The translations under genes were made by a program, and so were the position numbers. From Azolla caroliniana (taxonomy: Eukaryota > Plantae > Polypodiophyta): a stretch of 64,000 bases of DNA. The stretch's first letter is position 1, and the number at the start of each line of letters is the position of its first letter. The stretch spans positions 4,650,001 through 4,714,000 of the forward strand of contig JBHGNT010000021.1 of the NCBI GenBank assembly GCA_043228905.1. The letters run 5' to 3'. This document shows, one piece after another, positions 1 through 64,000 of this stretch. The notes beneath the pieces were generated by a model. That model had not been told where the DNA came from, did no database searches, and saw only the letters and a program-made list of their open reading frames with translations.

Positions 1-25
1 CATAGGGCACCGGTTCACCGACATA

Positions 26-2824
26 ATGCTACGGGAGCTCAAGGTCGGTGGGGACGGTTTTCTACTACCGGCGGAGGAGGACCGGTTTCGGAGGATGCTC
101 GGGAGGCACGGGAAGGCTTTCGCATTCTCACCGGAGGAGATCAGGTGCGTAGACCCGACAATTGTCGAACCGATGGTGATCTTCACGGCACGACATGTAC
201 CGTGGAATCTCAAGCCGATTCCGGTACCGAGAGCTCACATCCCGAAGTTGATGGAGCTCCTGAAGCAAAAGGTGGAGATGGGCATCCTCGAACCATCGAG
301 TGCCCCGTATTCGAATCGGTGGTTTAAGGTGCCGAAGAAGAACAGCACGTTGCACTTCATTCAGGACCTACAACCGGTCAACAAGGTGACCATCCGTAAT
401 GCAGGGATCAGACCGACCATAGACGAGTTCGCGGAGGCCTTCGCTGGAAGGTTGATCTATTCTGTTGGTGATTTGTACTCGGGGTTCAATCAGTTCCAAC
501 TAGCCATGGAAAGCAGAGACATTACGACGATGCGGACTCCTCTCGGCCTAATGCGGATGTGTACCTTGCCACAAGGAGGGACGAACTCAGTGGCTCACAT
601 GGTGAATGCGATGAACAAAGTGCTCAGGGATTGTATCCCGGACATCACCATGCCATTCTTGGACGACATCCCGATCAGGGGATGCCCGGTGGAGAAAAGG
701 GACGAGGCAATCGGGCCGGACGGATGTCGGAACTTCGTGGCGTCCCACATCGATGACTGCGAGAAGGTGATGCGGAGACTAGAACGCGCAAGGCTCACCT
801 TCTCTGAGGAAAAGTCGGCCTTCGGACAGTCGGAGATCTTGGTGGTCGGACACCTGTGTGGGCGTTATGGTAAGAAACCGTCTTTGGCAAAGGTAGAGGC
901 CATCTCCGCGATGAGGAACAATTGCGGGTCGGTCACGGAGGTCCGTAGATTCTTGGTGGCATGCGCGTTCTACCACATCTGGATCCCGCACTACGCACAT
1001 GTCGCGGAACCCCTCTACGGACTATTGAAAAAGGGGCATAGCTTTGAGTGGAGGACGGAGCACACGGAGTCGGTTCGGAGACTAAAGGAGGCGCTTACGA
1101 CAGCGCCGGGTCTCCGTAAAGCGGTTTACGGCAAGGATGTTCCCATCTGCGTAACGGTGGACACCAGACCGATCGGGATCGGGTGGGTAATCAGTCAGGA
1201 GGACAAGGGCGGCGTACGATTCCCGATCCGGTTCAGGGCAAAGTTATTGAGCGAGTGACAGCGAGGGTACACCCAAGTTAAGCGCGAACTTTGGGGTGTC
1301 GTTTCGGCAGTCAAGGCCGACAAGGATTATCTGATCGGGACAAAGGTGATCATCGAGACGGACTGCCTGCCGATACTCGGCATGGTTTCCGGATGCGCGA
1401 CGCCGGACCTAGCAATGCTCCAATGGATAGCGTACATTAAGTCCCTGAACCCGGAGATACGACACATCTCCGGAAAGGACAATGCCATGGCCGACATGCT
1501 TTCGAGGGCAAGGTTCAACGACGAAGACGGCATGGTTTCGGATGACGAAGAAGTCGGCGAGGACTTCTTCGGGTCAGCTAACGTAGCGACGGGGAAAGGG
1601 AACACTCCGGAGCTTAGCGAATTTGACGAAAGCAGATACGACGGGGAGTGGCTCCAAATCGGGAGGTTCCTACGGACGATGACGCCGGACGCAGCATGGG
1701 CGAGAGAGGAGGCGAGCCGGATACAGACGAAGGCGTACCGATTCTTCCTGCGGGACGGGTGCATATGGAGGCACCCAAAGAAGAGAAGTGGCATTCCACT
1801 CCGAGTAGTGGCAAAGAAAGAAGAACAGGGGAAACTACTGGCTGCATTTCACGTGAGCCCCTGGGCCGGACACAACGGAATGTGGGCCACTTTTGGGAAG
1901 CTGAAGGAGAAGTACTGGTGGCCGGGGCTGTACCAGGATGTGCATCGGTTCGTAACGACTTGCAAAAGCTGTCAGATGCACTCCATAGTCCGACACCGGG
2001 ACGAGCTACACCCGACCTACCCTCCTACGGTCCATTTCAAGTGGATGGTGGACTTGGTGACGATGCCGATGGGGGTAGGACAAATGCGATACCTGGTGCT
2101 TGCACGGGAAGACTTAACGAACCAGGTGGAAGGCCTTGCACTGCAAAGCAAGACAACCGCGGCGGTATGCCGGTTCCTGATCGAAGAAGTAGTGTGTCGG
2201 TACAGGTGCGTCGGGAGGATCGTGGCGGACCGGGGAGAGCTGGATGTGCGGGAGGCCGAGGAGCTGTTCGACCGGCTAGGCGTCAAACTCTCCCTCACCA
2301 CGGCGTACAATCCGGAGCGAACGGAAAGGTGGAACGTGGGCACGGACCGATTGTAAAGGCGTTGGTGCGTGCATGTGGTGGGCAGGTCGGGAATTGGCCG
2401 CGACTCCTTCCTTACGCACTATGGGCGGACCGAACTACACACAGTTCGGTGACAGGGTTTACGCCGGCGGAGCTAATGTACGGACAAAAGCCGATCATGC
2501 CGGTGGAGCGGACGGTTTCTTCGTGGGCGGTGGTAGATTGGAAGGACGAAATGAGCCGGGAGGAGTTGTTGGCGGCGCGGATTCGGCAACTCGAGCAGAG
2601 GCCGGAGGACGTGATACAGGCGAAGGAAAGGCTGCGAGCGGCAAGGGAGTCGAACAAGATCCGGTTCAACCGGACGCACCGATTGCGACCAAAGAAGATC
2701 AAGGAAGGCGACTGGGTCTTGGTATACGACAGCAGCCTCGATAATCAGCACAAGGCGGTGTGAAAGTTTGCTAAGAGATGGTTCGGGCCCTACATGGTGA
2801 TGAGCGCGAACGACAACGGCACGT
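26..2824 (+). pseudogene. pol: Ty3 pol (RT-RNaseH-integrase) of element A; stops at 1256 and 2761, frameshift near 2320; C-terminus continues at 8650-8810
   Basis: ORFs 26..1258, 1346..2356 and 1648..2763 carry DLYSGF, LPQG, FLDD, TDCLP, HHCC (H..GH..C..C) and DRG motifs. The reading DNGT|YHLAEL is restored when element B is removed. Confidence 0.92.
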
Positions 2825-3511
2825 TGTCGCGTTGTTACGCGCGTGCGTGGAGAAGGGCGGAACCACGGGGGTCTTGGACTAAGGAGAAGGGGAGAAGGAA
2901 TAGGACTTCGGAATGGAGCTTAGCACAAGAAGAGAAAGAATGAACAAGAGGAAGATGGAGGCCAAATGCTCAACAATATATATTAGAACCGAAAACCGAT
3001 TACAAAATGGCGGCCGCGTAGGCCGCACCAAACGACTATGATAAACCCAAAACCCTAATCCGACGAAGAAGGAAAGAAACCCTAACTAAGGAACCCGAAA
3101 CCCTAAAACGAAATGGTATACCTCACTCACACTCAAAATAAGGCAACCCCCACAATGGTGCTCTTCCTCTCCCTTTATAGCACAAGGAGGGAAGGCCGTT
3201 ACATAAAGGTGCTACAAAATATCCCCCTTTCAATCAATGGGGATATTTCCCTTGATTTTAGGGGAGGTGGGAAGGATGGGTCTTAACTCCCACCTCTACA
3301 CGAACTACTATGTACCTATCTCTCTCTCTCACGTGGATGTGCGCGCAAAAGCACATCACCTTTACACTTTACAAATCCTAAGGTGCATTTCTAGCACCAC
3401 ACTTATCACTATCGACAAATAGAAATACAACATCTTGATGTGCAACGTTGCACATCGCGGGTTTGCTTACTTCGCTCGGTTTTCCGCCTATGGACGAAAA
3501 TCTTCACGACA
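2825..3511 (-). repeat. 3' LTR of element B (687 bp)
   Basis: Direct repeat of 7959-8645; TATA (tttatag on +) at ~3174; three AAACCCTAA telo-boxes. Confidence 0.95.
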
Positions 3512-6500
3512 TCCGCCCCCACCTAACCGCACATCCACCGGTATGTGCCAAAAGGGGAACAAAACGCGAGATTTTCGGCCAAGGCGGCCAACCGAGCCCT
3601 TGACAACCTCGTGGGCTTGCCCGGCTTTGTCTTCCGCTTCGAGCAAGTCCACCCCGTCCACACGAACCACCGTCGCCTTCCGGCCCACCATCTCCACCGA
3701 ATGGTCTCGAACCGTCGGCTCCATCCGATCCGCCACACTTGACAACGTTCGCCGAGTCGTTGCCTCCACCCGATCCGCCACGTCCATCGTGATTCTTTGA
3801 ACCACCGTCTACATCCGGACCGCCGTTTCCGATGCCCGCGCCTTCTTCCCCGATCGGTCCTCCCGAACGCCGTTGCCGACCCGGTTGCTCTTCTTTTGTC
3901 CGCCTCGTATAGCCTCCGGATGCTCTCCCGATCTCTCCGGTTGCACGCCGGATTCCGCCTTTCCCGTGCTTGCCGTGCTCTCTCGCCGTAGAGCATACCA
4001 TCGTTCCCGTGCTCGTTGCTTGGCCCTCATGCGGCCGCATTGCACGTTTCGCATTCCGCTCCTCTTCGCGTACCCTTTCGGAAAGGTACCTTTCTTCCCC
4101 GACCTCCGTTTCGCTCGGAGGAACACCCTCTTGGCCCTCTTGGTCCGCTCGACCGCACACATCCTTCGTGATGTCGTGTTCGTTCTTTTGGGCGCATACA
4201 TCTTCGTTCTCCGCGACCTCCCGTATGCCTCTCTCGGTGCCTTCATCCGTTGTGGCCTTCGTCCCCTCGCCGCCACCGTCCGCCACTCTTGGTCTCACGT
4301 CGGCACTCGCGCCGACCGCCGGAGTCTCTATAGCCGGTGTGGAGGATCCCTCTCGGGCCTTATCTTCGTGGCCGCCGGTCTTAGCCTCTCCGTAGGCCAC
4401 CTCTTCCCACCAATCTTCCCTAGCATCGTGCCAGGTCTTGTCGTCGCCGCCTTCCTCCTCGTATTCGCCTCTCGAAGGCGTGATCCGACCGTCATCTTCG
4501 GTCGCTCGATGTGGCTCCTTCGTAGGCATGCTTGTGTCTTGGCCCTCCATCGGCCGTATTGCATGCATCTCGTCTCGCTCTTCCGCCGTAGATCCGACCT
4601 CCGTGTCGGTCTTCTCCTCCTTTGTCGCCGTAGCCCGTTCCGACGCGGGCTCGCCGTCTTGGACCCACCCGTCCACTATCTCGTACCGGATATCCGTTCC
4701 GGTAACCTCGTACGCTCCGGCCTCCGACTCCTCGCCGCCACCCGCCGTCTCTCCGGTCTTATGTTGATCCGCAACCGCCGTAGTCTCTTGAGTGGGTATG
4801 GAGGGTCTCGTTTGTTTCCGTTTTTCCCCCGAACCATGGTCGTCGTGCCCGGTTAGCCTCCATCTCGCGCTTACCGGCTCCCATCGTAACCGTAACCGCA
4901 ACCGTAACCGGCCAATCGGTCTAGCCGGCTTCCTTCGGTTTGGGCCCGGTTCGCCGGCCCTTACTCTCTTCCTCTTCCGTGCCGTATTCCGGTCGGGTCG
5001 GTTCCCGACTCTCTCCTCGTTTCCGCTCCGGTCCTCTCCGTCGGACCCACCGTATACGCCCATTCCGGGCCCCGCATACTCGTCTTCGTATGCGCTCTCT
5101 CCGGGCCTCACCTTCTCACGGTCACCGCCCATCTCTCCGGTCTCACGTTGGCATTCGAGCGCAACCGCCGAAGTCTCCGGCCCCGGTGTCAAGGGGTCTT
5201 GCCTCCGTCCGCTCCAATCTTCCTTCTCGTTTCCGTTGCCCGCCTTGCCGCCGTCACCTCCCGTCGCACTAAGCCTTATGCCGGCACTCGGTCCGGCCAT
5301 TGGAGCCTCTAGGATTGGTGTGGGTAAGGACCCGGCACCGCCGCTTGTTGTCTCCGTAGCCGCTTTCGTTCGGACGTCGTTGTCCGCGGCTCCCCCATCT
5401 CCGATTCCGTAAGCCTCTAGTATGCTTGCCACCACCTCTTCTTCGCCGTTCTCCGCGTCATTTTGTTTGCCCGCCTTGCCGCCACCACCGCCCGTCGTTC
5501 TAGGTCTCGTGCCGGCACTCGGGCCGACCGCCGAAGCCTCTAGGGCCGGTGTGTGGAAGGTCGCGGCACCACCGCTCGCCTCCTCTCCGCTCGATGTTTT
5601 GGGCCGCCGTGCCCCGAATCTTCCGCCCACTTTCGAAGTGGCGCTCTCCGCTTTGTAGTCACCGGCCTCATCCTTGGCCGTCCATTCGCCGCAAGACGAG
5701 AGGGTTGCTCGCTCCGCACCCTCTCCCATGTCGTCGTCGTTTCGGTTGCCCCCCTTGCCGCCGCCACCGTCCGTCACTCTAGGCCTTTCGCCGGCTCTCG
5801 GGCCGGGTGCCGGAGTCTCTAGGACCGGTGTGTGGAAGGTCGCGACACCACCACTCCTCTCGTCCGTAGCCACCTCCATTCGGACATCGTCGTCCGTGGC
5901 TACCCCGTCTTCGGTTTCGCAAGCATCGAGTATGCTTGCCGCCGCCTCTTCTTCGCCGGTCTCGTCCTCATTTCGGTTGTCCGCCTTGCCGCCGCCACCG
6001 TCCGTAGCTCTAGGTCTCGTGCCGGCACTCGGGCCGACCGCCGAAGCCTCTAGGGCCGGTGTGTGGAAGGTCGCGACACCACCACTCCTCTCGTCCGTAG
6101 CCACCTCCATTCGGACATCGTCGTCCGTGGCTACCCCGTCTTCGGTTTCGCAAGCATCGAGTATGCTTGCCGCCGCCTCTTCTTCGCCGGTCTCGTCCTC
6201 ATTTCGGTTGTCCGCCTTGCCGCCGCCACCGTCCGTAGCTCTAGGTCTCGTGCCGGCACTCGGGCCGACCGCCGAAGCCTCTAGGGCCGGTGTGTGGAAG
6301 GTCGCGACACCGACGCTCGTCTCCTCTTCCTCCTCCATTTCGCAAGCCTCGAGTATGCTCGCGAAATCCTCGTAGAACGTTTCGTGCAACCGCGTCCCGA
6401 AACTTCCGCCCACTCTCGAAGTGGCGTCCATCGCTCCGTAGATATCGGCCTCGTCCATGGCCGTTCTTTTTCCCCGAGATGAGAGGGTCGCTTGCTCCGC

Positions 6501-7916
6501 ACCTTCTCTCATGTCGACGCCGTGGTCGCCCGCCTTGCCACCGCCACCGCCTTTCACCATAGGTCTTACGCGGGCACTCGGGCCGGCCGCCGTGATCTCT
6601 AGGAATGACGCGTGTAAGGTCGCGGGACCGCCGCTCGTCGATGTAATGTCCGTAGCTACCTCCGCTCGGACGTCGTTGTCCGTGGCTACCCCGCCTCCGT
6701 ATATGCAAGCATCGGTTATGCTTGCCGCCGCCTCTTCCGCGGTCTCCTTACCGTTGTCTCGGTTGCCCGCCTTGCCGCCACCACCGTTCTTCTCCCTCGG
6801 TCTCACGCGGGCGCTCGGGCCGGCCGCCGTGGTCTCTTGAACCGGTGCGTGGAAGGTTGCGGTACCGCCGCTTGTCTCCTCCGTACTCGATGATTCGGGC
6901 CACCGTGTCCCGAATCCGCCATGTCCGCTCGAATAGGCGATCGCCGCCTCACCGTCCCCGACCTCGTCCCCGGTCGTTCTTTTCCCCCATGTCGAGAGGG
7001 CGGTTCGCTCCGCACCCTCTCCCGTGGTACCGATGTACCATTCTCTTTCGGCCTCCGCATAGGCCCCGTCCTCCATGTGTGAGGAAGCTCCTTCCTCCGC
7101 GTCCTCCGATCCGCTCGGGCCCGACCCCGCAATAAGCCATTCTTCGGCTTCGATTTTCGCCATTACGAGCCCGCACGCCTCCCGTATTAGCGCTTGTAGG
7201 TCGAGCCCCTCCAAACCGGTTCGCGATGAGCTCTCGTCCGGCGGCATGGCGTAGTCGGTCGTCGCTCTCTCTTCTCCCCCGCTCGCGGGCCGTGTTGTGG
7301 CCGACCGCCTCGCCTCATGTTGCCGACACACCCATTCCACTTCGGGCCACTCCTCGGTGAGACCATGCGCCCCATAATCGTCTTGAAGCTCGAACATGAT
7401 GTCCGTCCTCTCCTCATGATGGACCGTCTCCAAAAATAGGAGGACTTTGTCCGCCCCCACCGATCTTCGTTCCCACTCCGAGAGTTGAGAGAAACGACGC
7501 TCGAACTCTCGGAATGCCTCTATTGCGCTCCGATGGCGCCTCGCCGACGCCACCCACCGATCGAACTCTCGCCGACCTCTTACCTCCGATTCCGCGCACT
7601 CGTATGCCTCCATTAGAGCCCCTTCAAAGGACTCCCACGATTCGTGAGCTTCTTGGAGCTCCTTGACCTCCTCGTACTTTGATGCGGCCGCCGCTCGACG
7701 AAAGAACTCTAGCCTCGTCGCCTCGTCCACGCCCATCCTCGTCATTTCCGCATCGTAGGCTCTCAAAAATTTTGGGACCTCCTTCCCATCGAACCGGCCG
7801 ACTAGACGGACCACCCTTTCGACCGCTTGTTGAGCCGCCTCTCGCCTCGCCCTCTTCCGTCCGGCGTCCATCAAGATCTTTGTCATCATTTCCTCGAAGT
7901 CGAAGCCTTCCTCCAT
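3504..7916 (-). CDS. gag: 1470-aa ORF: gag-like N-terminal ~200 aa followed by a long acidic Gly/Ala/Thr/Glu-rich repetitive region
   Basis: The N-terminus (VGRFDGKEVPKFLRAY...WESFEGAL...FERRFSQL...DKVLLF...GLTEEW) matches gag remnants at 48190-48765 and 54344-54880. The ORF starts just after the PBS and stops inside the 3' LTR. Confidence 0.75.
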   Translation of the reverse strand: MEEGFDFEEMMTKILMDAGRKRARREAAQQAVERVVRLVGRFDGKEVPKFLRAYDAEMTRMGVDEATRLEFFRRAAAASKYEEVKELQEAHESWESFEGALMEAYECAESEVRGRREFDRWVASARRHRSAIEAFREFERRFSQLSEWERRSVGADKVLLFLETVHHEERTDIMFELQDDYGAHGLTEEWPEVEWVCRQHEARRSATTRPASGGEERATTDYAMPPDESSSRTGLEGLDLQALIREACGLVMAKIEAEEWLIAGSGPSGSEDAEEGASSHMEDGAYAEAEREWYIGTTGEGAERTALSTWGKRTTGDEVGDGEAAIAYSSGHGGFGTRWPESSSTEETSGGTATFHAPVQETTAAGPSARVRPREKNGGGGKAGNRDNGKETAEEAAASITDACIYGGGVATDNDVRAEVATDITSTSGGPATLHASFLEITAAGPSARVRPMVKGGGGGKAGDHGVDMREGAEQATLSSRGKRTAMDEADIYGAMDATSRVGGSFGTRLHETFYEDFASILEACEMEEEEETSVGVATFHTPALEASAVGPSAGTRPRATDGGGGKADNRNEDETGEEEAAASILDACETEDGVATDDDVRMEVATDERSGGVATFHTPALEASAVGPSAGTRPRATDGGGGKADNRNEDETGEEEAAASILDACETEDGVATDDDVRMEVATDERSGGVATFHTPVLETPAPGPRAGERPRVTDGGGGKGGNRNDDDMGEGAERATLSSCGEWTAKDEAGDYKAESATSKVGGRFGARRPKTSSGEEASGGAATFHTPALEASAVGPSAGTRPRTTGGGGGKAGKQNDAENGEEEVVASILEAYGIGDGGAADNDVRTKAATETTSGGAGSLPTPILEAPMAGPSAGIRLSATGGDGGKAGNGNEKEDWSGRRQDPLTPGPETSAVALECQRETGEMGGDREKVRPGESAYEDEYAGPGMGVYGGSDGEDRSGNEERVGNRPDRNTARKRKRVRAGEPGPNRRKPARPIGRLRLRLRLRWEPVSARWRLTGHDDHGSGEKRKQTRPSIPTQETTAVADQHKTGETAGGGEESEAGAYEVTGTDIRYEIVDGWVQDGEPASERATATKEEKTDTEVGSTAEERDEMHAIRPMEGQDTSMPTKEPHRATEDDGRITPSRGEYEEEGGDDKTWHDAREDWWEEVAYGEAKTGGHEDKAREGSSTPAIETPAVGASADVRPRVADGGGEGTKATTDEGTERGIREVAENEDVCAQKNEHDITKDVCGRADQEGQEGVPPSETEVGEERYLSERVREEERNAKRAMRPHEGQATSTGTMVCSTAREHGKHGKGGIRRATGEIGRASGGYTRRTKEEQPGRQRRSGGPIGEEGAGIGNGGPDVDGGSKNHDGRGGSGGGNDSANVVKCGGSDGADGSRPFGGDGGPEGDGGSCGRGGLARSGRQSRASPRGCQGLGWPPWPKISRFVPLLAHTGGCAVRWGRMS
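5820..6310 (-). repeat. 231-bp (77-aa) near-perfect tandem duplication within the element B ORF, plus diverged copies between ~4250 and 6870
   Basis: The peptide ATFHTPALEASAVGPSAGTRPRATDGGGGKA... is repeated; + strand ORFs 5832..6053 and 6063..6284 are identical. Confidence 0.9.
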
Positions 7917-7936
7917 CTCTTTCTCCCTTGCCGCCT

Positions 7937-7954
7937 TTCACGTCGGGTTCACCA
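7937..7954 (-). promoter_or_regulatory. Primer-binding site complementary to the 3' end of tRNA-Trp
   Basis: The - strand reads TGGTGAACCCGACGTGAA, 4 nt after the LTR; plant tRNA-Trp ends TTCACGTCGGGTTCACCA. Confidence 0.85.
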
Positions 7955-7958
7955 AAGA

Positions 7959-8645
7959 TGTCGCGTTGTTACGCGCGTGCGTGGAGAAGGGCGGAACCAC
8001 GGGGGTCTTGGACTAAGGAGAAGGGGAGAAGGAATAGGACTTCGGAATGGAGCTTAGCACAAGAAGAGAAAGAATGAACAAGAGGAAGATGGAGGCCAAA
8101 TGCTCAACAATATATATTAGAACCGAAAACCGATTACAAAATGGCGGCCGCGTAGGCCGCACCAAACGACTATGATAAACCCAAAACCCTAATCCGACGA
8201 AGAAGGAAAGAAACCCTAACTAAGGAACCCGAAACCCTAAAACGAAATGGTATACCTCACTCACACTCAAAATAAGGCAACCCCCACAATGGTGCTCTTC
8301 CTCTCCCTTTATAGCACAAGGAGGGAAGGCCGTTACATAAAGGTGCTACAAAATATCCCCCTTTCAATCAATGGGGATATTTCCCTTGATTTTAGGGGAG
8401 GTGGGAAGGATGGGTCTTAACTCCCACCTCTACACGAACTACTATGTACCTATCTCTCTCTCTCACGTGGATGTGCGCGCAAAAGCACATCACCTTTACA
8501 CTTTACAAATCCTAAGGTGCATTTCTAGCACCACACTTATCACTATCGACAAATAGAAATACAACATCTTGATGTGCAACGTTGCACATCGCGGGTTTGC
8601 TTACTTCGCTCGGTTTTCCGCCTATGGACGAAAATCTTCACGACA
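7959..8645 (-). repeat. 5' LTR of element B (687 bp)
   Basis: Direct repeat of 2825-3511; followed by the PBS on the - strand. Confidence 0.95.
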
Positions 8646-10734
8646 ACGTACCACCTCGCGGAACTCTACGGGACATGGTTAGCAGTGCCGGTGGCCGGAA
8701 AGCGGATCAAAGCATTCAAAAAGCGGTTCGAAGACGAGCCGGAGTCTACGAGCCGGAGCGACAACGACGATCAGTTCGGGTCCGACGGAGAATCGGAGAG
8801 CAACGAGTGAGGCCGGGTTTCTTCGATATCTACCCATCTCTGGCGCATACCGGTGGATGCGCGGTTTGGTGGGGGTGGATGTCGTGAAGAAAACTGGCCA
8901 TAGGCGGAATCGGAGAGAAAGCGCATAAACCGGCCCTTACACTGATGGACGCGTGACTTGGTATTTTGTACACGAATCGGTGGAGATAAATACTAAGCCG
9001 CACACATTTAGTAGGGGCGGTGTTACCTCGTACGAGATGTACGGAGAGTCAAGTGTGATGAGTGAGGGTCGAATGTTATCCTGATGTTGTGTATGTGTAG
9101 GGGGTATAAATGTAGTTGTGAGTCTATACGTATGTGAACACATGCACACGTGTGTGCACGTGGATGGATACGAGGAGGTATGAGTGACTGTCCAATATGA
9201 ATGCTCAATGGGGCTTACACCCCTATGTATCTACCCCCTTTTGTACTATTTAACCTCTTATGGGGAATGAATGAAATATGAATAACCATTTCTCTCTCAA
9301 TCTCTCTCTCTCTCTCATCATCTCTCTCTCTCTTCCCTCTCCTTAACGTTGAACCCCCTTGGGAGGGGGGTGGAGCCATTCTAGGCACCACCCCCCACCC
9401 CACAATGCTTCTCAATGCACATGATCTCTCTAACCATCAATCCCATACTCTCCATCATCATCATAACCACCATGTCTATCTTTATCATGATTATCATCGT
9501 CCTTAACCCTGACCCTAAAATCATATAACACCTTTTGGCGACCACTAAGGCGACCCCCCTTTGGAGACGGAGTCCAAGAATGATACGCGGCGATGCAAGA
9601 AAAGTGACAAATGATGGCGATGATGTGCAAGAATTGACAATATGTACAAGTGAGTGAGAAATTGAAGATTGACAATGTATTCATCACAAAACGAGGAATC
9701 GATGAATCGACAAAGAAGTGTTCAACATCCCTAATCCATGTTTAGTTATAAGCAGAGACAAATATATCCTCTGATGTGTGTTAAAGTAGAGACAAATTTG
9801 TCAACAGTTTACAAGTTAAAGCACAAATGTGTCTCCTCATTATCACCATTTCAATCATCATCATCCTCATATCCACCTAGATCATTCTTAACGAAGAGGG
9901 AGAAGATGATGATCATGATGAAGGCGAATATGAACATGAAATGTTGCACGTGGTTCAGGCAATTATGCTTGGTTGACAAAGACAGTGAAGGACGAAGAAA
10001 TAAACCCACAACCAAATAGAGATGTCAATTGAAGGGCCCGAAAGAAAGTAATGGTCGTACGGCCAGAAGGACCGAATAGAGCCGAAGACAAAAACGGTTA
10101 GACACAACCGAACCACGGCCAAAACGGAGGCCGGAAGAATGCCCGGATAGTGATGATTGAATAGAGCGGCCATGCAACTGGAGGCTGGCCGGACAGGGCT
10201 GGTGATGACGAGAAAGGCGTTAGGAATGGTCACCACCAACCGACAACAGCCGGAGCGGAGCGGTCGGAATGGTCGGATAACGGCTGAAGAGCGGCTGGAA
10301 TGGCCGAACAACGGCTAAAGAGTAGCCAGGCAACAGTCAGAACGGTTGGAGTGGCCGGATAGTGGCTGAACAACAGCCGGAGTAGCCGGACAAAGGAAAA
10401 AAACAGTCGGACAAGCGGCCAGACGAGAAGACACGGCGTCAGAGCGACAGCGGCCAGACCAATGGCGGGACAACAGACAATAGTGACAACCAGAACAGCC
10501 ATGAACAACGGCCGAAACAACAACAAAGACACTGCTAAACCATGGAGGTGTCAGAACCAAGGATAAAAGATAGAGTGATGGAAGAAGGATAGAGAAGAAT
10601 GGATGTAGAAGATAGAGAAAGAAAGAGAATGGATACAAGATATGTAATGAGAGCTAAAGACTGGTGTTGATTCGAATTGATTTGAGAATACATGTATGCG
10701 CTTATTTATAGGTTCCTATAGAATAGCTTAGAGA

Positions 10735-10800
10735 TTTCTAGAATGTTCTAGAATGTTCTAGACCTAGAATGCTCTAGGACATTGTAGAACATTCTAGAAT
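10735..10800. promoter_or_regulatory. Heat-shock-element array in U3 of the element D LTR (also 16353-16418)
   Basis: TTCtaGAAtgTTCtaGAAtgTTC (5 alternating nGAAn units) and GAAcaTTCtaGAA, just upstream of TATAAATA (- strand, 10703-10710). Confidence 0.7.
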
Positions 10801-10869
10801 AATCTAGAGTTTTTACAATAATCAATGTAATACAAGAAGTAGCTTTTATTGTTTCATATAACAATAAGC

Positions 10870-10935
10870 TATCTTAATGGTTGAGGTTTTCAAGTATGAA
10901 TTACAAGGTTCGAGGTTCAAGTCCGGGTGACGCCA
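10870..10935 (+). promoter_or_regulatory. tRNA-like Pol III cassette (A box + B box) in the element D LTR (also 16488-16553)
   Basis: A box TATCTTAATGG at 10870 and B box GGTTCAAGTCC at 10914 (44-nt offset, as in tRNA); ends ...GACGCCA. Confidence 0.7.
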
Positions 10936-10941
10936 TAATGG

Positions 10942-13900
10942 TCATGTGTTCATGACACTATCCCTCCTTCGAGAACGCCGAGTGGAAGTCGGCGTTAACA
11001 TTGTTGGGCCGGGCTTGTTTGGATAGTGACGATGGAAGTCGTTGACCAGAGCTTCAACATTACAAACGTTATCGATGGGTTCCCAAGTGCGATCACTCGG
11101 AGGATAACCAAGCCAATCAACTAGATAATAAAGCTTATTGCGCACAATATTAGAATCGAGAATAGCAACTACCTCGTATTCGGGGCCGTCCACAAGTTGT
11201 ACAGAAGGCGGTGGTGGCACGACACGATCAGGAATTAAAGAGGTGTGGCAAGGTTCCAAAAGAGAGCTATGAAAGACAGGGTGAAGCCGCATATGTGCAG
11301 GAAGGTTAAGACGAAATGTTGCATCATTAATCTGCGTCGTGATGACAAAAGGACCTAAGCGTTGATAGTCAAGCTTAGCACACGGTCGGGTAGTCTTGAT
11401 GTGACGACGAAGCAACCATACACGGTCACCAACCTTAAACGGAGACTTAAGACGATTTCGATCGGCATTGGTCTTATGGTGTGCTTGCGCTTTCTGAAGA
11501 TGTGACGATAACTCGAACTGGATTTGTTGTAGTCGGTGGAGGTGATGCGCTGCACTAGGGTTTCGTGACACCTCAGGAAGATCCAGTATACACCATCGAG
11601 GGTGGTTGCCGGTGTAGGCAAAGAAAGGTGTAACTTTGGTAGAAGAGTGGACCGTGTTGTTGTATGCAAACTCGGCAAGATGTAAAATTTTATTCCAATC
11701 ATCTTGTTGATAACTAATGAAACATCGAAGATATTGCTCGAGCGTTTGATTTGTGCGCTCTGTTTGTCCGTCAGTTTGTGGATGATAAGCCGAAGAGAGT
11801 TTGCAAGAGATTTTGAGGCCTGCCCATAGGTGCTTCCAAAAGTGTGAGATAAATTGAGGACCTCGATCGCTAATAATATCATTCGGGAGACCATGATGGC
11901 GAAACACTTCACGCATAATGAGATCTGCAGTTTCTTCACTATTGGTGGTCTTTACACATGGTACAAAATGTGCCATCTTGGTGAACCGATCCACTACTGT
12001 TAAAATAGTATCAAAGCCTTTGGAAGGTGGCAGATCCGTAATGAAATCCATAGAAATAGACTGCCATGGCTTGTTGGGAGGGGGTAATGGTTGTAGTAAG
12101 CCATAAGGGTGATGCCGGGGTATTTTGGCGCGACAGCAGGTGTCACAAGTGCGAACATAATCTTTGACAAATTTTTGCAAGTGAGGCCACCAAAACGAAC
12201 GTTTCACCAGCTCAATGGTCTTGGAAATACCAAAATGTCCAGTCATGGGGGCATCATGACAATGTTCCAACACTTGAAGTCGGGGTGATCCGTCAGGGAC
12301 GTAAAGGAGACTCTTGTAGAAGAGTAAACCATTTTGCCACTTGAAGTCCTGATAATGTTGAGATGACCCTGGCAATGTGGAGCAAGATGGACGACTTGAA
12401 CCACAGTGGGCTAAGACATCCTTAGCAAAATCATCTGAATGAAGTTGTTGCCGAATACTGTCAAGAAGGGTAGAATCAAGTGGTGTGGCATAAATTGTTG
12501 TTACCTGTAGCTTTGATGGCCCGAGGAGAGTTTGCTTTTGATTGTCAAAGGCCGGATCTCCAGGTCGAAGTGCTAGATACGAACGCTGAGACAGAGCATC
12601 TGCTTTCCCTTGTTGTTTTCCGGGCGAAAAATGATCTTGAAATTGAAACGCGTTAGAAATTGGGCCCACCGAGCTTGTCGTCTATTTAATACTCGAGCTG
12701 TTTGAAAATATGTGAGATTTTTGTGATCACTATAAATGATAATCTGATGAGGTGATCCTTCTAGAAAATGACGCCATTGCTCGAATGAGTCGACCACAGC
12801 TAGTAACTCCTTGTCATGCACCTCATAGTTTATCTCCGAAACAGTAAACTTTCTCGAGTGAAACGCGACTGGATGTATCTGCCCGTCCTCGCCTGGTTGC
12901 GATAGGATACTCCCCAATGCAAAGTCTGATGCATCCACCTCAATAGTAAAAGGCTTTTCAGGATCAATATGTGCTAGGATGGGTGCTGATGTGAATGCCT
13001 CTTTCAGCTTTGTAAAAGCCTTGTCCGCTTCGATACTCCAAAAAAATGCTTGATTTTTCTTGGTGAGTTGACTAAGGGGCAACACAATGCTTGAATAATT
13101 ATGTATGAATTTGCAATAGAAGTTCGCAAATCCAAGGAAACACTGGACATCCTGAACTGAGCATGGGGGTTTCCATTCCAATATTGTTTGGACTTTTGCC
13201 GGGTCCATGAAAACACCCTGGGATGAAATAGTGTATCCCAAAAATTCGACTTGTTTGCAATCAAAACTGCATTTCTCAAGTTTGGCGTAAAGACCATACT
13301 TCCTTAGGCGTTCAAGTACTTGCCGCACATGTATATCATGCTCCCCCTGTGTTTTAGAGTAAATCAATAGATCATCTAGGTAGATGATTAGAAAAATATC
13401 CAAGAAATCCCAGAAGATGTCATTTGCCATATGTTGGAATACGACAGGTGCATTTGTGAGCCCGAAAGGCATGATTGTATACTTGAAATGACCATACCGA
13501 GTACGAAATGTTGTTTTCCACTCATCTCCCGGCCGAATTCGAACAAGATTATATGCACCCCTTAGATCAATTTTGGTAAAATGCTTTGCCCCACCAATGC
13601 GTTCTAAGAGATTGGAGATTAAAGGTAAAGCATACCTATTCCTTATGGTGACTTTATTTAAGCCTCGATAGTCCACGACCAAGTGAAGGGAGCCGTCCTT
13701 TTTCTTCACAAAAAAGATAGGAGCACCAGCTGGAGACTTTGAATGTCGAATAAACCCACGTGCAAGATTTTCCTCGATGTATTCTCGAAGACCCTCAAGC
13801 TCAGTGGGTGATAAATTGTAAATCGGACCCCACGGAGGCTCTTTTCCTGGTTGGAGATCAATAGGACAGTCGTACGGCCGATGCTTTGGAAGAACACTAG

Positions 13901-14570
13901 CTTTGACTTTGTCGAAAACATCAGCATAGTCTTGATATTTTTGGGGAATTTGGATGTTCGAATTCCCTTGAGTGACACTAGAAGGTGTCACTGATACTAC
14001 AAATAAGAAAAGGTCCTCCTTGCCTCCCACTTGGTGCAATTGTTGCAATGTGATGGCTGAAATTTGATGAGAAGGATATGGTGCATCGGTAGAACTATAT
14101 ACTTTGGGAGGATAATCCCGAGTTCGATCCTTGACAATGATATTTTCTGCTAAAGGGCACCTAATTTCTCGCTTCCTCCAATCGATTCTAGGGTTATGTA
14201 GCTCGAACCATGGCAAACCGAGGACAATTGGATGCTCAGGACTACGGATTATATTAAAGGAAACTACACATCCTAAATCACCCAAGAGTATGTGTATTGG
14301 CTCAGACTCTTCAAATATCTTCCCGGAAGCTATGGGGCGTCCATCAATCACTACTACGGAAACTGGACAAGGAAGTGTATGCAAGGATATTTGGTGTTTT
14401 TGGGCAAAATCTCTATCCATGAAACAAGAATTGGCTCCAGTATCTAAGAGGGCTTGGACTTGAAGTTGAAAACTGGGTGTCCTAACTTGTACTAGGGCTG
14501 AGAAGACTCTACTAACATGCTTGGAAGAAATGGAACCCACACTAGGTTGTACATATCTAGGGTTGTCCAA
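10942..14570 (-). pseudogene. pol: pol of element D (PR-RT-RH-INT-chromodomain) with one frameshift near 12630
   Basis: ALLDTGA, YLDD, DASD, HHCC, DRG, GPF and EYEVVAILDS...YLVDWLGY...TWEP. Confidence 0.95.
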
Positions 14571-14596
14571 CCAAATGGCTCCTATTTTGGCCGGAC

Positions 14597-15782
14597 TTAT
14601 TCGTTTGACTCCTCTTCTAATTGGCTTAGGACTTCAAATTTATTGGACAAGGGTGGATTATTCATAATATTAGATTCACTAACTACTTCTAAAATGTTGG
14701 ACTCATTTTTATTGTCATAGTGAATTTGATTTACCTGACGTCTCGGCCTACGGGAGCAATGAATGGCTATATGTCTTGGACCTCCACAATATAAGCACAG
14801 ATGGTTTGCTCGACAACGTTGCTTCTCTTTGTCTGACAACGGTCCTCGTCTTTGAGTCATATCGATCTCCATGGGTGTAGGACTATCCATTGGGACTGGA
14901 CTACGTGTTTGCCTTGGAGTTGGAGCAGGGCTATACATTTGCCTTGGGGATGATTGCGCCGTTACTGATGCATAAGTTGGTGTGAATCTAGATCTTGTTA
15001 TTTGTTGTTGTCGCTCACATCGACGCTCAAAGAGGCGATTATCACACAGTATTGCTCGACTAATAGCTTCTGTAAGTGACCTTGGATCCTCGGGGAAGGT
15101 AAGAAGTAAGTCTTTGACATCACTACGAAGGCCTGAACGGAATTGCTCCATTAGGGCTTGTTCATCCCAAGGAATATCGCTTGCGATGAGACGGAAATTG
15201 GCAGCATATGTTGAAGCTGGTTGATCACCTTGACGAAGTGTACAAATCTTGTTGATAGCTGTTCTCGCCCCATCAGTATCTCCGAAACAAGCCTTAAATT
15301 CCTTGATAAATTCCTCGAAATTATTCAATAGAGGAGAATTGGTCTCTAGCAATGGAGCAAACCACGACAACGCTATGCCAGTCAATAAAGTGCCCACTAG
15401 CCTGACTCATGATGCATCTGTTGGATAACGTGCGGGATGCATTTGAATCACCAACCGTACTTGATTCAAAAAACCTCGGAAATGCGCCCTCGACCCATCA
15501 AATTTAGCTAGGAGGCTAATTTTGGGCTCCTTGATAAGTCCCTGACCTTCAACCCTTTGTTGTTGTAACACGACGATTGTCGACTCTAACTGTTGCACTC
15601 GTCGCGTGAACTCCTCTTGTTGTTGCTTCTCTATAGTAACCTTTTGTAGATCCCCAAGTAGACGTTGATTCTCTACTTCACGAGATGCGAACTTGGATTT
15701 AAGGTTCTCCATTTCTGCAACAAGGGTGAGATATTCTTATGAGTTAATTGCAGCCATGGTTTCAGGATGGTTACAAAGGAGG

Positions 15783-15821
<39 letters not shown>

Positions 15822-16080
15822 CCTGACCTTCAACCCTTTGTTGTTGTAAGTCCTTGATAAGTCCCTGACCTTCAACCCTTTGTTGTTGTAACACGACGAT
15901 TGTCGACTCTAACTGTTGCACTCGTCGCGTGAACTCCTCTTGTTGTTGCTTCTCTATAGTAACCTTTTGTAGATCCCCAAGTAGACGTTGATTCTCTACT
16001 TCACGAGATGCGAACTTGAATTTAAGGTTCTCCATTTCTGCAACAAGGGTGAGATATTCTTCTGAGTTAATTGCAGCCAT
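14597..16080 (-). pseudogene. gag: gag of element D; premature TGA at 15407 and 5' part duplicated in tandem
   Basis: EPKI...KFDG, LRQG..A..Y...F, PTPMEID and a CLYCGGPRHIAIHC zinc knuckle. Confidence 0.9.
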
Positions 16081-16105
16081 GGTTTCAGGATGGTTACAAA
16101 GGAGG

Positions 16106-16157
<52 letters not shown>

Positions 16158-18015
16158 GAATCAAACTGTCAGAACCAAGGATAAAAGATAGAGTGATGGA
16201 AGAAGGATAGAGAAGAATGGATGTAGAAGATAGAGAAAGAAAGAGAATGGATACAAGATATGTAATGAGAGCTAAAGACTGGTGTTGATTCGAATTGATT
16301 TGAGAATACGTGTATGCGCTTATTTATAGGTTCCTATAGAATAGCTTAGAGATTTCTAGAATGTTCTAGAATGTTCTAGACCTAGAATGCTCTAGGACAT
16401 TGTAGAACATTCTAGAATAATCTAGAGTTTTTACAATAATCAATGTAATACAAGAAGTAGCTTTTATTGTTTCATATAACAATAAGCTATCTTAATGGTT
16501 GAGGTTTTCAAGTATGAATTACAAGGTTCGAGGTTCAAGTCCGGGTGACGCCATAATGGTCATGTGTTCATGACAAGAGGTGACACACACATGAAGGAAA
16601 TAGGACATAACAGACAAAGAGGAAGATAGAAAGAAGAGAAAGATGAAGTACAAAGCAGAAAATGAGACAGAACAAAAGAAAACAAAAGGAAGAAAAAGAA
16701 CCAAAGAAGGAGGAAGACATGGCGGGAAACGACAAGAAGAGCAGCAGAAACTAAGAAGAAAGAGAGATGGAATCGAAGACAAAAGCAAGGAAGAAGGAAA
16801 AAGAAGAGGAAGAAACCGCAAGAAAATACATTGATGAAGAAGAAGAAACAAAAGATAAACAGAAGACAGGGAAGATGAAGAAGCAAATGAAATAACGTGG
16901 ATAGAAAGGAAAACGAGGGAAAAAGAAAGAAGAATAGAAACGGACAAGAAGAAAGAAAAAGTAAACCTGGTAGCGGGAAAGAAGAAAACGGAGAAGAGGA
17001 AGCAAAGAATGATATCAGAGACAGGAAAAAAAAGAAGAAGAAGAGAGAACCATAGGAATTTCGAAACTACTTTCGAAAAAAAGAAAAACCTAAGGGCATT
17101 GTTGGAATTATAAAAACATGAGGGTACATGATACAATTTTCAAAATCCAAGGGCATTGTCATTGGTTTAGAAAATTTCAGGCTACAATACCTAAATTTAA
17201 AAACTTATCCACCTAAAGAAATGGACGTGCTCGACCATGACAACCCACACAAAAATTAAAGGAAGAACACACATACATACAACATAATTTTGACGACCCG
17301 AATGATTTTACAAAGTTCGTAAGTCGACAGAACGAGAATGTTCGTGTCACGGAAGATTTGCTGACCGAAAAAGATGTTCGAGTCAAGCACTCCGATCGAG
17401 GGAGTCGATCAATGAAAGGACCGATGGAAGTTCCGGTCAAAGAAATACCATCATCAAGGCATGTGGGATCGACGTGCAAGGCACTTTCCCACGGGCGTGC
17501 CATATTGTGTTACCCCGTACGAGATGTACGGAGAGTCAAGTGTGATGAGCGAGGGTCGAATGTTATCCTGATGTTGTGTATGTGTAGGGGGTATAAATGT
17601 AGTTGTGAGTCTATACGTATGTGAACACATGCACACGTGTGTGCATGTGGATGGATACGAGGAGGTATGAGTGACTGTCCAGTATGAAGGCTCAATGGGG
17701 CTTACACCCCTATGTATCTACCCCCTCTTGTACTATTTAACCTCTTATGGGGAGTGAATGAAATATGAATAACCATTTCTCTCTCAATCTCTCTCTCTCT
17801 CATCATCTCTCTCTCTCTTCCCTCTCCTTAACGTTGAACCCCCTTGGGAGGGGGGTGGAGCCATTCTAGGCACCACCCCCCACCCCACAATGCTTCTCAA
17901 TGCACATGATCTCTCTCACCATCAATCCCATACTCTCCATCATCATCATAACCACCATGTCTATCTTTATCATGATTATTATCGTCCTTAACCCTGACCC
18001 TAAAATCATATAACA

Positions 18016-18491
18016 GGATTGTGTGTATCCCTGTCAGAGGGACAGGGAATAAACGGAATAGGACAAGAGAAAAGGGGTATCGCGCGCGAGGGAGGAGGGG
18101 GTGCTGCTGCAGATTTGGGTGCGAAGCCTCTCTCTTCTCCTCCGGCCGTCGTTCTCTGTGGGTGTCGGAAGTTCGCTACCTCTGCTTTGGGGACAGCCTC
18201 TGTGCTTCCAGCAGAGTCTCTCCTTTTCCCCCTTTTGTTTCTGGGAGTCTTGTGACTGTCGTCGGTGTGCGTGAGTAGGGTCCCCGTGTCGGGTCCGTCG
18301 CCGCCTTGTCGGTTGTAACCGTCGGAGTTTGTAATCTGTTGTCATTGTAATTAAGTGTTACGTTCTATATCTCTCCTTCTCGCTTCTACGTGGCTATGAA
18401 TCTCTTTCCCTGTCTCTGTCTCTCTCGCTCCTCGGTCCAAGACCCCTGTGGTCCCGCCCCTTTCTACACGTATGCGCGTAACAACGCGACA
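18016..18491 (+). repeat. Distal part of the element A 3' LTR (proximal part 8880-9020)
   Basis: Joined with 8880-9020 it reproduces the uninterrupted 616-bp copy at 24030-24645. Confidence 0.92.
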
Positions 18492-18495
18492 ACGT

Positions 18496-18889
18496 AAAAT
18501 GGATTACAAAGAGTAGGCTACAAAATGGTGTTGAACCAATTTAGGTTTGGGATGGGTGATAGATCCCTATTTATAAGTAATAGAGAACACTCTAGAATAT
18601 TCTAGGTTATCCTAGAATGTAGAGTAATCTAGAAGATCTATAGAGTATTCTAGAAGGTTCTAGTGGTATAGAACACTCTAGAATATTCTAGGTCACTCTA
18701 GAATGTAGAGTAATATAGAATATTCCTATGATATTAGATTTCATATTCTAGAAACTATACATATAAGAATATTGATACAATGGTTAAGGATTTGACATGT
18801 GTACAACAAGGTCGTTGGTTCAAATCCTTTCGAGTCATAATGTGACTATCAAGATCCTTTCGATGCATGATGTGAGTGTTGTCATGACA
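18496..18889 (-). repeat. Partial chromovirus-type LTR into which element A inserted (second copy 24650-25043)
   Basis: Ends CATGACA like the D and G LTRs; carries the GTTGAACCAATT self-priming motif, TATA, TCTAGA/HSE arrays and an A/B box at 18773/18817. Confidence 0.8.
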
Positions 18890-18894
18890 GACGG

Positions 18895-19544
18895 TGTCTC
18901 GGTTTTCAGCGGGTACGTGTAGGATCTTAGGCGGGACCGTGGGGGTCTTGGACTAGGGAGATGGATAGTGGAGTCCTTAAGCTTTGTAGGCTTCGGTCCG
19001 GAATCGGCTTCCGGCTCCAACGAATGTAGGGTTTAACAAAAGACAGTTCACTGCGAATATGGATCCGACTCAAATATGTTACAAGGGAGATAGATATACA
19101 CGAACATGAATATATATTATAAGAGTCTTACAACAAGACGGTTACATGCCCCGAATCCGGTGGCTATTACATATCAATAGGCTAATACAACAAGTTAAGA
19201 AAGGGAACCGGTGAAGGTGAGTCGAGTGGGCTACCGGGACCGCGACATCCACCATTGGTCACGCCCCGAAGACGGTGGAGTGTTCCCATGCCACTTCGTC
19301 CTCCCTTCTCGAATCGGCTGCCACACGAAACGCTCTCCATCGAGGAGAGGAAACTGAATCACCAAGTGCTACTTCGTCCTCCCTTCTCGAATCGGCCGCC
19401 ACATGAAACGCTCTCCATCGAGGAGAGGAAACTGAATCACCAAGTGCTACTTCGTCCTCCCTTCTCGAATCGGCCACCACACGAAACACTCTCCATCGAG
19501 GAGAGGAAACTGAATCACCAAGTGCTACCACCGGAATGCCTAAA
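18895..19544 (-). repeat. Truncated copy of the Phygy-like solo LTR (complete copy 25049-26019) with a 78-bp x3 tandem expansion at 19291-19527
   Basis: Matches 25049-25521; the unit is single in the second copy. Confidence 0.85.
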
Positions 19545-19701
19545 CCGAATGGTCTAAAACCAAGGAGTGCGTGCTATGGTTCTCGACAAAACTATTGGAT
19601 GGAGGGTAAATACCATAAGAAAGGAAAGGAGAAATGTGAAGAGTAGAGTAGAGTACTGTGTGTGTGTGAGAGAGAGAGAATTGAGACAACTTATATTAAG
19701 G

Positions 19702-19757
19702 AAGGCCTTATTGCAAACTAGTTTTGCTCATACGAGCTCATCAGTGCAATAGGCCTT
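19702..19757 (-). ncRNA. Minimal type I hammerhead ribozyme (core GAAA decayed to AAAA)
   Basis: The - strand reads AGGCCTATTGCA-CTGATGA-GCTC gtat GAGC-AAAA-CTAG-TT-TGCAATAAGGCCT: stem I, core, stem II and palindromic CTAG stem III. Confidence 0.8.
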
Positions 19758-20084
19758 GTTTTTACAAAATAGAGATATATATATAGTGAAGATGGGGTAA
19801 GAGAGGGGGGGGGGGGGGGGGGGGTGATGAGTGCATATAATGAATGTGTGGTAGTCGAAGAGTGAGAGTAATGACATGTAGAGAGAGTGAGAGAGAGAGA
19901 GAGAGAGATTTAAATGTCTATCAAGGGTAGTTAAGGTGTATAAAAGGGTATGTTTTAAGGGGATGTGATGTAAGGTGAGTTGATATAATTGGGGTGATAA
20001 GGAATAATGAGGGTAATAAGGGGAGAGTATGTTAATGTATTCTAAGAGGGTACTAAAGGAGGATAAGGGGATGCTAGGGATAGA

Positions 20085-21935
20085 TTATGGGATAAGTAAG
20101 GGTGGTGAGGTGGGTGGGGATCTAGTAAATTTAGTTTGGACTAAAAGTGAGTGTAGGGTTTTAGATTTAGTCCAACAAACTAGAGGTTTGGGGATACTAC
20201 ATAGTTGGGGATCCTTCATAAAATCACTATATAGGTTAGTTAGAAAAGTTTCAATACCTAGTTTAGGGGTGTTATGGGTATATCTTAGTCTAAAGATGGT
20301 TAGGGTAAGAGAAGCTTTAGTTTTAGGCTTAAAAAGGAGTGATTGTCTAAGAGAATAAGGGTATTTCCTAAAGTTCCTAAGGATGAAATTGGGTGGGTAT
20401 CCTCTTTTGGTAAGCCTACGAAAAAATAAGTTTCTCATATTAGAATAGCCTAAAGGCGTGCTTTCTCTAATGAGGTATCTTTTGAGCTCGTTAGATATGA
20501 AGCTATGCTTTACTTGGAGAGGATGGTTAGATGAAAAAGGAAGGTATTGATAGGTATTAAGGGATTTTTGAAAGCAGTTAAAGGAGAATTTGTCATTAAG
20601 AAGGTTGATCCATATATCTAGAAAGGAAAGCCTAGTCGGAGAGGTTTGTATGGTGAGTCTAATAGAATTATTGGTAGTGTCACCATAGAATTTTAAGAAG
20701 TCTAAAAGTTGAGGTTTGGTGCCTGTCCATACTCCAAAGGCATCGTCTATATACCTAGTGAAGTAGAAGAGGTGGGGGGAAGGATGAGAATTTTCTAAGT
20801 GTGATAGGAAGAGACACGTGTATGCAACAGAGAAGTTGCTACCCATGGCAGTGCCCTTAATCTGTTGGTAGATTTGATTGTCAAACATTAGGAAATGATA
20901 TTCTAAGGTTAGGGCGCTAAGGTTATATATAAGATTAGTCTTATTTATTGAGAAATGAGGGGAGATAATATTCCTAAGGGCTTCGCGTCTTAATTTCGGT
21001 GGGATGCTAGGATAGAGGGACTCAATATCAAAGGTAAAAATGAAACTATTTGGGGGAGGGTTTAGATTTTCTAAGGTTTGGATGAGGGAGTGAGAATCTT
21101 TTAGATATTGCTTTTGAGTTAATAGGATAGGTAGGAGTTGATAGTGTAACCATTTCGATGTTTGTTCAAAGATGGATTTGTTATATGAACATATAGGTCT
21201 AAATCTGAAAGGTGTCTTATGAATTTTAGGGAGAAAGTAGATATTGGCTACTCTATAACCTTGGGGTGGTTTGTGGAGAATGTAGTTGGCTTCTAATATA
21301 GAGAGGGTTCCTAGATTATTTCTAACTATAGTATTTAATCAATCTAAGAGTTCTCCTAACGGAAAGTGGGTCATTAGTTTGTAAGTGGTGGTATTTGAGA
21401 GATGGGTTATAGCTTTAGTATAATATAGGTCTCTATCTAAGACACAAACTCCTATATTTTTATCGGCGAGTAAGATAAGGATTTTAGTATTTCTCTTAAG
21501 GCTATTGAGGGCTAAGACAAGGTGGTATGGGGGTTTAGCATACTTAATTTTAGTGTTTAGTAGTTGTTCTTGTAGGATACTATTGTATTTTTCAATAAGG
21601 GTTTCTAAGGGAAGGTATTTAGATGGAGGGTTCCAGGTGGGGTTAGGTAATTTGAAGGGATTAGGTGGGGTAGTATCACTATTTCTAAAGAAGTGTCTAA
21701 GGTGTAGTGATCTACTAAGGTTGGTATATTCTTTAAGGATGTTTTGAGGGGAGGGTGGGGGGGAAGGGGGGATGTATTTTAGTCCTAAGTTTAATAGTTG
21801 TGTTTCGTTTTTACTAAGTGTGTAAGTGGACAAGTTATGTAGACTAAGGCTAGTACGAGGGGTATAAGCTAAAGGTTTCCAAAATTTAGTCCTAGGTCTA
21901 TTCCTACGGGTTTTCTTAGAGGTAGGGTAAAACAT
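20085..21935 (-). pseudogene. Penelope-like reverse transcriptase (stop at 21339)
   Basis: NLSTYTLSKNETQLLNLGLKYIP, ADKN, LPKIHKTPFRFRPI, TFDIESLYPSIP, GTAMGS, RYIDD, FLD and the C-terminal HP...RGYP thumb. Confidence 0.9.
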
Positions 21936-22071
21936 GAATTTTTATTATTAGTATTCCCCAACCACATAAAAGTGTCAGGGGTTGAGGTTTGTCTATTGAG
22001 AAGGTAGAAGATTCGTTTTATAGGATGTATGGCGTGTCTAAAGTGTCGATTCACACGTTTAGCACGCCGTG

Positions 22072-23825
22072 TTAGACGTTTTTTGGTTGGGCTATGGGAG
22101 GGTTTGAGGAGGGGGTATGTGAATGATTTTGAGTATTATGGTGTCTATTATGAGGCCTATGATTTATGTGGGGATATGATGTAGTAATATTTTTTGGAGG
22201 GGGAGGGGTAGTGTTAACATTATTAAAAGGATAGGGTGTGGTATTAATTTTTGGAGGGGGGAGGGTATTATGTATTAAGAAAGAAGGGGGAGGGTTAATA
22301 GAGGAATTAGAGAAATATGGGGGAGGGATAATAGAGGAAGTATGGGGAAGGGTATTAAGTGAATTGGGTAAGTTAGGGGGAAGGGTATAAGTAAAATGCG
22401 GGGGAGGGGTATACGAAAAATTAGTGTAAATAGGTGGAGGGGTATATGTGTAATTTGAAGAAACGAAAGAGGGGGTATCTGTAAACGGGGGGGGGGAAAG
22501 AGTGTAAGGGGGGTATAGTTTGTGAGAATGCCTGATTAGAGAGAGCATGGGTTTGACTGTGAGGGGGGAAGATATGGGAATTAGGGTTTTGAAACCCTGT
22601 CACAATAGGTGGAGATGAAAGGAGAGGAGGTAGCATGGACGTCTGTCGGCTGCCATGTGCAGTCCCGGACAGAACGTCCGATGAAATAAAGGGGGTGGGG
22701 AATATACAATTGGGTATGAGATGGTTGTCAGAGACATATCCATACTCATGTGCGTAATGGGGTATGTGTACAGGGGGGAAATTATTGTGTGTCATAGGCG
22801 GGGTATGTTGTGGGAGGGGCATAGACAGTGGCGGCGGTAGTGGCGACTGCTTTGTAGGTTGCTGAGGGAAGCCGTAGTTGTAATGTTGCTGATGATGTAT
22901 GTTTGGTGGTTTATGCAGGTTTTGATGTGGATTACCGAAAGGAGGGGCATTGCTTGCCATAGGTGGATGTGGTTGGATAGAGGGAGCTGCTGCAGTGGAT
23001 ATATTATGGGAGTGGATTGGGTGTCGAAGCTCAAAGTTATTATGGTATGTGTAGGGATTAATAAATTGTACTATGGGGACATTAGAGCGGGTAAATGGGT
23101 TATGAGATTGAATCACCTCGTTTGTGGCTGTGTTATAGGTGTAGAGGATGCTACCAATTCGTTGTTGATGGTTGTTGGAGTTAATATGGGCACTAGACTG
23201 TTTATTATTGTTATTATTAGGGTTAGGGTTAGGGTTAGGGTTAGGGTTCGATCTGAAATTTAGATTCTTTTTTAGATTAGGGTCATTATTATTGTTAGTA
23301 TGGAAAGCTATTTTTTTGAAATTTTTAAGACCTATTTCTTCAGGAGTGATGTAGGATGGACTGTCATAAAAGACTTCATCGTTATCTTCTTCATCCTTGT
23401 CACTAAATACTTCATCATTATCTTCTTCATCCCTATCACTCATTGTAACATCTATTTCTCTAATGTTCACTGGTTTATCTAAATGATGAGGATCCTCATA
23501 GTCATTATTTGCTTGTAGGCTATTTCTTGATCTTGTGGCTGTTTTTTTTAAGGTTTCATCTATATTGTGGTTAACAACAAATTCATCACACGCACTAAGT
23601 ATTCTTAAAGCGAAATCCTCGAGCCAACTCTTCATAGTTTCTAAATATAACTCTGGGTCTATATGATTAGATACTGTATTAAGATGGGTAGGATCTTGTA
23701 ATATATCAGTAAAATGGCTGAGATCAGATCTAATCTTATTTGGAAAATCATCTATTAATTTAGTGTACGAGTGTACTAACATGTCTAAATGTTTAATATA
23801 GCTCCTTGTAAGGTCTCTATTATAT
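22072..23825 (-). pseudogene. PLE upstream ORF1-like region (helical N-terminal part, then Asn/Pro/His-rich); frameshift probably at the G-run ~22490
   Basis: ORFs 22421..23914 and 22072..22548 are co-oriented with the RT. The first ~29 codons of 22421..23914 are antisense gypsy sequence. Confidence 0.5.
23217..23246 (+). repeat. (TTAGGG)5 telomere-type repeat inside the PLE
   Basis: ttagggttagggttagggttagggttaggg; encodes NPNPNP on the - strand. Confidence 0.95.
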
Positions 23826-25521
23826 TGGTTAGCGGTGCCGGTGGCCGGAAAGCGGATCAAAGCGTTCAAACAGCGGTTCGAAGACGAGCCGGAGCTTGCG
23901 AGCCGGAGCGACAATGACGATCAGTTCGGGTCCGGCAGAGAATCGGAGAGCAACGAGTGAGGCCGGGTTTCTTCGATATCTACTCGTCTCTGGCGCATAC
24001 CGGTGGATGCGCGGTTTGGTGGGGGTGGATGTCGTGAAGAAAACCGGCCATAGGCGGAATCGGAGAGAAAGCGCATAAACCGGCCCTTACATTGATGGAC
24101 GCATGACTTGGTATTTTGTACACGAATCGGTGGAGATAAATACTAAGCCGCACGCATTTATTAAGGGGGGGATTGTGTGTATCCCTGTTAGAGGGACAGG
24201 GAATAAAGGGAATAGGACAAGAGAAAAGGGATATCGCGCGCGAGGGAGGAGGAGGTGCTGCTGCAGATTTGGGTGCGAAGCCTCTCTCTTCTCCTACGAC
24301 CGTCATTCTCTACAGGTGTCGGGAGTTCGCTACCTCTGCTTCGGGGACAGCCCGTGTGCTTCCAGCACAGTCTCTCCTTTTCCCCCTTTTGTTTTTGGGA
24401 ATCGTGTGACTGTCGTCGGTGTGCGTGAGTAGGGTCCCCATGTCGGGTCCGTCGCCGCCTTGTCGGTTGTAACCGTCGGAGTTTGTAATCTCTTGTCATT
24501 GTCATTAAGTGTTACATTCTATATCTCTCCTTCTCGCTTCTACGTGTCTGTGAATCTCTTTCCCTGTCTCTGTCTCTCTCGCTCCTCGGTCCAAGACCCC
24601 AGTGGTCCCGCCCCTTTCTACACGTACGCGCGTAACAACGCGACAACGTAAAATGGATTACAAAGAGTAGGCTACAAAATGGCGTTGAACCAATTTAGGT
24701 TTGGGATGGGTGATAGATGCCTATTTATAAGTAATAGAGAACACTCTAGAATATTCTAGGTTATCCTAGAATGTAGAGTAATCTAGAAGATCTATAGAGT
24801 ATTCTAGAAGGTTCTAGTGGTTTAGAACACTCTAGAATATTCTAGGTCACTCTAGAATGTAGAGTAATATAGAATATTCCTATGATATTAGATTTCATAT
24901 TCTAGAGACTATACATATAAGAATATTAATACAATGGTTAAGGATTTGACATGTGTACAACAAGGTCGTGGGTTCAAATCCTTTCGAGTCATAATGTGAC
25001 TGTCAAGATCCTTTCGATGCATGATGTGAGTGTTGTCATGACAGACGGTGTCTCGGTTTTCAGCGGGACAGCGGGGGTCTTGGACTAGGGAGGTGGATAG
25101 TGGAGTCCTTAAGCTTTGTAGGTTTCGGTTCGGAATCGGCTTCCAGCTCCAACGAATGTAGGGTTTCACAAAAGACAGTTCACTGCGAATATGGATCCGA
25201 CTCAAATATGTTACAAGGGAGATAGATATACACGAACATGAATATATATTATAAGAGTCTTACAACAAGACGGTTACATGCCCCGAATCCGGTGGCTATT
25301 ACATATCAATAGGCTAATACAACAAGTTAAGAAAGGGAACCGGTGAAGGTGAGTCGAGTGGGCTACTGGGACCGCGACATCCACCATTTTGTCACGCCCC
25401 GGAGACGGTGGAGTGTTCCCATGCCACTTCTTCCTCCCTTCTCGAATCGGCCGCCACACGAAACGCTCTCCATCGAGGAGAGGAAACTGAATCAGCAAGT
25501 GTTGCCACCGGAATGCGTAAA
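23826..25521 (+). repeat. ~1.7-kb direct duplicate of 8676-9020 + 18016-19544 (A 3' end and LTR, chromovirus LTR part, solo LTR part)
   Basis: Same three-element junction series, roughly 95% identical by eye; lacks insertion C. Confidence 0.92.
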
Positions 25522-26019
25522 GCCGCCATTGTAGGAACCCTCAAACCAAACCAAACTCTCACACGAAGAAGAGAGAGTGACACCCGAAACCCTAACCGCA
25601 TAAACCCTAACTCACACAAACTCTCACAAGAAGAAGAACCTAAACGGAATACTATCCTCCACTCAAAAAGAATGAACCAAATCCACGAGAAAATGAAGAA
25701 GAACAAAGTAAAACCCTAAAATGAAGTAGAGTGAAGATCAAAGTAGAAACCCTAAGGGAACAAGAATAAGATGAAGAGGAAGAACACTACCAAACCCTAG
25801 ACATAAGTGGTATACCCTCCTAACTCAAAATGGGCAACCCCTTTACAAAGGGCGCTCCCTTCCTTTTATAGAACAAGGAGAGGGATGCATAACAATGTGG
25901 GATAAATACTCCCCCTTATTCTATACACCGATCTCCTATTATACATGTGCACATGTTGCACACCACCGACTTGACCATTCCTCCCTAGTTTCACACTATA
26001 GTCGGCAATCTTCACAACA
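25049..26019 (-). mobile_element. Phygy-like solo LTR (971 bp) with TSD ACGG
   Basis: TGTCTCGG...TCTTCACAACA; ACGG at 25045-25048 and 26020-26023; blocks shared with the B LTR (GGGGGTCTTGGACTA, TGGTATACC...GGCAACCCC); telo-boxes. Confidence 0.88.
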
Positions 26020-26023
26020 ACGG

Positions 26024-28532
26024 AATGCACCACTGGAGCTGGTGCATACCGATGTGTGTCAAGTGGACACGAAGTCACATGCTAGATCGCAGAACTTGGT
26101 GACGTTCATAGATGACCACAATTGGAAGCTGTGGGTTTCACCGTTGAAGACGAAGGATCAGGTGCTATCTATCTTCAAGGAACTCCATGCAAGAGTCAAA
26201 AGAGATACCGGCCTGAAGCTGAAGGTGGTTCGAGCGGACAACGGAGGAGAATACCGGGGGAAGTTTGAGGAGTACTGCTAGTCAAAGGGAATCTGGCTCA
26301 AATTCACCGTGCCGAAGACGTCGGAATTGGATGAGTTGGCCGAACGGATGAGCTCGACCATGATGGAGAGAGTCTGGAGCATGCAAAGTTACCCAAGAAG
26401 TTTTGGGTTGAGATGCTGACGACGACGACCTATGTGATAAATAGATCACCCCGAGTACCCTTGGACGGAGACACACTGCAAAGAGTATGGACCAGTAAGG
26501 ACGTGACTTACCGACATCTAAAGGTGTTCGGGTGTCTCGCATATGTGCATGTTGCAAAGGATAAGAGAGGAAAGTTGGATCCGAAGTCGAGGACATGCAT
26601 ATTCCTTCGATACGGCGATGATGAGTTCGATTACTGGGTGTGGGATCTGGTCGACAAGAAGGTGTTCCGAAGTCGAGACATAGTCTTCATGGAAGACAAG
26701 ACCATTGCTGACTGGGAGTTGGAGACGAAGGTGATGAACTCTGGATCATCCAACGAAAACCGGATTGAGGACACAAGGACATACTCGATTGAAAACCAGA
26801 TGTTAGCCGGTAACTAGATGACACTCGATGAACCGGCCGGATACGAACAAGAAACAGAACTGACCGAAGAAGAAGGAGACACTTGAACCAGACAAGATCC
26901 CGAATCGGATTCGGATTTGGAACAAACGGATAAACTGGTAGTCAGAAACCAAGGACGGAGATATCCTCTCCAAGAGAGAAGAGCCCCCCTCAAGATTTCC
27001 GGATGCAGAGCATGTGTTGCTAAACAATGAGGGGGAGCCGGAAAGCTTCGAAGAAGCAAAGAGAGACACCCATAGCCGCAAGTGGTTGAATGCCATGCAG
27101 GATAAGATGGATTCCCTGCATGAGAACCGCACATATGAACTAACGGAGTTGCCGAAAGGAAGAGAGCACTCCGGAACAAGTGGGTGTACAAGCTGAAACT
27201 GGGAGATGCCGGAAATCCACCAAGGTATAAGGCCCGAATCGTGGTGAAGGGCTTCCAGCAGAAGAAAGGAGTGAACTTCGATGAGATCTTTGCCCCAGTA
27301 GTAAAGATGACATCCATCCGGATGATATTGGGAATAGCGGCAAGCATGGACCTCGAGGTAGAGCAACTGGACGTCAAGACGACGTTCCTACATGGTGACC
27401 TCGAAGAAGAGATCTACATGCATCAACCGGAAGGATTTGAGAAGAAAGGGAAGGAGCACTTGGTGTGCTGGCTTAAGAAGAGCTTATACGTATTGAAGCA
27501 AGCCCCCCGACAATAGTACCGAAAGTTCAACTCCTTCATGACCGACCAAGGGTACCACAAGATGCACGCTGATACTGTGTGTTTGTGAAGAAATTTGATG
27601 GAGGAGATTTCGTGATACTCCTCCTATATGTGGATGATATGTTGATCATCTGACGAGACCAAGGCAAGATTTGGATGCTTAAGAAGGCTCTGAACCGAAC
27701 CTTCTCAATGAAAGACTTGGGTCTGACAAGATAGATATTGGGAAAGCACATCATCCGGGACCGGTTAAAGAAGCTGTTGTGGTTGTCATAGGAGAAGTGC
27801 GTGACAAATGTGCTTCAACGGTTCAACATGTCGAAGGCGAAACCGGTCGAATCGACACTTCCGAAAAATTGCAAGTTGTTTGGAAAGCTAAGCCCGAAGA
27901 CAAAGGCAGAGAAGACAGATATGATGAAGATACCATATGCCTCTGCCGTAGGAAGCTTGATTTACGCAATGGTATGTACCCGTCCGGATATCAGATATGC
28001 AGTCGAAGTGGTGAACCGGTTCATGAGCAATCCCGGAAAAGAGCACTAGAACGCGGTCAAGTGGATACTCCGGTATCTGAAAGGAAGCTCAAGTATGTGC
28101 CTCCGGTTGACGCATGTATTTGGACATGTCGGCTGATGCAGATACCAGCCGGTCTACATCTGAATATGTCATGACTTATGCAGGGGGAGTTGTATCATGG
28201 TAGTCGAGGCTGCAGAAGACGGTTGCGTTGTCAACCACGGAGGCGGAGTACATGGTAGTTGTGCAAGCCGGCAAGGAGATAATATAGCTGAAGGACTTCA
28301 TCGAAGAGCTAGGGATCCAAAAGGAGGAATACCAGCTCTACTGCGACAGTCAAAGTGCCATCCACCTCACAAAGAAAGCGGCCTATCATTCTCGGACGAA
28401 ACATATCTAACGGAGGTAGCACTAGATTCGGGAGAGTAGAAGATCAAGAGTTCACGCTGACAAAGATCCACACGGAGGAGAACGGTTCGGATATGCTGAC
28501 CAAGGTGTTGACAACCGAGAAGCTGGATGCGT
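26024..28532 (+). pseudogene. pol: copia pol (integrase-RT-RNaseH) with many stops and frameshifts
   Basis: LELVHTDV, RADNGGEY, KARIVVKGF, QLDVKTTFLHG, YVDD, TRPDI. Confidence 0.92.
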
Positions 28533-29349
28533 TGTCAGGGTAGTTGTGGTTCGTGCGGTGAAGTCACAAGGACTAAGGTTATGGGGAGTTGAAGGAACTT
28601 TTATAAGGCTTGCGCACAAATGTTAGGAAGATTAAGGATAAGAAGAATAAGAGTTTAATGTAATGTGTGTGAGAGAGAGACGAGTATAGATAAAAGATAG
28701 AGACAATGTATGATTCAAGAAGCAAGATAGAGACAAAGTATGATTTAAGAAAAAAAAGCATATGATATGAAAATGATGTATATTACGAATACAAGATTTT
28801 ACCAACTTTACAATGCTTGATAGCAAGATGAAATCTTTCTCTACCGACTCTTGATTCAAACCCTTGACTCCAACTTGAAAACACGAGCCTCTTCCCCAAC
28901 AAGCTAACTTATTTGTTTGATTATATTATTCTCTAACTTTTCTCTTGATTGATTCCCTCTTGTTTTCCTTGCCCCTCTTTATATAAGTATTGTCATGCAT
29001 ATTGTAATGTGTGGGAGGATGGCATGCATGCAATGCATGACTTTCATGTGATGCATGATTGCCATTTGGCGTACATGCATTACATGTGATGCATGATAGC
29101 CATCATGCTCATTTGAGCTCTCATGTATGAAAATAGATATAAGATAAATGATGGAAATATGTCTTTTACATTTAGCTTCATTCTTATATTATTCTTTACA
29201 ATAACTTTATAAATTAATAGCTTAGCCTAGGGGTATGTATATTGTACTTCATATATAAGGGTGAGGGTTCAAGTCTTTCAAATACTACTAAATATAATAT
29301 TTAAGTTCAATTTTATATCGTGAAGCACATTCTTCACGACACCCACCCC

Positions 29350-32300
29350 CTCTGAACTTGCACATTGGTTGTGCAGAGTTCATCCAACACTTCTTCTGAT
29401 TCTTTTAGTACTTCTTCATAAAATTCGGGCTCTAGTGACTCCCTCCTTTTAAATATTTTAATCCTTTTTCCTGCAATTGGGATACGAATTTTTGTCCCAT
29501 CTAATTCATTGAGGAAATATGTGGCCTTATCTTTTATTTTCCTAACTTCATAAGGTCCAAACCATCTTTTTGTGAACTTCCGAATAGTACTGTATTAATT
29601 ATCTAGGCTACTATCATATACTAATACCCAGTCTCCCTCTTGCACCTTCCTTGGTTGTATTCTTTTTATCTTGTCAAATCTGTCCTTATTCTTGATTCTT
29701 GCCTCTTTCAATCTAGTAGCTGCGTTTTCTTTGTCTTCTAACTTGGATTGAAGTTGTCGTATCTGAATAGCAAGTAAATCTTCCCTACTCATTTATGATT
29801 CCCAAGGCAACACAACCCATGTAGTTATCTTTTCTTCAATTGGCATTATCGGCTTCTGTCCTATGATTAATTCTGCAGGCATATATCCAGTAACAGTGCT
29901 ATGAGTTGTCCTATTAGCCCATAGTGCATAGGGTAAGACTTTTGGCCAATCACTGACACGTCCTTTACATGCCTTTGCTAAAGCTTTGACTATTGGCCCA
30001 TGTCCCCTTTCCATCTTTCCATTAGCTTCCGGATTGTATGCCGTTGTCAAAGATAGCCGAATTCCTATTTTGTCGAAAAAATCTTGAGCTTCTGCAAAAT
30101 TAAGCTCTCCCCTATCTGCTACTATCTTCCCGATACATCCATATCTACAAACAATGTCCTCCAAGATGAATTGACATACTCCTAATGTCCCTTTTGTTCG
30201 TAGTGCACGTCCTTCCACTTGATTTGTTAGATCTTCTCTTGCAAGAACCAAGTATCTCTTTTGTCCTACTACAAGTGGCATTGTTACCAAATCTATCATC
30301 CACTTGTAATGCACCCCTGGTAAGTATGTTGGGTGTAACTCATCACAAAATCTTACATTTGAATAACATTGACAAGTGGGACCAGTTTCCACATACTTTT
30401 TTATTTGCTCATAGTATCGAGGCCACCAAAACCGTTCTGTAATCTTATTGAAAGTGGCCCACACTCCTCGATGACTAGCCCATTCTTTGTCATGTAGCTC
30501 TCTGATTATCTCCTTTCTTTGCCCTTCAGAACTTATTACTCTTTGCAAGTTTCCAGTCTTGGTTTTCGGATGTTGCCATAGATATCCTTCATGCATGAAG
30601 AACTTATGGGATTTCTTGCGAAACTATTCGAACTCTTTTCCAGACTGATCTTTATACTTGTCAAGGGTCTGTAGATACTTCCCTATTTCCTTGAATTCTT
30701 CTTCATACTCCTCTTCTAGGAACTGCATTCCTCCTTCCCGGGTAATTCTTGTGATGAAGAATGTTTGTTCTTTGTCCTCATCGTCTGAGTCTGGAATCTC
30801 CTCTTCATTATACCTTGCTCTTGATAACATATCTGCTACTGCATTTCTATTCCCAAAGGTATGTCTAACTTCAGGGTTGATTGATCTAATATAGATACAC
30901 CATCTTAACATGGCTTGATTTGGAATATCACAATTAGCTATGATACCAAGAATAGGCAAACAATCTGTTTTTATTATTACTTCAGCACCAATTAAGTAAT
31001 CTCTATTTGTCTTAACTGTTGTTACTACCCCCCATAACTCTCTTTTGACTTGTGCATATTTTCTTTGTCGACCATTAAGAACCTTCGCTCCGAATCGGGC
31101 TGGATACCTTTCTTCCCCATCTTGTTGGCTTATCACCCATCCAATTCCAATGGGACTAGAGTCTAGTGTGAAATATATGGGCCGGGTGTAGTCAAGTTGC
31201 TTTAATGGTGGAGCTTGTGCCAAGTAAGACTTCAATTTCCTCATTGCCTCTGAATGCTCTTCACTCCATTCGAATGTTTCTCCTTTTCTTAGGAGTCTAT
31301 ATAAAGGTTCAGATAAAGGGGCATAATGCGGAATCCATCTACAGTAAAAAACACATACCCCCAGAAACCTTCGTACTTCTGAGACAGATGTACATTCCTC
31401 TTGCATGTTTTGAATTGCATTGACCTTCATGGGGGATGACTTTCTCCTATACGGGCCACACAGATGACCAACTATTAATATCTCTGTTGCCCCAAATATT
31501 GATTTCGCCCTTGATAAGGTCAAGTGCACTTCATCCATCCTTGATAGTATCTTTTCACAATCCTTGATATGGTCGGCAACGAATTGTCGGCAACCATCTT
31601 CGTCCAATTCCTCATTCTTCTCTTCCTCCTTGCATCCCTTAATCGGAACATCATCTAAAAAAGGCATTGTGATATGAGGAATTAAATCACAAAGTACCTT
31701 GTTCATTCCATTTATCATATGCACCACTGAGTTGGTCTCTCTTTGCGGCAAGGTACACATCCGTACTAACCCTATAGGTGTCTTGATAGAAGTAATATCT
31801 CGACTTTTGATAGCAAGTTGAAATTGATCATACCCAAAATAAAGGTCTCCCATTGAATATATAGCTCTTCCTGTAAACATCTCAGCAAACTCATCCACAA
31901 TTGGCCCTACTCCCGAGTTTCGGATTGTTACCTTATTCATGGGTTGCATATCTTGGATAAATCAGAGCCGTCCATCTTTTTTTAACACAGTGAACCATTG
32001 ACTCGAGTAAGGAGCGTTCGGTGGTTCCAAGATACCCATCCTTATCTTTTCTTTCAAAGGTTCTAATAGTTGAGGGATTCTAGCCCTAGGCATGGGTATT
32101 GACTTAAAATTCCATGGAATATGAGGGATAGTGAATATAACCATGGGCTCTACAATTCCTGGATCCACACACCCTATTTCCTCAGGTTGGAACGCGAACG
32201 CCTTTCCATGCCTTTTTAACATCTCCCTGAATTGCTTTTCTTCAACTGGTAATAGGAAGTCATCCCCTCCTATTTTCATCCCTTGTATTGTTTCTGGAGT

Positions 32301-33440
32301 AAACACATGTCCTACATTTCGTGGGTCTTTAATCATTGGCTCTGTGGCTACTTCTTTGATTGCCCTTTCACTATCCCCTGCAAGTGGAGCAGCAATAGGA
32401 CGAACCTTCGTCTCCACTGTTTTGTACTTTTTTAAGACATGTGCCTCATGATCCTTTCGAGCAACTTCTTCAATGACCTCGTACATCTTGATCGAATGGA
32501 CAGGAACTTGAAATTTGTTGTTGTCCTCCAAACTTAATTCTTCAAACATATCTTGAATTTCTTTATCATCATCTATTAATCAAGAACATTTAAAATACTT
32601 GGAAGCATTTTATATTTTATTATTATCTACTTTTAGCATAAAAGTAGCACCACTAGATGAGATTGTACAAGGAATATCTTTATTTACATTATTATTTATG
32701 GGGTTTTCTTTCATGTCCGAGCTATCACAACCCCTACCTGTAAAAGCCCTATCTAAAAATCCTGGGAAAATTCTTCATCCACCTCCCGAATTGGATGTTC
32801 CCTCAAGCATTCTTTATTTCTTTTGTGGTTGGGCTTCACAGTTAAGAATTGGACTGTCTTTCTTCCATCTTGACTCTTGATTCTCGCGAAAGCCAAACCA
32901 TCATCAATCATCTTTGTTTCTATCCTGACTGCGGTGATGTAAGGCTGACCAAGGATGACGGGGTAGGTTGATCGATCCTGCACAAAGAAAGTTTGATTCA
33001 CTGACACATCACCAATTGTTACCTTCACATTGGGGCATGCTCCGAATAGATCCTCCGTAGTCTCTGTGGCAGCTCTTATCTTCCACCCATGATTCTTGTC
33101 GATCGGCCACCATCCTTGAGAGTAAAATTCCGACGACATCATGTTAATCTCGGATCCATGATTGATCAAAGCAAGACATGGAATTTGTTGCTCCCCAATT
33201 TTTGCAGGTGCCTCCTTTGTTGCTCGAGCCCAATGGTCCCTTGTATAGTGACTCCTATCCTCTTCATGAACCCCAACATCATTTCTGTTTTTTACATTTG
33301 CAGCGTTAATGGTACCACCATACAAATCTCGAAGTGTTGCTGCACACCCTCCCGTAACTTCCTCCATCACCTGTCTCTTTCTTCTAATAATATCTATGAT
33401 AACTTCATGAAATTCTTTCTTTGCTATGACCAACACTTCT
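29350..33440 (-). pseudogene. pol: PR-RT-RH-INT of element F (several stops); no chromodomain
   Basis: ALINHGSEIN (protease), FLDD, TDCLP and ADRGE; clearly homologous to the element A pol. Confidence 0.92.
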
Positions 33441-33898
33441 AACACCTTTGCGTTCACAAGTGGAAGGATCGCTCTTCATGAACCCCAACATCATTTCTGT
33501 TTTTTACATTTGCAGCGTTAATGGTACCACCATACAAATCTTGAAGTGTTGTTGCACACCCTCCCGTAACTTCCTCCGTCACCTGTCTCTTTCTTCTAAT
33601 AATATCTTTGATAACTTCATGAAATTGTTTCTTTGCTATGACCAACACTTCTAACACCTTTGCGTTCACAAGTGGAAGGATCGCTCTTCATGAACCCCAA
33701 CATCATTTCTGTTTTTTACATTTGCAGCGTTAATGGTACCACCATACAAATCTCGAAGTGTTGTTGCACAACCTCCCGTAACTTCCTCCGTCACCTGTCT
33801 CTTTCTTCTAATAATATCTTTGATAACTTCATGAAATTGTTTCTTTGCTATGACCAACACTTCTAACACCTTTGCGTTCACAAGTGGAAGGATCGCTC
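33260..33898. repeat. 212-bp x3 tandem repeat spanning the F / DNA-transposon left junction
   Basis: Units start at 33260, 33472 and 33684; each contains TTCT plus the left TIR (33441, 33653, 33865). Confidence 0.95.
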
Positions 33899-35442
33899 AT
33901 TCCACTTATAGATTCCTTTTATAATCTTGCAATTTTAGACAATTTCCCAAAACTTGATACACCAGTATCCCATGTTTGAAATAGCATGTAAAATTTGCTA
34001 ATTTTTTGATATTTAACAAGTTTCAAAATGATAATTTCAAAATAAATGTTTAAATGTTGATGGTTTGTATATATGAAATGTAGTTAACTTAAAGAAAATC
34101 ACAATGGTCAACTCAAGGCACAAGTTAACATTAATGGTTTCACCATCTTGAGGAGATTAAGATTACATCTATTGTTAGACTTGAAAATGTTTTAAGTATA
34201 AAAGGTAACATTGCAATCCTTAATGTCATCATCTATAAATTAGTGCTCATTAACATCCATAAATTCACAACTCAAGAAATGTAGACAATATTCATAAACA
34301 ATTTTGATAAATTCACAACTCCTAAAATATAGATGATATTCATAAATTGTCAAATTTTAGATGTGAACATTAATATATCAATTTGAACATAACACATAGT
34401 TATCAGGGTATCTACAATGTTATCATCTTCTTCCTTAAAAGAATTCCCCTACAAAATTTATGAAGTAAATGGCATTTGCGAAGTTCAATTACCATCAATA
34501 CAATTATTAATGGTTTTTTTCAAATAAATGAAGCACATGTTTACCATAAGGTATCTTGTTGTGCAATATACCTCTTTAAAAAACCTCTTTTATTTCAAAA
34601 ACAACGAGAGTTTTAAACATAAACACGATATGTTGTATTGAGTTGATGTAAAAAATAGATTTTTCATAATAATTCCATACAATATATTGAATTCATGTTC
34701 AAAGTTTTTTACCGGATTTAAAAAATAATAATAATAATAAATTAATCTTGAGATGATAGAAAAACCAGATTTTTCATCACAATTCGATACAATGTATCGA
34801 GTTCACGGTTAAAGTAAATTTTTCAAATTTTTTTCAATTTTTTAAAATTTGTTTAAATTTTTTTTTCAATTTTTTCAAATTTTTTTCAATTTTCTTTTTT
34901 GCTTTTTTTTCTAATTTTTTTCAATTTTTTGATTTATTTTTATTTTTTATGGAAAAAATAATAATTTTAAACATGAATTTGATACATTGTATCGACTTCT
35001 GGTAAAAAGTCTGGTTTTTTCATCACTTATTAAAGTACAAAAGAAAACTCCAAAATAAATAGAAAAAAACACAATTTATTTTTTAAAAAACCCGATAAAA
35101 AACTTTAAACATGAACTCGATACATTGTCAAAAAGTTAAGTTTTCAACACGAACTCGATATATTGTATCGCCTTCGTGTTAAAAAGTTGACTTTTCTACA
35201 CGAACTCGATACATTGTATCGAGTTTGTGTTGAAAACTCGATGTAATGTATCGAGTTCATGTTGAAACATTTTCAACACGAACTCAATACATTGTATCAA
35301 GTTTGTGTCAAAAAGACAACTTTTCGACACGAACTCGATACTGTCAGGAACAGTACTGAGACAGAGAAGGAATTAGTACTAAACGAAGGATTAGTACTAT
35401 GAGAGGTGTAGAACTTCTTCGAGAGAAGGAAGAAGTGAGCGA

Positions 35443-35478
<36 letters not shown>

Positions 35479-35702
35479 TGATAAGAAAGATATGTATTAT
35501 ATGAAGAGAATATACAATGGTGGCTAAAAGGCTTAAGACTGGCGTTGAACCAATTTGGTTCAACATAATGCCTAGTGCCCTCTTTTATAGTGTTTTCAGG
35601 AGTAATCTTGAAGCTTCTAGAATGTTCCAGAGAAATGTGGAATATACACTAATTTCCTATAATAAAATGTAAATGAAAATAATATCTACGTATTACAATA
35701 GA

Positions 35703-35757
35703 TGATCTAATGGTCAAGAGCTCGACCCATATAACCTAAGGTCATAGGTTCGAGTCT
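35703..35757 (+). promoter_or_regulatory. tRNA-like A/B-box cassette in the element G LTR (also 46348-46402)
   Basis: TGATCTAATGG at 35703 and GGTTCGAGTCT at 35747 (44-nt offset), with AAGGTC before the T-arm. Confidence 0.65.
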
Positions 35758-35764
35758 TGCCATA

Positions 35765-37310
35765 TCATGACACTATCCCCCCTTTAAAATGACGAGTGTC
35801 ACGAGTCGTCTTGGATTGAGGACCCGGTTTGTGTGGATATTGACGATGGAAGTCTTCAAGAAGAGCACAAGCATTGGTCACATTCTCGATCGGTTCCCAA
35901 GTACGTTCGTTGGGACTATAGCCTAGCCAATCGACTAGATAGTAGAGCTTGTTGCGAACAATCTTGGAATCAAGGATGGAGGCAACCTCGTACTCCTGCC
36001 CATCTTCAAGCTCGATCGGGGGTGGAGGTTGGATAAGACGTCCTGGGATGGTGCTCTCGTGGTAGGGTTTGAGGAGAGAACTATGAAACACTGGATGTAT
36101 CCGAAGTTGAGGAGGTAGATCGAGACGAAAAGCGACATCATTAATTTGTCCAATAATACGGAAAGGACCAAATCGCCGATAATCCAACTTCTCACATGGG
36201 CGAGTAGTCTTGATGTGTCATCGTAGCAGCCACACCCGATCTCCAATATTAAAACTGGATGGAAGTCGATGACGATCCGCGTAGACCTTGTGTGTTTGTT
36301 GAGCTTGCTGGAGATGAGTAGATAAATCCGCTTGTATCTTACGTAACCGCTCCAAACGATCCTCCGCGCACAGATTTGTGGACACCTCTGGGGTTTCAAA
36401 TACACTCCACCGGGGGTGACATCCCGTATAAGCATAAAATGGCGTAACTTTAGTGGATGCGTGGATAGAGTTGTTATAGGCAAATTCGGCGAAATGGAGA
36501 ATATCTGCCCAGTCATCCTAATGATAGCTGAGAAAGCACCGCAGATACTGCTCCAGCGTTTGATTTGTTCGTTCAGCTTGGCCGTCAGTTTGTGGGTGGT
36601 AGCCGGAGGAGAGGTTACAAGTGACCTTGAGCATGTTAAAAAGGTGCTTCCAGAATTTTGACACGAACTGGGGTCCACGGTCGCTGATGATACTATCGGG
36701 AAGTCCATGATGCCGACATACCTCACGCATGACAATTTCGGTAGTGTCTTCACTAGAGATCTCCTTAGTACATGGCAAGAAATGAGCCATCTTTGTATAT
36801 CGATCGACCACCGTTAGAATCGCATTGAACCCCTTAGAGACTGGAAGATCTGTGATGAAGTCTAGAGCAATGGATTGCCACGACTTGCTTGGAATTGGTA
36901 ATGGTTCTAATTAACCATATGGATGATGCCTTGGCATTTTCGCTCTGCACCATGTATCACAAGTCCGAACAAAATCCTCGACAAATTGTCGCATACAGGG
37001 CCACCAGAATGATCGTTGTACTAAATGTAATGTTTTAGTACTACCAAAATGCCCAGCTGTATATGTGTCATGACAGTTTTGTACTACTCGAAGGCGGCAA
37101 GAACCGTTAGGAACATACAAAAGTTCTTTAAAGAAGAGTAATCCATCATGGTATTTGAATTGCCGATAGTCCGTACCTAGTGGTTGCGACTGTGAACACG
37201 ACGCTCGAGAGGGATCAATTTGTGCTAGTATAGCTTGGGCGAACGCATCTGTCTTCAAGTCTTCACGTATGGTATCAATAACGCGGGAATCCATAGGCAT
37301 GTCAAAGATC
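35765..37310 (-). pseudogene. pol: G pol 3' part (integrase + chromodomain), with stops
   Basis: HD..AGH...[20 protein letters not shown]...TWEP. Confidence 0.92.
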
Positions 37311-40300
37311 TGTAGAGATTCCGTGCTCGGCCACAACCGAGGAACAGGAACGATTCACAGAAAACGGGAAATACACCAATGCACGAAAAAACAATAGAGA
37401 GAAGGGCACACTGGATGTTTTACGTGGAAAACCCTAAATGGGAAAAACCACGGGAGTGCAAGACTCCTACTATCACTATACGCGGGAATGTACAATGGCA
37501 AGCTGCAAGGCGACGACCTTGAGCTCGCTGTCCTCGCCACAGGCGGCGGTATTACACAGAGGCGTCGACCTCTTCCTTCCTCCTTCTCTCTCACTCTCTC
37601 TCGGCTGCTCTCACTTCGCTCCCTCTTGGTGGAAAACAGAAAAATGAGCAACAACAACAAAACTGTTTGCCCTAAGTCATATTTATACACATATGACTTT
37701 CGGGCTATTTACAAATATAGCCTCAATGGCTCTTGGCAAACATATTCACAGATATGTCCCCGCATCCGGATCTCTCTCCGGGTACATGCGTCATCCGGCT
37801 CCGTAACCGGGGTCTTCAGTCTCCGGCTCCGTAACCGGGTACTCTTCATCCGGCTTCATGCCGGGTACTCTTCATCATACGGTTCCGTAACAGCCTCCGG
37901 GCTTGCCGTCATTCATCTCCGGACATCCCATCCGGAGGGACCGAAATCCCAACAAACTCCCCCTTCACTTCGGCATGGGATGTCTCTCCAACCCGATCCT
38001 CTTCCGGCATGCTTCCAGCTTGTCGGGTGTGAGCACCTTGGTCAGCATATCCGACCCGTTCTCGTCCGTGTGGATCTTCGTCAGCACGAACTCCTGGTCT
38101 TCTATCCTTTCCCGGATCCAGTGATATCTACGCTGGATGTGCTTCGTCCGGGAGTGATAGGCCGCATTCTTCGCAAGGTGGATGGCACTCTGACTGTCGC
38201 AGTAGAGTCGGTACTCCTCCTGCCGGATACCGAGCTCTCTAATGAAGTCCTTCATCCATATTATTTCCTTGCCGGCTTTACCAGCCGCCATGTACTCCGC
38301 CTCCGTGGTTGACAACGCAACCGTCTTCTGCAGCCTCGACTGCCACGAAACAGCTCCCCCTGCATACGTCATCACATACCCTGATGTGGACCGGCTGGTA
38401 TCTGCATCAGCCGACATATCCGAATCGGTAAAGCCGTCGAGTTCGGGCTTACCGGAGCCGAATCGGAGGCACACGTTTGCCGTGCCCTTCAGGTATCAGA
38501 GTATCCACTTGACCGCGTTCCAGTGCTCTTTGCCGGGATTGCTCATGTACCGGCTCACCACTCCGACTGCGTATCCTATGTCCGGTCTTGTAAACACCAT
38601 TGCGTACATCAAGCTTCCGACGGCAGAGGCATATGGTACTTTCATCATGTCCTCCTTCTCAGCCTTTGTCTTGGGGCTCTGCTTGCTGGACAACTTGCAG
38701 TTTGCCGGGAGGGTTGACCCGACCGGTCTTGCTTCCGACATGTTGAACCGGTGAAGCACCTTTGTCACGTACTTCTCCTGTGACAGCCACAACTGCTTCT
38801 TCTTCCGGTCCCGGATGATGTGCATCCCTAGTATTTGCCTCGCCGGACCCAGGTCCTTCATTGAGAAGGTTCGGTGAAGCGCTTTCTTCAGCATCTGTAT
38901 CTTGACCTGGTCCCGTCCGACGATCAACATGTCGTCCACGTATAGGAGGAGTATTAGAAAGTCTCCTCCTTCGAACTTCTTCACAAACACGCAGTGATCG
39001 GACTGCGTTTTGTGGTACCCTTCGTCGGTCATGAAGGAGTCGAACTTCCGGTACCATTGCCGGGGAGCCTGCTTCAGTCCGTAAAGGCTCTTCTTCAACC
39101 GGCATACCAGGTGCTCCTTCCCTTTCTTCTCGAATCCTTCCGGTTGATGCATGTAGATCTCTTCTTCGAGGTCACCGTGAAGGAATGCCGTCTTCACGTC
39201 CATCTGTTCTACCTCGAGGTCCATGCTTGCCGCTATGCTCAGCACCGTCCGGATGGAGGTCATCTTCACTACCGGGGCAAATATCTCGTCGAAGTCGACG
39301 CCCTTCTTCTACTGGAACCCCTTCACCACGATCCTGGCTTTGTATCTCGGGGGGTTTCCGGCATCTCCCGGTTTCAGCTTGAACACCCACTTGTTTCGAA
39401 GTGCCCGCTTTCCTTTCGGCAACTCCACAAGTTCATATGTGTGGTTCTCATGCAGGGAATCCATCTCCTCCTGCATGGCACTTAACCACCTGCGGCTATG
39501 GTTGTCAAGCTTTGCTTCTTCAAAACTCTCCGGCTCCCCCTCGTCGGTTAGCAGCACGTGCTCTGGTTCCGGAAATCTCCGGGGGGCCCTTCTCTCTCTT
39601 AGAGGATATCTCCGTTCCGGAGCTTCGGTAACCGGCTCCTCCGTTTCCTCTTCATCCGAATCCATTTCGGGATCGGGGCCGGTTCCGGTATCAGTTTCAT
39701 CCTCCTCGGCCGGTTCTGTTTCTTCACCGTCTTCGGCCGGATCCTCGAGTGCTAACCGGTCCCTTGCCGGTCGGGACTGCTCCTCGTAGAGTTGATTCTC
39801 ACCGGTCGACTTGGAGCTCTTCATCTTCTTCTCCGACTCCCAGTCGGCGAGTGTCTTGTCCTCCATGAAGATGATATCTCGACTCCTGAACGTCTTCTTG
39901 TCGACCGGGTCCCATACTCGGTAGCCGAACTCGTCGTCGCCGTAACCGAGGAATATGCATGGCCGGGTCTTCGGATCTAGCTTTCCTCTCCGGTCCTTTG
40001 CCACATGCACGTATGTGAGACACCCGAACACCTTCAGATGCCGGTAGGATACTTCCCTACCGGTCCACACTCTCTGCGGCGTGTCTCCGTCCAAAGGTAC
40101 TGAGGGTGATCTATTTATCACGTATGTCGCCGTCGACATCGCCTCAGCCCAAAACCCCTTGGGTAATTTCGCATGCGCTAGCATACTCCGGACCCTCTCC
40201 ATTATGGTCCGGTTCATCCTCTCGGCCAGCCCGTTCAGTTCCGGCGTCTTCGGCACAGTAAACTCGAGCCGGATTCCCTTCGAGCGACAGTACTCCTGGA

Positions 40301-42713
40301 ACTGCCCCCGGTATTCCCCTCCGTTATCCGCTCGTATCGCTTTCAGCTTCTTGCCGGATTCCCTTTCCACTCTCGCGTGGAGTTCTTTGAAGACGGACAA
40401 TACTTGGTCCTTTGTCTTCAACGGTGCCGTCCACAGCTTCCGGCTGTGGTCATCAATGAATGTCACGAAGTACTGGGCTCCGCCATGTGACTTCGTCTCT
40501 ACTTGACACACGTCAATGTGCACCAACTCCAATGGTGCGCTACGTCTCGTCGGTGGCCTTGTGTGGAAGGAGGTCCGGTTTTGCTTACCGGCCAGACAGT
40601 CGGTACACTTCCCCAAGTGCACATGCTTTACCGGTATCAGGTTGTCTTCGGCAAGCCTCTTCATCCCCTTCTCGCTCATGTGGCACAGTCTCTTGTGCCA
40701 TAGCTCACCGGCAGTGTCAGCTGCCACGTTCAGCTCCTCCGGACATAGCCGGGAATTCATCAGGTACAGTGTGTTGATCTTCCGGGCCCGAGCCACTATC
40801 AGGCTCCCTTTGCTGAACTTCATGACACCGTTCCGGATGCTACCCGTGTAGCCTTCATCGTCTAGCCTCCCGGCCGAAATCAGGTTCAATCGAACCTCCG
40901 GAACGTGTCGAACATCCTTCAGCAGCATCTTGCATCCGGTTGATGTCATTAGCCACACGTCTCCTATGCCGGCAATCCGGCATGTACCTTCATTTCCCAT
41001 CCGGACACAGCCGTGCTCACCGGCTGTGTAGGATGAGAAGTATTTCTTCTCCGGGGTCAGGTGGAACGACGCTCCGGAATCGACCACCCAGGTCATCTCT
41101 TCACCGGCAAGGTTCAGCTCCCTCTCTTCGGTAATGAGCATTATCTCTTCTTCACTTGCCGCGAGTGCCGTCGTTCCTTTCCGGTCCTGCCCTCGTCGAT
41201 CCGGACCTCTCCGGTCCGTGGCTCCCCGGTATGCACCGTTTCTCTCCGGTGACTTCTTCGAATCGGTGTCGTCGGCTCCGTTGTCCTTTCGGTAATGCCG
41301 ACAATTCTTCCGGAAGTGCCCCGGCTTCCCACAGTGGAAGCATGTGGGCCTTCCTCTTGACTGCGACCGGGTCCCCGACTTCTCCCGTCTTTGCGGACTC
41401 CGGTTCCATTGTCTTCCCCGATCCGATTCGGTAAGCAGCATCTTCGGATCGGAAACCGGTTCTTTATCTCTCCGACGCGCTTCTTCGTTCAAAATGCTTG
41501 TCTTTACCGTTTGTAGAGACAAGTTATCTTTGGTGCAGGAGGTGCTGAGAGTCACCACCAAGTTCTCCCAGCTTTCCGGCAATGTACACATCAGAATGAT
41601 GGCTTGCATTGCATCCTCCAACGGGAACTTGATCGCCGCAAGCTGGTTCACGAATCCCATGAACGTGCTTACGTGTTCCACCATACTCTCGCCGTCCCGG
41701 TACTTGAGGTTCACTATCTTCCTCATCAGGGAGGTCCGGTTCAACGCATTCTTCCTCTCGTAGAGGCCCGACAGCTTCCGCCACATCTCATATGCGTTGG
41801 TGTCGTTCGCCACATGTTGTAGAACGCTCACGTCGACGTATTGCCGAATGGTTGCAACGGCTTTCCGGTTCAGAAGCCTCCATTCCGTCTCAAGTACCCC
41901 CTTGGGTATTTCCGACCTGTCGATCGGTTCATACAGGTCCCGAACAATGAGCAGATCCTCCATCTTTATCTTCCAGTCGGCGTAGTTCTGCGCATTCAGC
42001 ACCATCATCCCCGGCTGCCCGCTGCTGCCGCCTTCCATTTTCTGTGTTACCGTCGCTCTGATACCAGTTTGTAGGAATTCCGTGCTCGGCCACAACCGAG
42101 GAACAGGATCGATTCACAGAAAACGGGAAATACACCAATGCACGAAAAAACAATAGAGAGAAGGGCACACTGGATGTTTTACGTGGAAAACCCTAAATGG
42201 GAAAAACCACGGGAGTGCAAGACTCCTACTATCACTATACGCGGGAATGTACAATGGCGAGCTGCAAGGCGACGACCTTGAGCTCGCTGTCCTCGCCACA
42301 GGCGGCGGTATTACACAGAGGCGTCGACCTCTTCCTTCCTCCTTCTCTCTCACTCTCTCTCGGCTGCTCTCACTTCGCTCCCTCTTGGTGGAAAACAGAA
42401 AAATGAGCAACAACAACAAAACTGTTTGCCCTAAGTCATATTTATACACATATGACTTTCGGGCTATTTACAAATATAGCCTCAAGGGCTCTTGGCAAAC
42501 ATATTCACAGATATGTCCCCGCATCCGGATCTCTCTCCGGGTACATGCGTCATCCGGCTCCGTAACCGGGGTCTTCAGTCTCCGGCTCCGTAACCGGGTA
42601 CTCTTCATCCGGCTTCATGCCGGGTACTCTTCATCATACGGTTCCGTAACAGCCTCCGGGCTTGCCGTCATTCATCTCCGGACATCCCATCCGGAGGGAC
42701 CGAAATCCCAACA
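37311..42713 (-). mobile_element. Element H: young Ty1/copia (Tnt1/Tork-like by inference), TSD AGATC, tRNA-iMet PBS
   Basis: 644-bp LTRs 37311-37954 and 42070-42713 (about 5 differences); PBS TGGTATCAGAGCG at 42054-42066; PPT GTGAAGGGGGAG. Confidence 0.97.
37965..42038 (-). pseudogene. gag-pol: copia gag-pol polyprotein with two premature stops (39309 TAG, 38496 TGA)
   Basis: CFHCGKPGHFRKNC, WVVDSGAS, WHKRLCH, DNGGEY, YVDD, RTKHI; single frame with two stops of C-to-T type. Confidence 0.95.
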
Positions 42714-44730
42714 AGATCTGTGTTGCTTGTAGTCGTGTCGGTCCCAAGATGACTTGTTTTTGGTTATCGAAAGCTGGCTCGCTGGGACGGGGTGCTAGAT
42801 ACGAACGCCGTGATAATGCATCTGCCTTCCCTTGGTGCTTCCCCGGACGATATGTAATTTTGAAGTCGAAACGCGTGAGGAAGTGGGCCCACCGAGCTTG
42901 ACGTCGATTCAACACACGAGCATCCTGAAAGTAGGCAAGATTCTTGTGGTCACTAAATACGGTGACTGGATGAGAGGATCCCTCCAGAAAATGCCTCCAT
43001 TGCATAAAAGAATCCATTATTGCCAATAACTCTTTATCATGAATTTCGTAGTTCATTTCAGCGGCATCAAACTTGCGTGAGTGAAAAGCCACAGGATGTA
43101 GCTTCTCATCATTCCCCTGTTGTGACAGAATGCTCCCCAATGCAAAATCCGATGCGTCAGCTTTGATAATGAATGGTTTTTCCGGATCGACATGAGCTAG
43201 AATTGGAGTCGATGTAAATGCCTTTTTAAGACTCTCGAAAGCCATGTCCGTTTCTTTAGACCAGATGAACGGTTGTCCCTTCCTGGTAAGTTGTGTGAGA
43301 GGTAGCACGATCTTTGAGTAATCTTGTATGAACTTCTGGTAAAAATTGGCAAAGCCTAGGAAGCATTGCACATCCCGCACCGAACGCGGAGTCTGCCATT
43401 CTACCACCGTTTTGACCTTAGCTGGGTCCATGGAGATGCCTTCTGATGAAATGATGTAGCAGAGAAATTCCACTTGGTTGCACCCGAAACTACATTTTTC
43501 CAGCTTTGCATACAGACCATGTTCTCGAAGTCGTTTTAGTACTAATAGTACATGAGAATCATGTTCTTCTTGGGTCTTTGAATAAACCAGTAGATCATCC
43601 AAATAGATGATCAAACAATCATCCAATAGATCTCGGAATATATCATTAGCCATGTGATGGAAGACTGTCGGCGCATTAGTGAGGCCGAACGGCATGACCG
43701 TATACTCGAAGTGCCCATATCTGGTGCGAAACGCGGTCTTCCATTCGTCTCCTGGTCGGATTCGTACGAGGTTATATACTCCCCGTAAGTCGATCTTCGT
43801 GAAGAACCTGGCACCATTGATCCGTTCTAAAAGACTTGAGATAAGGGGAAGAGCATACCTATTCCTGATTGTAACCTTATTCAAGCCACGGTAATCTACA
43901 ACGAGACGAAGCGATCCATCTTTTTTCTTGACGAAGAAAATGGGCGCGCCGGCTGGAGATTTCGAATGCCGAATGAAACCATTTTCCAAATTCTCCTCTA
44001 TATAGGCTCGAAGGACTTCCAACTCGGTTGGTGACAAATTGTAGATCGGTCCCCATGGCGGCTCTTTTCCCGGTTGTAAATCGATGGGGCAATCGTACGG
44101 TCGATGATGAGGAAGTGTGTTGGCTTGTACTTTATCGAACACATCGGCGTAATGACGATACTTCTCGAGAAGTTGAACGGTGGATTCTTCTTTAGTGGTG
44201 CTGGAGGGGTTTACTAATATTGCAAAGAGGAACATTTCCTCCTTGCGCCCTTCTTTACGCAACTGACGTAGCGAAATGGTTGCCATCTTCTGAGTTGACC
44301 CTTGGGTTTGTCGACACCGGATTTCTCTTGTTCTCCAATCTATGTCTGGGTTATGTAACTCGAACCACGGTAATCCTAAAACTATAGGATGTTCTGGGAT
44401 ACTAATAATATTAAATGATACTACACATGCTAAGTTATCTAGGACAATATTAATGGGCTCTGACTCTTCTATGATATTTCTAGAAGCAATGGGACGTCCA
44501 TCAATGACTACTACAAAGGCTGGACACTGGAGTTTTCTTAGGGGTATCTTATGAGCTTGAACAAATTTCTTATCCATAAAGCAAGAGTTAGCTCCGGAGT
44601 CTAGGAGTGCTAGGACATGTACTGGAGGGGTACTTTTAGTACTAACTATTACTTGGGCTACGAACACATCACTAACTTGCTTAGAGGGAATGGAACCACT
44701 AATGGGCTGCACAGATCTAGGGTTGTCCAA
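42714..44730 (-). pseudogene. pol: G pol 5' part (PR-RT-RH)
   Basis: ALLDSGA, YLDD, DASD, SDHKNL. Confidence 0.95.
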
Positions 44731-44756
44731 CCAAACGGCTCCTATTTTGGCTGGAC

Positions 44757-45908
44757 TTAGTCGTTTAACTCTTCTTCTAACTGACTAAGGACATCAAATT
44801 TGTTTGCTAGATCTAGGATATTAGTACTATTAGGACTATCAGATATCCCTATTGAAGTAGGCTCGGGTTTAGTACAATTAGAACTAGCAACTATTTGGTT
44901 TACCTGTCTTCTTGGCCTATGGGGGCAATTTATTGCAATATGTCCTGGTCCACCGCAGTAAAGAAATAGTCGATTTGTACGACGTAGCTGCTTTTCTTCT
45001 TCGGATAATGGTCCTCGACGACGTGTAGTGTCAATCTCCATCGGAGTCGGAGTATTCGCTGGAGGCGCATTATATGACTCCCTCGAAAAAGGTCTTGCTA
45101 CCACTGAGGCGTAGGTGGGCTCTGATCTTGCCCTCGGCATCTGTAGTTGTCGTTCCGAACGTCGCTCAAAGAGGCGGTTATCACATCTCACCGCGCGACT
45201 GATTGCTTCTGTTAAGGACTTTGGCTCTTCGGGGAAGGTCAAGAGTAAATCCTTGACGTCATTGCGTAAACCATAACGGAATTGCTCCATCAACGCTTGA
45301 TCATCCCAAGGGATATCGGCGGCGAGTAGGCGAAAATCTGCAGCGTATGCGGAGGCTGGACGGTCACCTTGGTGTAATCGCCGAATTTTGTTGATTGCGG
45401 TCCTAATGCTGTCAGTATCTCCGAAACATGCTTTAAACTCACCTAGAAACTCTTCAAAATTGTTGAGTAACGGAGATTCCTTTTCTAATAGTGGAGCGAA
45501 CCATGACATTGCTGAGCCACTTAACAAAGTGCCTACTAAACCCACTTGTGATGCATCGGTGGGATATCGGGAAGGATGCATTTGAATAACTAATCGTACC
45601 TAGTTAAGGAACCTTCTGAACTGCGATCGCGTTCCATCGAACTTCGTGGGAAGGCCAATCTTGGGTTCTTTATGAATCCCTTGTGTTCCGGTCCCTTGTT
45701 GTTGCATCGCTACGATGGTTGCTTTGAGTTGTTGCACGCGTAACGCAAGTTCCCCATGTTGTTGTTGCATTTGCTGCTTTTCTAAGGAGATTTGCTGAAG
45801 ATCCCCCAACAACCGTTTGTTTTCTTGTTCCAAAGCATGGAACTTCTCCTTCAAGCATTGAAATTCCGAGAGAACAGATTGATATTCTTCAGCGCTAACA
45901 GTGGCCAT
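44757..45908 (-). pseudogene. gag: G gag with a premature TAG at 45600
   Basis: Homologous to the D gag; PTPMEID and a degenerate zinc knuckle. Confidence 0.92.
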
Positions 45909-46086
45909 GGGATGAAAGAAAAGAGGAATAAAAGATTAGTAGGAAATGAGAGAGACAGAAGGTAATAAAATTGGTTCAAACTGTCAGGAACAGTACTGAG
46001 ACAGAGAAGGAATTAGTACTAAAAGAAGGATTAGTACTATGAGAGGTGTAGAACTTCTTCGAGAGAAGGAAGAAGTGAGCAAGACG

Positions 46087-46119
<33 letters not shown>

Positions 46120-47280
46120 TGATGATAAGAAAGATATGTATTATATGAAGAGAATATACAATGGTGGCTAAAAGGCTTAAGACTGGCGTGGAACCAATTT
46201 GGTTCAACATAATGCCTAGTGCCCTCTTTTATAGTGTTTTCAGTAGTAATCCTGAAGCTTCTAGAATGTTCCAGAGAAATGTGGAATATACACTAATTTC
46301 CTATAATAAAATGTAAATGAAAATAATATCCTACGTATTACAATAGATGATCTAATGGTCAAGAGCTCGACCCATATAACCTAAGGTCATGGGTTCGAGT
46401 CTTGCCATATCATGACAGATACAATGTATCGAGTTCGTATTGAAAAAACAGAGTTTTAAACATGAACTCAACACGCCGTATCGAGTTCACGTTTTAAGTT
46501 TTATTTCGGATTTTATTTTAAAAAAGAATTACATTTTTTTCTATTTTATTTTGGTATTTTGTTTTTTTATTTATTTAAAATTTGACCTTTAATAAGTGAT
46601 GAAAAAAGAAGAGTTTTTATCACAAGTCGATACAATGTATCGAATTCATGTTTAAAATTATTATTTTCTTCATAAAAAATAAAAATAAATCAAAAAAATT
46701 GAAAAATAATAATAATAAATTGAAATTTTTTTGAAAAATTTACTTTAAACATGAACTTGATACATTGTATTGAATTGTGATGAAAAATCTGGTTTTTCTA
46801 TCATCTAAAGCTTAATTTATTTTTATTATTATTATTATTTAAATACGGTAAAAAAAACTTTGAGCAAGAATTCAATACATTGTATGGAATTATGATGAAA
46901 AATCTATTTTTTACATCAACTTGATACAACATATCGAGTTAATGTTTGAAATCTTGTTGGTTTTCAAATAAAAGAGGTTTTTTAAACATGAACTTGAATC
47001 GTACTAAAATCTTTGTTTTTACAAGAGAAAAAGATGCATATCGATAGTGCAAACAAGGTTGTTGTACAATAAGATACTTTATGGTGAATATGTGCATCAT
47101 TGATTAACAAAAAACAATTAATAATTGTGTTGATGGTAATTGAACCTTGCAAATGCCATTTACACGGCCCATAAAGTGTTTGTGTGGTTCTCAATCACTA
47201 CTTAATGTTGATCTTTATAGTTGGAACGAAGGATGACAACACAAGCATAACTCAGGTGACAAGGAAACTTGCAAGAAGTC

Positions 47281-47621
47281 AAGGTGGGGATATTAATAGC
47301 TACACATGTAGATGGTCGTGACCTGAGGTACCAATTCTGCATTGGTAAAGTTTTGGACGTGATGATGCATTAAACCTTTGTAATACATCTATCATTGACA
47401 TTAATGAGGTGGATATCATTATGTATAACTTTACACAGACAAAAGTTGGATGTTTAAGGACAACAACAATATACATAATAAAAGAGATATTAGCAAGTCT
47501 AGAAGATATCTTAGATTGAAGGCGAAGAAGATTTATTGCACACAATTTGGAGATACCATTTGGTGAAGACAATGATTTGATTGGTACATTGGAAGATGAG
47601 GAGAAAGAGTCACAATTGTAA
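47281..47621 (+). pseudogene. Possible transposase C-terminal remnant inside the DNA transposon
   Basis: Protein-like fragments KVGILIATHVDGRDLRYQFCIGKV and IDINEVDIIMYNFTQTKVGCLRTTTI in an otherwise AT-rich non-coding element. The assignment is from recollection only. Confidence 0.35.
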
Positions 47622-48009
47622 ATTATCGAGTCATGCAAATAACTCCCAAATGTATTTGTTGTGCAACTATATGTAACAAATTTAGACAACATTTTATCGA
47701 ATGGAATAAAAACGTTCATTGTTTTGAAATCTTCTACTTTCGATTTCTTTAAGATCTAAAAACTTATTAGTTGTCATTTTTCTTTAAAAATCCACAAAGT
47801 TACTTTTCGTATTTGACCCAAATTTGACATTTTTCAATTTCACCAAATGGTGAAAATTTTAACTTTTTCAGCAAGTTTTGGAGAACATGTGATACTAGTA
47901 TCAAGATGTTTTGTGAAATGGCAAAAAAAACTCCAAAATCAAACAGAATATTCCTTATCCTTCAACTTGTGCGTAATCCTTCCACTTTGTGAACGCAAAC
48001 GTGTTTTCT

Positions 48010-48765
48010 CTTAAAGTAAATTCTACCTTACTATTTAATATTCTTGTTTCTAGTACCTTTTTTATATCCATCGTTGTTTCTATGTCTGAAGACAGCTTGA
48101 AAGATGGGCCTGTCTTCCTTCCTCTCTGGCAGCTCCATAAACCATAACTTTCTTTTACAGAAATGGGCGCAAGCCCTTTTCACCTCCTCCTAGTCTTTGG
48201 TAAGTCCATTCGGACTATTATGATCTTCTAGAAGCATTCCCAAGTCTTTCCTATCTTTAATGTTAGTAGCTTGTAGAAACAACATTATTTTATCTAGCAT
48301 TATTATGTTTCTATCCCTAACATTTAATTGCTCAAATCTTTTTGAAAACTCTTTTAACACTTCCAAAACACATAATTGTTTATCAGACTCTACCCAATCC
48401 ATGAAAGCTCGCCTTATCATCCTTGACATATCGTTGAGGTTGTATTCATTCAATAATGCTCTTTCGAAAGTCGCCCATGTCTGATGCTCCCTCTATAGCT
48501 CTTGGATCCTCTCTTGTAGCCCAATCACAGCGACTCGACTAAAGCTATTAATTTTTGCAACTTCGTCGACACCACGTTTAAGCATTTCTTCATTGTAAAT
48601 CTTCAAAAATCTTGTTAAATTTATACCTTCAAAGATTTCTACTTGAGCAAGAATATTGTTGATGACTTTGTCGATGGTTGCCATCATCCCTTGCTCTCGC
48701 ATCATTCGTTCCACCATCGTACACATAAGCCTCATTTGCTCCTCCATTTCTCCTTGTCGCCGCAT
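48010..48765 (-). pseudogene. gag: gag of element F (stops, internally deleted)
   Basis: FEGINLTRFLKIYNEEM, FSKRFEQL...DKIMLFL...GLTKD; similar to the B N-terminus. Confidence 0.8.
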
Positions 48766-49440
48766 TCACGTCGGGTTCACCAAATGTGTCGGGGTAGTTG
48801 TGGTTTGTGCGGTGAAGTCACAGGGACTAACGTTAAGGGGAGTTGAAGGAACTTTTATAACTCTTGTACACAAATGTTAGGAAGATTAAGGCTAAGAAGA
48901 ATAAGAGTTTAAAGTAATGTGTGTGAGAGAGCGACGGGTATAGATAAAAAATAAAGGCAATGTATGATTCAAGAAGCAAGATAGAGACAAAGTATGATTT
49001 AAGAAAAAAAAACATATGATATGAAAATGATGTATATTACGAATACAAGATTTTACCAACTTTACAATGCTTGATAGCAATATGAACTCTTTCTCTACCG
49101 GCTCTTGATTCGAACCCTTAACTCCAACTTTGAAACACGAGCCTCTTCCCCAACAAGCTAACTTATTTGTTTAATTATATTATTCTCTAACTTTTCTCTT
49201 GATTGATTCCCCTCTTGTTTTCCTTGCCCCTCTTTATATAAGTATTGTCATGCATATTGTAATGTGTGGGAGTATGGTATGCATGCAATGCATGACTTTC
49301 ATGTGATGCATGATCGTCATTTGGCGTACATGCATTACATGTGATGCATGATAGCCATCCTCCTAATTTGAGCTCTCATGTATGAAAATAGATATAGGAT
49401 AAATACAATGATGGAAATGTGTCTTTTAAAACAAATAACT

Positions 49441-49631
49441 TAGCTTAGTGGTGTATACCTTGTGCTTGGTATACAAGGTTGAGGGTTCAAGTTTCTCAAT
49501 TTTACTCCATACAACATTTAGCTTCATTCTTATATTATGAAGCATATTCTTTAGAATACCTTTAAAAATAAATAGCCTAGCCTAGGGGTATGTATATTGT
49601 ACTTCATATATAAGGGTGTGGGTTCAAGTCT
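49441..49631 (+). promoter_or_regulatory. Two tandem tRNA-like A/B-box cassettes in the F 5' LTR (one copy, 29223-29276, in the 3' LTR)
   Basis: TAGCTTAGTGG at 49441 with GGTTCAAGTTT at 49484; TAGCCTAGGGG at 49578 with GGTTCAAGTCT at 49621. Unit 1 has stems CCTTGTG-7nt-TACAAGG and TTGAGGG-TTCAAGT-TTCTCAA. Confidence 0.7.
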
Positions 49632-52600
49632 TTCAAATACTACTAAATACAATATTTAACTTCATTTTTATATTGTGAAGCACATTCTTCACGACAATGT
49701 GCCAAAAGTGGATCGGGCTGGCGAAACATCCCATGCCGGAGTGAAGGGGGAGATTGTTGGGAAATCGGTCCCTCCGGATGGGATCCGATTATGGATGAAG
49801 AGGACCTAGTGAGAACCAGAAGAGATCCAGAAACCGGATCGGATGGACCCGGTGAAAACCGAAAGAGAAGACAAATTTGTAAATATGTTTTCAGTAAGCC
49901 AATTGAGGCTATATTTGTAAATAGCCCTAAGTTCATATAAGTATAAATATGGCTTAAGGCAATCACTTTGTAAGGTTGTTGTCATATTGTTGTATGTGTA
50001 TAACTGTTGTATAGAGAGAGCGAGAGAGTAGATACAGATCGATACTCTGTTGTAACCGTCGCTCAGCGAAGAAACAAAGCTCGAGGTCATTGCCTCCGAG
50101 TCTCTGATTGTACCTTTCTCATATAGTGAAGGTTTGGAGTTTGTGGGTTCCCGTGGTTTTTCACTATTAGGGTTTTCCACGTAAACATCCTGTGTACTCT
50201 TTATTGTTCGTGTGCGTATGCGTACCAATCTCCAACCCCATTTCTATGTTTGATTCTCATCGACAAGTGATTGAAGACTTGGTTGTGGCTGAGCAATATT
50301 ACGCACTATTTCTCTACAGGAAGGCATCTCCATGGATCCAACTAAGGTCAAAATGGTGGTAGAGTGGCAGACTCTGCATTCGTTGTGAGATGTGCAATGC
50401 TTTTTAGGCTTTGCCAATTTCTACTGCAAGTTTATACGAGATTACTCAAAGCTTGTTCTGCCTCTCACACAACTCACCAAGAAGGGACAATCGTTCGTTT
50501 GGTCTGAAGAAGCAGACATTGCTTTTGAGAATCTTAGGAAGGCATTTACATCAGCTCCTATTCTGGCTCATGTTGATTTGGAAAAACCATTCATCATCGA
50601 AGCAGACGCATCGGATTTCGCGTTGGGTAGCATTCGGTCACAACAAGGCGATCACAAAAAGCTCCATCCTGTGGCTTTCCACTCACGCAAGTTTGACGCC
50701 GCCGAAATCAACTATGAAACTCATGATAAGGAGCTATTAGCAATAGTGGACTCTTTTACGCAATGGGATCTTCTCATCAAGTCACAGTATTTAGTGATCA
50801 AAAAAATCTTGCCTATTTTCAAAATGCTCGTGTGTTAAATTGACGTCAAGCTCGGTGGGCCCATTTCCTCACTCGTTTGGACTTCAAAATTACATATCAT
50901 CCGGGGAAGCAACAAGGGAAGGCAGATGCATTATCACGACACTCATATCTAGCACCGCGTCCTGGTGAGCCAGCTTTCGATAACCAAAAGCAAGTAATCT
51001 TGGGACGAGCACGACTGCAAGCAACGCAGGTCTTCGGTATGCCCTTGGATTCCCACGTTATCGATACCATACATGAGTACTTGAAGACAGATGTTTTCAC
51101 CCAAGCCATTCTAGCACAAATTGATCCCTCTCGAGCATCTTGTTCACTATCGACAATTCGAATGTCATGATGGATTACTATTCTTTAAGAAACTCTTGTA
51201 TGTTCCTAATGGTTCTTGTCGCCATTGAGTAGTCCAAAACTGTCATGACACATATACAACTAGGCATTTTGGTAGTACTAAAACATTAGATTTAGTACAA
51301 TGATCATTCTGGTGGCACCATATGCGACAATTTGTCGAAGATTTTGTTCGGACTTGTGATACAGATTGTAGAGCAAAAATGCCAAGGCATCATCCATATG
51401 GTTTATTAGAACCATTACCAATTCCAAGCAAGCCGTGACAATCCATTGCTCTAGATTTCATCACAGATCTTCCGGTCTCTAAGGGATTCGATGCGAAGTT
51501 AACAGTAGTAAATCGATATATGAAGATGGCCCATTTCCTACCATGTACTAAGGAAATATCCAGTGAGGAAACCACTGAAACTGTCATGCGTGAAGTATGT
51601 CGGCATCATGGCCTTCCTGATAATATCATCAGTGACTGTGGACCCCAGTTCGTCTCGAAATTCTGGAAGCACCTCTTTAAAATGCTCAAAGTCACTTGTA
51701 ACCTCTCCTCCGGCTACCACCCACAAATAGACGGCCAAGCAGAACGAACAAATCTATTAGAGATCTAGGTACTAAAGTAAGCTTAAGATAAGGATAAACT
51801 AATGATAAATAGAAAGGAGAAAGAGAAAGAAGGGTGTCGATCCACCCAACCACCCCCGAGCGAAGGGATCGAGACGAACTCGAGTGCGTCCCGTACCACC
51901 GTTGTGGCGTCGAGTCGTACCTAGTGCTGGTGCGCTCGCTACAAGAGTTGACCCACCACAAGAGCAGAGTCTCGATGTAGTCAAAAGATGATCAAATGAG
52001 GGTAGCTAGGCCTCTTATTTATAGCGATACCTAGGCCCCCAGGCAAGTTCACACTTGACCTAATGGGTTGTCTCAATCCCGAGGATTAAAAGTAATCATC
52101 CCCTTCTTTACACTCTCGTTTAACCCTCACACTTATCCACGTGTATAGAATACTACGGTAAATTCTCACCACGGGATATTAAGTAGTCATGCCCGTAACA
52201 TACTCCCCTTCTTTAAAACATTGCACTCTTGCAATGGAAAGTTAGGGAAGTTTGTTCTTAGAGTATTCTCGCGTTCCCATGTGGCATCTTTGATAGATTT
52301 GTCCATCCATTTAATTTTAAATTCTCGGATTTCTTTAGTACGTAACTTTTTTGTTTTAACATCGAGAATTCTTTCTAGTACATGTGGTTTCGAAGATAAA
52401 TCTTCAGAAGTAACCAGAGTTTCAGTTGTAACTGTGTTGTCGCTAGAACCTAGAAGTTCTTTTAGACGACTCACATGGAAGACTGGATGAATTCCAACAC
52501 CATCGGGAAGAGCGAGACGATAGGCTGATGACCCAATGCGTTTGAGGACTGTAAAAGGTCCACAAAACCGTGGGGCTAACTTAGCGCACTTACCCGTAGA

Positions 52601-53858
52601 CAATGTCTTAGAATTGTGAGGTACACATAAAAATACCTTCTGTCTAGGGTTGAATACACGAGGTGGCCTATGATGGTCGGTATAAAAACGCGCTCTATCT
52701 TGAGCAGTTTTTATATTATCTCATGCAATATGCAACATATCTTGCATGTCCCGAAGAAAGTTTTGTGTACTTCGCAACTCATCATGATGTATATTAACAT
52801 CAATCGGGGCTCGTGGCTGAAAACCATACATCAACATAAAAGGACTATATCCCGTCGACGTATGCTTGGAGCTGTTATAAGCAAACTCCAAAATTGGGAG
52901 ATAATGTTCCCATTTTGTTGGTTTTGCACCAACGTATGCTCGAAGCATGTCCTCAATAATTTGATTTACTCGTTTTATCTATCCATCGGATTGAGGATGA
53001 TCCGTGGAGCTCATGCTCAACATAGTTTCTAACTTCTTAAAGACTTGCGTCCAGAAGTCACTAGTAAACTTTGGATCTCAATCACTCACGATATCCATCG
53101 GTAACCCATAAAAACGAAATAATTCGTCAACGAATTGGTAAGCTAATTCAGGAGTTATTACCGTGGTTTTAGTAGCCATAAATCTGGCCATTATAGTTAG
53201 TCGATCAACGACAACCCATATGGCATCATGACCTTTTTGGGTGCGAGGAAGGCTAACAATAAAATCCATGGATATACTTTCCCACTTATTATTGGGAATG
53301 TCCAAGCGATGTAAAAGTCTTGCGGCCTTAAGTCGCTCGGCTTTGTTAACCTAACACTGGTGACATTTAGTCACATTGCTATGTATGTCAGGACACATCT
53401 TAGGCCAATAAAATTGAGTGGAGATGAGAACGAGTGTACGATGTATTCTAGGGGGTGCCCTGCTGAGGGTGCATCAAGGCATTCAAAAAGAATCCTCTTT
53501 TTGACCTCCGGTAAATCTGGAACACAAACCTTGCCATTACAGTAGAGCAAACCGTTAGGAATGTGGAAGTATTCCTTCAAGGATGTGGTGGTGTCTGTTC
53601 AGGACTCAACTCTTGCCTAGTATTTTGCAAAATAACTGTCATCAGGATACTTTCCTCGAAGGTGATCATAAAGATCTTATGTTATTTCAGTGAAGCTAAG
53701 CATGTTAACTTCATGGATGCGACTTAGTGCATCTACGTCAGTGTTCATGGAACCTTTACGATATCGTATGGAAAAATCAAAGTCCTGGATGAGATTAGCC
53801 CATCGTGCCTTACGACCTTTCAGGTCTTGTTGGTCACAAAAATATTTCAAGGACTCGT

Positions 53859-55645
53859 TGTCGCGTTGTTCCGCACGTGCGTGGGGAACAAGGCAGGACC
53901 ACCGGGGTCTTGGACAGAGAAATAGCTGAGAAGGAGGAGAGCGGAAAGGCCACGGACACACTTGCACACACAAACACGGGAGCACACAGGAATCACAGTC
54001 CAAAGACACAACAACACGAGATGACTAGAAGTCCGAGTATATGAACACGTATGTATATTAATATATATATATATATATATATATCGAGACGGTTACAACT
54101 AACAGGCCGGCAAAGCGAACGCCGCCGCCTGTTCACTCACACACACAAAAGAGCGAGATGGAGACTTTGCCGGAAGCACACAGGCTTCCCACGGAGCAGA
54201 GTCAGCCTCCCGAAAACCCTGCGCAAAAATGGCTATGGAGAGTGGCAGAGGAGAAGGGATTGGTCCCAATCCGGCAGCACTTCGTCCTCTTTAACCCACT
54301 CCCCTCGTTTGTCGAAACGGCCACAGACTCTCTTCAGCACAGCTTAGTCGGCCGTCAGTCCGTCATCAGTCTCCAGCAGGAGACCCACTTGCTCCCGGTC
54401 CCTCGCATCCACTGACTTAACGAACAACAGGACGCGACTTGTGTCTAGTATGGTCCAATCGAGCGCCGAAAGACGCGCAAAGCGTTCTTCAAACTCCCGG
54501 AGGAGCACCAACGCGTTTCTCCCCTTTTCGGGGGTCTCTACCCATTCCATGAAGTCCCTTTTTTAGGGCCGAAGCGCGTCATCAAGCCCGTATTTCTCAA
54601 AGAGCCGACCTTCAAACTCTTCCCAGGTCCAGCTCTCAGCCCGTACCTCGAGCACCTCTGCATGGTGGCCTGGCATCGCCAACCGAGGGAATCCGGTCAG
54701 TCGCCTTTCTTCCGGAATGTCTCTCATTACCATCTCGCCCGGTACGCCTCCAAATAGCTCGTGGTGTCCTTCCCAACGAACCGGCCTATCGTGTCGACGA
54801 CCGCTTCAATAGCCCTATTGAGGGCGCCTGCGCCTTCGCGCGCACTCACCATCCCATCCACAGCCGAAGCCATGGCTTCCGCGAGATCCGACCCCCTCAT
54901 CTTTCTATTCCTCTACCGCCCGTTTCACGTCAGGTTCACCAAATATGTCGCGTTGTTACGCGCGTGCATGGGGAATGAGGTGGGACCACCGGGGTCTTGG
55001 ACCGAGAAATAGCTGAGAAGGAGGAGAGCGGAAAGGCCACGGACGCAGTTGCACACGCGCAAACACGGGAGCACACAGGAATCACAGTTCAACGACACAA
55101 CAACACGAGACAACTAGAAGTCTGAGTATATGAACACGTATGTATATTAATATATATATATATATCGAGATGGTTACAACTAACAGGCCGGCAAGGTGAA
55201 CGCCGATGCCTGTTCACTCACACACATAGAAGAGCGAGATGGAGACTCTGCGGGAAGCACACGGGCTTCCCACGGAGCAGAGTCAGCCTCCCGAAAACCC
55301 TGCGCAAAAATGGCTATGGAGAGTGGCAGAGGAGAAGGGCTCGGTCCCAGTCCAGCAGCACTTCATCCTCTCTAACACGCATCCCCCTTTTCCCCATTCC
55401 TCTCCCTCTCTTTTATAGCCCAAGGAGGGAGGTCGTTATCATCTGTTACATCATATTAATTCTCTGTCCTTTCGGACAGAGATACACCTCGATTCGCTCC
55501 TTATTGAATGCATGCTACCTAGGATTTCCTCTCAACCGACTTGTACCTACCTACTTACTTTACAACGAAAAGTGTGCTCGCGTGTAAGGGCCGGTTTACA
55601 CACGCTAAACTCGGTTTCCGCCTAGGGATGGTTTTCTTCACGACA
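53859..55645 (-). mobile_element. Element K: deleted Phygy-like element (5' LTR 54946-55645, Trp PBS, gag stub, truncated 3' LTR 53859-~54295)
   Basis: TGTCGCGTTGTT...TCTTCACGACA termini as in A and B; PBS 54924-54941; TSD TCGT/TTGT; host TDH|ESLKY restored. Confidence 0.88.
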
Positions 55646-57253
55646 TTGTGGTCCGTAGTTACCACAAAGCGATTTCCATAAAGATAATGGCGCCATGTTT
55701 TGAGCGCATTTATAACTGCAAATAATTCCTTTTCTTGAACGGTATACCGACATTGAGCAGAATCAAGTTTCTTACTCTCGTGCTATTGGTTTACCACCTT
55801 GATACAAGACAACACCTATAGCATAATCGCTTGCATCAGTTTTGACCTCAAAAGGTTTTGAAGGATCAGGTAAAAGAAGTGAAGGAGCCTTGCAAACCAG
55901 GTCCTTGAGTTCCTTAAAGCCGAGGTCTAGTGTAGCATTCCACACTATAGGTTTTGTAGACTTACGTGTTTGACCTTTTAAAAGATCAGTAAACGGCGTC
56001 GTCAATTGGGAATAATTACGAAGAGACTTTCGCAAAAACCCGACAAAACCAAGGAATTATCGAACTTCTCGAATATTCCAAAGAGTGAGCCAAAGCTTGA
56101 TTTTCTCAATGTGAGAAGGATCAATTTCAACTCCTCATTCGGTTATGAGATGTCCTAGATTGGTAATTGATTTCTTGAAGAACTCACATTTTGAGATCTT
56201 CGCATAAAACTATTTGTCACGCAATGTTTGTAAAACAAAGCGGACATGTCTAGCATGTTCTTTTAATGTACGGCTATAAACTAAAATATCATCCAAGAAA
56301 ATAACAACAAATTTTCCAAGTTGTTCTCGGAAAATGTCATTCATTTCTTGTTGAAAAGTAGCCGGACCATTGGTCAAACCAAAAGGCATAACCAAAAACT
56401 CGTAATGGCCATAACGCGCACGAAATGCCATTTTAGGAACATCGTCCTCACTTATTCGTATTTGATGGTAGCCAGTACGGAGATCAAGTTTTGTAAAATA
56501 CCGAGCTCGCTGGAGACGGTCAATTAGATCGTCAGCCCGGGGCAATGGGTACGAATTCTTGATCGTCACTTTATTCAAGCGTCGATAATTAATACACATA
56601 CGCCATGTGCCCTCTTTCTTTTTAACCAAGAGAACCGGTGCACCCCATGGAGATTTACTATAACGTATATAACCCATTCGTAAATAGTCCTTGAGTTGCT
56701 TAGATACCTCATCTTCTTCGGATCGACTTAAGCGATATGGAGGTATACTTATTGGTGCAACACTAGGTACAATATCTATACGATGGTCTATATTACGTTT
56801 AGGAGGTAACCCATCAGGTAGTTCACTTGGAAAAACATCATGAAAATCATTTAAGATTTCATCAAGTTGTTGTTGTTCAAAAAATGTTAATTGAACCGGG
56901 ACATTATCGATATTGTAAATGTGAATGTTCGGATCAAGTACACAATAAAATAATGTAGAACAAGACAACTCGAATTTTGATGAACACGAGGAAACAATCG
57001 AGAGGGATTGTTTTTTGATACATGGAATAAAATGCGTACAATCGTTTAGTACAAAAGAAATGGAATGGCGAACCCAATCAATAAATAAAGAAGAGTTTTT
57101 ATTATAAAACCAGGGATAACCCAGTATTACATCGGTGGTACAAAGATTCATTACATGGAAGTCTACTTCCTCTATATAAGTATCAATAGAAATTCCTAAT
57201 TATTGAATTGCCCCGTTGATGTATTGTAATCTTCCATCAGCCAAATGCACCGT

Positions 57254-58680
57254 TGTCGTGGAAATACGACGAGGATACGTGAACTTTGAGGCAGGACCCC
57301 GGGGCCTCCGACCGGAAGATATCATATTTGTATTATTATATTAAGCAATTAATACAAAATGAGAAAGATTCACAAATTTCATTAATAAAGGGAAAGAAAG
57401 ATTACAATCAATCTCAAGATTGAGATTACAAAAAGTTTAGCTAATAGAGATGGATTCTATAGATAAGTAATAAATAAGAGGAAATTAAGATATGGATTCT
57501 ATAGAAATTTAGGGTTATGAGTAAGATCTTCCGTAGGGAAAATTAGGGTTTTCTTGAGAGATATGGCTTCAGTAAGGAAATTAGGGTTTACTTGAGAGAT
57601 ATGGCTTCGATAAGAAAATTAGGTTTTACTCGAGAGATATGGCTTTGATAAGATAAGAGAACCGAAAAGGAAAAGAAAAATAATGGAGAGAGCCTCCCAA
57701 GTATAGGAAAAAAATGGAATATATATGGTGTTCCCCGTTGATCATATGCATGTCTACTTTTTGTTGCATAGCCTCGACTTTTAGTTGCTTAGCTTTTTCT
57801 TTTAGTTGCATCTATTTTTAGTGGCATGACTTTTTCGTTTAGTTGCATGTGACCGTCCACATGACCTTTACTTTTTGCATGCACTCCAACTTTAGTTGCT
57901 TGCGTCCACATGGCCTTTACTTTAGTTCTCTTCACTTTACTTTAGTTTGTTGCATGATCCAATCTTCCGTCTGTCCGTGTCCAACCTCGTCCGGTAGCCG
58001 GTTCCGCCCGATCGCCGAATCCCTTGTCGGCCGGTTCCATTTTGCTTGCCGGCCGGTTCCGATTCCGATTTTGCTTGCTGGCCGATTCCGATTTGCTTGC
58101 CGGTTCCGGTTCCGGTTTTGCTTACCAGCCGGTTTCCGATTTGCATACCAGTTCCGGTTTCGGTTTTCCGGACCGGTTCTGGTTTTGCTTGCCAGCCGGT
58201 TCCGGTTCCGGTTTACTTGCCGACCGGTTTCGGGTTTGCATACCGACCAGTTTCCGGTTCCGGTTTGCTTGCTAGTTCCGGTTCCGATTTTGCTTACAGG
58301 CCGATTTCCAGATTTGCTTACCGGACCAGTTTACGGATTTGCTTACCGGACCAGTTTCCGGATTTGCTTACCGGCTTGTTTCCGGTTTTAGGGAATTTGA
58401 CCACCATCATCCATCAAGACAAAGTGGCAAAAGTGCTCCTAGCACAAATGAAAAATAAGGGAGCCCAAGGTGCTTATATAGCCAGGGCCTTAACTTTCCT
58501 ATCTATGTGGGATAGTTCTAATTTCCCTATCTTCTCAAACTTTATTTTCACATAACTTGATATGTATTTCTCCATTTTGTATATAGTAAAAAATGTTCAT
58601 CTTTCTATAGTAAGCTACTAATCTAATGTATAATAATTATTTCATTATTTTTTACATAGTGTGTGAAGATTCACACGACA
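57254..58680 (-). mobile_element. Element L: solo LTR (1427 bp), probably Phygy-like, in the J protease; internal CCGGTT-rich tandem repeats 58020-58387
   Basis: TGTCGTG...CACGACA inverted termini; TATA at ~58475; J protease sequence on both sides; flanks CCGT/GGGT do not form a TSD. Confidence 0.75.
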
Positions 58681-61600
58681 GGGTTGGATTCCCCATATTT
58701 GAACCAAACGATCATTCACAAAATTGTGTGAGCTTCCCGAATCAAATAAAAATTGTACAGGAGATCCATTGATATACCCGTTTGCACGTAGTAAATCATT
58801 GGGACCCAATACATAGTGAGGGAAAGAACATTAACAATTACTTAAATGATGTGTATAGACCTTAAGAACATTAGGAATCTGACCTTTATGGTCTGAAGCT
58901 TTAGGTTTGCTGTCGTGCTCTTTCCGTTGGAGCTTTCGACATTGCTCTTTTGTGTGACCCTTCTTTTTGTAGAATACGCAAAAAGGATATTGTCGCTTAC
59001 AATCGCGATCCAGGAATTCGTTGCGTTTCCCAACAAATTGCGATTGCTTAGTCTCGGGCGCTTCATTGGGTTTGTTGTGGTCCTTCTTCGAAGTGCGTTG
59101 ATAGCGAAGAACTATTTCAACGACCTCTTCGAAGGATTTTGGATCCTTATCGTGCACTATCCAGTGATAGTCCGAATTGGGGATGCCATTGACAAAACAA
59201 GCTATCAACCAATTGTCCCCTTCTAGACCCGATTTTTGGATTTGGGTTTTATCATGGTGAACATAGTCTTGTAGCAAGGAAAATTTCCTGCTAGAGAGGT
59301 TCATTAAAGCTTGTGTTGCCTCGGTTCGAGAGGGAGGTTGCAGAAATTGGCCCTTAAAAACCATGACAAAATCTGTCCAGGTATCGGGCAATTTCCCCAT
59401 AGTACGGAGGCCACGCCAGCAGGCGGCGGCCTTACCCCGGAGTTCTCAGCCGACATATGCAATCTTCGTACTATCTGGCGTGGGATAGAACTCAAAATGA
59501 GACTCCCATCGTCCCAGCCATGTGCAGATTGCTTCTTCGGTTCTTTCCTTTTTGTCTCCCGTAAATGGCTTAACGACAAATGATGGTTCACCTTGTCGCT
59601 CATCAGGTCTATTAGTCTCACGTTGTAGACTAATGACACGTGCCTCAAGAGAACTCTGAGATTGCCGAAGTTTGGTCATTTGTTGAGCGGTGAAACTAAG
59701 GTATTGGCTTATTTGTGCCAAATACATCTCAGTGGACATTTGTTCAGGAGGATTCCCTTGAGTTCCTTCCGCTTGAGCGGATGACATCGAGTCGTTAATT
59801 TGAGCCATTAAAGATTATTTCTGGAAAAGAAATAGGATAAGGTCAGAGAGATAGTCATAACATCATGTCATGATGTAAACATATCATGGGCAAACATTAA
59901 TCGATATCATGATCTCACGTCAATACCCCTCTAGACGTATGAGATGAGGTTCAAGATCAGGTTACTATGGTAACACAAAGGTGTTTTAAAAACCATGGGG
60001 GTGACAATTTAACGTCTTTCCCTGATCTCTATATCGATTTTTTCATGGCGGCTCCCCGAGGCTCAACCATGTATGTTCGCGTCATGAGTAGTTTATACAC
60101 GAAAAAAATGTTAACAATAAACTATGTTTCTTTGCCCACATATGTGGTTTCGGCTCTTTAAGTCCTATTACGAGGACCCCGAGGTGCACTTAGACCTTAA
60201 GTCTAAACATGTGTTATAGTCATATGTATCAAGGATGTTGTATGGTCTTGGTCATATTTGAACTCAAGACCTCGAGAACAAATACATTAAACACTTGAGC
60301 CAACCAAGTACGTTGCTCTTCTCGAATGCTTAATGTTTGATGCGTATAAGAGATATGCGAGGCATTTGATCATATATGTTTTTTTTAAAAGAACATATAT
60401 GTCAAGGGTCCTTATTTCGCCCTCATTTACCAAAACTATGTTGGTACGTTACCTAACCTCAAGTCTCGTAATTACGATGGCATACGCCAAAGTGCAACCT
60501 AATGGTCAAGCCAAATGAGCCCTCGTTTCGTAGTAGGCCCACGTGGCCCATCACATGCTCACATCATTACGAATGCCTCTCATAATAACGAGCTCATGGT
60601 GGCATCGTATCCATGTAACGAGGGAGGGATGTTGGATACGTGTGTCATTGGAGCGACCTCACTTGAAGTGGGTCAAGCCCTACGTACTCAACATCATTAT
60701 GGCTATAGGCGTTTCTTTACGTAACGAAGTCGAGGTCATCAACGGGGTTGTCAACAATCAAAAATTGTTGAAAAAGGGATGGTGACAACGCCATTCTCAC
60801 AAAAATGTGAGGACGGCCACCAACATCCTTTTCCCGACAAGGACAACTTTCGATATAATCACGTAATAACGAATATACACATATGTTTACTTATCACATA
60901 TATACGATCAAATACATATATACGTGACCACATATGCCTATATTAAACATATCATTATATTAAATAGCCACAAATGATGTGATCGAGATACGTAATCGAG
61001 GTATATACCTCTACGCACATGAAACATCCACAAATAAGAGATCATCGTAATACGCAATTGAGGTATTGACCTCTTACGCATACGAGACCAAACACATATC
61101 CTTTACAACAAATCAAGGTATTAAACTTATACGCAAACGTAACATATGTTCGTGAACGTAATACATAATTGAGGTATTAACCTCGTACGCATACGACACT
61201 CATCACATATTATTTATATCTCAAATGAGGTATTGACCTCGTGCACATATGTAAACGTTTTAGATAATCAATTAAAGACCACTACAACATCATTGACTTA
61301 ATGAAAAAAAATGACATATAAACTAAACATATGATTAGATGGGAGAAGAGAGAATAGAAAGAAAAAAAAATTACGGAAAGAGCTACCGAAGTTCTTTGTT
61401 GATCGTTGTCTGGATCAAGGCCGACCTGCCGACCGCACATTGATCGATCATCATCAATCAAAAGACAAAAGACAAACAAAGAAACATTAGTACATAGCTC
61501 TGATACCAAATATTAGAGATCTAGGTACTAAAGTAAGCTTAAGATAAGGATAAACTAATGATAGATAGAAAGGAGAAAGAGAAAGAAGGGTGCCGATCCA

Positions 61601-63061
61601 CCCGACCACCCCCAAGCGAAGGGATCGAGACAGACTCGAGCCTCAATCGGCGTCCCATACCACCATCGTGGCGTCGAGTCGTACCTGGTGCTAGCGTGCT
61701 CGCTACAAGAGTGGACCCACCACAAGAGCAGAGTCTCGATGTAGTCAAAAGATGATCAAATGAGGGTAGTTAGGCCTCTTATTTATAGCGATACCAAGGC
61801 CCCCAGGCAAGTTCACACTTGACCTAATGGGTTGTCTCAATCCCGAGGATTAAAAGTAATCCTCCCCTTCTTTACACTCTCGTTTAACCCTCACACTTAT
61901 CCACGTGTATAGAATATTACGGTAAATTCTCACCACGGGATATTAAATGGTCATGCCCGTAACAAAATCAAACGATGGAGCAGTATCTTTGGTGCTTTCT
62001 AAGCTATAAGCAAGATAACTAGGCGGATAATCTCCACTTTGCCGAATTTGCGCATAATAACTCTGTCCACTCATTGATAAAGGTTACACCATTTTATGCT
62101 TATACAGGCGGTCACCCCTGATGGTGTGTCTTTGAAACCCCAGAGTTACCCACAAATCCTTGCACAGAGGATCTTTTGGAGCGGTTACGCAAGATACAAG
62201 CGAATTTATCTACTCATCTACAACAAGCTCAACAAACACACAAGGTTTATGCGGATCGTCATAGGCTCCCATCCAATTTAACATTGGAGATCGGGTTTGA
62301 CTACTACGACGACACATCAAAACTACTCGCCCATGCGAGAAGTTGGATTATCGGCAATTAGGTCCTTCCCATATTATCGAAAAAATTAATGATGTCGCTT
62401 TTCGTCGCGATCTACCTCCACAACATTGGATACATCCAGTGTTTCATAGTTCTCTCCTCGAACCCTATCAAGACAACACCATCCCAGATTGTATTAAACA
62501 ACCTCCACCCCCGATCGGACTTGAAGATGGACCTGAGTATGAGGTTGTTGCCATCCTCGATTCCAAGATTGTTCACAACAAGCCCTACTATTTAGTCGAT
62601 TGGCTAGGATATAGTCCCAGTGAGTGTACTTGGGAACCAATAGAGAATGTGACCATTGCTCGTGCTCTTCTTGAAGACTTCTATCGTCAATATCCAGACA
62701 AACCGGGTCTGCAATCCAAAACTACTTGTGACACTCGTCAGTTTAAAGGGGAGACAGTGTCATGATATGGCAAGACTCGAACCCATAACCTTATGTTACA
62801 TGGGTCGAGCTCTGGACCATTAGACTATATGTTGTAATATGAAGGATATTATTTTCATTTAAGTTTTTGTATAGAAAATTGATGTATATTCCAGATTTCT
62901 CTAGAACATTCTAGAAACTTCAGGAGTACTCCTGAGAACACTATAAAAGGAGGCACAAGGCATTATTTCAAACCAAATCGGTTCAACGCCAGTATAAAGC
63001 CTCCTAGCTGCTATTGTATATTCTCTTAACATAATATATATCTTTTGTTATCATCATTCTC

Positions 63062-63450
63062 AATTTGGCCTTAGAAGACATTAATATTTCTTTCTTTCTT
63101 CTTCTTTCTTTCTCACACATGCATTGCGATATGAAACAGAGCGTTGGGGCACAAGTGATGAGAGTGGTAGGCTATGCACACTTTGCCCTAAACAACTTCA
63201 TGAGTTTGAGTATCACACTTTGATACAATGCTCTGCCTTTGATCATATTCGACCATGCTTTCCACATCTCTTCGACTGAGCCCAATCCTTGCATGAATTC
63301 CTCTCACAACCACAATGTGCACCCTCGATTGCAACATTCATTGGTAAAGTTCTTGAACATCGAGAGTCACTACTCACTTTCACACGTATCACGTGAAATG
63401 TAATATTTTTGGTCTCATAGGTCATATTTGACCTCCGAAGACAGTAATAT
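63062..63450. mobile_element. ~390-bp unknown insertion with 25-bp terminal direct repeats in the element I LTR microsatellite
   Basis: Absent from the homologous G LTRs; ATTTGGCCTTAGAAGACATTAATAT (63063-63087) vs ATTTGACCTCCGAAGACAGTAATAT (63426-63450); followed by (ATCT)5. Confidence 0.55.
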
Positions 63451-64000
63451 AATCTATCTATCTATCTATCTATCTCACTCTTTCCTTCTCTCAAGAATTC
63501 TACACCTTCCTTAGTACAAATCCTCATCTTTTAGTACTAATTCCTTCTCTATCTTAGTATTGTTCCTGACACCAAGAGGGTGAGATAATTTTGACGACTC
63601 CAATTGATCGTCAAGCCAGCTCCGACCAAATTATCGATCGACGAGCAGTAATCCAGTTGAGGAATTTCCGACCGTGAGAGAAGATCGATGGAGTTCCGGT
63701 CAACAAGAGTTTTTTCGGCATCGGCTTGTGGGTCTGACGTGCAATGCACTATCCCACAAGCGTGCCAAAAATGAAAGAGAAAGAGCTATGGTGATCGTCT
63801 TCTTCTCCCTCTGCTCATCCTCCTCCATACAAAAGCCTTTTGATGAAGATATGGGAAGAAGGAGACGATTGCCAGAGCTCTTTCTTGTTGTATCTTTGCA
63901 GGCCTCCTCTCTTGACCCTCTTCCTTGCCCCCGTTCTTGCCGAAAACCCTACGATCTCATCATTTCTCCGCTGAGGCCTCCCCGCCTCTGATCTCCAACG

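What the first reader, a model, noticed from the sequence alone, without database searches (positions are those of the whole stretch)
2821..57253. All six Trp-type (Phygy-like) insertions target a CpG-centred 4-mer
Seen: target 4-mers are ACGT/ACGT (B), ACGT (A, right flank only), ACGG/ACGG (solo LTR), GCGT/ATGT (F), TCGT/TTGT (K) and CCGT (L, left flank only). Each is NCGN, mostly NCGT, and the central mismatches are CpG>TpG decay. The 5-bp TSDs of the chromoviruses and copia here (GGAGG, GATAC, AGATC, AAATC) show no such bias. Inference: this chromodomain-less integrase reads (methyl-)CpG directly, an alternative way of targeting heterochromatin and other transposons. n=6 is small.
Basis: partly seen in the sequence, partly recalled or inferred. 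Interest (0 to 1): 0.7.

Follow-up and report, generated by a model that had tools for sequence, protein, structure and literature searches.

The report
Known Phygy-type CG-centred insertion preference
A group of plant jumping genes inserts almost only at 4-base sites with CG in the middle, a preference already published for the Phygy lineage; their integrase likely reads the CG sequence itself, and nothing found here shows that the CG must be methylated.

Summary
All six tRNA-Trp-primed Ty3/gypsy insertions in the window sit at NCGN; A's missing left copy (ACGT) lies just upstream of the window. For the B-type LTR end, 300 of 349 outer junctions read NCGN (86%) against 4.2% background CG. 39 of the 49 exceptions are TG or CA, and in 22 of 23 resolved cases the other flank still has CG, so about 99% were NCGN at insertion (extrapolated). 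F-, A- and L-type families agree; a chromovirus control gives 4 of 37. The preference is not new: Neumann et al. 2019 list '4 bp (100%) (NCGN)' and tRNA-Trp for Phygy. Added here: the site is closer to VCGB (T before or A after the CG is avoided), with almost no signal outside the 4 bases. The methyl-CpG idea is unsupported: the integrase has no methyl-reader domain, and target flanks are repeats no more often than random CpGs are (106 of 128 vs 121 of 150). Best reading: sequence read-out of a bendable palindromic CG step, which steers insertions into CpG-rich transposons as a by-product. No methylation data were available. Two look-ups in the scan's notes showed no earlier report of this.

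The parts
2821..2824 (.). Left target copy of B, ACGT
2825..8645 (-). Element B: Trp-primed element without pol; 687-bp LTRs 100% identical; PBS reading down from 7954, PPT next to 3512; one 1477-aa frame with no Pfam hit; inserted in the integrase 3' end of A
8646..8649 (.). Right target copy of B, ACGT
1..2820 (+). Element A pol (RT, RNase H, integrase), broken by frame changes, a stop and B; element starts upstream of the window at G000:C21:4646780
8650..9020 (+). Element A: end of integrase, PPT (8868-8879) and first part of the 3' LTR (8880-9020)
18016..18491 (+). Element A: rest of the 3' LTR, split by another element at 9021-18015
18492..18495 (.). Right target copy of A, ACGT (left copy ACGT at L145:6776-6779)
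23826..25501 (+). Duplicated fragment holding A's 3' end, LTR and right flank; same insertion event, not an independent site
25045..26023 (-). Solo LTR 25049-26019 with ACGG on both sides, inside a copia element
28529..49700 (-). Element F 28533-49696 with nested elements; flanks GCGT (28529-28532) and ATGT (49697-49700); LTRs 86% identical; Trp PBS reading down from 48782
53855..55649 (-). Element K 53859-55645, internally deleted; flanks TCGT (53855-53858) and TTGT (55646-55649); Trp PBS reading down from 54941
57250..58680 (-). Lone LTR L 57254-58680 with left flank CCGT (57250-57253); right target copy lost with a 25-bp deletion

Best explanation
These tRNA-Trp-primed, chromodomain-less Ty3/gypsy elements insert at a 4-bp site with CG at its centre, as published for Phygy, and their integrase likely selects that site by reading the CG sequence in its target-binding groove, probably without needing methylation. 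Shown: 4-bp duplication, CG at positions 2-3, avoidance of T at position 1 and A at position 4, two-fold symmetry, almost no signal outside the 4 bases, later CG decay, no tethering or methyl-reader domain. Inferred by analogy with foamy virus: a two-fold symmetric intasome cuts with a 4-bp stagger and kinks the central pyrimidine-purine step. Because TA, TG and CA steps are bendable too but are not used, base-specific contacts on both strands are also needed; candidates (untested) are the conserved L-D-N-Q-H loop of the C-terminal SH3-like domain and Glu171, which aligns with PFV Ala188. Inferred consequence: CpGs in this genome are concentrated in repeats, so reading CG alone shifts insertions into other transposons.
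For: B-type 300 of 349; F-type 86 of the first 100 of 226; A-type 32 of 38; L-type 17 of 20 distinct outer junctions among 29 loci; background CG 4.2% in 20 unselected 10-kb stretches. 13 of 13 paired copies with LTRs 99.7-100% identical have the same NCGN on both sides. 22 of 23 resolved exceptions have CG on the other flank. Information 1.2-1.7 bits at positions 2-3, at most 0.12 bits at each of 10 positions outside. T at position 1 in 5 of 176 and A at position 4 in 5 of 176 CG sites vs 33% of background CpGs; mCG is reported as largely context-independent in four angiosperms (PMC5221884, abstract), so this bias is unlikely to mirror methylation. No Chromo, MBD or SRA hit in 7 integrases at E<=0.1. 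Sequence and fold are closest to PFV and Ty3 integrases. Flanks repeated in 106 of 128 targets vs 121 of 150 random CpGs (p 0.76) and 88 of 150 random positions. ZAM integrase binds CGCGCg in vitro (PMC2527525, abstract).
Against: No methylation data were seen, so methyl-dependence is not excluded; most CpGs in repeats are probably methylated, which makes the repeat test weak. The random CpGs come from only 20 stretches and are not independent. Targets lie in Trp-type elements less often than random CpGs do (19 of 108 vs 109 of 300, nominal p 3e-4), so insertion is not simply proportional to present CpG density. None of 22 low-repeat flanks showed a host-gene Pfam hit (37 frames from 20 of the 22 loci; 6 loci had transposon domains), so no insertion in a likely unmethylated gene was shown. 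The model is of modest quality (pLDDT 67.5, pTM 0.47), holds no DNA, and the loop was not mapped residue by residue on PFV Arg329. The loop is only one residue longer than in chromovirus and Ty3 integrases.
Confidence: 0.7

Rival explanations
1. The integrase requires or strongly prefers methylated CpG, and so uses DNA methylation as its heterochromatin signal in place of a chromodomain.
For: Near-absolute CG centre; 83% of flanks are repeats and no host-gene flank was found; about 11% of target CGs have decayed to TG or CA, which shows methylation after insertion. [quoted passage not shown]
Against: No excess of repeat flanks over random CpGs or over the chromovirus control (23 of 29); no methyl-reader domain; decay after insertion says nothing about the state before it; avoidance of TCG and CGA is not expected from context-independent mCG (PMC5221884, abstract; angiosperms only).
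Confidence: 0.17
2. The choice is pure shape read-out: CG is the step that best takes the sharp kink needed for a 4-bp stagger, with no base-specific contacts.
For: PFV and other 4-bp integrases favour a central YR step (PMC6784120, passages; PMC4422553, abstract); the commonest sites here alternate purine and pyrimidine (ACGT), in the same register as ATAT of the Drosophila Idefix clade (PMC3276498, passages).
Against: TG and CA together are three times as common as CG in the background (13.6% vs 4.2%) and are YR steps, yet only 1 of 23 resolved exceptions has CA on both sides; no junction of 349 has a TA centre.
Confidence: 0.08
3. A host CpG-binding protein tethers the intasome to CG sites.
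For: Tethering is common for retroelements (PMC5408687, passages); the integrase has an acidic 30-residue tail of unknown role.
Against: The CG sits exactly between the two cut sites with no signal outside; a bound tether would be expected to cover the site or set an offset (inference).
Confidence: 0.04
4. The bias is an artefact of small numbers, LTR-end assignment or CpG-rich surroundings.
For: Target surroundings are CpG-rich (50-69 CG per kb).
Against: 300 of 349 even against the richest background stretch (7.5%) gives p about 1e-279; LTR ends are fixed by exact patterns and both flanks match in 13 of 13 young pairs; chromovirus junctions in similar surroundings give 4 of 37.
Confidence: 0.01

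Closest known systems
Phygy (non-chromovirus Ty3/gypsy; Neumann et al. 2019, PMC6317226; passages and supplementary file 3 read)
   Same: 4-bp TSD with NCGN preference, tRNA-Trp PBS, no chromodomain, no extra RNase H, pol filling the internal region.
   Different: Described as specific to Physcomitrella patens and 7.7-10.0 kb long; here the pol-bearing copies measured are about 6.9-7.6 kb, the genome is 523 Mb with about 45% GC in 20 stretches, and related integrases occur in liverworts (Riccia, Calypogeia). The paper gives no mechanism and no VCGB refinement in what I read.
TatI (same paper, supplementary file 3)
   Same: 4-bp TSD and tRNA-Trp PBS.
   Different: TatI carries an archaeal-type RNase H (100%); no second RNase H was found here; no sequence preference is listed for TatI.
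Drosophila errantiviruses ZAM/Tirant (CGCG), gypsy (TATA), Idefix (ATAT) (PMC5408687 and PMC3276498, passages; PMC2527525, abstract)
   Same: Ty3/gypsy integrases with 4-bp palindromic, sequence-specific targets; ZAM integrase binds its CG-rich site directly.
   Different: ZAM's CGCG has GC at the centre and needs a longer site; here only the central CG is fixed and the register matches ATAT.
Prototype foamy virus intasome (PMC6784120, passages; PMC4422553, abstract)
   Same: 4-bp stagger, central YR step, best structural and sequence match of this integrase.
   Different: PFV has a weak YR bias and its base contacts (Ala188, Arg329) flank the centre; here the centre is nearly invariant CG and Glu stands at the Ala188 position.

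Membership tests
Phygy | Ty3/gypsy domain order RT-RH-INT with no chromodomain | tested here: met
   integrase ends 66 residues after the GPY motif
Phygy | No additional archaeal-type RNase H | tested here: met
   No second RNase H family at E<=1 in 8 pol frames; Pfam only, no dedicated aRH profile
Phygy | tRNA-Trp primer binding site | tested here: met
   PBS in B, F, K, A and L-type copies matches the 3' end of genomic tRNA-Trp(CCA) genes, 5 of 5 loci
Phygy | 4-bp TSD, NCGN | tested here: met
Phygy | Length 7656-9968 bp (descriptive range) | tested here: inconclusive
   A is about 6.9 kb without its nested inserts; other paired copies about 7.0-7.6 kb; slightly shorter than the P. patens range
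Phygy | Placement in the Phygy clade with REXdb reference domains | not testable with these tools
   No Phygy reference sequence came from any call; the tree groups the Trp-type integrases near liverwort proteins but is poorly resolved and has no reference
TatI | Archaeal-type RNase H in the polyprotein | tested here: not met
Chromovirus | Chromodomain at the integrase C terminus | tested here: not met
   found in the window's other elements
Methyl-CpG readers (MBD, SRA) | Recognisable methyl-DNA-binding domain | tested here: not met
Methyl-CpG readers (MBD, SRA) | Preference for methylated over unmethylated CG | not testable with these tools
   No run was listed with a bisulfite or long-read library (libraries not on record)

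The most novel reading that the evidence does not exclude
The Phygy-type integrase reads 5-methyl-CpG inside its target-binding groove and so aims at silenced DNA without a chromodomain or host tether: an integrase whose cutting site is itself an epigenetic sensor, kept from mosses to liverworts.
Probability: 0.17. Interest if true: 0.75.

Novelty: new member of a known kind. Interest (0 to 1): 0.3.

Why it matters
The trait is known, but in the papers found it is one sentence and one table cell with no mechanism. A plant integrase with about 99% selectivity for a central CG, and clear rules at the two neighbouring bases, is a clean system for asking how an intasome reads the bases between its cut sites, and whether plain CG reading is enough to keep a large transposon family inside other transposons. 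If methylation mattered, it would be a third route to heterochromatin targeting beside chromodomains and host tethers.

Tried and rejected
1) Ten exceptions in the first 100 B-type junctions looked rich in CAG/CTG (CHG), which would have hinted at methyl-C reading; the full set of 49 is dominated by ACAT/ATGT and most resolved cases have CG on the other flank, so this was dropped. 2) 25 of the 49 exceptions could not be paired within 10 kb, and one (L069) is an altered inner junction; five of the 23 resolved pairs also differ at an outer base, so their pairing is less sure. 3) Search for insertions in host genes: no host Pfam hit; uninformative because selection removes such insertions. 4) Solo-type LTR family: the pattern found only the window's two copies. 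5) Copia control: only 5 junctions, 0 with CG at the matched place. 6) Sequencing runs: no RNA holder listed and no library labels. Contigs of 4 runs laid on 1800-9000 show a joint that skips B in 2 runs, reading ACAT, at high depth; these are most likely other A-family copies and not the empty allele. Among fetched loci the same site reads ACGT in 6, ATGT in 3 and ACCT in 3 uninterrupted copies. 7) Integrase tree poorly resolved, long branches. 8) Literature searches: (NCGN + retrotransposon: 3 papers, only PMC6317226 relevant); none showed a mechanism or a methylation test for Phygy; subscription journals are mostly not covered. PMC12810828 (passages) was irrelevant; PMC6911290 (passages) confirms 4-bp TSDs for Phygy and nesting into Tcn1. 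Additional file 1 of PMC6317226, with per-element TSDs, was not among the passages seen and may already show the VCGB bias.

Full report
Setting. The window is G000:C21:4650001-4714000 of a 523-Mb plant genome, probably a moss or another non-seed plant (inferred from the element types and from liverwort proteins being the closest named integrase relatives; not identified). It is a nest of LTR retrotransposons.

The six sites. B (2825-8645, minus strand, identical 687-bp LTRs) has ACGT on both sides. A's 3' LTR is split by another element (8880-9020 and 18016-18491) and is followed by ACGT; its 5' LTR lies upstream of the window at L145:6780-7397, with ACGT before it and a Trp PBS after it. The ACGT after 24645 is part of a duplicated fragment of the same event. 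The solo LTR 25049-26019 has ACGG on both sides. F has GCGT/ATGT and K has TCGT/TTGT; uninterrupted host copies read GCGT or GCAT for F and TCGT for K, so the right copies have decayed, F's at two positions. L has CCGT on the left and has lost the right copy with 21 host bases. Six of six at 4.6% CG is about 1e-8. The PBS matches genomic tRNA-Trp(CCA) genes in 5 of 5 loci tested.

Genome-wide test. A 26-base B-type LTR end occurs 777 times. Requiring a non-A base just outside the 4-mer removes the PBS-side junctions, and also the outer junctions with A there, and leaves 349. Of these 23 lack C at position 2 and 26 have C but lack G at position 3, so 300 of 349 (86%) read NCGN. In 30 unfiltered loci 14 of 17 outer junctions read NCGN. 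Background CG is 4.2% over 20 unselected 10-kb stretches, range 1.0-7.5%. 39 of the 49 exceptions are TG or CA. The other flank was found for 23: 22 have CG and one is CCAG on both sides; one further exception is an inner junction and 25 stayed unpaired. Extrapolating gives about 99% NCGN at insertion. Thirteen of 13 paired copies with LTRs 99.7-100% identical, chosen by similarity to B's LTR, carry the same NCGN on both sides. Other Trp-type families agree: F 86 of the first 100 of 226 (counted by eye), A 32 of 38 (one row probably an inner junction, two rows one event), L 17 of 20 distinct junctions. A chromovirus family has CG at the matching place in 4 of 37 (p 0.07 against 4.2%) and anywhere in the 5-mer in 6 of 37, as expected by chance; a copia family has 0 of 5.

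Shape of the motif. In 80 left and 76 right flanks the information lies in positions 2 and 3 (1.2-1.7 bits), with 0.3-0.5 bits at positions 1 and 4 and at most 0.12 bits outside (the right-flank set includes a few false ends). T at position 1 and A at position 4 each occur in 5 of 176 CG sites against 33% of background CpGs. The site is thus a symmetric VCGB, most often ACGT.

Integrase. A natural open integrase frame (L110) has a zinc finger, a core and an SH3-like C-terminal domain, and 7 such proteins show no chromodomain or methyl-reader family. It is closest to PFV and Ty3 integrases by sequence and fold (model pLDDT 67.5). Asp168 aligns with PFV Asp185 and Glu171 with Ala188; Glu171 is kept in 37 of 38 aligned rows, and Gln341 and His342 of the C-terminal loop in 29 and 28 of 30. 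In PFV the target is kinked at a central YR step and Ala188 and Arg329 make the base contacts (PMC6784120, passages). That this loop corresponds to the Arg329 loop is my inference and was not mapped.

Methylation. No methylation data were available. Indirectly, target flanks match other fetched loci in 106 of 128 cases, random CpGs in 121 of 150 (p 0.76), random positions in 88 of 150 (p 1e-5) and chromovirus flanks in 23 of 29. CG reading alone therefore accounts for the shift into repeats. The test is weak: the random sets come from 20 stretches, and repeat CpGs are probably mostly methylated. One result runs against simple proportionality to CpG density: targets lie in Trp-type elements in 19 of 108 cases against 109 of 300 random CpGs; age order of insertions or clustering of the control may explain it, untested. 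No insertion in a recognisable host gene was found. Decay of the target CG shows methylation after insertion only.

What is known. Neumann et al. 2019 state that Phygy elements have an insertion preference for NCGN (passages) and tabulate 186 elements with '4 bp (100%) (NCGN)' and 81% tRNA-Trp. The elements here meet the Phygy features that could be tested, lack the extra RNase H of TatI, are slightly shorter, and could not be placed against reference sequences. Sequence-specific 4-bp targets are known for Drosophila gypsy, Idefix and ZAM groups, and ZAM integrase binds CGCGCg in vitro (abstract). My searches found no mechanism or methylation test for Phygy.

Verdict. The additions are the near-absolute selectivity after allowing for decay, the VCGB rule, and the finding that CpG density explains the nesting in repeats. 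Sequence read-out by the integrase is the likeliest mechanism (0.7); methyl-CpG reading remains possible (0.17) and is directly testable. Interest 0.3.

Noticed in passing
window 9021-18015: A 510-bp-LTR element has a tRNA-primer-like TGG site inside both LTRs (TGGCGACC at about 9536 on +, TGGCACGCCC near 17500 on -) and no obvious purine tract; it resembles the 'second tRNA site in place of the PPT' notes on this genome. Its target duplication is unclear (GGCGG/GGATT).
   Followed up: no
window 3504-7937 (-): Element B holds one 1477-aa open frame, gag-like at the start and then low-complexity repeats, with no Pfam hit and no pol; such copies are young and numerous.
   Followed up: partly
G000:C16:4989495-5105657 and C8:17796786-17823371; L136: Tandem arrays of tRNA-Trp genes and variants; a Trp-type element is inserted at ACGT inside the C16 array.
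   Followed up: partly
window 18016-19544 and 23826-25501: A 95% identical duplication of A's 3' end, its flank and part of the solo LTR, separated by a region with an RT-like frame and strong GC skew.
   Followed up: partly
window 25044-25048: Another LTR end (…CATGACA) lies one base from the solo LTR's ACGG, so two elements inserted 1 bp apart; its 5-base flank GACGG contains CG.
   Followed up: no
window 1-8645 vs 28533-49696: A/B-type elements are very CpG-rich (83-103 CG per kb) while F-type has 17-18 per kb, yet both target CG.
   Followed up: no
P0012, P0013, P0041, P0044, P0050, P0079, P0096, P0105: Riccia and Calypogeia proteins are related to this integrase (37-57% identity) and P0096 keeps the L-D-N-Q-H loop, so the lineage may not be limited to one moss; their target sites were not checked.
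   Followed up: partly

Follow-up and report, generated by a model that had tools for sequence, protein, structure and literature searches.

How did a Penelope-like element (PLE) come to lie between two long direct copies of the DNA around it? We address this question in a 64,000-nucleotide stretch of an Azolla caroliniana contig (the window), where a PLE at 19545-23825, on the reverse strand, is flanked by two copies of a 1.7-kb segment (8676-9020 plus 18016-19544, and 23826-25521) that are 96% identical. A sequence-only reading had taken the segment for composite target DNA, with the left copy continuing the upstream context and the right copy the downstream context. It had further proposed that a switch back to a site 1.7 kb upstream would make the PLE, which it called endonuclease-less, a generator of segmental duplications. 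The architecture stands. Its origin is probably different: the repeat arose, in our reading, from a chromosome break with a 1.7-kb overlap between its two free 3′ ends, which the PLE reverse transcriptase patched.

The duplicated segment and the element between its copies

Self-BLAST matches 8676-9020 to 23826-24170 at 94.8% identity and 18016-19544 to 24170-25521. By global alignment, the two copies are identical at 1629 of 1695 aligned positions (K2P 0.040), and the left copy contains an extra 156 bp (a 78-bp unit present three times) and an extra 22 bp. Three LTR families contribute to the segment: element A supplies its 3′ end and 3′ LTR, family B one LTR, and family E the beginning of an LTR. 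The first part of the left copy (8676-9020) holds the 3′ internal end of A and the start of its 3′ LTR, and the second part (18016-19544) holds the rest of the A LTR, the B LTR and the E LTR start with its three 78-bp units. In the right copy, 3′ internal sequence of A is followed by the A LTR (24031-24645, where element A ends), the B LTR (24647-25043) and the E LTR, which starts at about 25049 and continues natively beyond the copy at 25522-26022. The 5′ LTR of element A lies 3.2 kb before the window start, and ACGT stands on both outer sides of A.

Native A sequence is continuous across 8676, upstream of the left copy, in all six other A copies fetched, and the native E LTR is continuous across 25521, downstream of the right copy, in all five E copies examined. 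A segment that is made up of three different LTR families, with native neighbours on both outer sides, is target DNA that was duplicated; none of the 7 other copies of the PLE subfamily carries it as a flank. Native E reads ...GGAATGCCTAAAG, which fixes the end of the left copy at 19544, to the base. The native upstream context of A occupies 8646-8675 and resumes at 2824 and below once element Z (2825-8645) is removed (loose-end reads). The left copy is itself split by a later LTR element X (9021-18015, reverse strand; LTRs at 9021-9530 and 17508-18015, K2P 0.018), within which a younger Ty3/gypsy chromovirus is nested at 10549-16575 (LTR K2P 0.0025). The right copy's private 22-bp deletion and its B/E junction are covered by error-free contigs from runs X2 and X3. 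These are runs of two studies, one of which is possibly the assembly's own sample.

The PLE copy is unique, its next best match being 94-96% identical. It is 5′-truncated inside ORF1, as the copy C18 extends 305 bp further, and it lacks about 8-10 nt of the 3′ end. It retains, on the reverse strand, an ORF2 remnant encoding the PLE reverse transcriptase (20085-21941; stop at 21339; RVT_1, E 1e-4) and a Pro/Asn-rich ORF1 remnant (22421-23825). A TTAGGG run at 23217-23248 was considered as a telomere relic and rejected, for it codes (NP)n in ORF1. A minimal hammerhead-ribozyme-like motif on the same strand at 19695-19758 matches the HH9 model (E 0.012; 25.8 bits, under the 52-bit gathering score; z -4.3); judged by its core, where GAAA reads AAAA, it is likely inactive. 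The copy itself has no pseudo-LTR, partial tandem or inverted 5′ arm. Both joints fall exactly on the PLE ends, each with short imperfect microhomology. At the 5′ joint (23826-23832), the target TGGTTAG matches the native continuation of the PLE at 6/7 positions in the upstream C18 copy and at 5/7 in the second; at the 3′ joint the microhomology is weak, with one exact base and three of four matching.

Insertion scars across the genome

The family encodes a PLE-type reverse transcriptase, with RVT_1 found in the window remnant and in an intact 668-aa sister ORF. The nearest named proteins come from Cryptomeria (40%) and Selaginella (37%), and relatives have the same precomputed domain set, with GIY-YIG also present in 4 among the 120 listed. 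The sister element's intact ORF1 and ORF2 give no GIY-YIG match at E values up to 1, and ORF2 has RVT_1 only; the element is endonuclease-less in the sense that no GIY-YIG is detectable in them. No multi-copy GIY-YIG was found in the genome, where nine candidates yielded one match, in single copy. This search used PF01541, which would miss an endonuclease that has diverged and acts in trans. A hammerhead pattern matched the genome 147 times, and a control pattern not at all, giving at least 147 motif sites spread through chromosome interiors. PLE insertions at these sites provide scorable scars of how endonuclease-deficient PLEs enter chromosome interiors.

We surveyed 78 independent PLE loci. 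A clean duplication of 40-3,134 bp (median 369) meets both joints at 14 of them (~18%), whereas the 26 PLE-free junctions counted in 805,476 bp predict about 0.1 by chance. Counted beside these is the C22 array, whose 3,826-bp duplication (99.97% identical) crosses a junction between a copia LTR and its flank, so that the geometry of the window is repeated at 15 other loci with identities of 92-100%. At eight loci (seven of the 14 and the partial L122), the duplication is confirmed by comparison with copies of the target repeat that stand uninterrupted in other places. Long flanking duplications recur in the wider family, but the first check set by the sequence-only reading, on other copies of this PLE, fails in the window's own subfamily, where 0 of 7 other copies have one. 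Satellite or tandem arrays made five loci unscorable (L113, L120, L124, L145, L152); these still count among the 78. L105 and L122 were scored as partial only. Flanking repeats that do not abut the PLE (C8, L096, L106, L119, L139, L140, L148, L098) were left uncounted and are probably LTR pairs. Boundaries redrawn at about 20 loci for tandem read-through or inverted arms gave no new clean duplication on retesting.

Duplications are absent from most of the scored insertions, and deletions are found at many. Compared with uninterrupted target copies, about 11-53 bp are missing at L091, L094, L096, L119, L133, L138, L139 and C6, and 0.2-1.3 kb at L101, L128, L140 and L169. Short target-site duplications (TSDs; below about 40 bp) show no excess over shuffled pairs in 60 loci, as measured by the longest word shared across the joints. 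Two longer shared words were set aside in this test, one being a simple repeat and the other lying at a site scored as a deletion. The 3′ joints overlap by 0-12 nt (median ~4), and a shared target motif is not evident in the printed joints. Finally, (TTTAGGG)n filler is found at the joints of three loci (L103, L129, L098), compared to 3 of 16,600 random points. At L129 it lies on both sides and faces inward, with the PLE joined to telomeric repeats at a chromosome-internal break, and at L103, a duplicated locus, it lies at the 5′ joint.

Probable break patching and its alternatives

The PLE likely copies itself into chromosome breaks that are already under host repair. In the window, host causes would make the break, and one end would be extended along the sister chromatid and then released; alternatively, two far-apart nicks would be unwound, leaving both ends with the same segment. 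The plus-strand 3′ end at 19544 would then anneal over a few bases to the 3′ part of the PLE RNA, downstream of the hammerhead, and prime cDNA synthesis; we infer that the right end of the left copy was this primer. The cDNA would stop inside ORF1, about 7 nt of microhomology would join it to the other end at 23826, and fill-in would fix both target copies. By the same process, overlapping ends would yield a duplication and resected ends a small deletion, while an end reached first by telomerase would acquire (TTTAGGG)n filler. In the window, the C22 array and the 14 loci, the duplication ends coincide with both PLE ends and the joints carry microhomology or filler, as in break repair with a retroelement bridge. 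Sequence scars cannot separate sister-chromatid extension from staggered nicks, nor can they reveal the break's maker.

Ordinary TSDs are missing from these scars, which form three classes: long duplications, small deletions and telomeric fillers. Induced breaks would therefore put break patching to a direct test. The scar classes also link the PLE reverse transcriptase to a telomerase-like healing of internal breaks. A broader proposal, to which we give slightly less than even credence, is that endonuclease-deficient PLEs of land plants have a single way of spreading in chromosome interiors, as RNA-templated break patches, competing with telomerase for 3′ ends, sometimes building on fresh telomerase repeats, and turning aborted repair intermediates into heritable kilobase duplications. 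If this is true, a telomerase-related retroelement is a routine bridge in break repair and leaves a dated record of germline breaks.

An unlikely alternative makes the PLE the active cause: priming by its reverse transcriptase would begin at a stalled fork or nick, after which the cDNA would invade either the sister chromatid or an intact site lying 1.7 kb upstream and restart synthesis there, so that without the PLE the lesion would heal unduplicated. Such a process predicts the same geometry, and L1 insertions bridging sister chromatids have been proposed for a tumour tandem duplication (PMC7058536). However, L103 has telomeric filler on its 5′ side, which requires that a free 3′ end was present at that joint and points to a second real broken end instead of the switch back to an intact site that had been suggested. 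The deletion class existing alongside the duplications also speaks against it. Adjacent PLE-free duplications did not exceed 427 bp in a first background scan, compared to PLE-bridged ones of up to 3.8 kb, but the same DNA contains a PLE-free tandem duplication of 1,423 bp, and L143/L144 have copies of more than 7 kb without PLE joints. PLE-free duplications are common, and about 16 kb of duplicated DNA was seen in 523 Mb; calling the PLE a generator of segmental duplications overstates its role, and its effect on genome size is small. Under the likely break-patch model it is a bridge that marks repaired breaks, and it adds little duplicated DNA.

It is improbable that a LINE or a divergent PLE provided an endonuclease in trans, and that two far-apart nicks by this enzyme produced true, very long TSDs, as proposed for Dualen LINEs. 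The Dualen-4b duplications, with a median of 900 bp, are tentatively ascribed to two endonucleases in PMC9977147, and the spread of the PLE family over 147 interior motif sites would agree with a nicking activity. Against this stand the missing multi-copy GIY-YIG (in a search for this nuclease type), the lack of a short TSD class and of a shared motif in the printed joints, and the deletions and telomeric fillers, which are unexpected from clean nicking.

Coincidence, with a PLE landing on the junction of an earlier tandem duplication, or a mobile composite, with the segment being a pseudo-LTR or a long LTR, is largely refuted and very improbable. PLEs do form pseudo-LTRs, as the C18 and C22 copies show, but the segment here is LTR-element DNA with native outer contexts, is absent from the flanks of 7/7 other copies and, as a full A/B/E composite, is confined to this locus among the best 40 of 3,782 candidates; a pseudo-LTR reading of it was rejected. 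The chance of an insertion landing on a duplication junction is about 0.0013 per site. An assembly artefact joining two haplotypes through the PLE is scarcely credible: no listed short-read contig from other runs crosses 19544/19545 or 23825/23826, an absence that proves nothing, but the copies differ by 4%, with private indels and a 9-kb nested insertion, the PLE copy is unique, the right copy is present in the runs of both studies, and the geometry recurs at the 15 other loci.

Ages and comparison with known systems

The LTR pair of A has a K2P of 0.063-0.065, the duplicate copies 0.040 overall and 0.054 in their A LTR part. The distances of the window PLE to its C8 and C18 relatives (0.037 and 0.042) are about equal to that of the duplicate copies, and the later insertions follow at 0.018 (X), 0.0025 (Y) and 0 (Z). 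As dated by these distances, the order of A, then the duplication at about the time of the PLE, then X, Y and Z fits the break-patch model. Across loci, duplication identity and PLE identity are related weakly and at borderline significance (Spearman 0.46, p 0.054; n 18, including two manually entered points), which counts against the model.

The TSD of the rDNA retroelement R9 is reportedly of fixed length and site-specific, whereas duplication length here varies about 100-fold. R9 resembles this PLE in its unusually long target duplication, a 126-bp TSD (cited within PMC9977147). The Chlamydomonas LINE Dualen-4b_cRei likewise makes very long flanking duplications of variable length (PMC9977147), but it encodes two endonucleases and duplicates its target at more than half of its insertions, compared to none detected and ~18% here, and this PLE, unlike Dualen, leaves deletions and telomeric filler. 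In tumour L1-bridged deletions and tandem duplications, as proposed here, the cDNA joins the second 3′ end of a pre-existing break; the joints have 1-5 bp of microhomology or short filler, and the outcome is a deletion or a duplication (PMC7058536). Those events are an aberrant somatic minority, mostly primed by the L1 endonuclease, whereas for this PLE the nuclease-less mode appears to be the normal, inherited one. In BRCA1-deficient C. elegans, host repair similarly produces kilobase tandem duplications, joined by polymerase theta, as well as small deletions. The junctions show microhomology or inserts but hold no retroelement, and sizes are mostly 10-20 kb (PMC7368036).

Our literature searches found no report of long duplications at endonuclease-deficient PLEs; the primary papers of 2007 and 2017 lie outside their coverage and may mention them. 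Such PLEs (Athena, Coprina; in Selaginella moellendorffii) are described as generally restricted to chromosome termini, and a 2021 paper states that they must find other sources of 3′ ends (PMC8557442, PMC12477314). The present family shares with them a PLE-type reverse transcriptase without GIY-YIG, a separate ORF1, a hammerhead near the 3′ end, pseudo-LTRs, tandem arrays and 5′ truncation; pseudo-LTRs, partial tandems and inverted 5′ arms are found in the C22 array (636-bp pseudo-LTR), C18, L143 and L161. In contrast to the described terminal elements, the sites listed for this family are mostly interstitial and show long duplications or deletions. The described elements also carry a C-rich telomeric repeat by the hammerhead and are attached to G-rich telomere overhangs, whereas the window's subfamily has no such repeat after its hammerhead. 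The one chromosome-end copy examined, C7, was rejected as a canonical telomere attachment: its sense strand runs into TTTAGGG, the reverse of the described orientation. The C22 sister family has degenerate CCCTAA(A) units by its hammerhead.

The duplicated target segment in the window

The window, from an assembly of 523 Mb whose telomere repeat, TTTAGGG, points to a land plant, consists nearly entirely of nested LTR elements. Its Penelope-like element (PLE; 19545-23825, minus strand) carries a remnant of ORF1 and a broken RT ORF, together with a hammerhead-like motif (19695-19758). In a self-comparison, 8676-9020 equals 23826-24170 and 18016-19544 equals 24170-25521; the left copy, split by a later LTR element, X (9021-18015), is identical once joined to the right copy (23826-25521) at 1629 of 1695 positions (K2P 0.040). 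The segment holds the end of LTR element A with its 3′ LTR, a family B LTR and the start of a family E LTR, which agrees with the sequence-only reading that the PLE lies between direct copies of a composite target segment crossing LTR-element junctions. That the left copy carries on the upstream context and the right copy the downstream one, as also proposed there, is borne out by the families themselves: A continues through 8676 as it does in 6 of 6 other A copies, and E through 25521 as in 5 of 5 E copies. The 5′ LTR of A sits just ahead of the window, and A as a whole is bordered by ACGT at either end. Because the native A and E contexts lie on the outer sides and ACGT surrounds A, the 1.7-kb repeat is local target DNA in the geometry of a target duplication.

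The divergences of A (K2P 0.063-0.065), of the duplicate copies, between the PLE and its relatives on C8 (0.037) and C18 (0.042), and of X (0.018) agree in order, with a modest margin between A and the duplicates, since the latter differ by 0.054 within the A LTR. Among the short-read contigs listed from public runs none bridges a PLE joint, but error-free contigs from two runs (X2 and X3) cover the right copy's private deletion and the B/E junction. An assembly mis-join is unlikely, given in addition the 4% divergence, private indels and 9-kb nested insertion that set the two copies apart, the uniqueness of this PLE copy, and the recurrence of the geometry at other loci.

Several neighboring elements have features of their own. 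The B-family LTR (24647-25043) is solitary: it lacks a matching TSD, and an upstream stretch of 13 kb held no partner LTR. At 9021 and 18015, element X shows GGCGG on the left and GGATT on the right instead of a clean TSD, though the sequences on its two sides adjoin each other in the right copy; X lies within a run of G, and both inner LTR borders resemble primer-binding sites. LTR element Z (2825-8645) is very young, with 100% identical LTRs, and is likely non-autonomous; its 1,477-codon open frame has no Pfam match and contains 231-bp tandem repeats. The 4-bp TSD ACGT is common to the related elements A and Z (2/2; 2821-2824, 8646-8649, 24646-24649 and contig C21 near 4,646,776), which hints at a sequence preference.

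Recurrence and scale of flanking duplications

The expectation that other copies would have long flanking duplications failed within the window subfamily, where seven other copies (C4, C6, C8, C9, C15, C16 and C18, the last with a pseudo-LTR in a satellite) have none within 12 kb. A young sister array on C22, however, is flanked by a 3,826-bp duplication (99.97% identity) that spans a copia LTR/flank junction, with a 10-bp overlap containing one mismatch at its 5′ joint. We then drew on 100 of the 147 sites found by a hammerhead pattern search (control pattern, 0). The survey regions, which omitted previously examined sites and three tandem clusters, comprised 78 of ten kb at hammerhead sites and 2 at RT hits, 11 of them lengthened to 20-30 kb; removing two loci that copy others left 78 loci. 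Counting duplications that begin at the 3′ joint and end at the 5′ joint, directly or over filler, we found clean cases at 14/78 loci (40, 119, 127, 148, 229, 286, 349, 389, 437, 441, 590, 1,249, 3,046 and 3,134 bp; 92.5-100% identity). This is a lower bound, because longer or disrupted duplications fall outside the survey regions; five loci lie in arrays and are unscorable, and partial duplications at L122 (about 2.9 kb, by homologues) and L105 come in addition. These flanks also hold 26 adjacent duplications without a PLE in 805,476 bp, so that about 0.1 chance coincidences are expected. The window feature is real and recurrent. At L116, a 211-bp non-PLE filler (2870-3080, sense orientation) separates duplication and PLE, and part of it may resemble 5S-rRNA-derived sequence.

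The PLE had been suggested as a generator of segmental duplications, but it is not a large source of them: the clean cases total 10,584 bp, or about 16 kb once the window and C22 are added. The same DNA holds duplications of up to 1,423 bp, and copies of >7 kb, that involve no PLE. PLE-free tandem duplications also occur inside LTR elements (15528-16142, 33260-33898 and 5731-6311; units of 323, 212 and 231 bp). Two pairs of PLE loci, L143/L144 on C14 (100% identity over at least 7.4 kb) and L166/L167 on C20, lie about 35-40 kb apart, each copied as part of a larger segmental duplication.

The element and its relatives

An intact sister family encodes an ORF1 of 850 codons and an RT ORF of 668 codons, in neither of which GIY-YIG was detected; genome-wide, 1 of 9 candidates matched. 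The closest named relatives are Cryptomeria, Selaginella and Ginkgo-labelled records. The window copy is 5′-truncated, as the C18 copy extends 305 bp further. That copy, the subfamily's fullest (C18 about 7,970,800-7,995,400; L051, L034-L036), has a pseudo-LTR, several nested insertions and a ~4.5-kb internal duplication, with additional 5′ stubs located in a 531-bp satellite. Inverted PLE arms of 72 bp to 3.3 kb occur on the 5′ side at L092, L132, L154 and L161. Hammerhead sites 1.8 or 2.2 kb apart in clusters on C9, C11, C13, C14, C19 and C20 suggest short PLE units in tandem, probably non-autonomous.

Scars at the joints and a proposed break-repair account

Target repeats with uninterrupted copies elsewhere corroborate 8 duplications and reveal deletions, eight loci having lost about 11-53 bp and four 0.2-1.3 kb, sizes that include microhomology overlaps; for a minority of the other loci a homologue was informative. 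Short TSDs are not enriched (60 loci). In the window, 6 of 7 bases at the 5′ joint (23825/23826) are common to target and native PLE, and the 3′ joint (19544/19545) overlaps by 1 exact base, or 3 of 4 bases.

Telomeric filler is found at the joints of three PLE loci, compared with 3/16,600 random points. L103 reads duplication, 22 nt of TTTAGGG repeats, PLE, and L098 has six telomeric repeats. At L129 (C10 near 7,759,276), short inward-facing TTTAGGG tracts lie on both PLE sides (5458-5487 and after 6273, sense orientation) in a nearly blunt cut within copia sequence. Telomerase requires a free 3′ end; consequently, L103 was likely truly broken on its 5′ side. At L129, telomerase likely extended both broken ends before the PLE bridged them. 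A fourth candidate, L132, was rejected because its flagged repeats are coding repeats of the inverted arm.

The simplest account of these scars would be a break with two 3′ ends patched by a PLE. The RT would prime on one end, and the cDNA would be joined to the second via microhomology. If one end were extended on the sister chromatid, or if distant nicks left overlapping ends, the overlap would be duplicated, while resected ends would yield deletions. Causation of the duplications by the PLE is unproven. Kilobase tandem duplications are reported to arise from host repair alone (PMC7368036).

Where a break already exists, an L1 insertion can form the bridge of a deletion or a tandem duplication (PMC7058536), and Dualen LINEs and R9 have long flanking duplications (PMC9977147), which here surround an endonuclease-less PLE instead. 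Such PLEs are described as mostly terminal, attached via telomeric repeats next to the hammerhead (PMC8557442, PMC12477314). Our literature search, which covered article listings and the papers cited here, returned no account of long flanking duplications for this class. The feature is a new form of retroelement-bridged break repair, in a class of PLE that the papers cited do not present in this light.

At the left end of C7, the sense strand of a young PLE (L057, 3715-7991), cut inside ORF1, enters the terminal TTTAGGG array; a break inside the PLE was likely healed by telomere addition.

Follow-up and report, generated by a model that had tools for sequence, protein, structure and literature searches.

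A tRNA-type RNA polymerase III (Pol III) promoter, consisting of an A box and a B box at tRNA-gene spacing, is carried in the LTRs of protein-coding Ty3 retrotransposons of two lineages in the genome of Azolla caroliniana; it is a real, genome-wide, lineage-level feature with a putative function. The window, by which we mean the whole stretch of 64,000 nt analyzed here, consists of nested LTR retrotransposons and belongs to an assembly of 523 Mb. A sequence-only reading of it had listed ten A-box/B-box pairs with an A-to-B offset of 43–44 nt and had placed them in U3. All ten pairs were found, all ten lie in U3 upstream of the Pol II TATA, and the claim that protein-coding Ty3 elements from two lineages carry genuine tRNA-type promoter boxes is borne out.

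Cassettes and host elements in the window

Element D (10549–16575, minus strand), a Tcn1-like chromovirus, has two LTRs (10549–10957 and 16167–16575) that are 99.8% alike, and encodes gag, PR, RT, RH, IN, and a chromodomain (a match to PF00385) across three frames. The cassettes lie on the plus strand, antisense to the element, at 10870–10924 in the 3' LTR (A box 10870–10880, B box 10914–10924) and at 16488–16542 in the 5' LTR (A box 16488–16498, B box 16532–16542). Palindromic TCTAGA-rich repeats lie between cassette and TATA in D (10737–10798 and 16355–16416), and such repeats are also seen in C and other Tcn LTRs. Element G, flanked by a 5-bp target duplication, carries plus-strand cassettes at 35703–35757 (A box 35703–35713, B box 35747–35757) in its 3' LTR (35342–35772) and at 46348–46402 (A box 46348–46358, B box 46392–46402) in its 5' LTR (45982–46417). 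LTR I, which begins at 62758 on the plus strand and has an insertion deeper inside, carries a minus-strand cassette at 62773–62827 (A box 62817–62827, B box 62773–62783). It is a G-family LTR (85% identity over 304 nt), and the four families are therefore D, G/I, C, and F.

The C family is represented by 397-nt chromovirus LTR pieces, its internal domain being absent from the window. The piece at 18493–18889 holds a plus-strand cassette at 18773–18827 (A box 18773–18783, B box 18817–18827), and that at 24647–25043 holds a second one at 24927–24981, also on the plus strand, within a duplicated block of 1.35 kb. This block, which contains a junction of an A-like LTR with a C LTR piece, occurs twice (within 17507–19544 and 23826–25521), and its two copies flank frames at 20085–23920 that match RT weakly. 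Between the two C blocks, the element also contains a weak match to the hammerhead HH9 (19695–19758, minus strand, 25.8 bits, E 0.04), under the gathering score.

Element F has antisense U3 cassettes on the plus strand, one in the 3' LTR (28533–29341) at 29223–29276 (A box 29223–29233, B box 29266–29276), and two in the 5' LTR (48787–49696): an outer one at 49578–49631 (A box 49578–49588, B box 49621–49631) and an inner one at 49441–49494 (A box 49441–49451, B box 49484–49494), which is a tandem duplicate. Two further cassettes of F, which the sequence-only reading did not list, lie on the minus strand, sense to the element: that of the 5' LTR at 49106–49160 (A box 49150–49160, B box 49106–49116), about 80 nt downstream of the TATA, and that of the 3' LTR at 28852–28906, with one B-box core change. 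The spacer of the F sense cassette is unlike that of the U3 cassettes, possibly reflecting a separate capture, and a sense cassette downstream of the TATA is also found in some F relatives (L121, L180, L212, and L178).

Measured from the LTR 5' end, the B box starts at 26 nt in G, 44 nt in D, 73 nt in C, and both 76 and 213 nt in F, and at 119–533 nt in other Phygy-like families. The boxes can thus be said only loosely to sit at the same place in the LTRs, as had been claimed. The Pol II TATA lies approximately 155–300 nt from the B box of antisense cassettes and approximately 90 nt from it in the sense family. All ten of the listed pairs are antisense to their elements; antisense is nevertheless not the invariable orientation, with five of 30 Phygy-like matches in sense and F holding both.

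The loci of G and C match the integrase–chromodomain region of D. The 13 nt after the 5' LTR match the element's own LTR at 11 (D) and 10 (G) positions, and the matching LTR segment lies about 35 nt after the TATA; target duplications of 5 bp are borne out in G (5 of 5) and D (4 of 5). Chromodomain, self-priming, and 5-bp target duplication are the described traits of Tcn1 chromoviruses (PMC6317226, PMC2864245), and by these sequence traits D, G, C, and I fit this lineage. F gives no chromodomain match, and its primer site matches the 3' end of the host tRNA-Trp; among its relatives, CG stands at positions -3/-2 in 20 of 26 flanks, and five of eight pairs show exact 4-bp duplications. A tRNA-Trp primer site and a 4-bp NCGN duplication are described for the Phygy non-chromoviruses (Neumann et al. 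2019, PMC6317226), and F and its relatives fit Phygy by these traits. Elements of the Tcn1 and Phygy types in one genome suggest a non-seed land plant (PMC6317226). The parts of the Tcn1 and Phygy descriptions available to us (PMC6317226, PMC2864245) mention no Pol III cassette.

Cassette-bearing elements are 5–8 kb long with gag-pol domains, and stop-free frames of at least 1,000 aa are present in 11 of 60 Tcn loci and in two of seven cassette-bearing Phygy-like loci. Shorter cassette-bearing derivatives of 3 kb exist, which are still well above the size of TRIMs. Element A (2825–8645, minus strand), with two identical 687-nt LTRs (2825–3511 and 7959–8645) and the same tRNA-Trp primer site as F, lacks a scoring cassette (best score 6.9) and is a counter-example; the sequence about 110 nt before its TATA is possibly a worn remnant of a sense cassette. 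A holds a 1,477-aa frame (3504–7937) with no Pfam match, the start of which resembles the gag of Phygy-like relatives. The similar pol-less 3-kb families L174 and L178 carry the cassette, and L174 looks non-coding.

Promoter boxes without a tRNA fold

Sites were scored with a matrix built from 96 ARAGORN-called tRNA genes of the host genome (12 isotypes, some organellar). In the window, 13 sites score at least 20, against a mean of 0.12 and a maximum of one in 50 block-wise dinucleotide shuffles of the window. These sites, with scores of 20.9–27.1 (next best 15.1), are the ten claimed pairs, the two sense cassettes of F, and one site in the pol frame of D (14121). When LTRs were shuffled, none of 500 replicates reached the real score for any of D, G, C, and F. 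Cassettes overall score 21–33, compared with 21.8–34.7 for host tRNA genes.

A functional tRNA or cloverleaf was considered and rejected. ARAGORN calls no tRNA, and Rfam (RF00005) gives no match to one at E<=10. Stem pairing in 32 family representatives is no better than in shuffles (D stem 0.61 vs. 0.62, anticodon stem 0.42 vs. 0.43, T stem 0.43 vs. 0.44), whereas the same stems pair at 0.82–1.00 in 12 host tRNAs; the acceptor-stem positions of the 32 representatives are slightly above shuffles (0.42 vs. 0.35, 3 of 500). Nor is a terminator fixed: among 11 copies in the window, the distance from the A box to the first T4 run varies from 17 to 953 nt, indicating that no defined product is kept, and the D cassette holds a T4 run between its A and B boxes. 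Boxes and spacing are kept, as the sequence-only reading had it, while cloverleaf and terminator are gone. A plant-type CAA start motif at a fixed distance from the cassette was not found. The upstream flanks of the cassettes are 75–88% AT, and the flanks of family representatives have little in common. The host tRNA genes themselves include tandem arrays (Lys, Ile, Arg, and Trp; L031–L039, L048–L050, L196–L201, C8:17.80 Mb, and C16:4.99–5.11 Mb), many with point changes, and 67 tRNA-Trp 3' ends occur genome-wide.

A non-tRNA hairpin, in which the spacer pairs with the B-box arm, is present in the G- and C-type Tcn cassettes. The duplex z is mostly between -2 and -5, re-dealt arms match or beat the pairing of the own arms in only 44 of 5,000 permutations, and the fold z of two G-type representatives is -4.0 and -6.2. 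Changes in the hairpin between G and C types look like paired changes. Long hairpins are exemplified by 46348–46402 and 24927–24981 in the window and by L286, L294, L288, and L097. The hairpin folds equally well on the opposite strand, and it is absent from the D type, from several other Tcn subfamilies, and from the Phygy-like set (mean z -0.17 over 19).

Genome-wide occurrence, descent, and conservation

Two exact patterns taken from window copies match 4,105 and 1,207 times genome-wide, and their reversed controls match nowhere. To place matches in context, the first-listed 30 per pattern (60 of 5,312, from one chromosome) were examined with the cassette masked. All 60 lie in LTRs, 30 Tcn-like and 30 Phygy-like, and none of these first-listed matches is a free SINE copy; sporadic SINE insertion, which had been named as a check, is not what is seen. 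Their orientation is antisense in 54, sense in five (one Phygy-like family), and mis-assigned through an inverted neighbor in one (L079), which would bring the antisense count to 55. Both orientations, tandem copies, and varying distances are tolerated among families, and the cassette is tandemly duplicated in several of them.

Against circularity, a second sample of LTRs was chosen by primer site regardless of cassette. The cassette is present in 51 of 60 self-priming Tcn-like LTRs (25 of 30 in an earlier sample that shares 20 loci), and those misses that were examined are explained by internal deletion, truncation, wear of the copy, or a chance match. It is present in four of 30 tRNA-Trp-primed LTRs, the other 26 being cassette-less, and in none of 30 tRNA-Met-primed LTRs chosen by primer site alone. 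DNA runs labeled as three other organisms likewise cover D-type LTRs, cassette included, with no variant within the boxes among the 40 rows listed of 63. Among four runs that are possibly RNA, seen as contigs that show no strand, ends, or level, one had most cover over the U3 of G and is given no weight here. More distant chromoviruses were sampled as 80 metagenome loci of 36–56% integrase identity, many incomplete, of which 54 extend at least 500 nt past the integrase and 18 have a repeat pair; no cassette was found in their repeats, and six weak matches (scores 18–20) lie outside repeats. None of eight IMG/VR chromovirus loci reaches a score of 18, and no F relatives were found in IMG/VR.

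RT and integrase trees of host-genome sequences only (27 and 22 rows of the 30 elements offered) contain ten Tcn rows, all of them with the cassette. In the Trp-primed elements it occurs in every early branch sampled, although the cassette itself had led to several of these elements; the order of the branches is weakly supported. One Phygy-like clade with support of 100/100 is without the cassette (three rows scored as lacking it, two unknown) and lies nested within a group (support 100/98) that also holds two families with the cassette, one of them in sense; the clade is abundant and has copies with identical LTRs and long open frames. The simplest reading of these sequences would be inheritance within the lineage, with one inversion and one loss in Phygy-like elements.

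Convergent capture family by family, as had been suggested, is not supported, since the cassette was inherited within each lineage and lost in one clade; between lineages the suggestion fares better. Spacers are similar within lineages (z 4.6 and 3.3), whereas the between-lineage z of 1.5 is below the tRNA-to-tRNA background of 2.3, which fits a separate capture in each. The spacer of the F sense cassette has a z of 0.7 against its own lineage. Two or three captures rather than four are likely by this measure, one per lineage and perhaps a third for the F sense cassette. A single origin common to both lineages is not supported by these z values, and there is no LTR homology beyond short low-complexity matches. 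Best tRNA matches scatter over Thr, Ile, Trp, Asn, and Gly (13 isotypes usable), so that the idea of the Phygy cassette as an over-read copy of the tRNA-Trp primer is likewise unsupported. The source would have been a tRNA gene, or a tRNA-derived head, captured early in each lineage, with duplication, inversion, and loss to follow.

The boxes had been expected to be more conserved than their surroundings, which holds across Tcn subfamilies and for the B box of F and does not hold for G-like rows or the A box of F. In representatives of 13 Tcn subfamilies (drawn from the 32 primer-site loci, out of 50, whose end and TATA could be recognized, two internal-deletion rows excluded), pairwise identity is 0.74 in each box against 0.52–0.59 in other U3 (P 0.013 each), with TATA (0.88) and self-primer (0.82) both above the boxes. 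In 28 rows of F the B box reaches 0.96 against 0.84 in the flanks (P 0.002), and the A box is not above its flanks; in 23 G-like rows neither box is more conserved than the flanks. These P values are rough, as alignment columns and related families are not independent. The information-content profile is circular for the boxes and for positions 44–47, its representatives having been chosen by pattern or score, and was therefore set aside as conservation evidence. Both boxes and the 31–34 nt spacer persist in families with RT only about 55–68% identical; the B-box core differs in four of the 13 Tcn representatives, and one Tcn subfamily has a change at the invariant position 54 in all three copies seen.

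Within families, variants found in both LTRs versus one LTR of 27 G-like pairs number 1 versus 9 in the B box, 7 versus 8 in the A box, and 53 versus 94 in other U3; the inherited-versus-private test is not significant (P 0.17 and 0.42), with the B box in the expected direction. G-like LTR pairs are identical in seven of 40 cases. Of 2,341 genomic copies of the G family, 346 (14.8%) show decay of the B-box CG, compared with about 11.8% at internal CG sites; as this is no lower, resident copies are not shielded. The excess of decay at C56 over G57 (234 vs. 112) was considered as a footprint of Pol III transcription, and the same direction is seen in the rest of the LTR (24 vs. 13 and 8 vs. 4). 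CG decay in the G-family LTRs L433–L492 is biased to one strand across the LTR (43 vs. 24) and not internally (380 vs. 357). With the bias LTR-wide, that at C56/G57 is not cassette-specific.

Possible function and comparison with known systems

The reading we prefer, although we give it slightly less than an even chance, is that an inherited tRNA-gene promoter in U3 acts at the level of DNA as a TFIIIC/TFIIIB platform upstream of the Pol II TATA, in the manner of a tRNA-gene barrier. Boxes and spacing are kept while fold, terminator, and fixed orientation are lost, a pattern to be expected if selection acts on a stretch of DNA that binds protein. Boxes A and B are recognized by TFIIIC, upon which TFIIIB is placed upstream (PMC5911963), and the tDNA barrier of S. 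pombe depends on TFIIIC and Pol III as well as on A box and TATA, whichever way it is oriented (PMC2040200); these needs match the keeping of both boxes here and, with the selection-like pattern, lead us to prefer the platform. The cassette, comprising A box, 31–34 nt spacer, B box, and AT-rich upstream flank, would work as DNA rather than RNA, binding TFIIIC and placing TFIIIB and Pol III. On antisense cassettes TFIIIB would load on the TATA side, in the AT-rich stretch, giving a head-to-head arrangement of Pol III and Pol II, and each new insertion would gain a barrier or a patch of open chromatin between its flank and its own promoter. The benefit would be to transposition and confined to young copies, and some lineages would do without it; the cassette is an accessory, not a requirement. 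We infer every step from TFIIIC binding onward, including the barrier effect and the benefit to transposition. In plants, small RNA and DNA methylation silence retrotransposons largely by acting on the element itself rather than by spreading from the flank. A barrier would not stop silencing aimed at the element itself, which counts against the platform, as does the well-supported cassette-less clade with its identical LTRs and long frames. The 26 of 30 Trp-primed LTRs without the cassette, the changes in the B-box core, the unshielded CG of resident copies, and the non-significant within-family test also weigh against it.

The cassette could instead be a source of Pol III transcripts that tune the element's own silencing or replication, which we consider unlikely. 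These would be short hairpin RNAs or antisense RNAs across the end of the LTR, those from the 3' LTR running into the polypurine tract and integrase. The antisense orientation in 54 of 60 scored matches and the pairing of spacer and B-box arm in G- and C-type cassettes speak for transcripts, and the simian foamy virus offers a precedent in LTR Pol III miRNA genes that need an A box, a B box, and a terminator (PMC3993851). Here, however, the terminator is not conserved and D has a T4 run between its boxes, the hairpin is missing from the D type, several Tcn subfamilies, and the Phygy-like elements and folds on the opposite strand as well, one family carries the cassette in sense, and the strand bias of CG decay is LTR-wide rather than cassette-specific. 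The cassette might also be a passenger, an old tRNA or SINE-head insertion that is copied with U3, decays like the rest of the LTR, and is lost without cost. Its loss from an abundant, recently active Phygy-like clade, the non-significant within-family tests, the neutral-looking decay in resident copies, and the subfamily with a fixed B-box core change all agree with this. It is nevertheless distinctly unlikely, given that boxes and a 31–34 nt spacer survive RT divergence to about 55–68% while stems are at shuffle level, that the boxes exceed other U3 across subfamilies chosen regardless of cassette and in F, and that the cassette has been tandemly duplicated in several families.

Inhibition of nearby Pol II reporters by tDNA position effects in budding yeast, which is 2- to 60-fold (PMC2040200), raises the prospect of a brake, a bound Pol III complex that dampens the neighboring Pol II promoter and whose loss frees the element. 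Trp-primed LTRs without the cassette do outnumber those with it, 26 to 4, yet cassette-bearing Tcn families are very abundant too, including young copies (seven of 40 G-like pairs identical), and copy number is a poor gauge of promoter strength; we regard a brake as quite improbable. A landing pad that draws Pol III-targeting retroelements, as tRNA genes are targeted by Ty3, which inserts 1–4 bp upstream of tRNA start sites (PMC5911963), is very improbable and is not supported by junctions. In cassette-less Tcn 5' LTRs, three of eight mapped breaks lie 2–10 nt upstream of the A box, as noted post hoc, but among 156 intact cassettes of G, D, and C, a single one has a break in the 20 nt upstream, caused by a terminal-inverted-repeat element, and the other two breaks have no LTR end and no cassette piece within 10–20 kb; a landing pad would also leave selection on the boxes unexplained. 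The three breaks near the A box are those of L476, L352/L466, and L297, one of them a terminal-inverted-repeat element of about 18 kb with nested inserts.

Among known systems, Helenus and TRIMp3 are alike in having a tRNA-like segment with boxes A and B in both LTRs (PMC10886601). Helenus elements are non-coding TRIMs of 311–1,263 bp, proposed to be driven by their own Pol III promoter (PMC10886601), whereas the elements here are coding, 5–8 kb long with gag-pol, carry the cassette mostly in antisense (54/60), and conserve the Pol II TATA and self-primer; membership in this group therefore fails. The sequence-only reading had named Ajax as tRNA-like, which was wrong, Ajax being a 5S TRIM and Helenus the tRNA-like one (PMC10886601). 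Cassandra TRIMs likewise have a small-RNA-gene promoter in plant LTRs; theirs is derived from 5S, in sense, and in non-autonomous elements whose Pol III transcript is the genomic RNA (PMC10886601, PMC12786077). The foamy virus shares A/B-box units in the LTR of a protein-coding retroelement, but it has a terminator at the stem-loop base and demonstrated miRNAs (PMC3993851). The cassettes described here have tRNA-gene spacing, no hairpin conserved across lineages, and no fixed terminator; with the hairpin only in G and C types and the first T4 at 17–953 nt, a miRNA gene of the foamy virus type is rejected. The barrier at centromere 1 of S. pombe is an actual tRNA gene that stays at one locus of a fungal genome and was tested by experiment (PMC2040200); the putative barrier here is a fold-less copy on plant mobile elements. 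With a tRNA gene the cassette has in common the A and B boxes at tRNA spacing and not the cloverleaf, and the free copies outside other elements that would mark a tRNA-derived SINE are absent among the 60 first-listed matches.

Kojima (2024; PMC10886601) argued that Pol II is obligatory for autonomous partners, with which common LTR sequence is unlikely, so that such partners would be expected to have no Pol III promoter; in the parts of that paper available to us, "not a few" Repbase LTRs are said to resemble part of a tRNA, and only TRIMs are followed up. Cassandra is the sole Pol III exception named in the available part of a 2025 review (PMC12786077). The literature searched, a scope that left aside Repbase entries, most subscription papers, and the Helenus supplements, gave no account of such a cassette in autonomous plant elements. 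Pol III promoters in LTRs have so far been known from miniature non-coding elements and from foamy virus miRNA genes; here, two protein-coding lineages have long kept tRNA-type boxes while shedding the tRNA fold. That two unrelated Ty3 lineages each captured a tRNA-gene promoter and use it as a portable Pol III barrier, guarding or priming the Pol II promoter at any site of insertion and scattering TFIIIC sites by the thousand over the genome, is conceivable, if on balance doubtful. If bound, the more than 5,000 sites would greatly exceed ordinary tRNA genes in number, with possible effects on the use of TFIIIC and on chromatin borders. The cassette-less clade, the inverted family, and the copies with decayed B boxes provide natural contrasts, with which the question of a barrier is directly testable in the plant.
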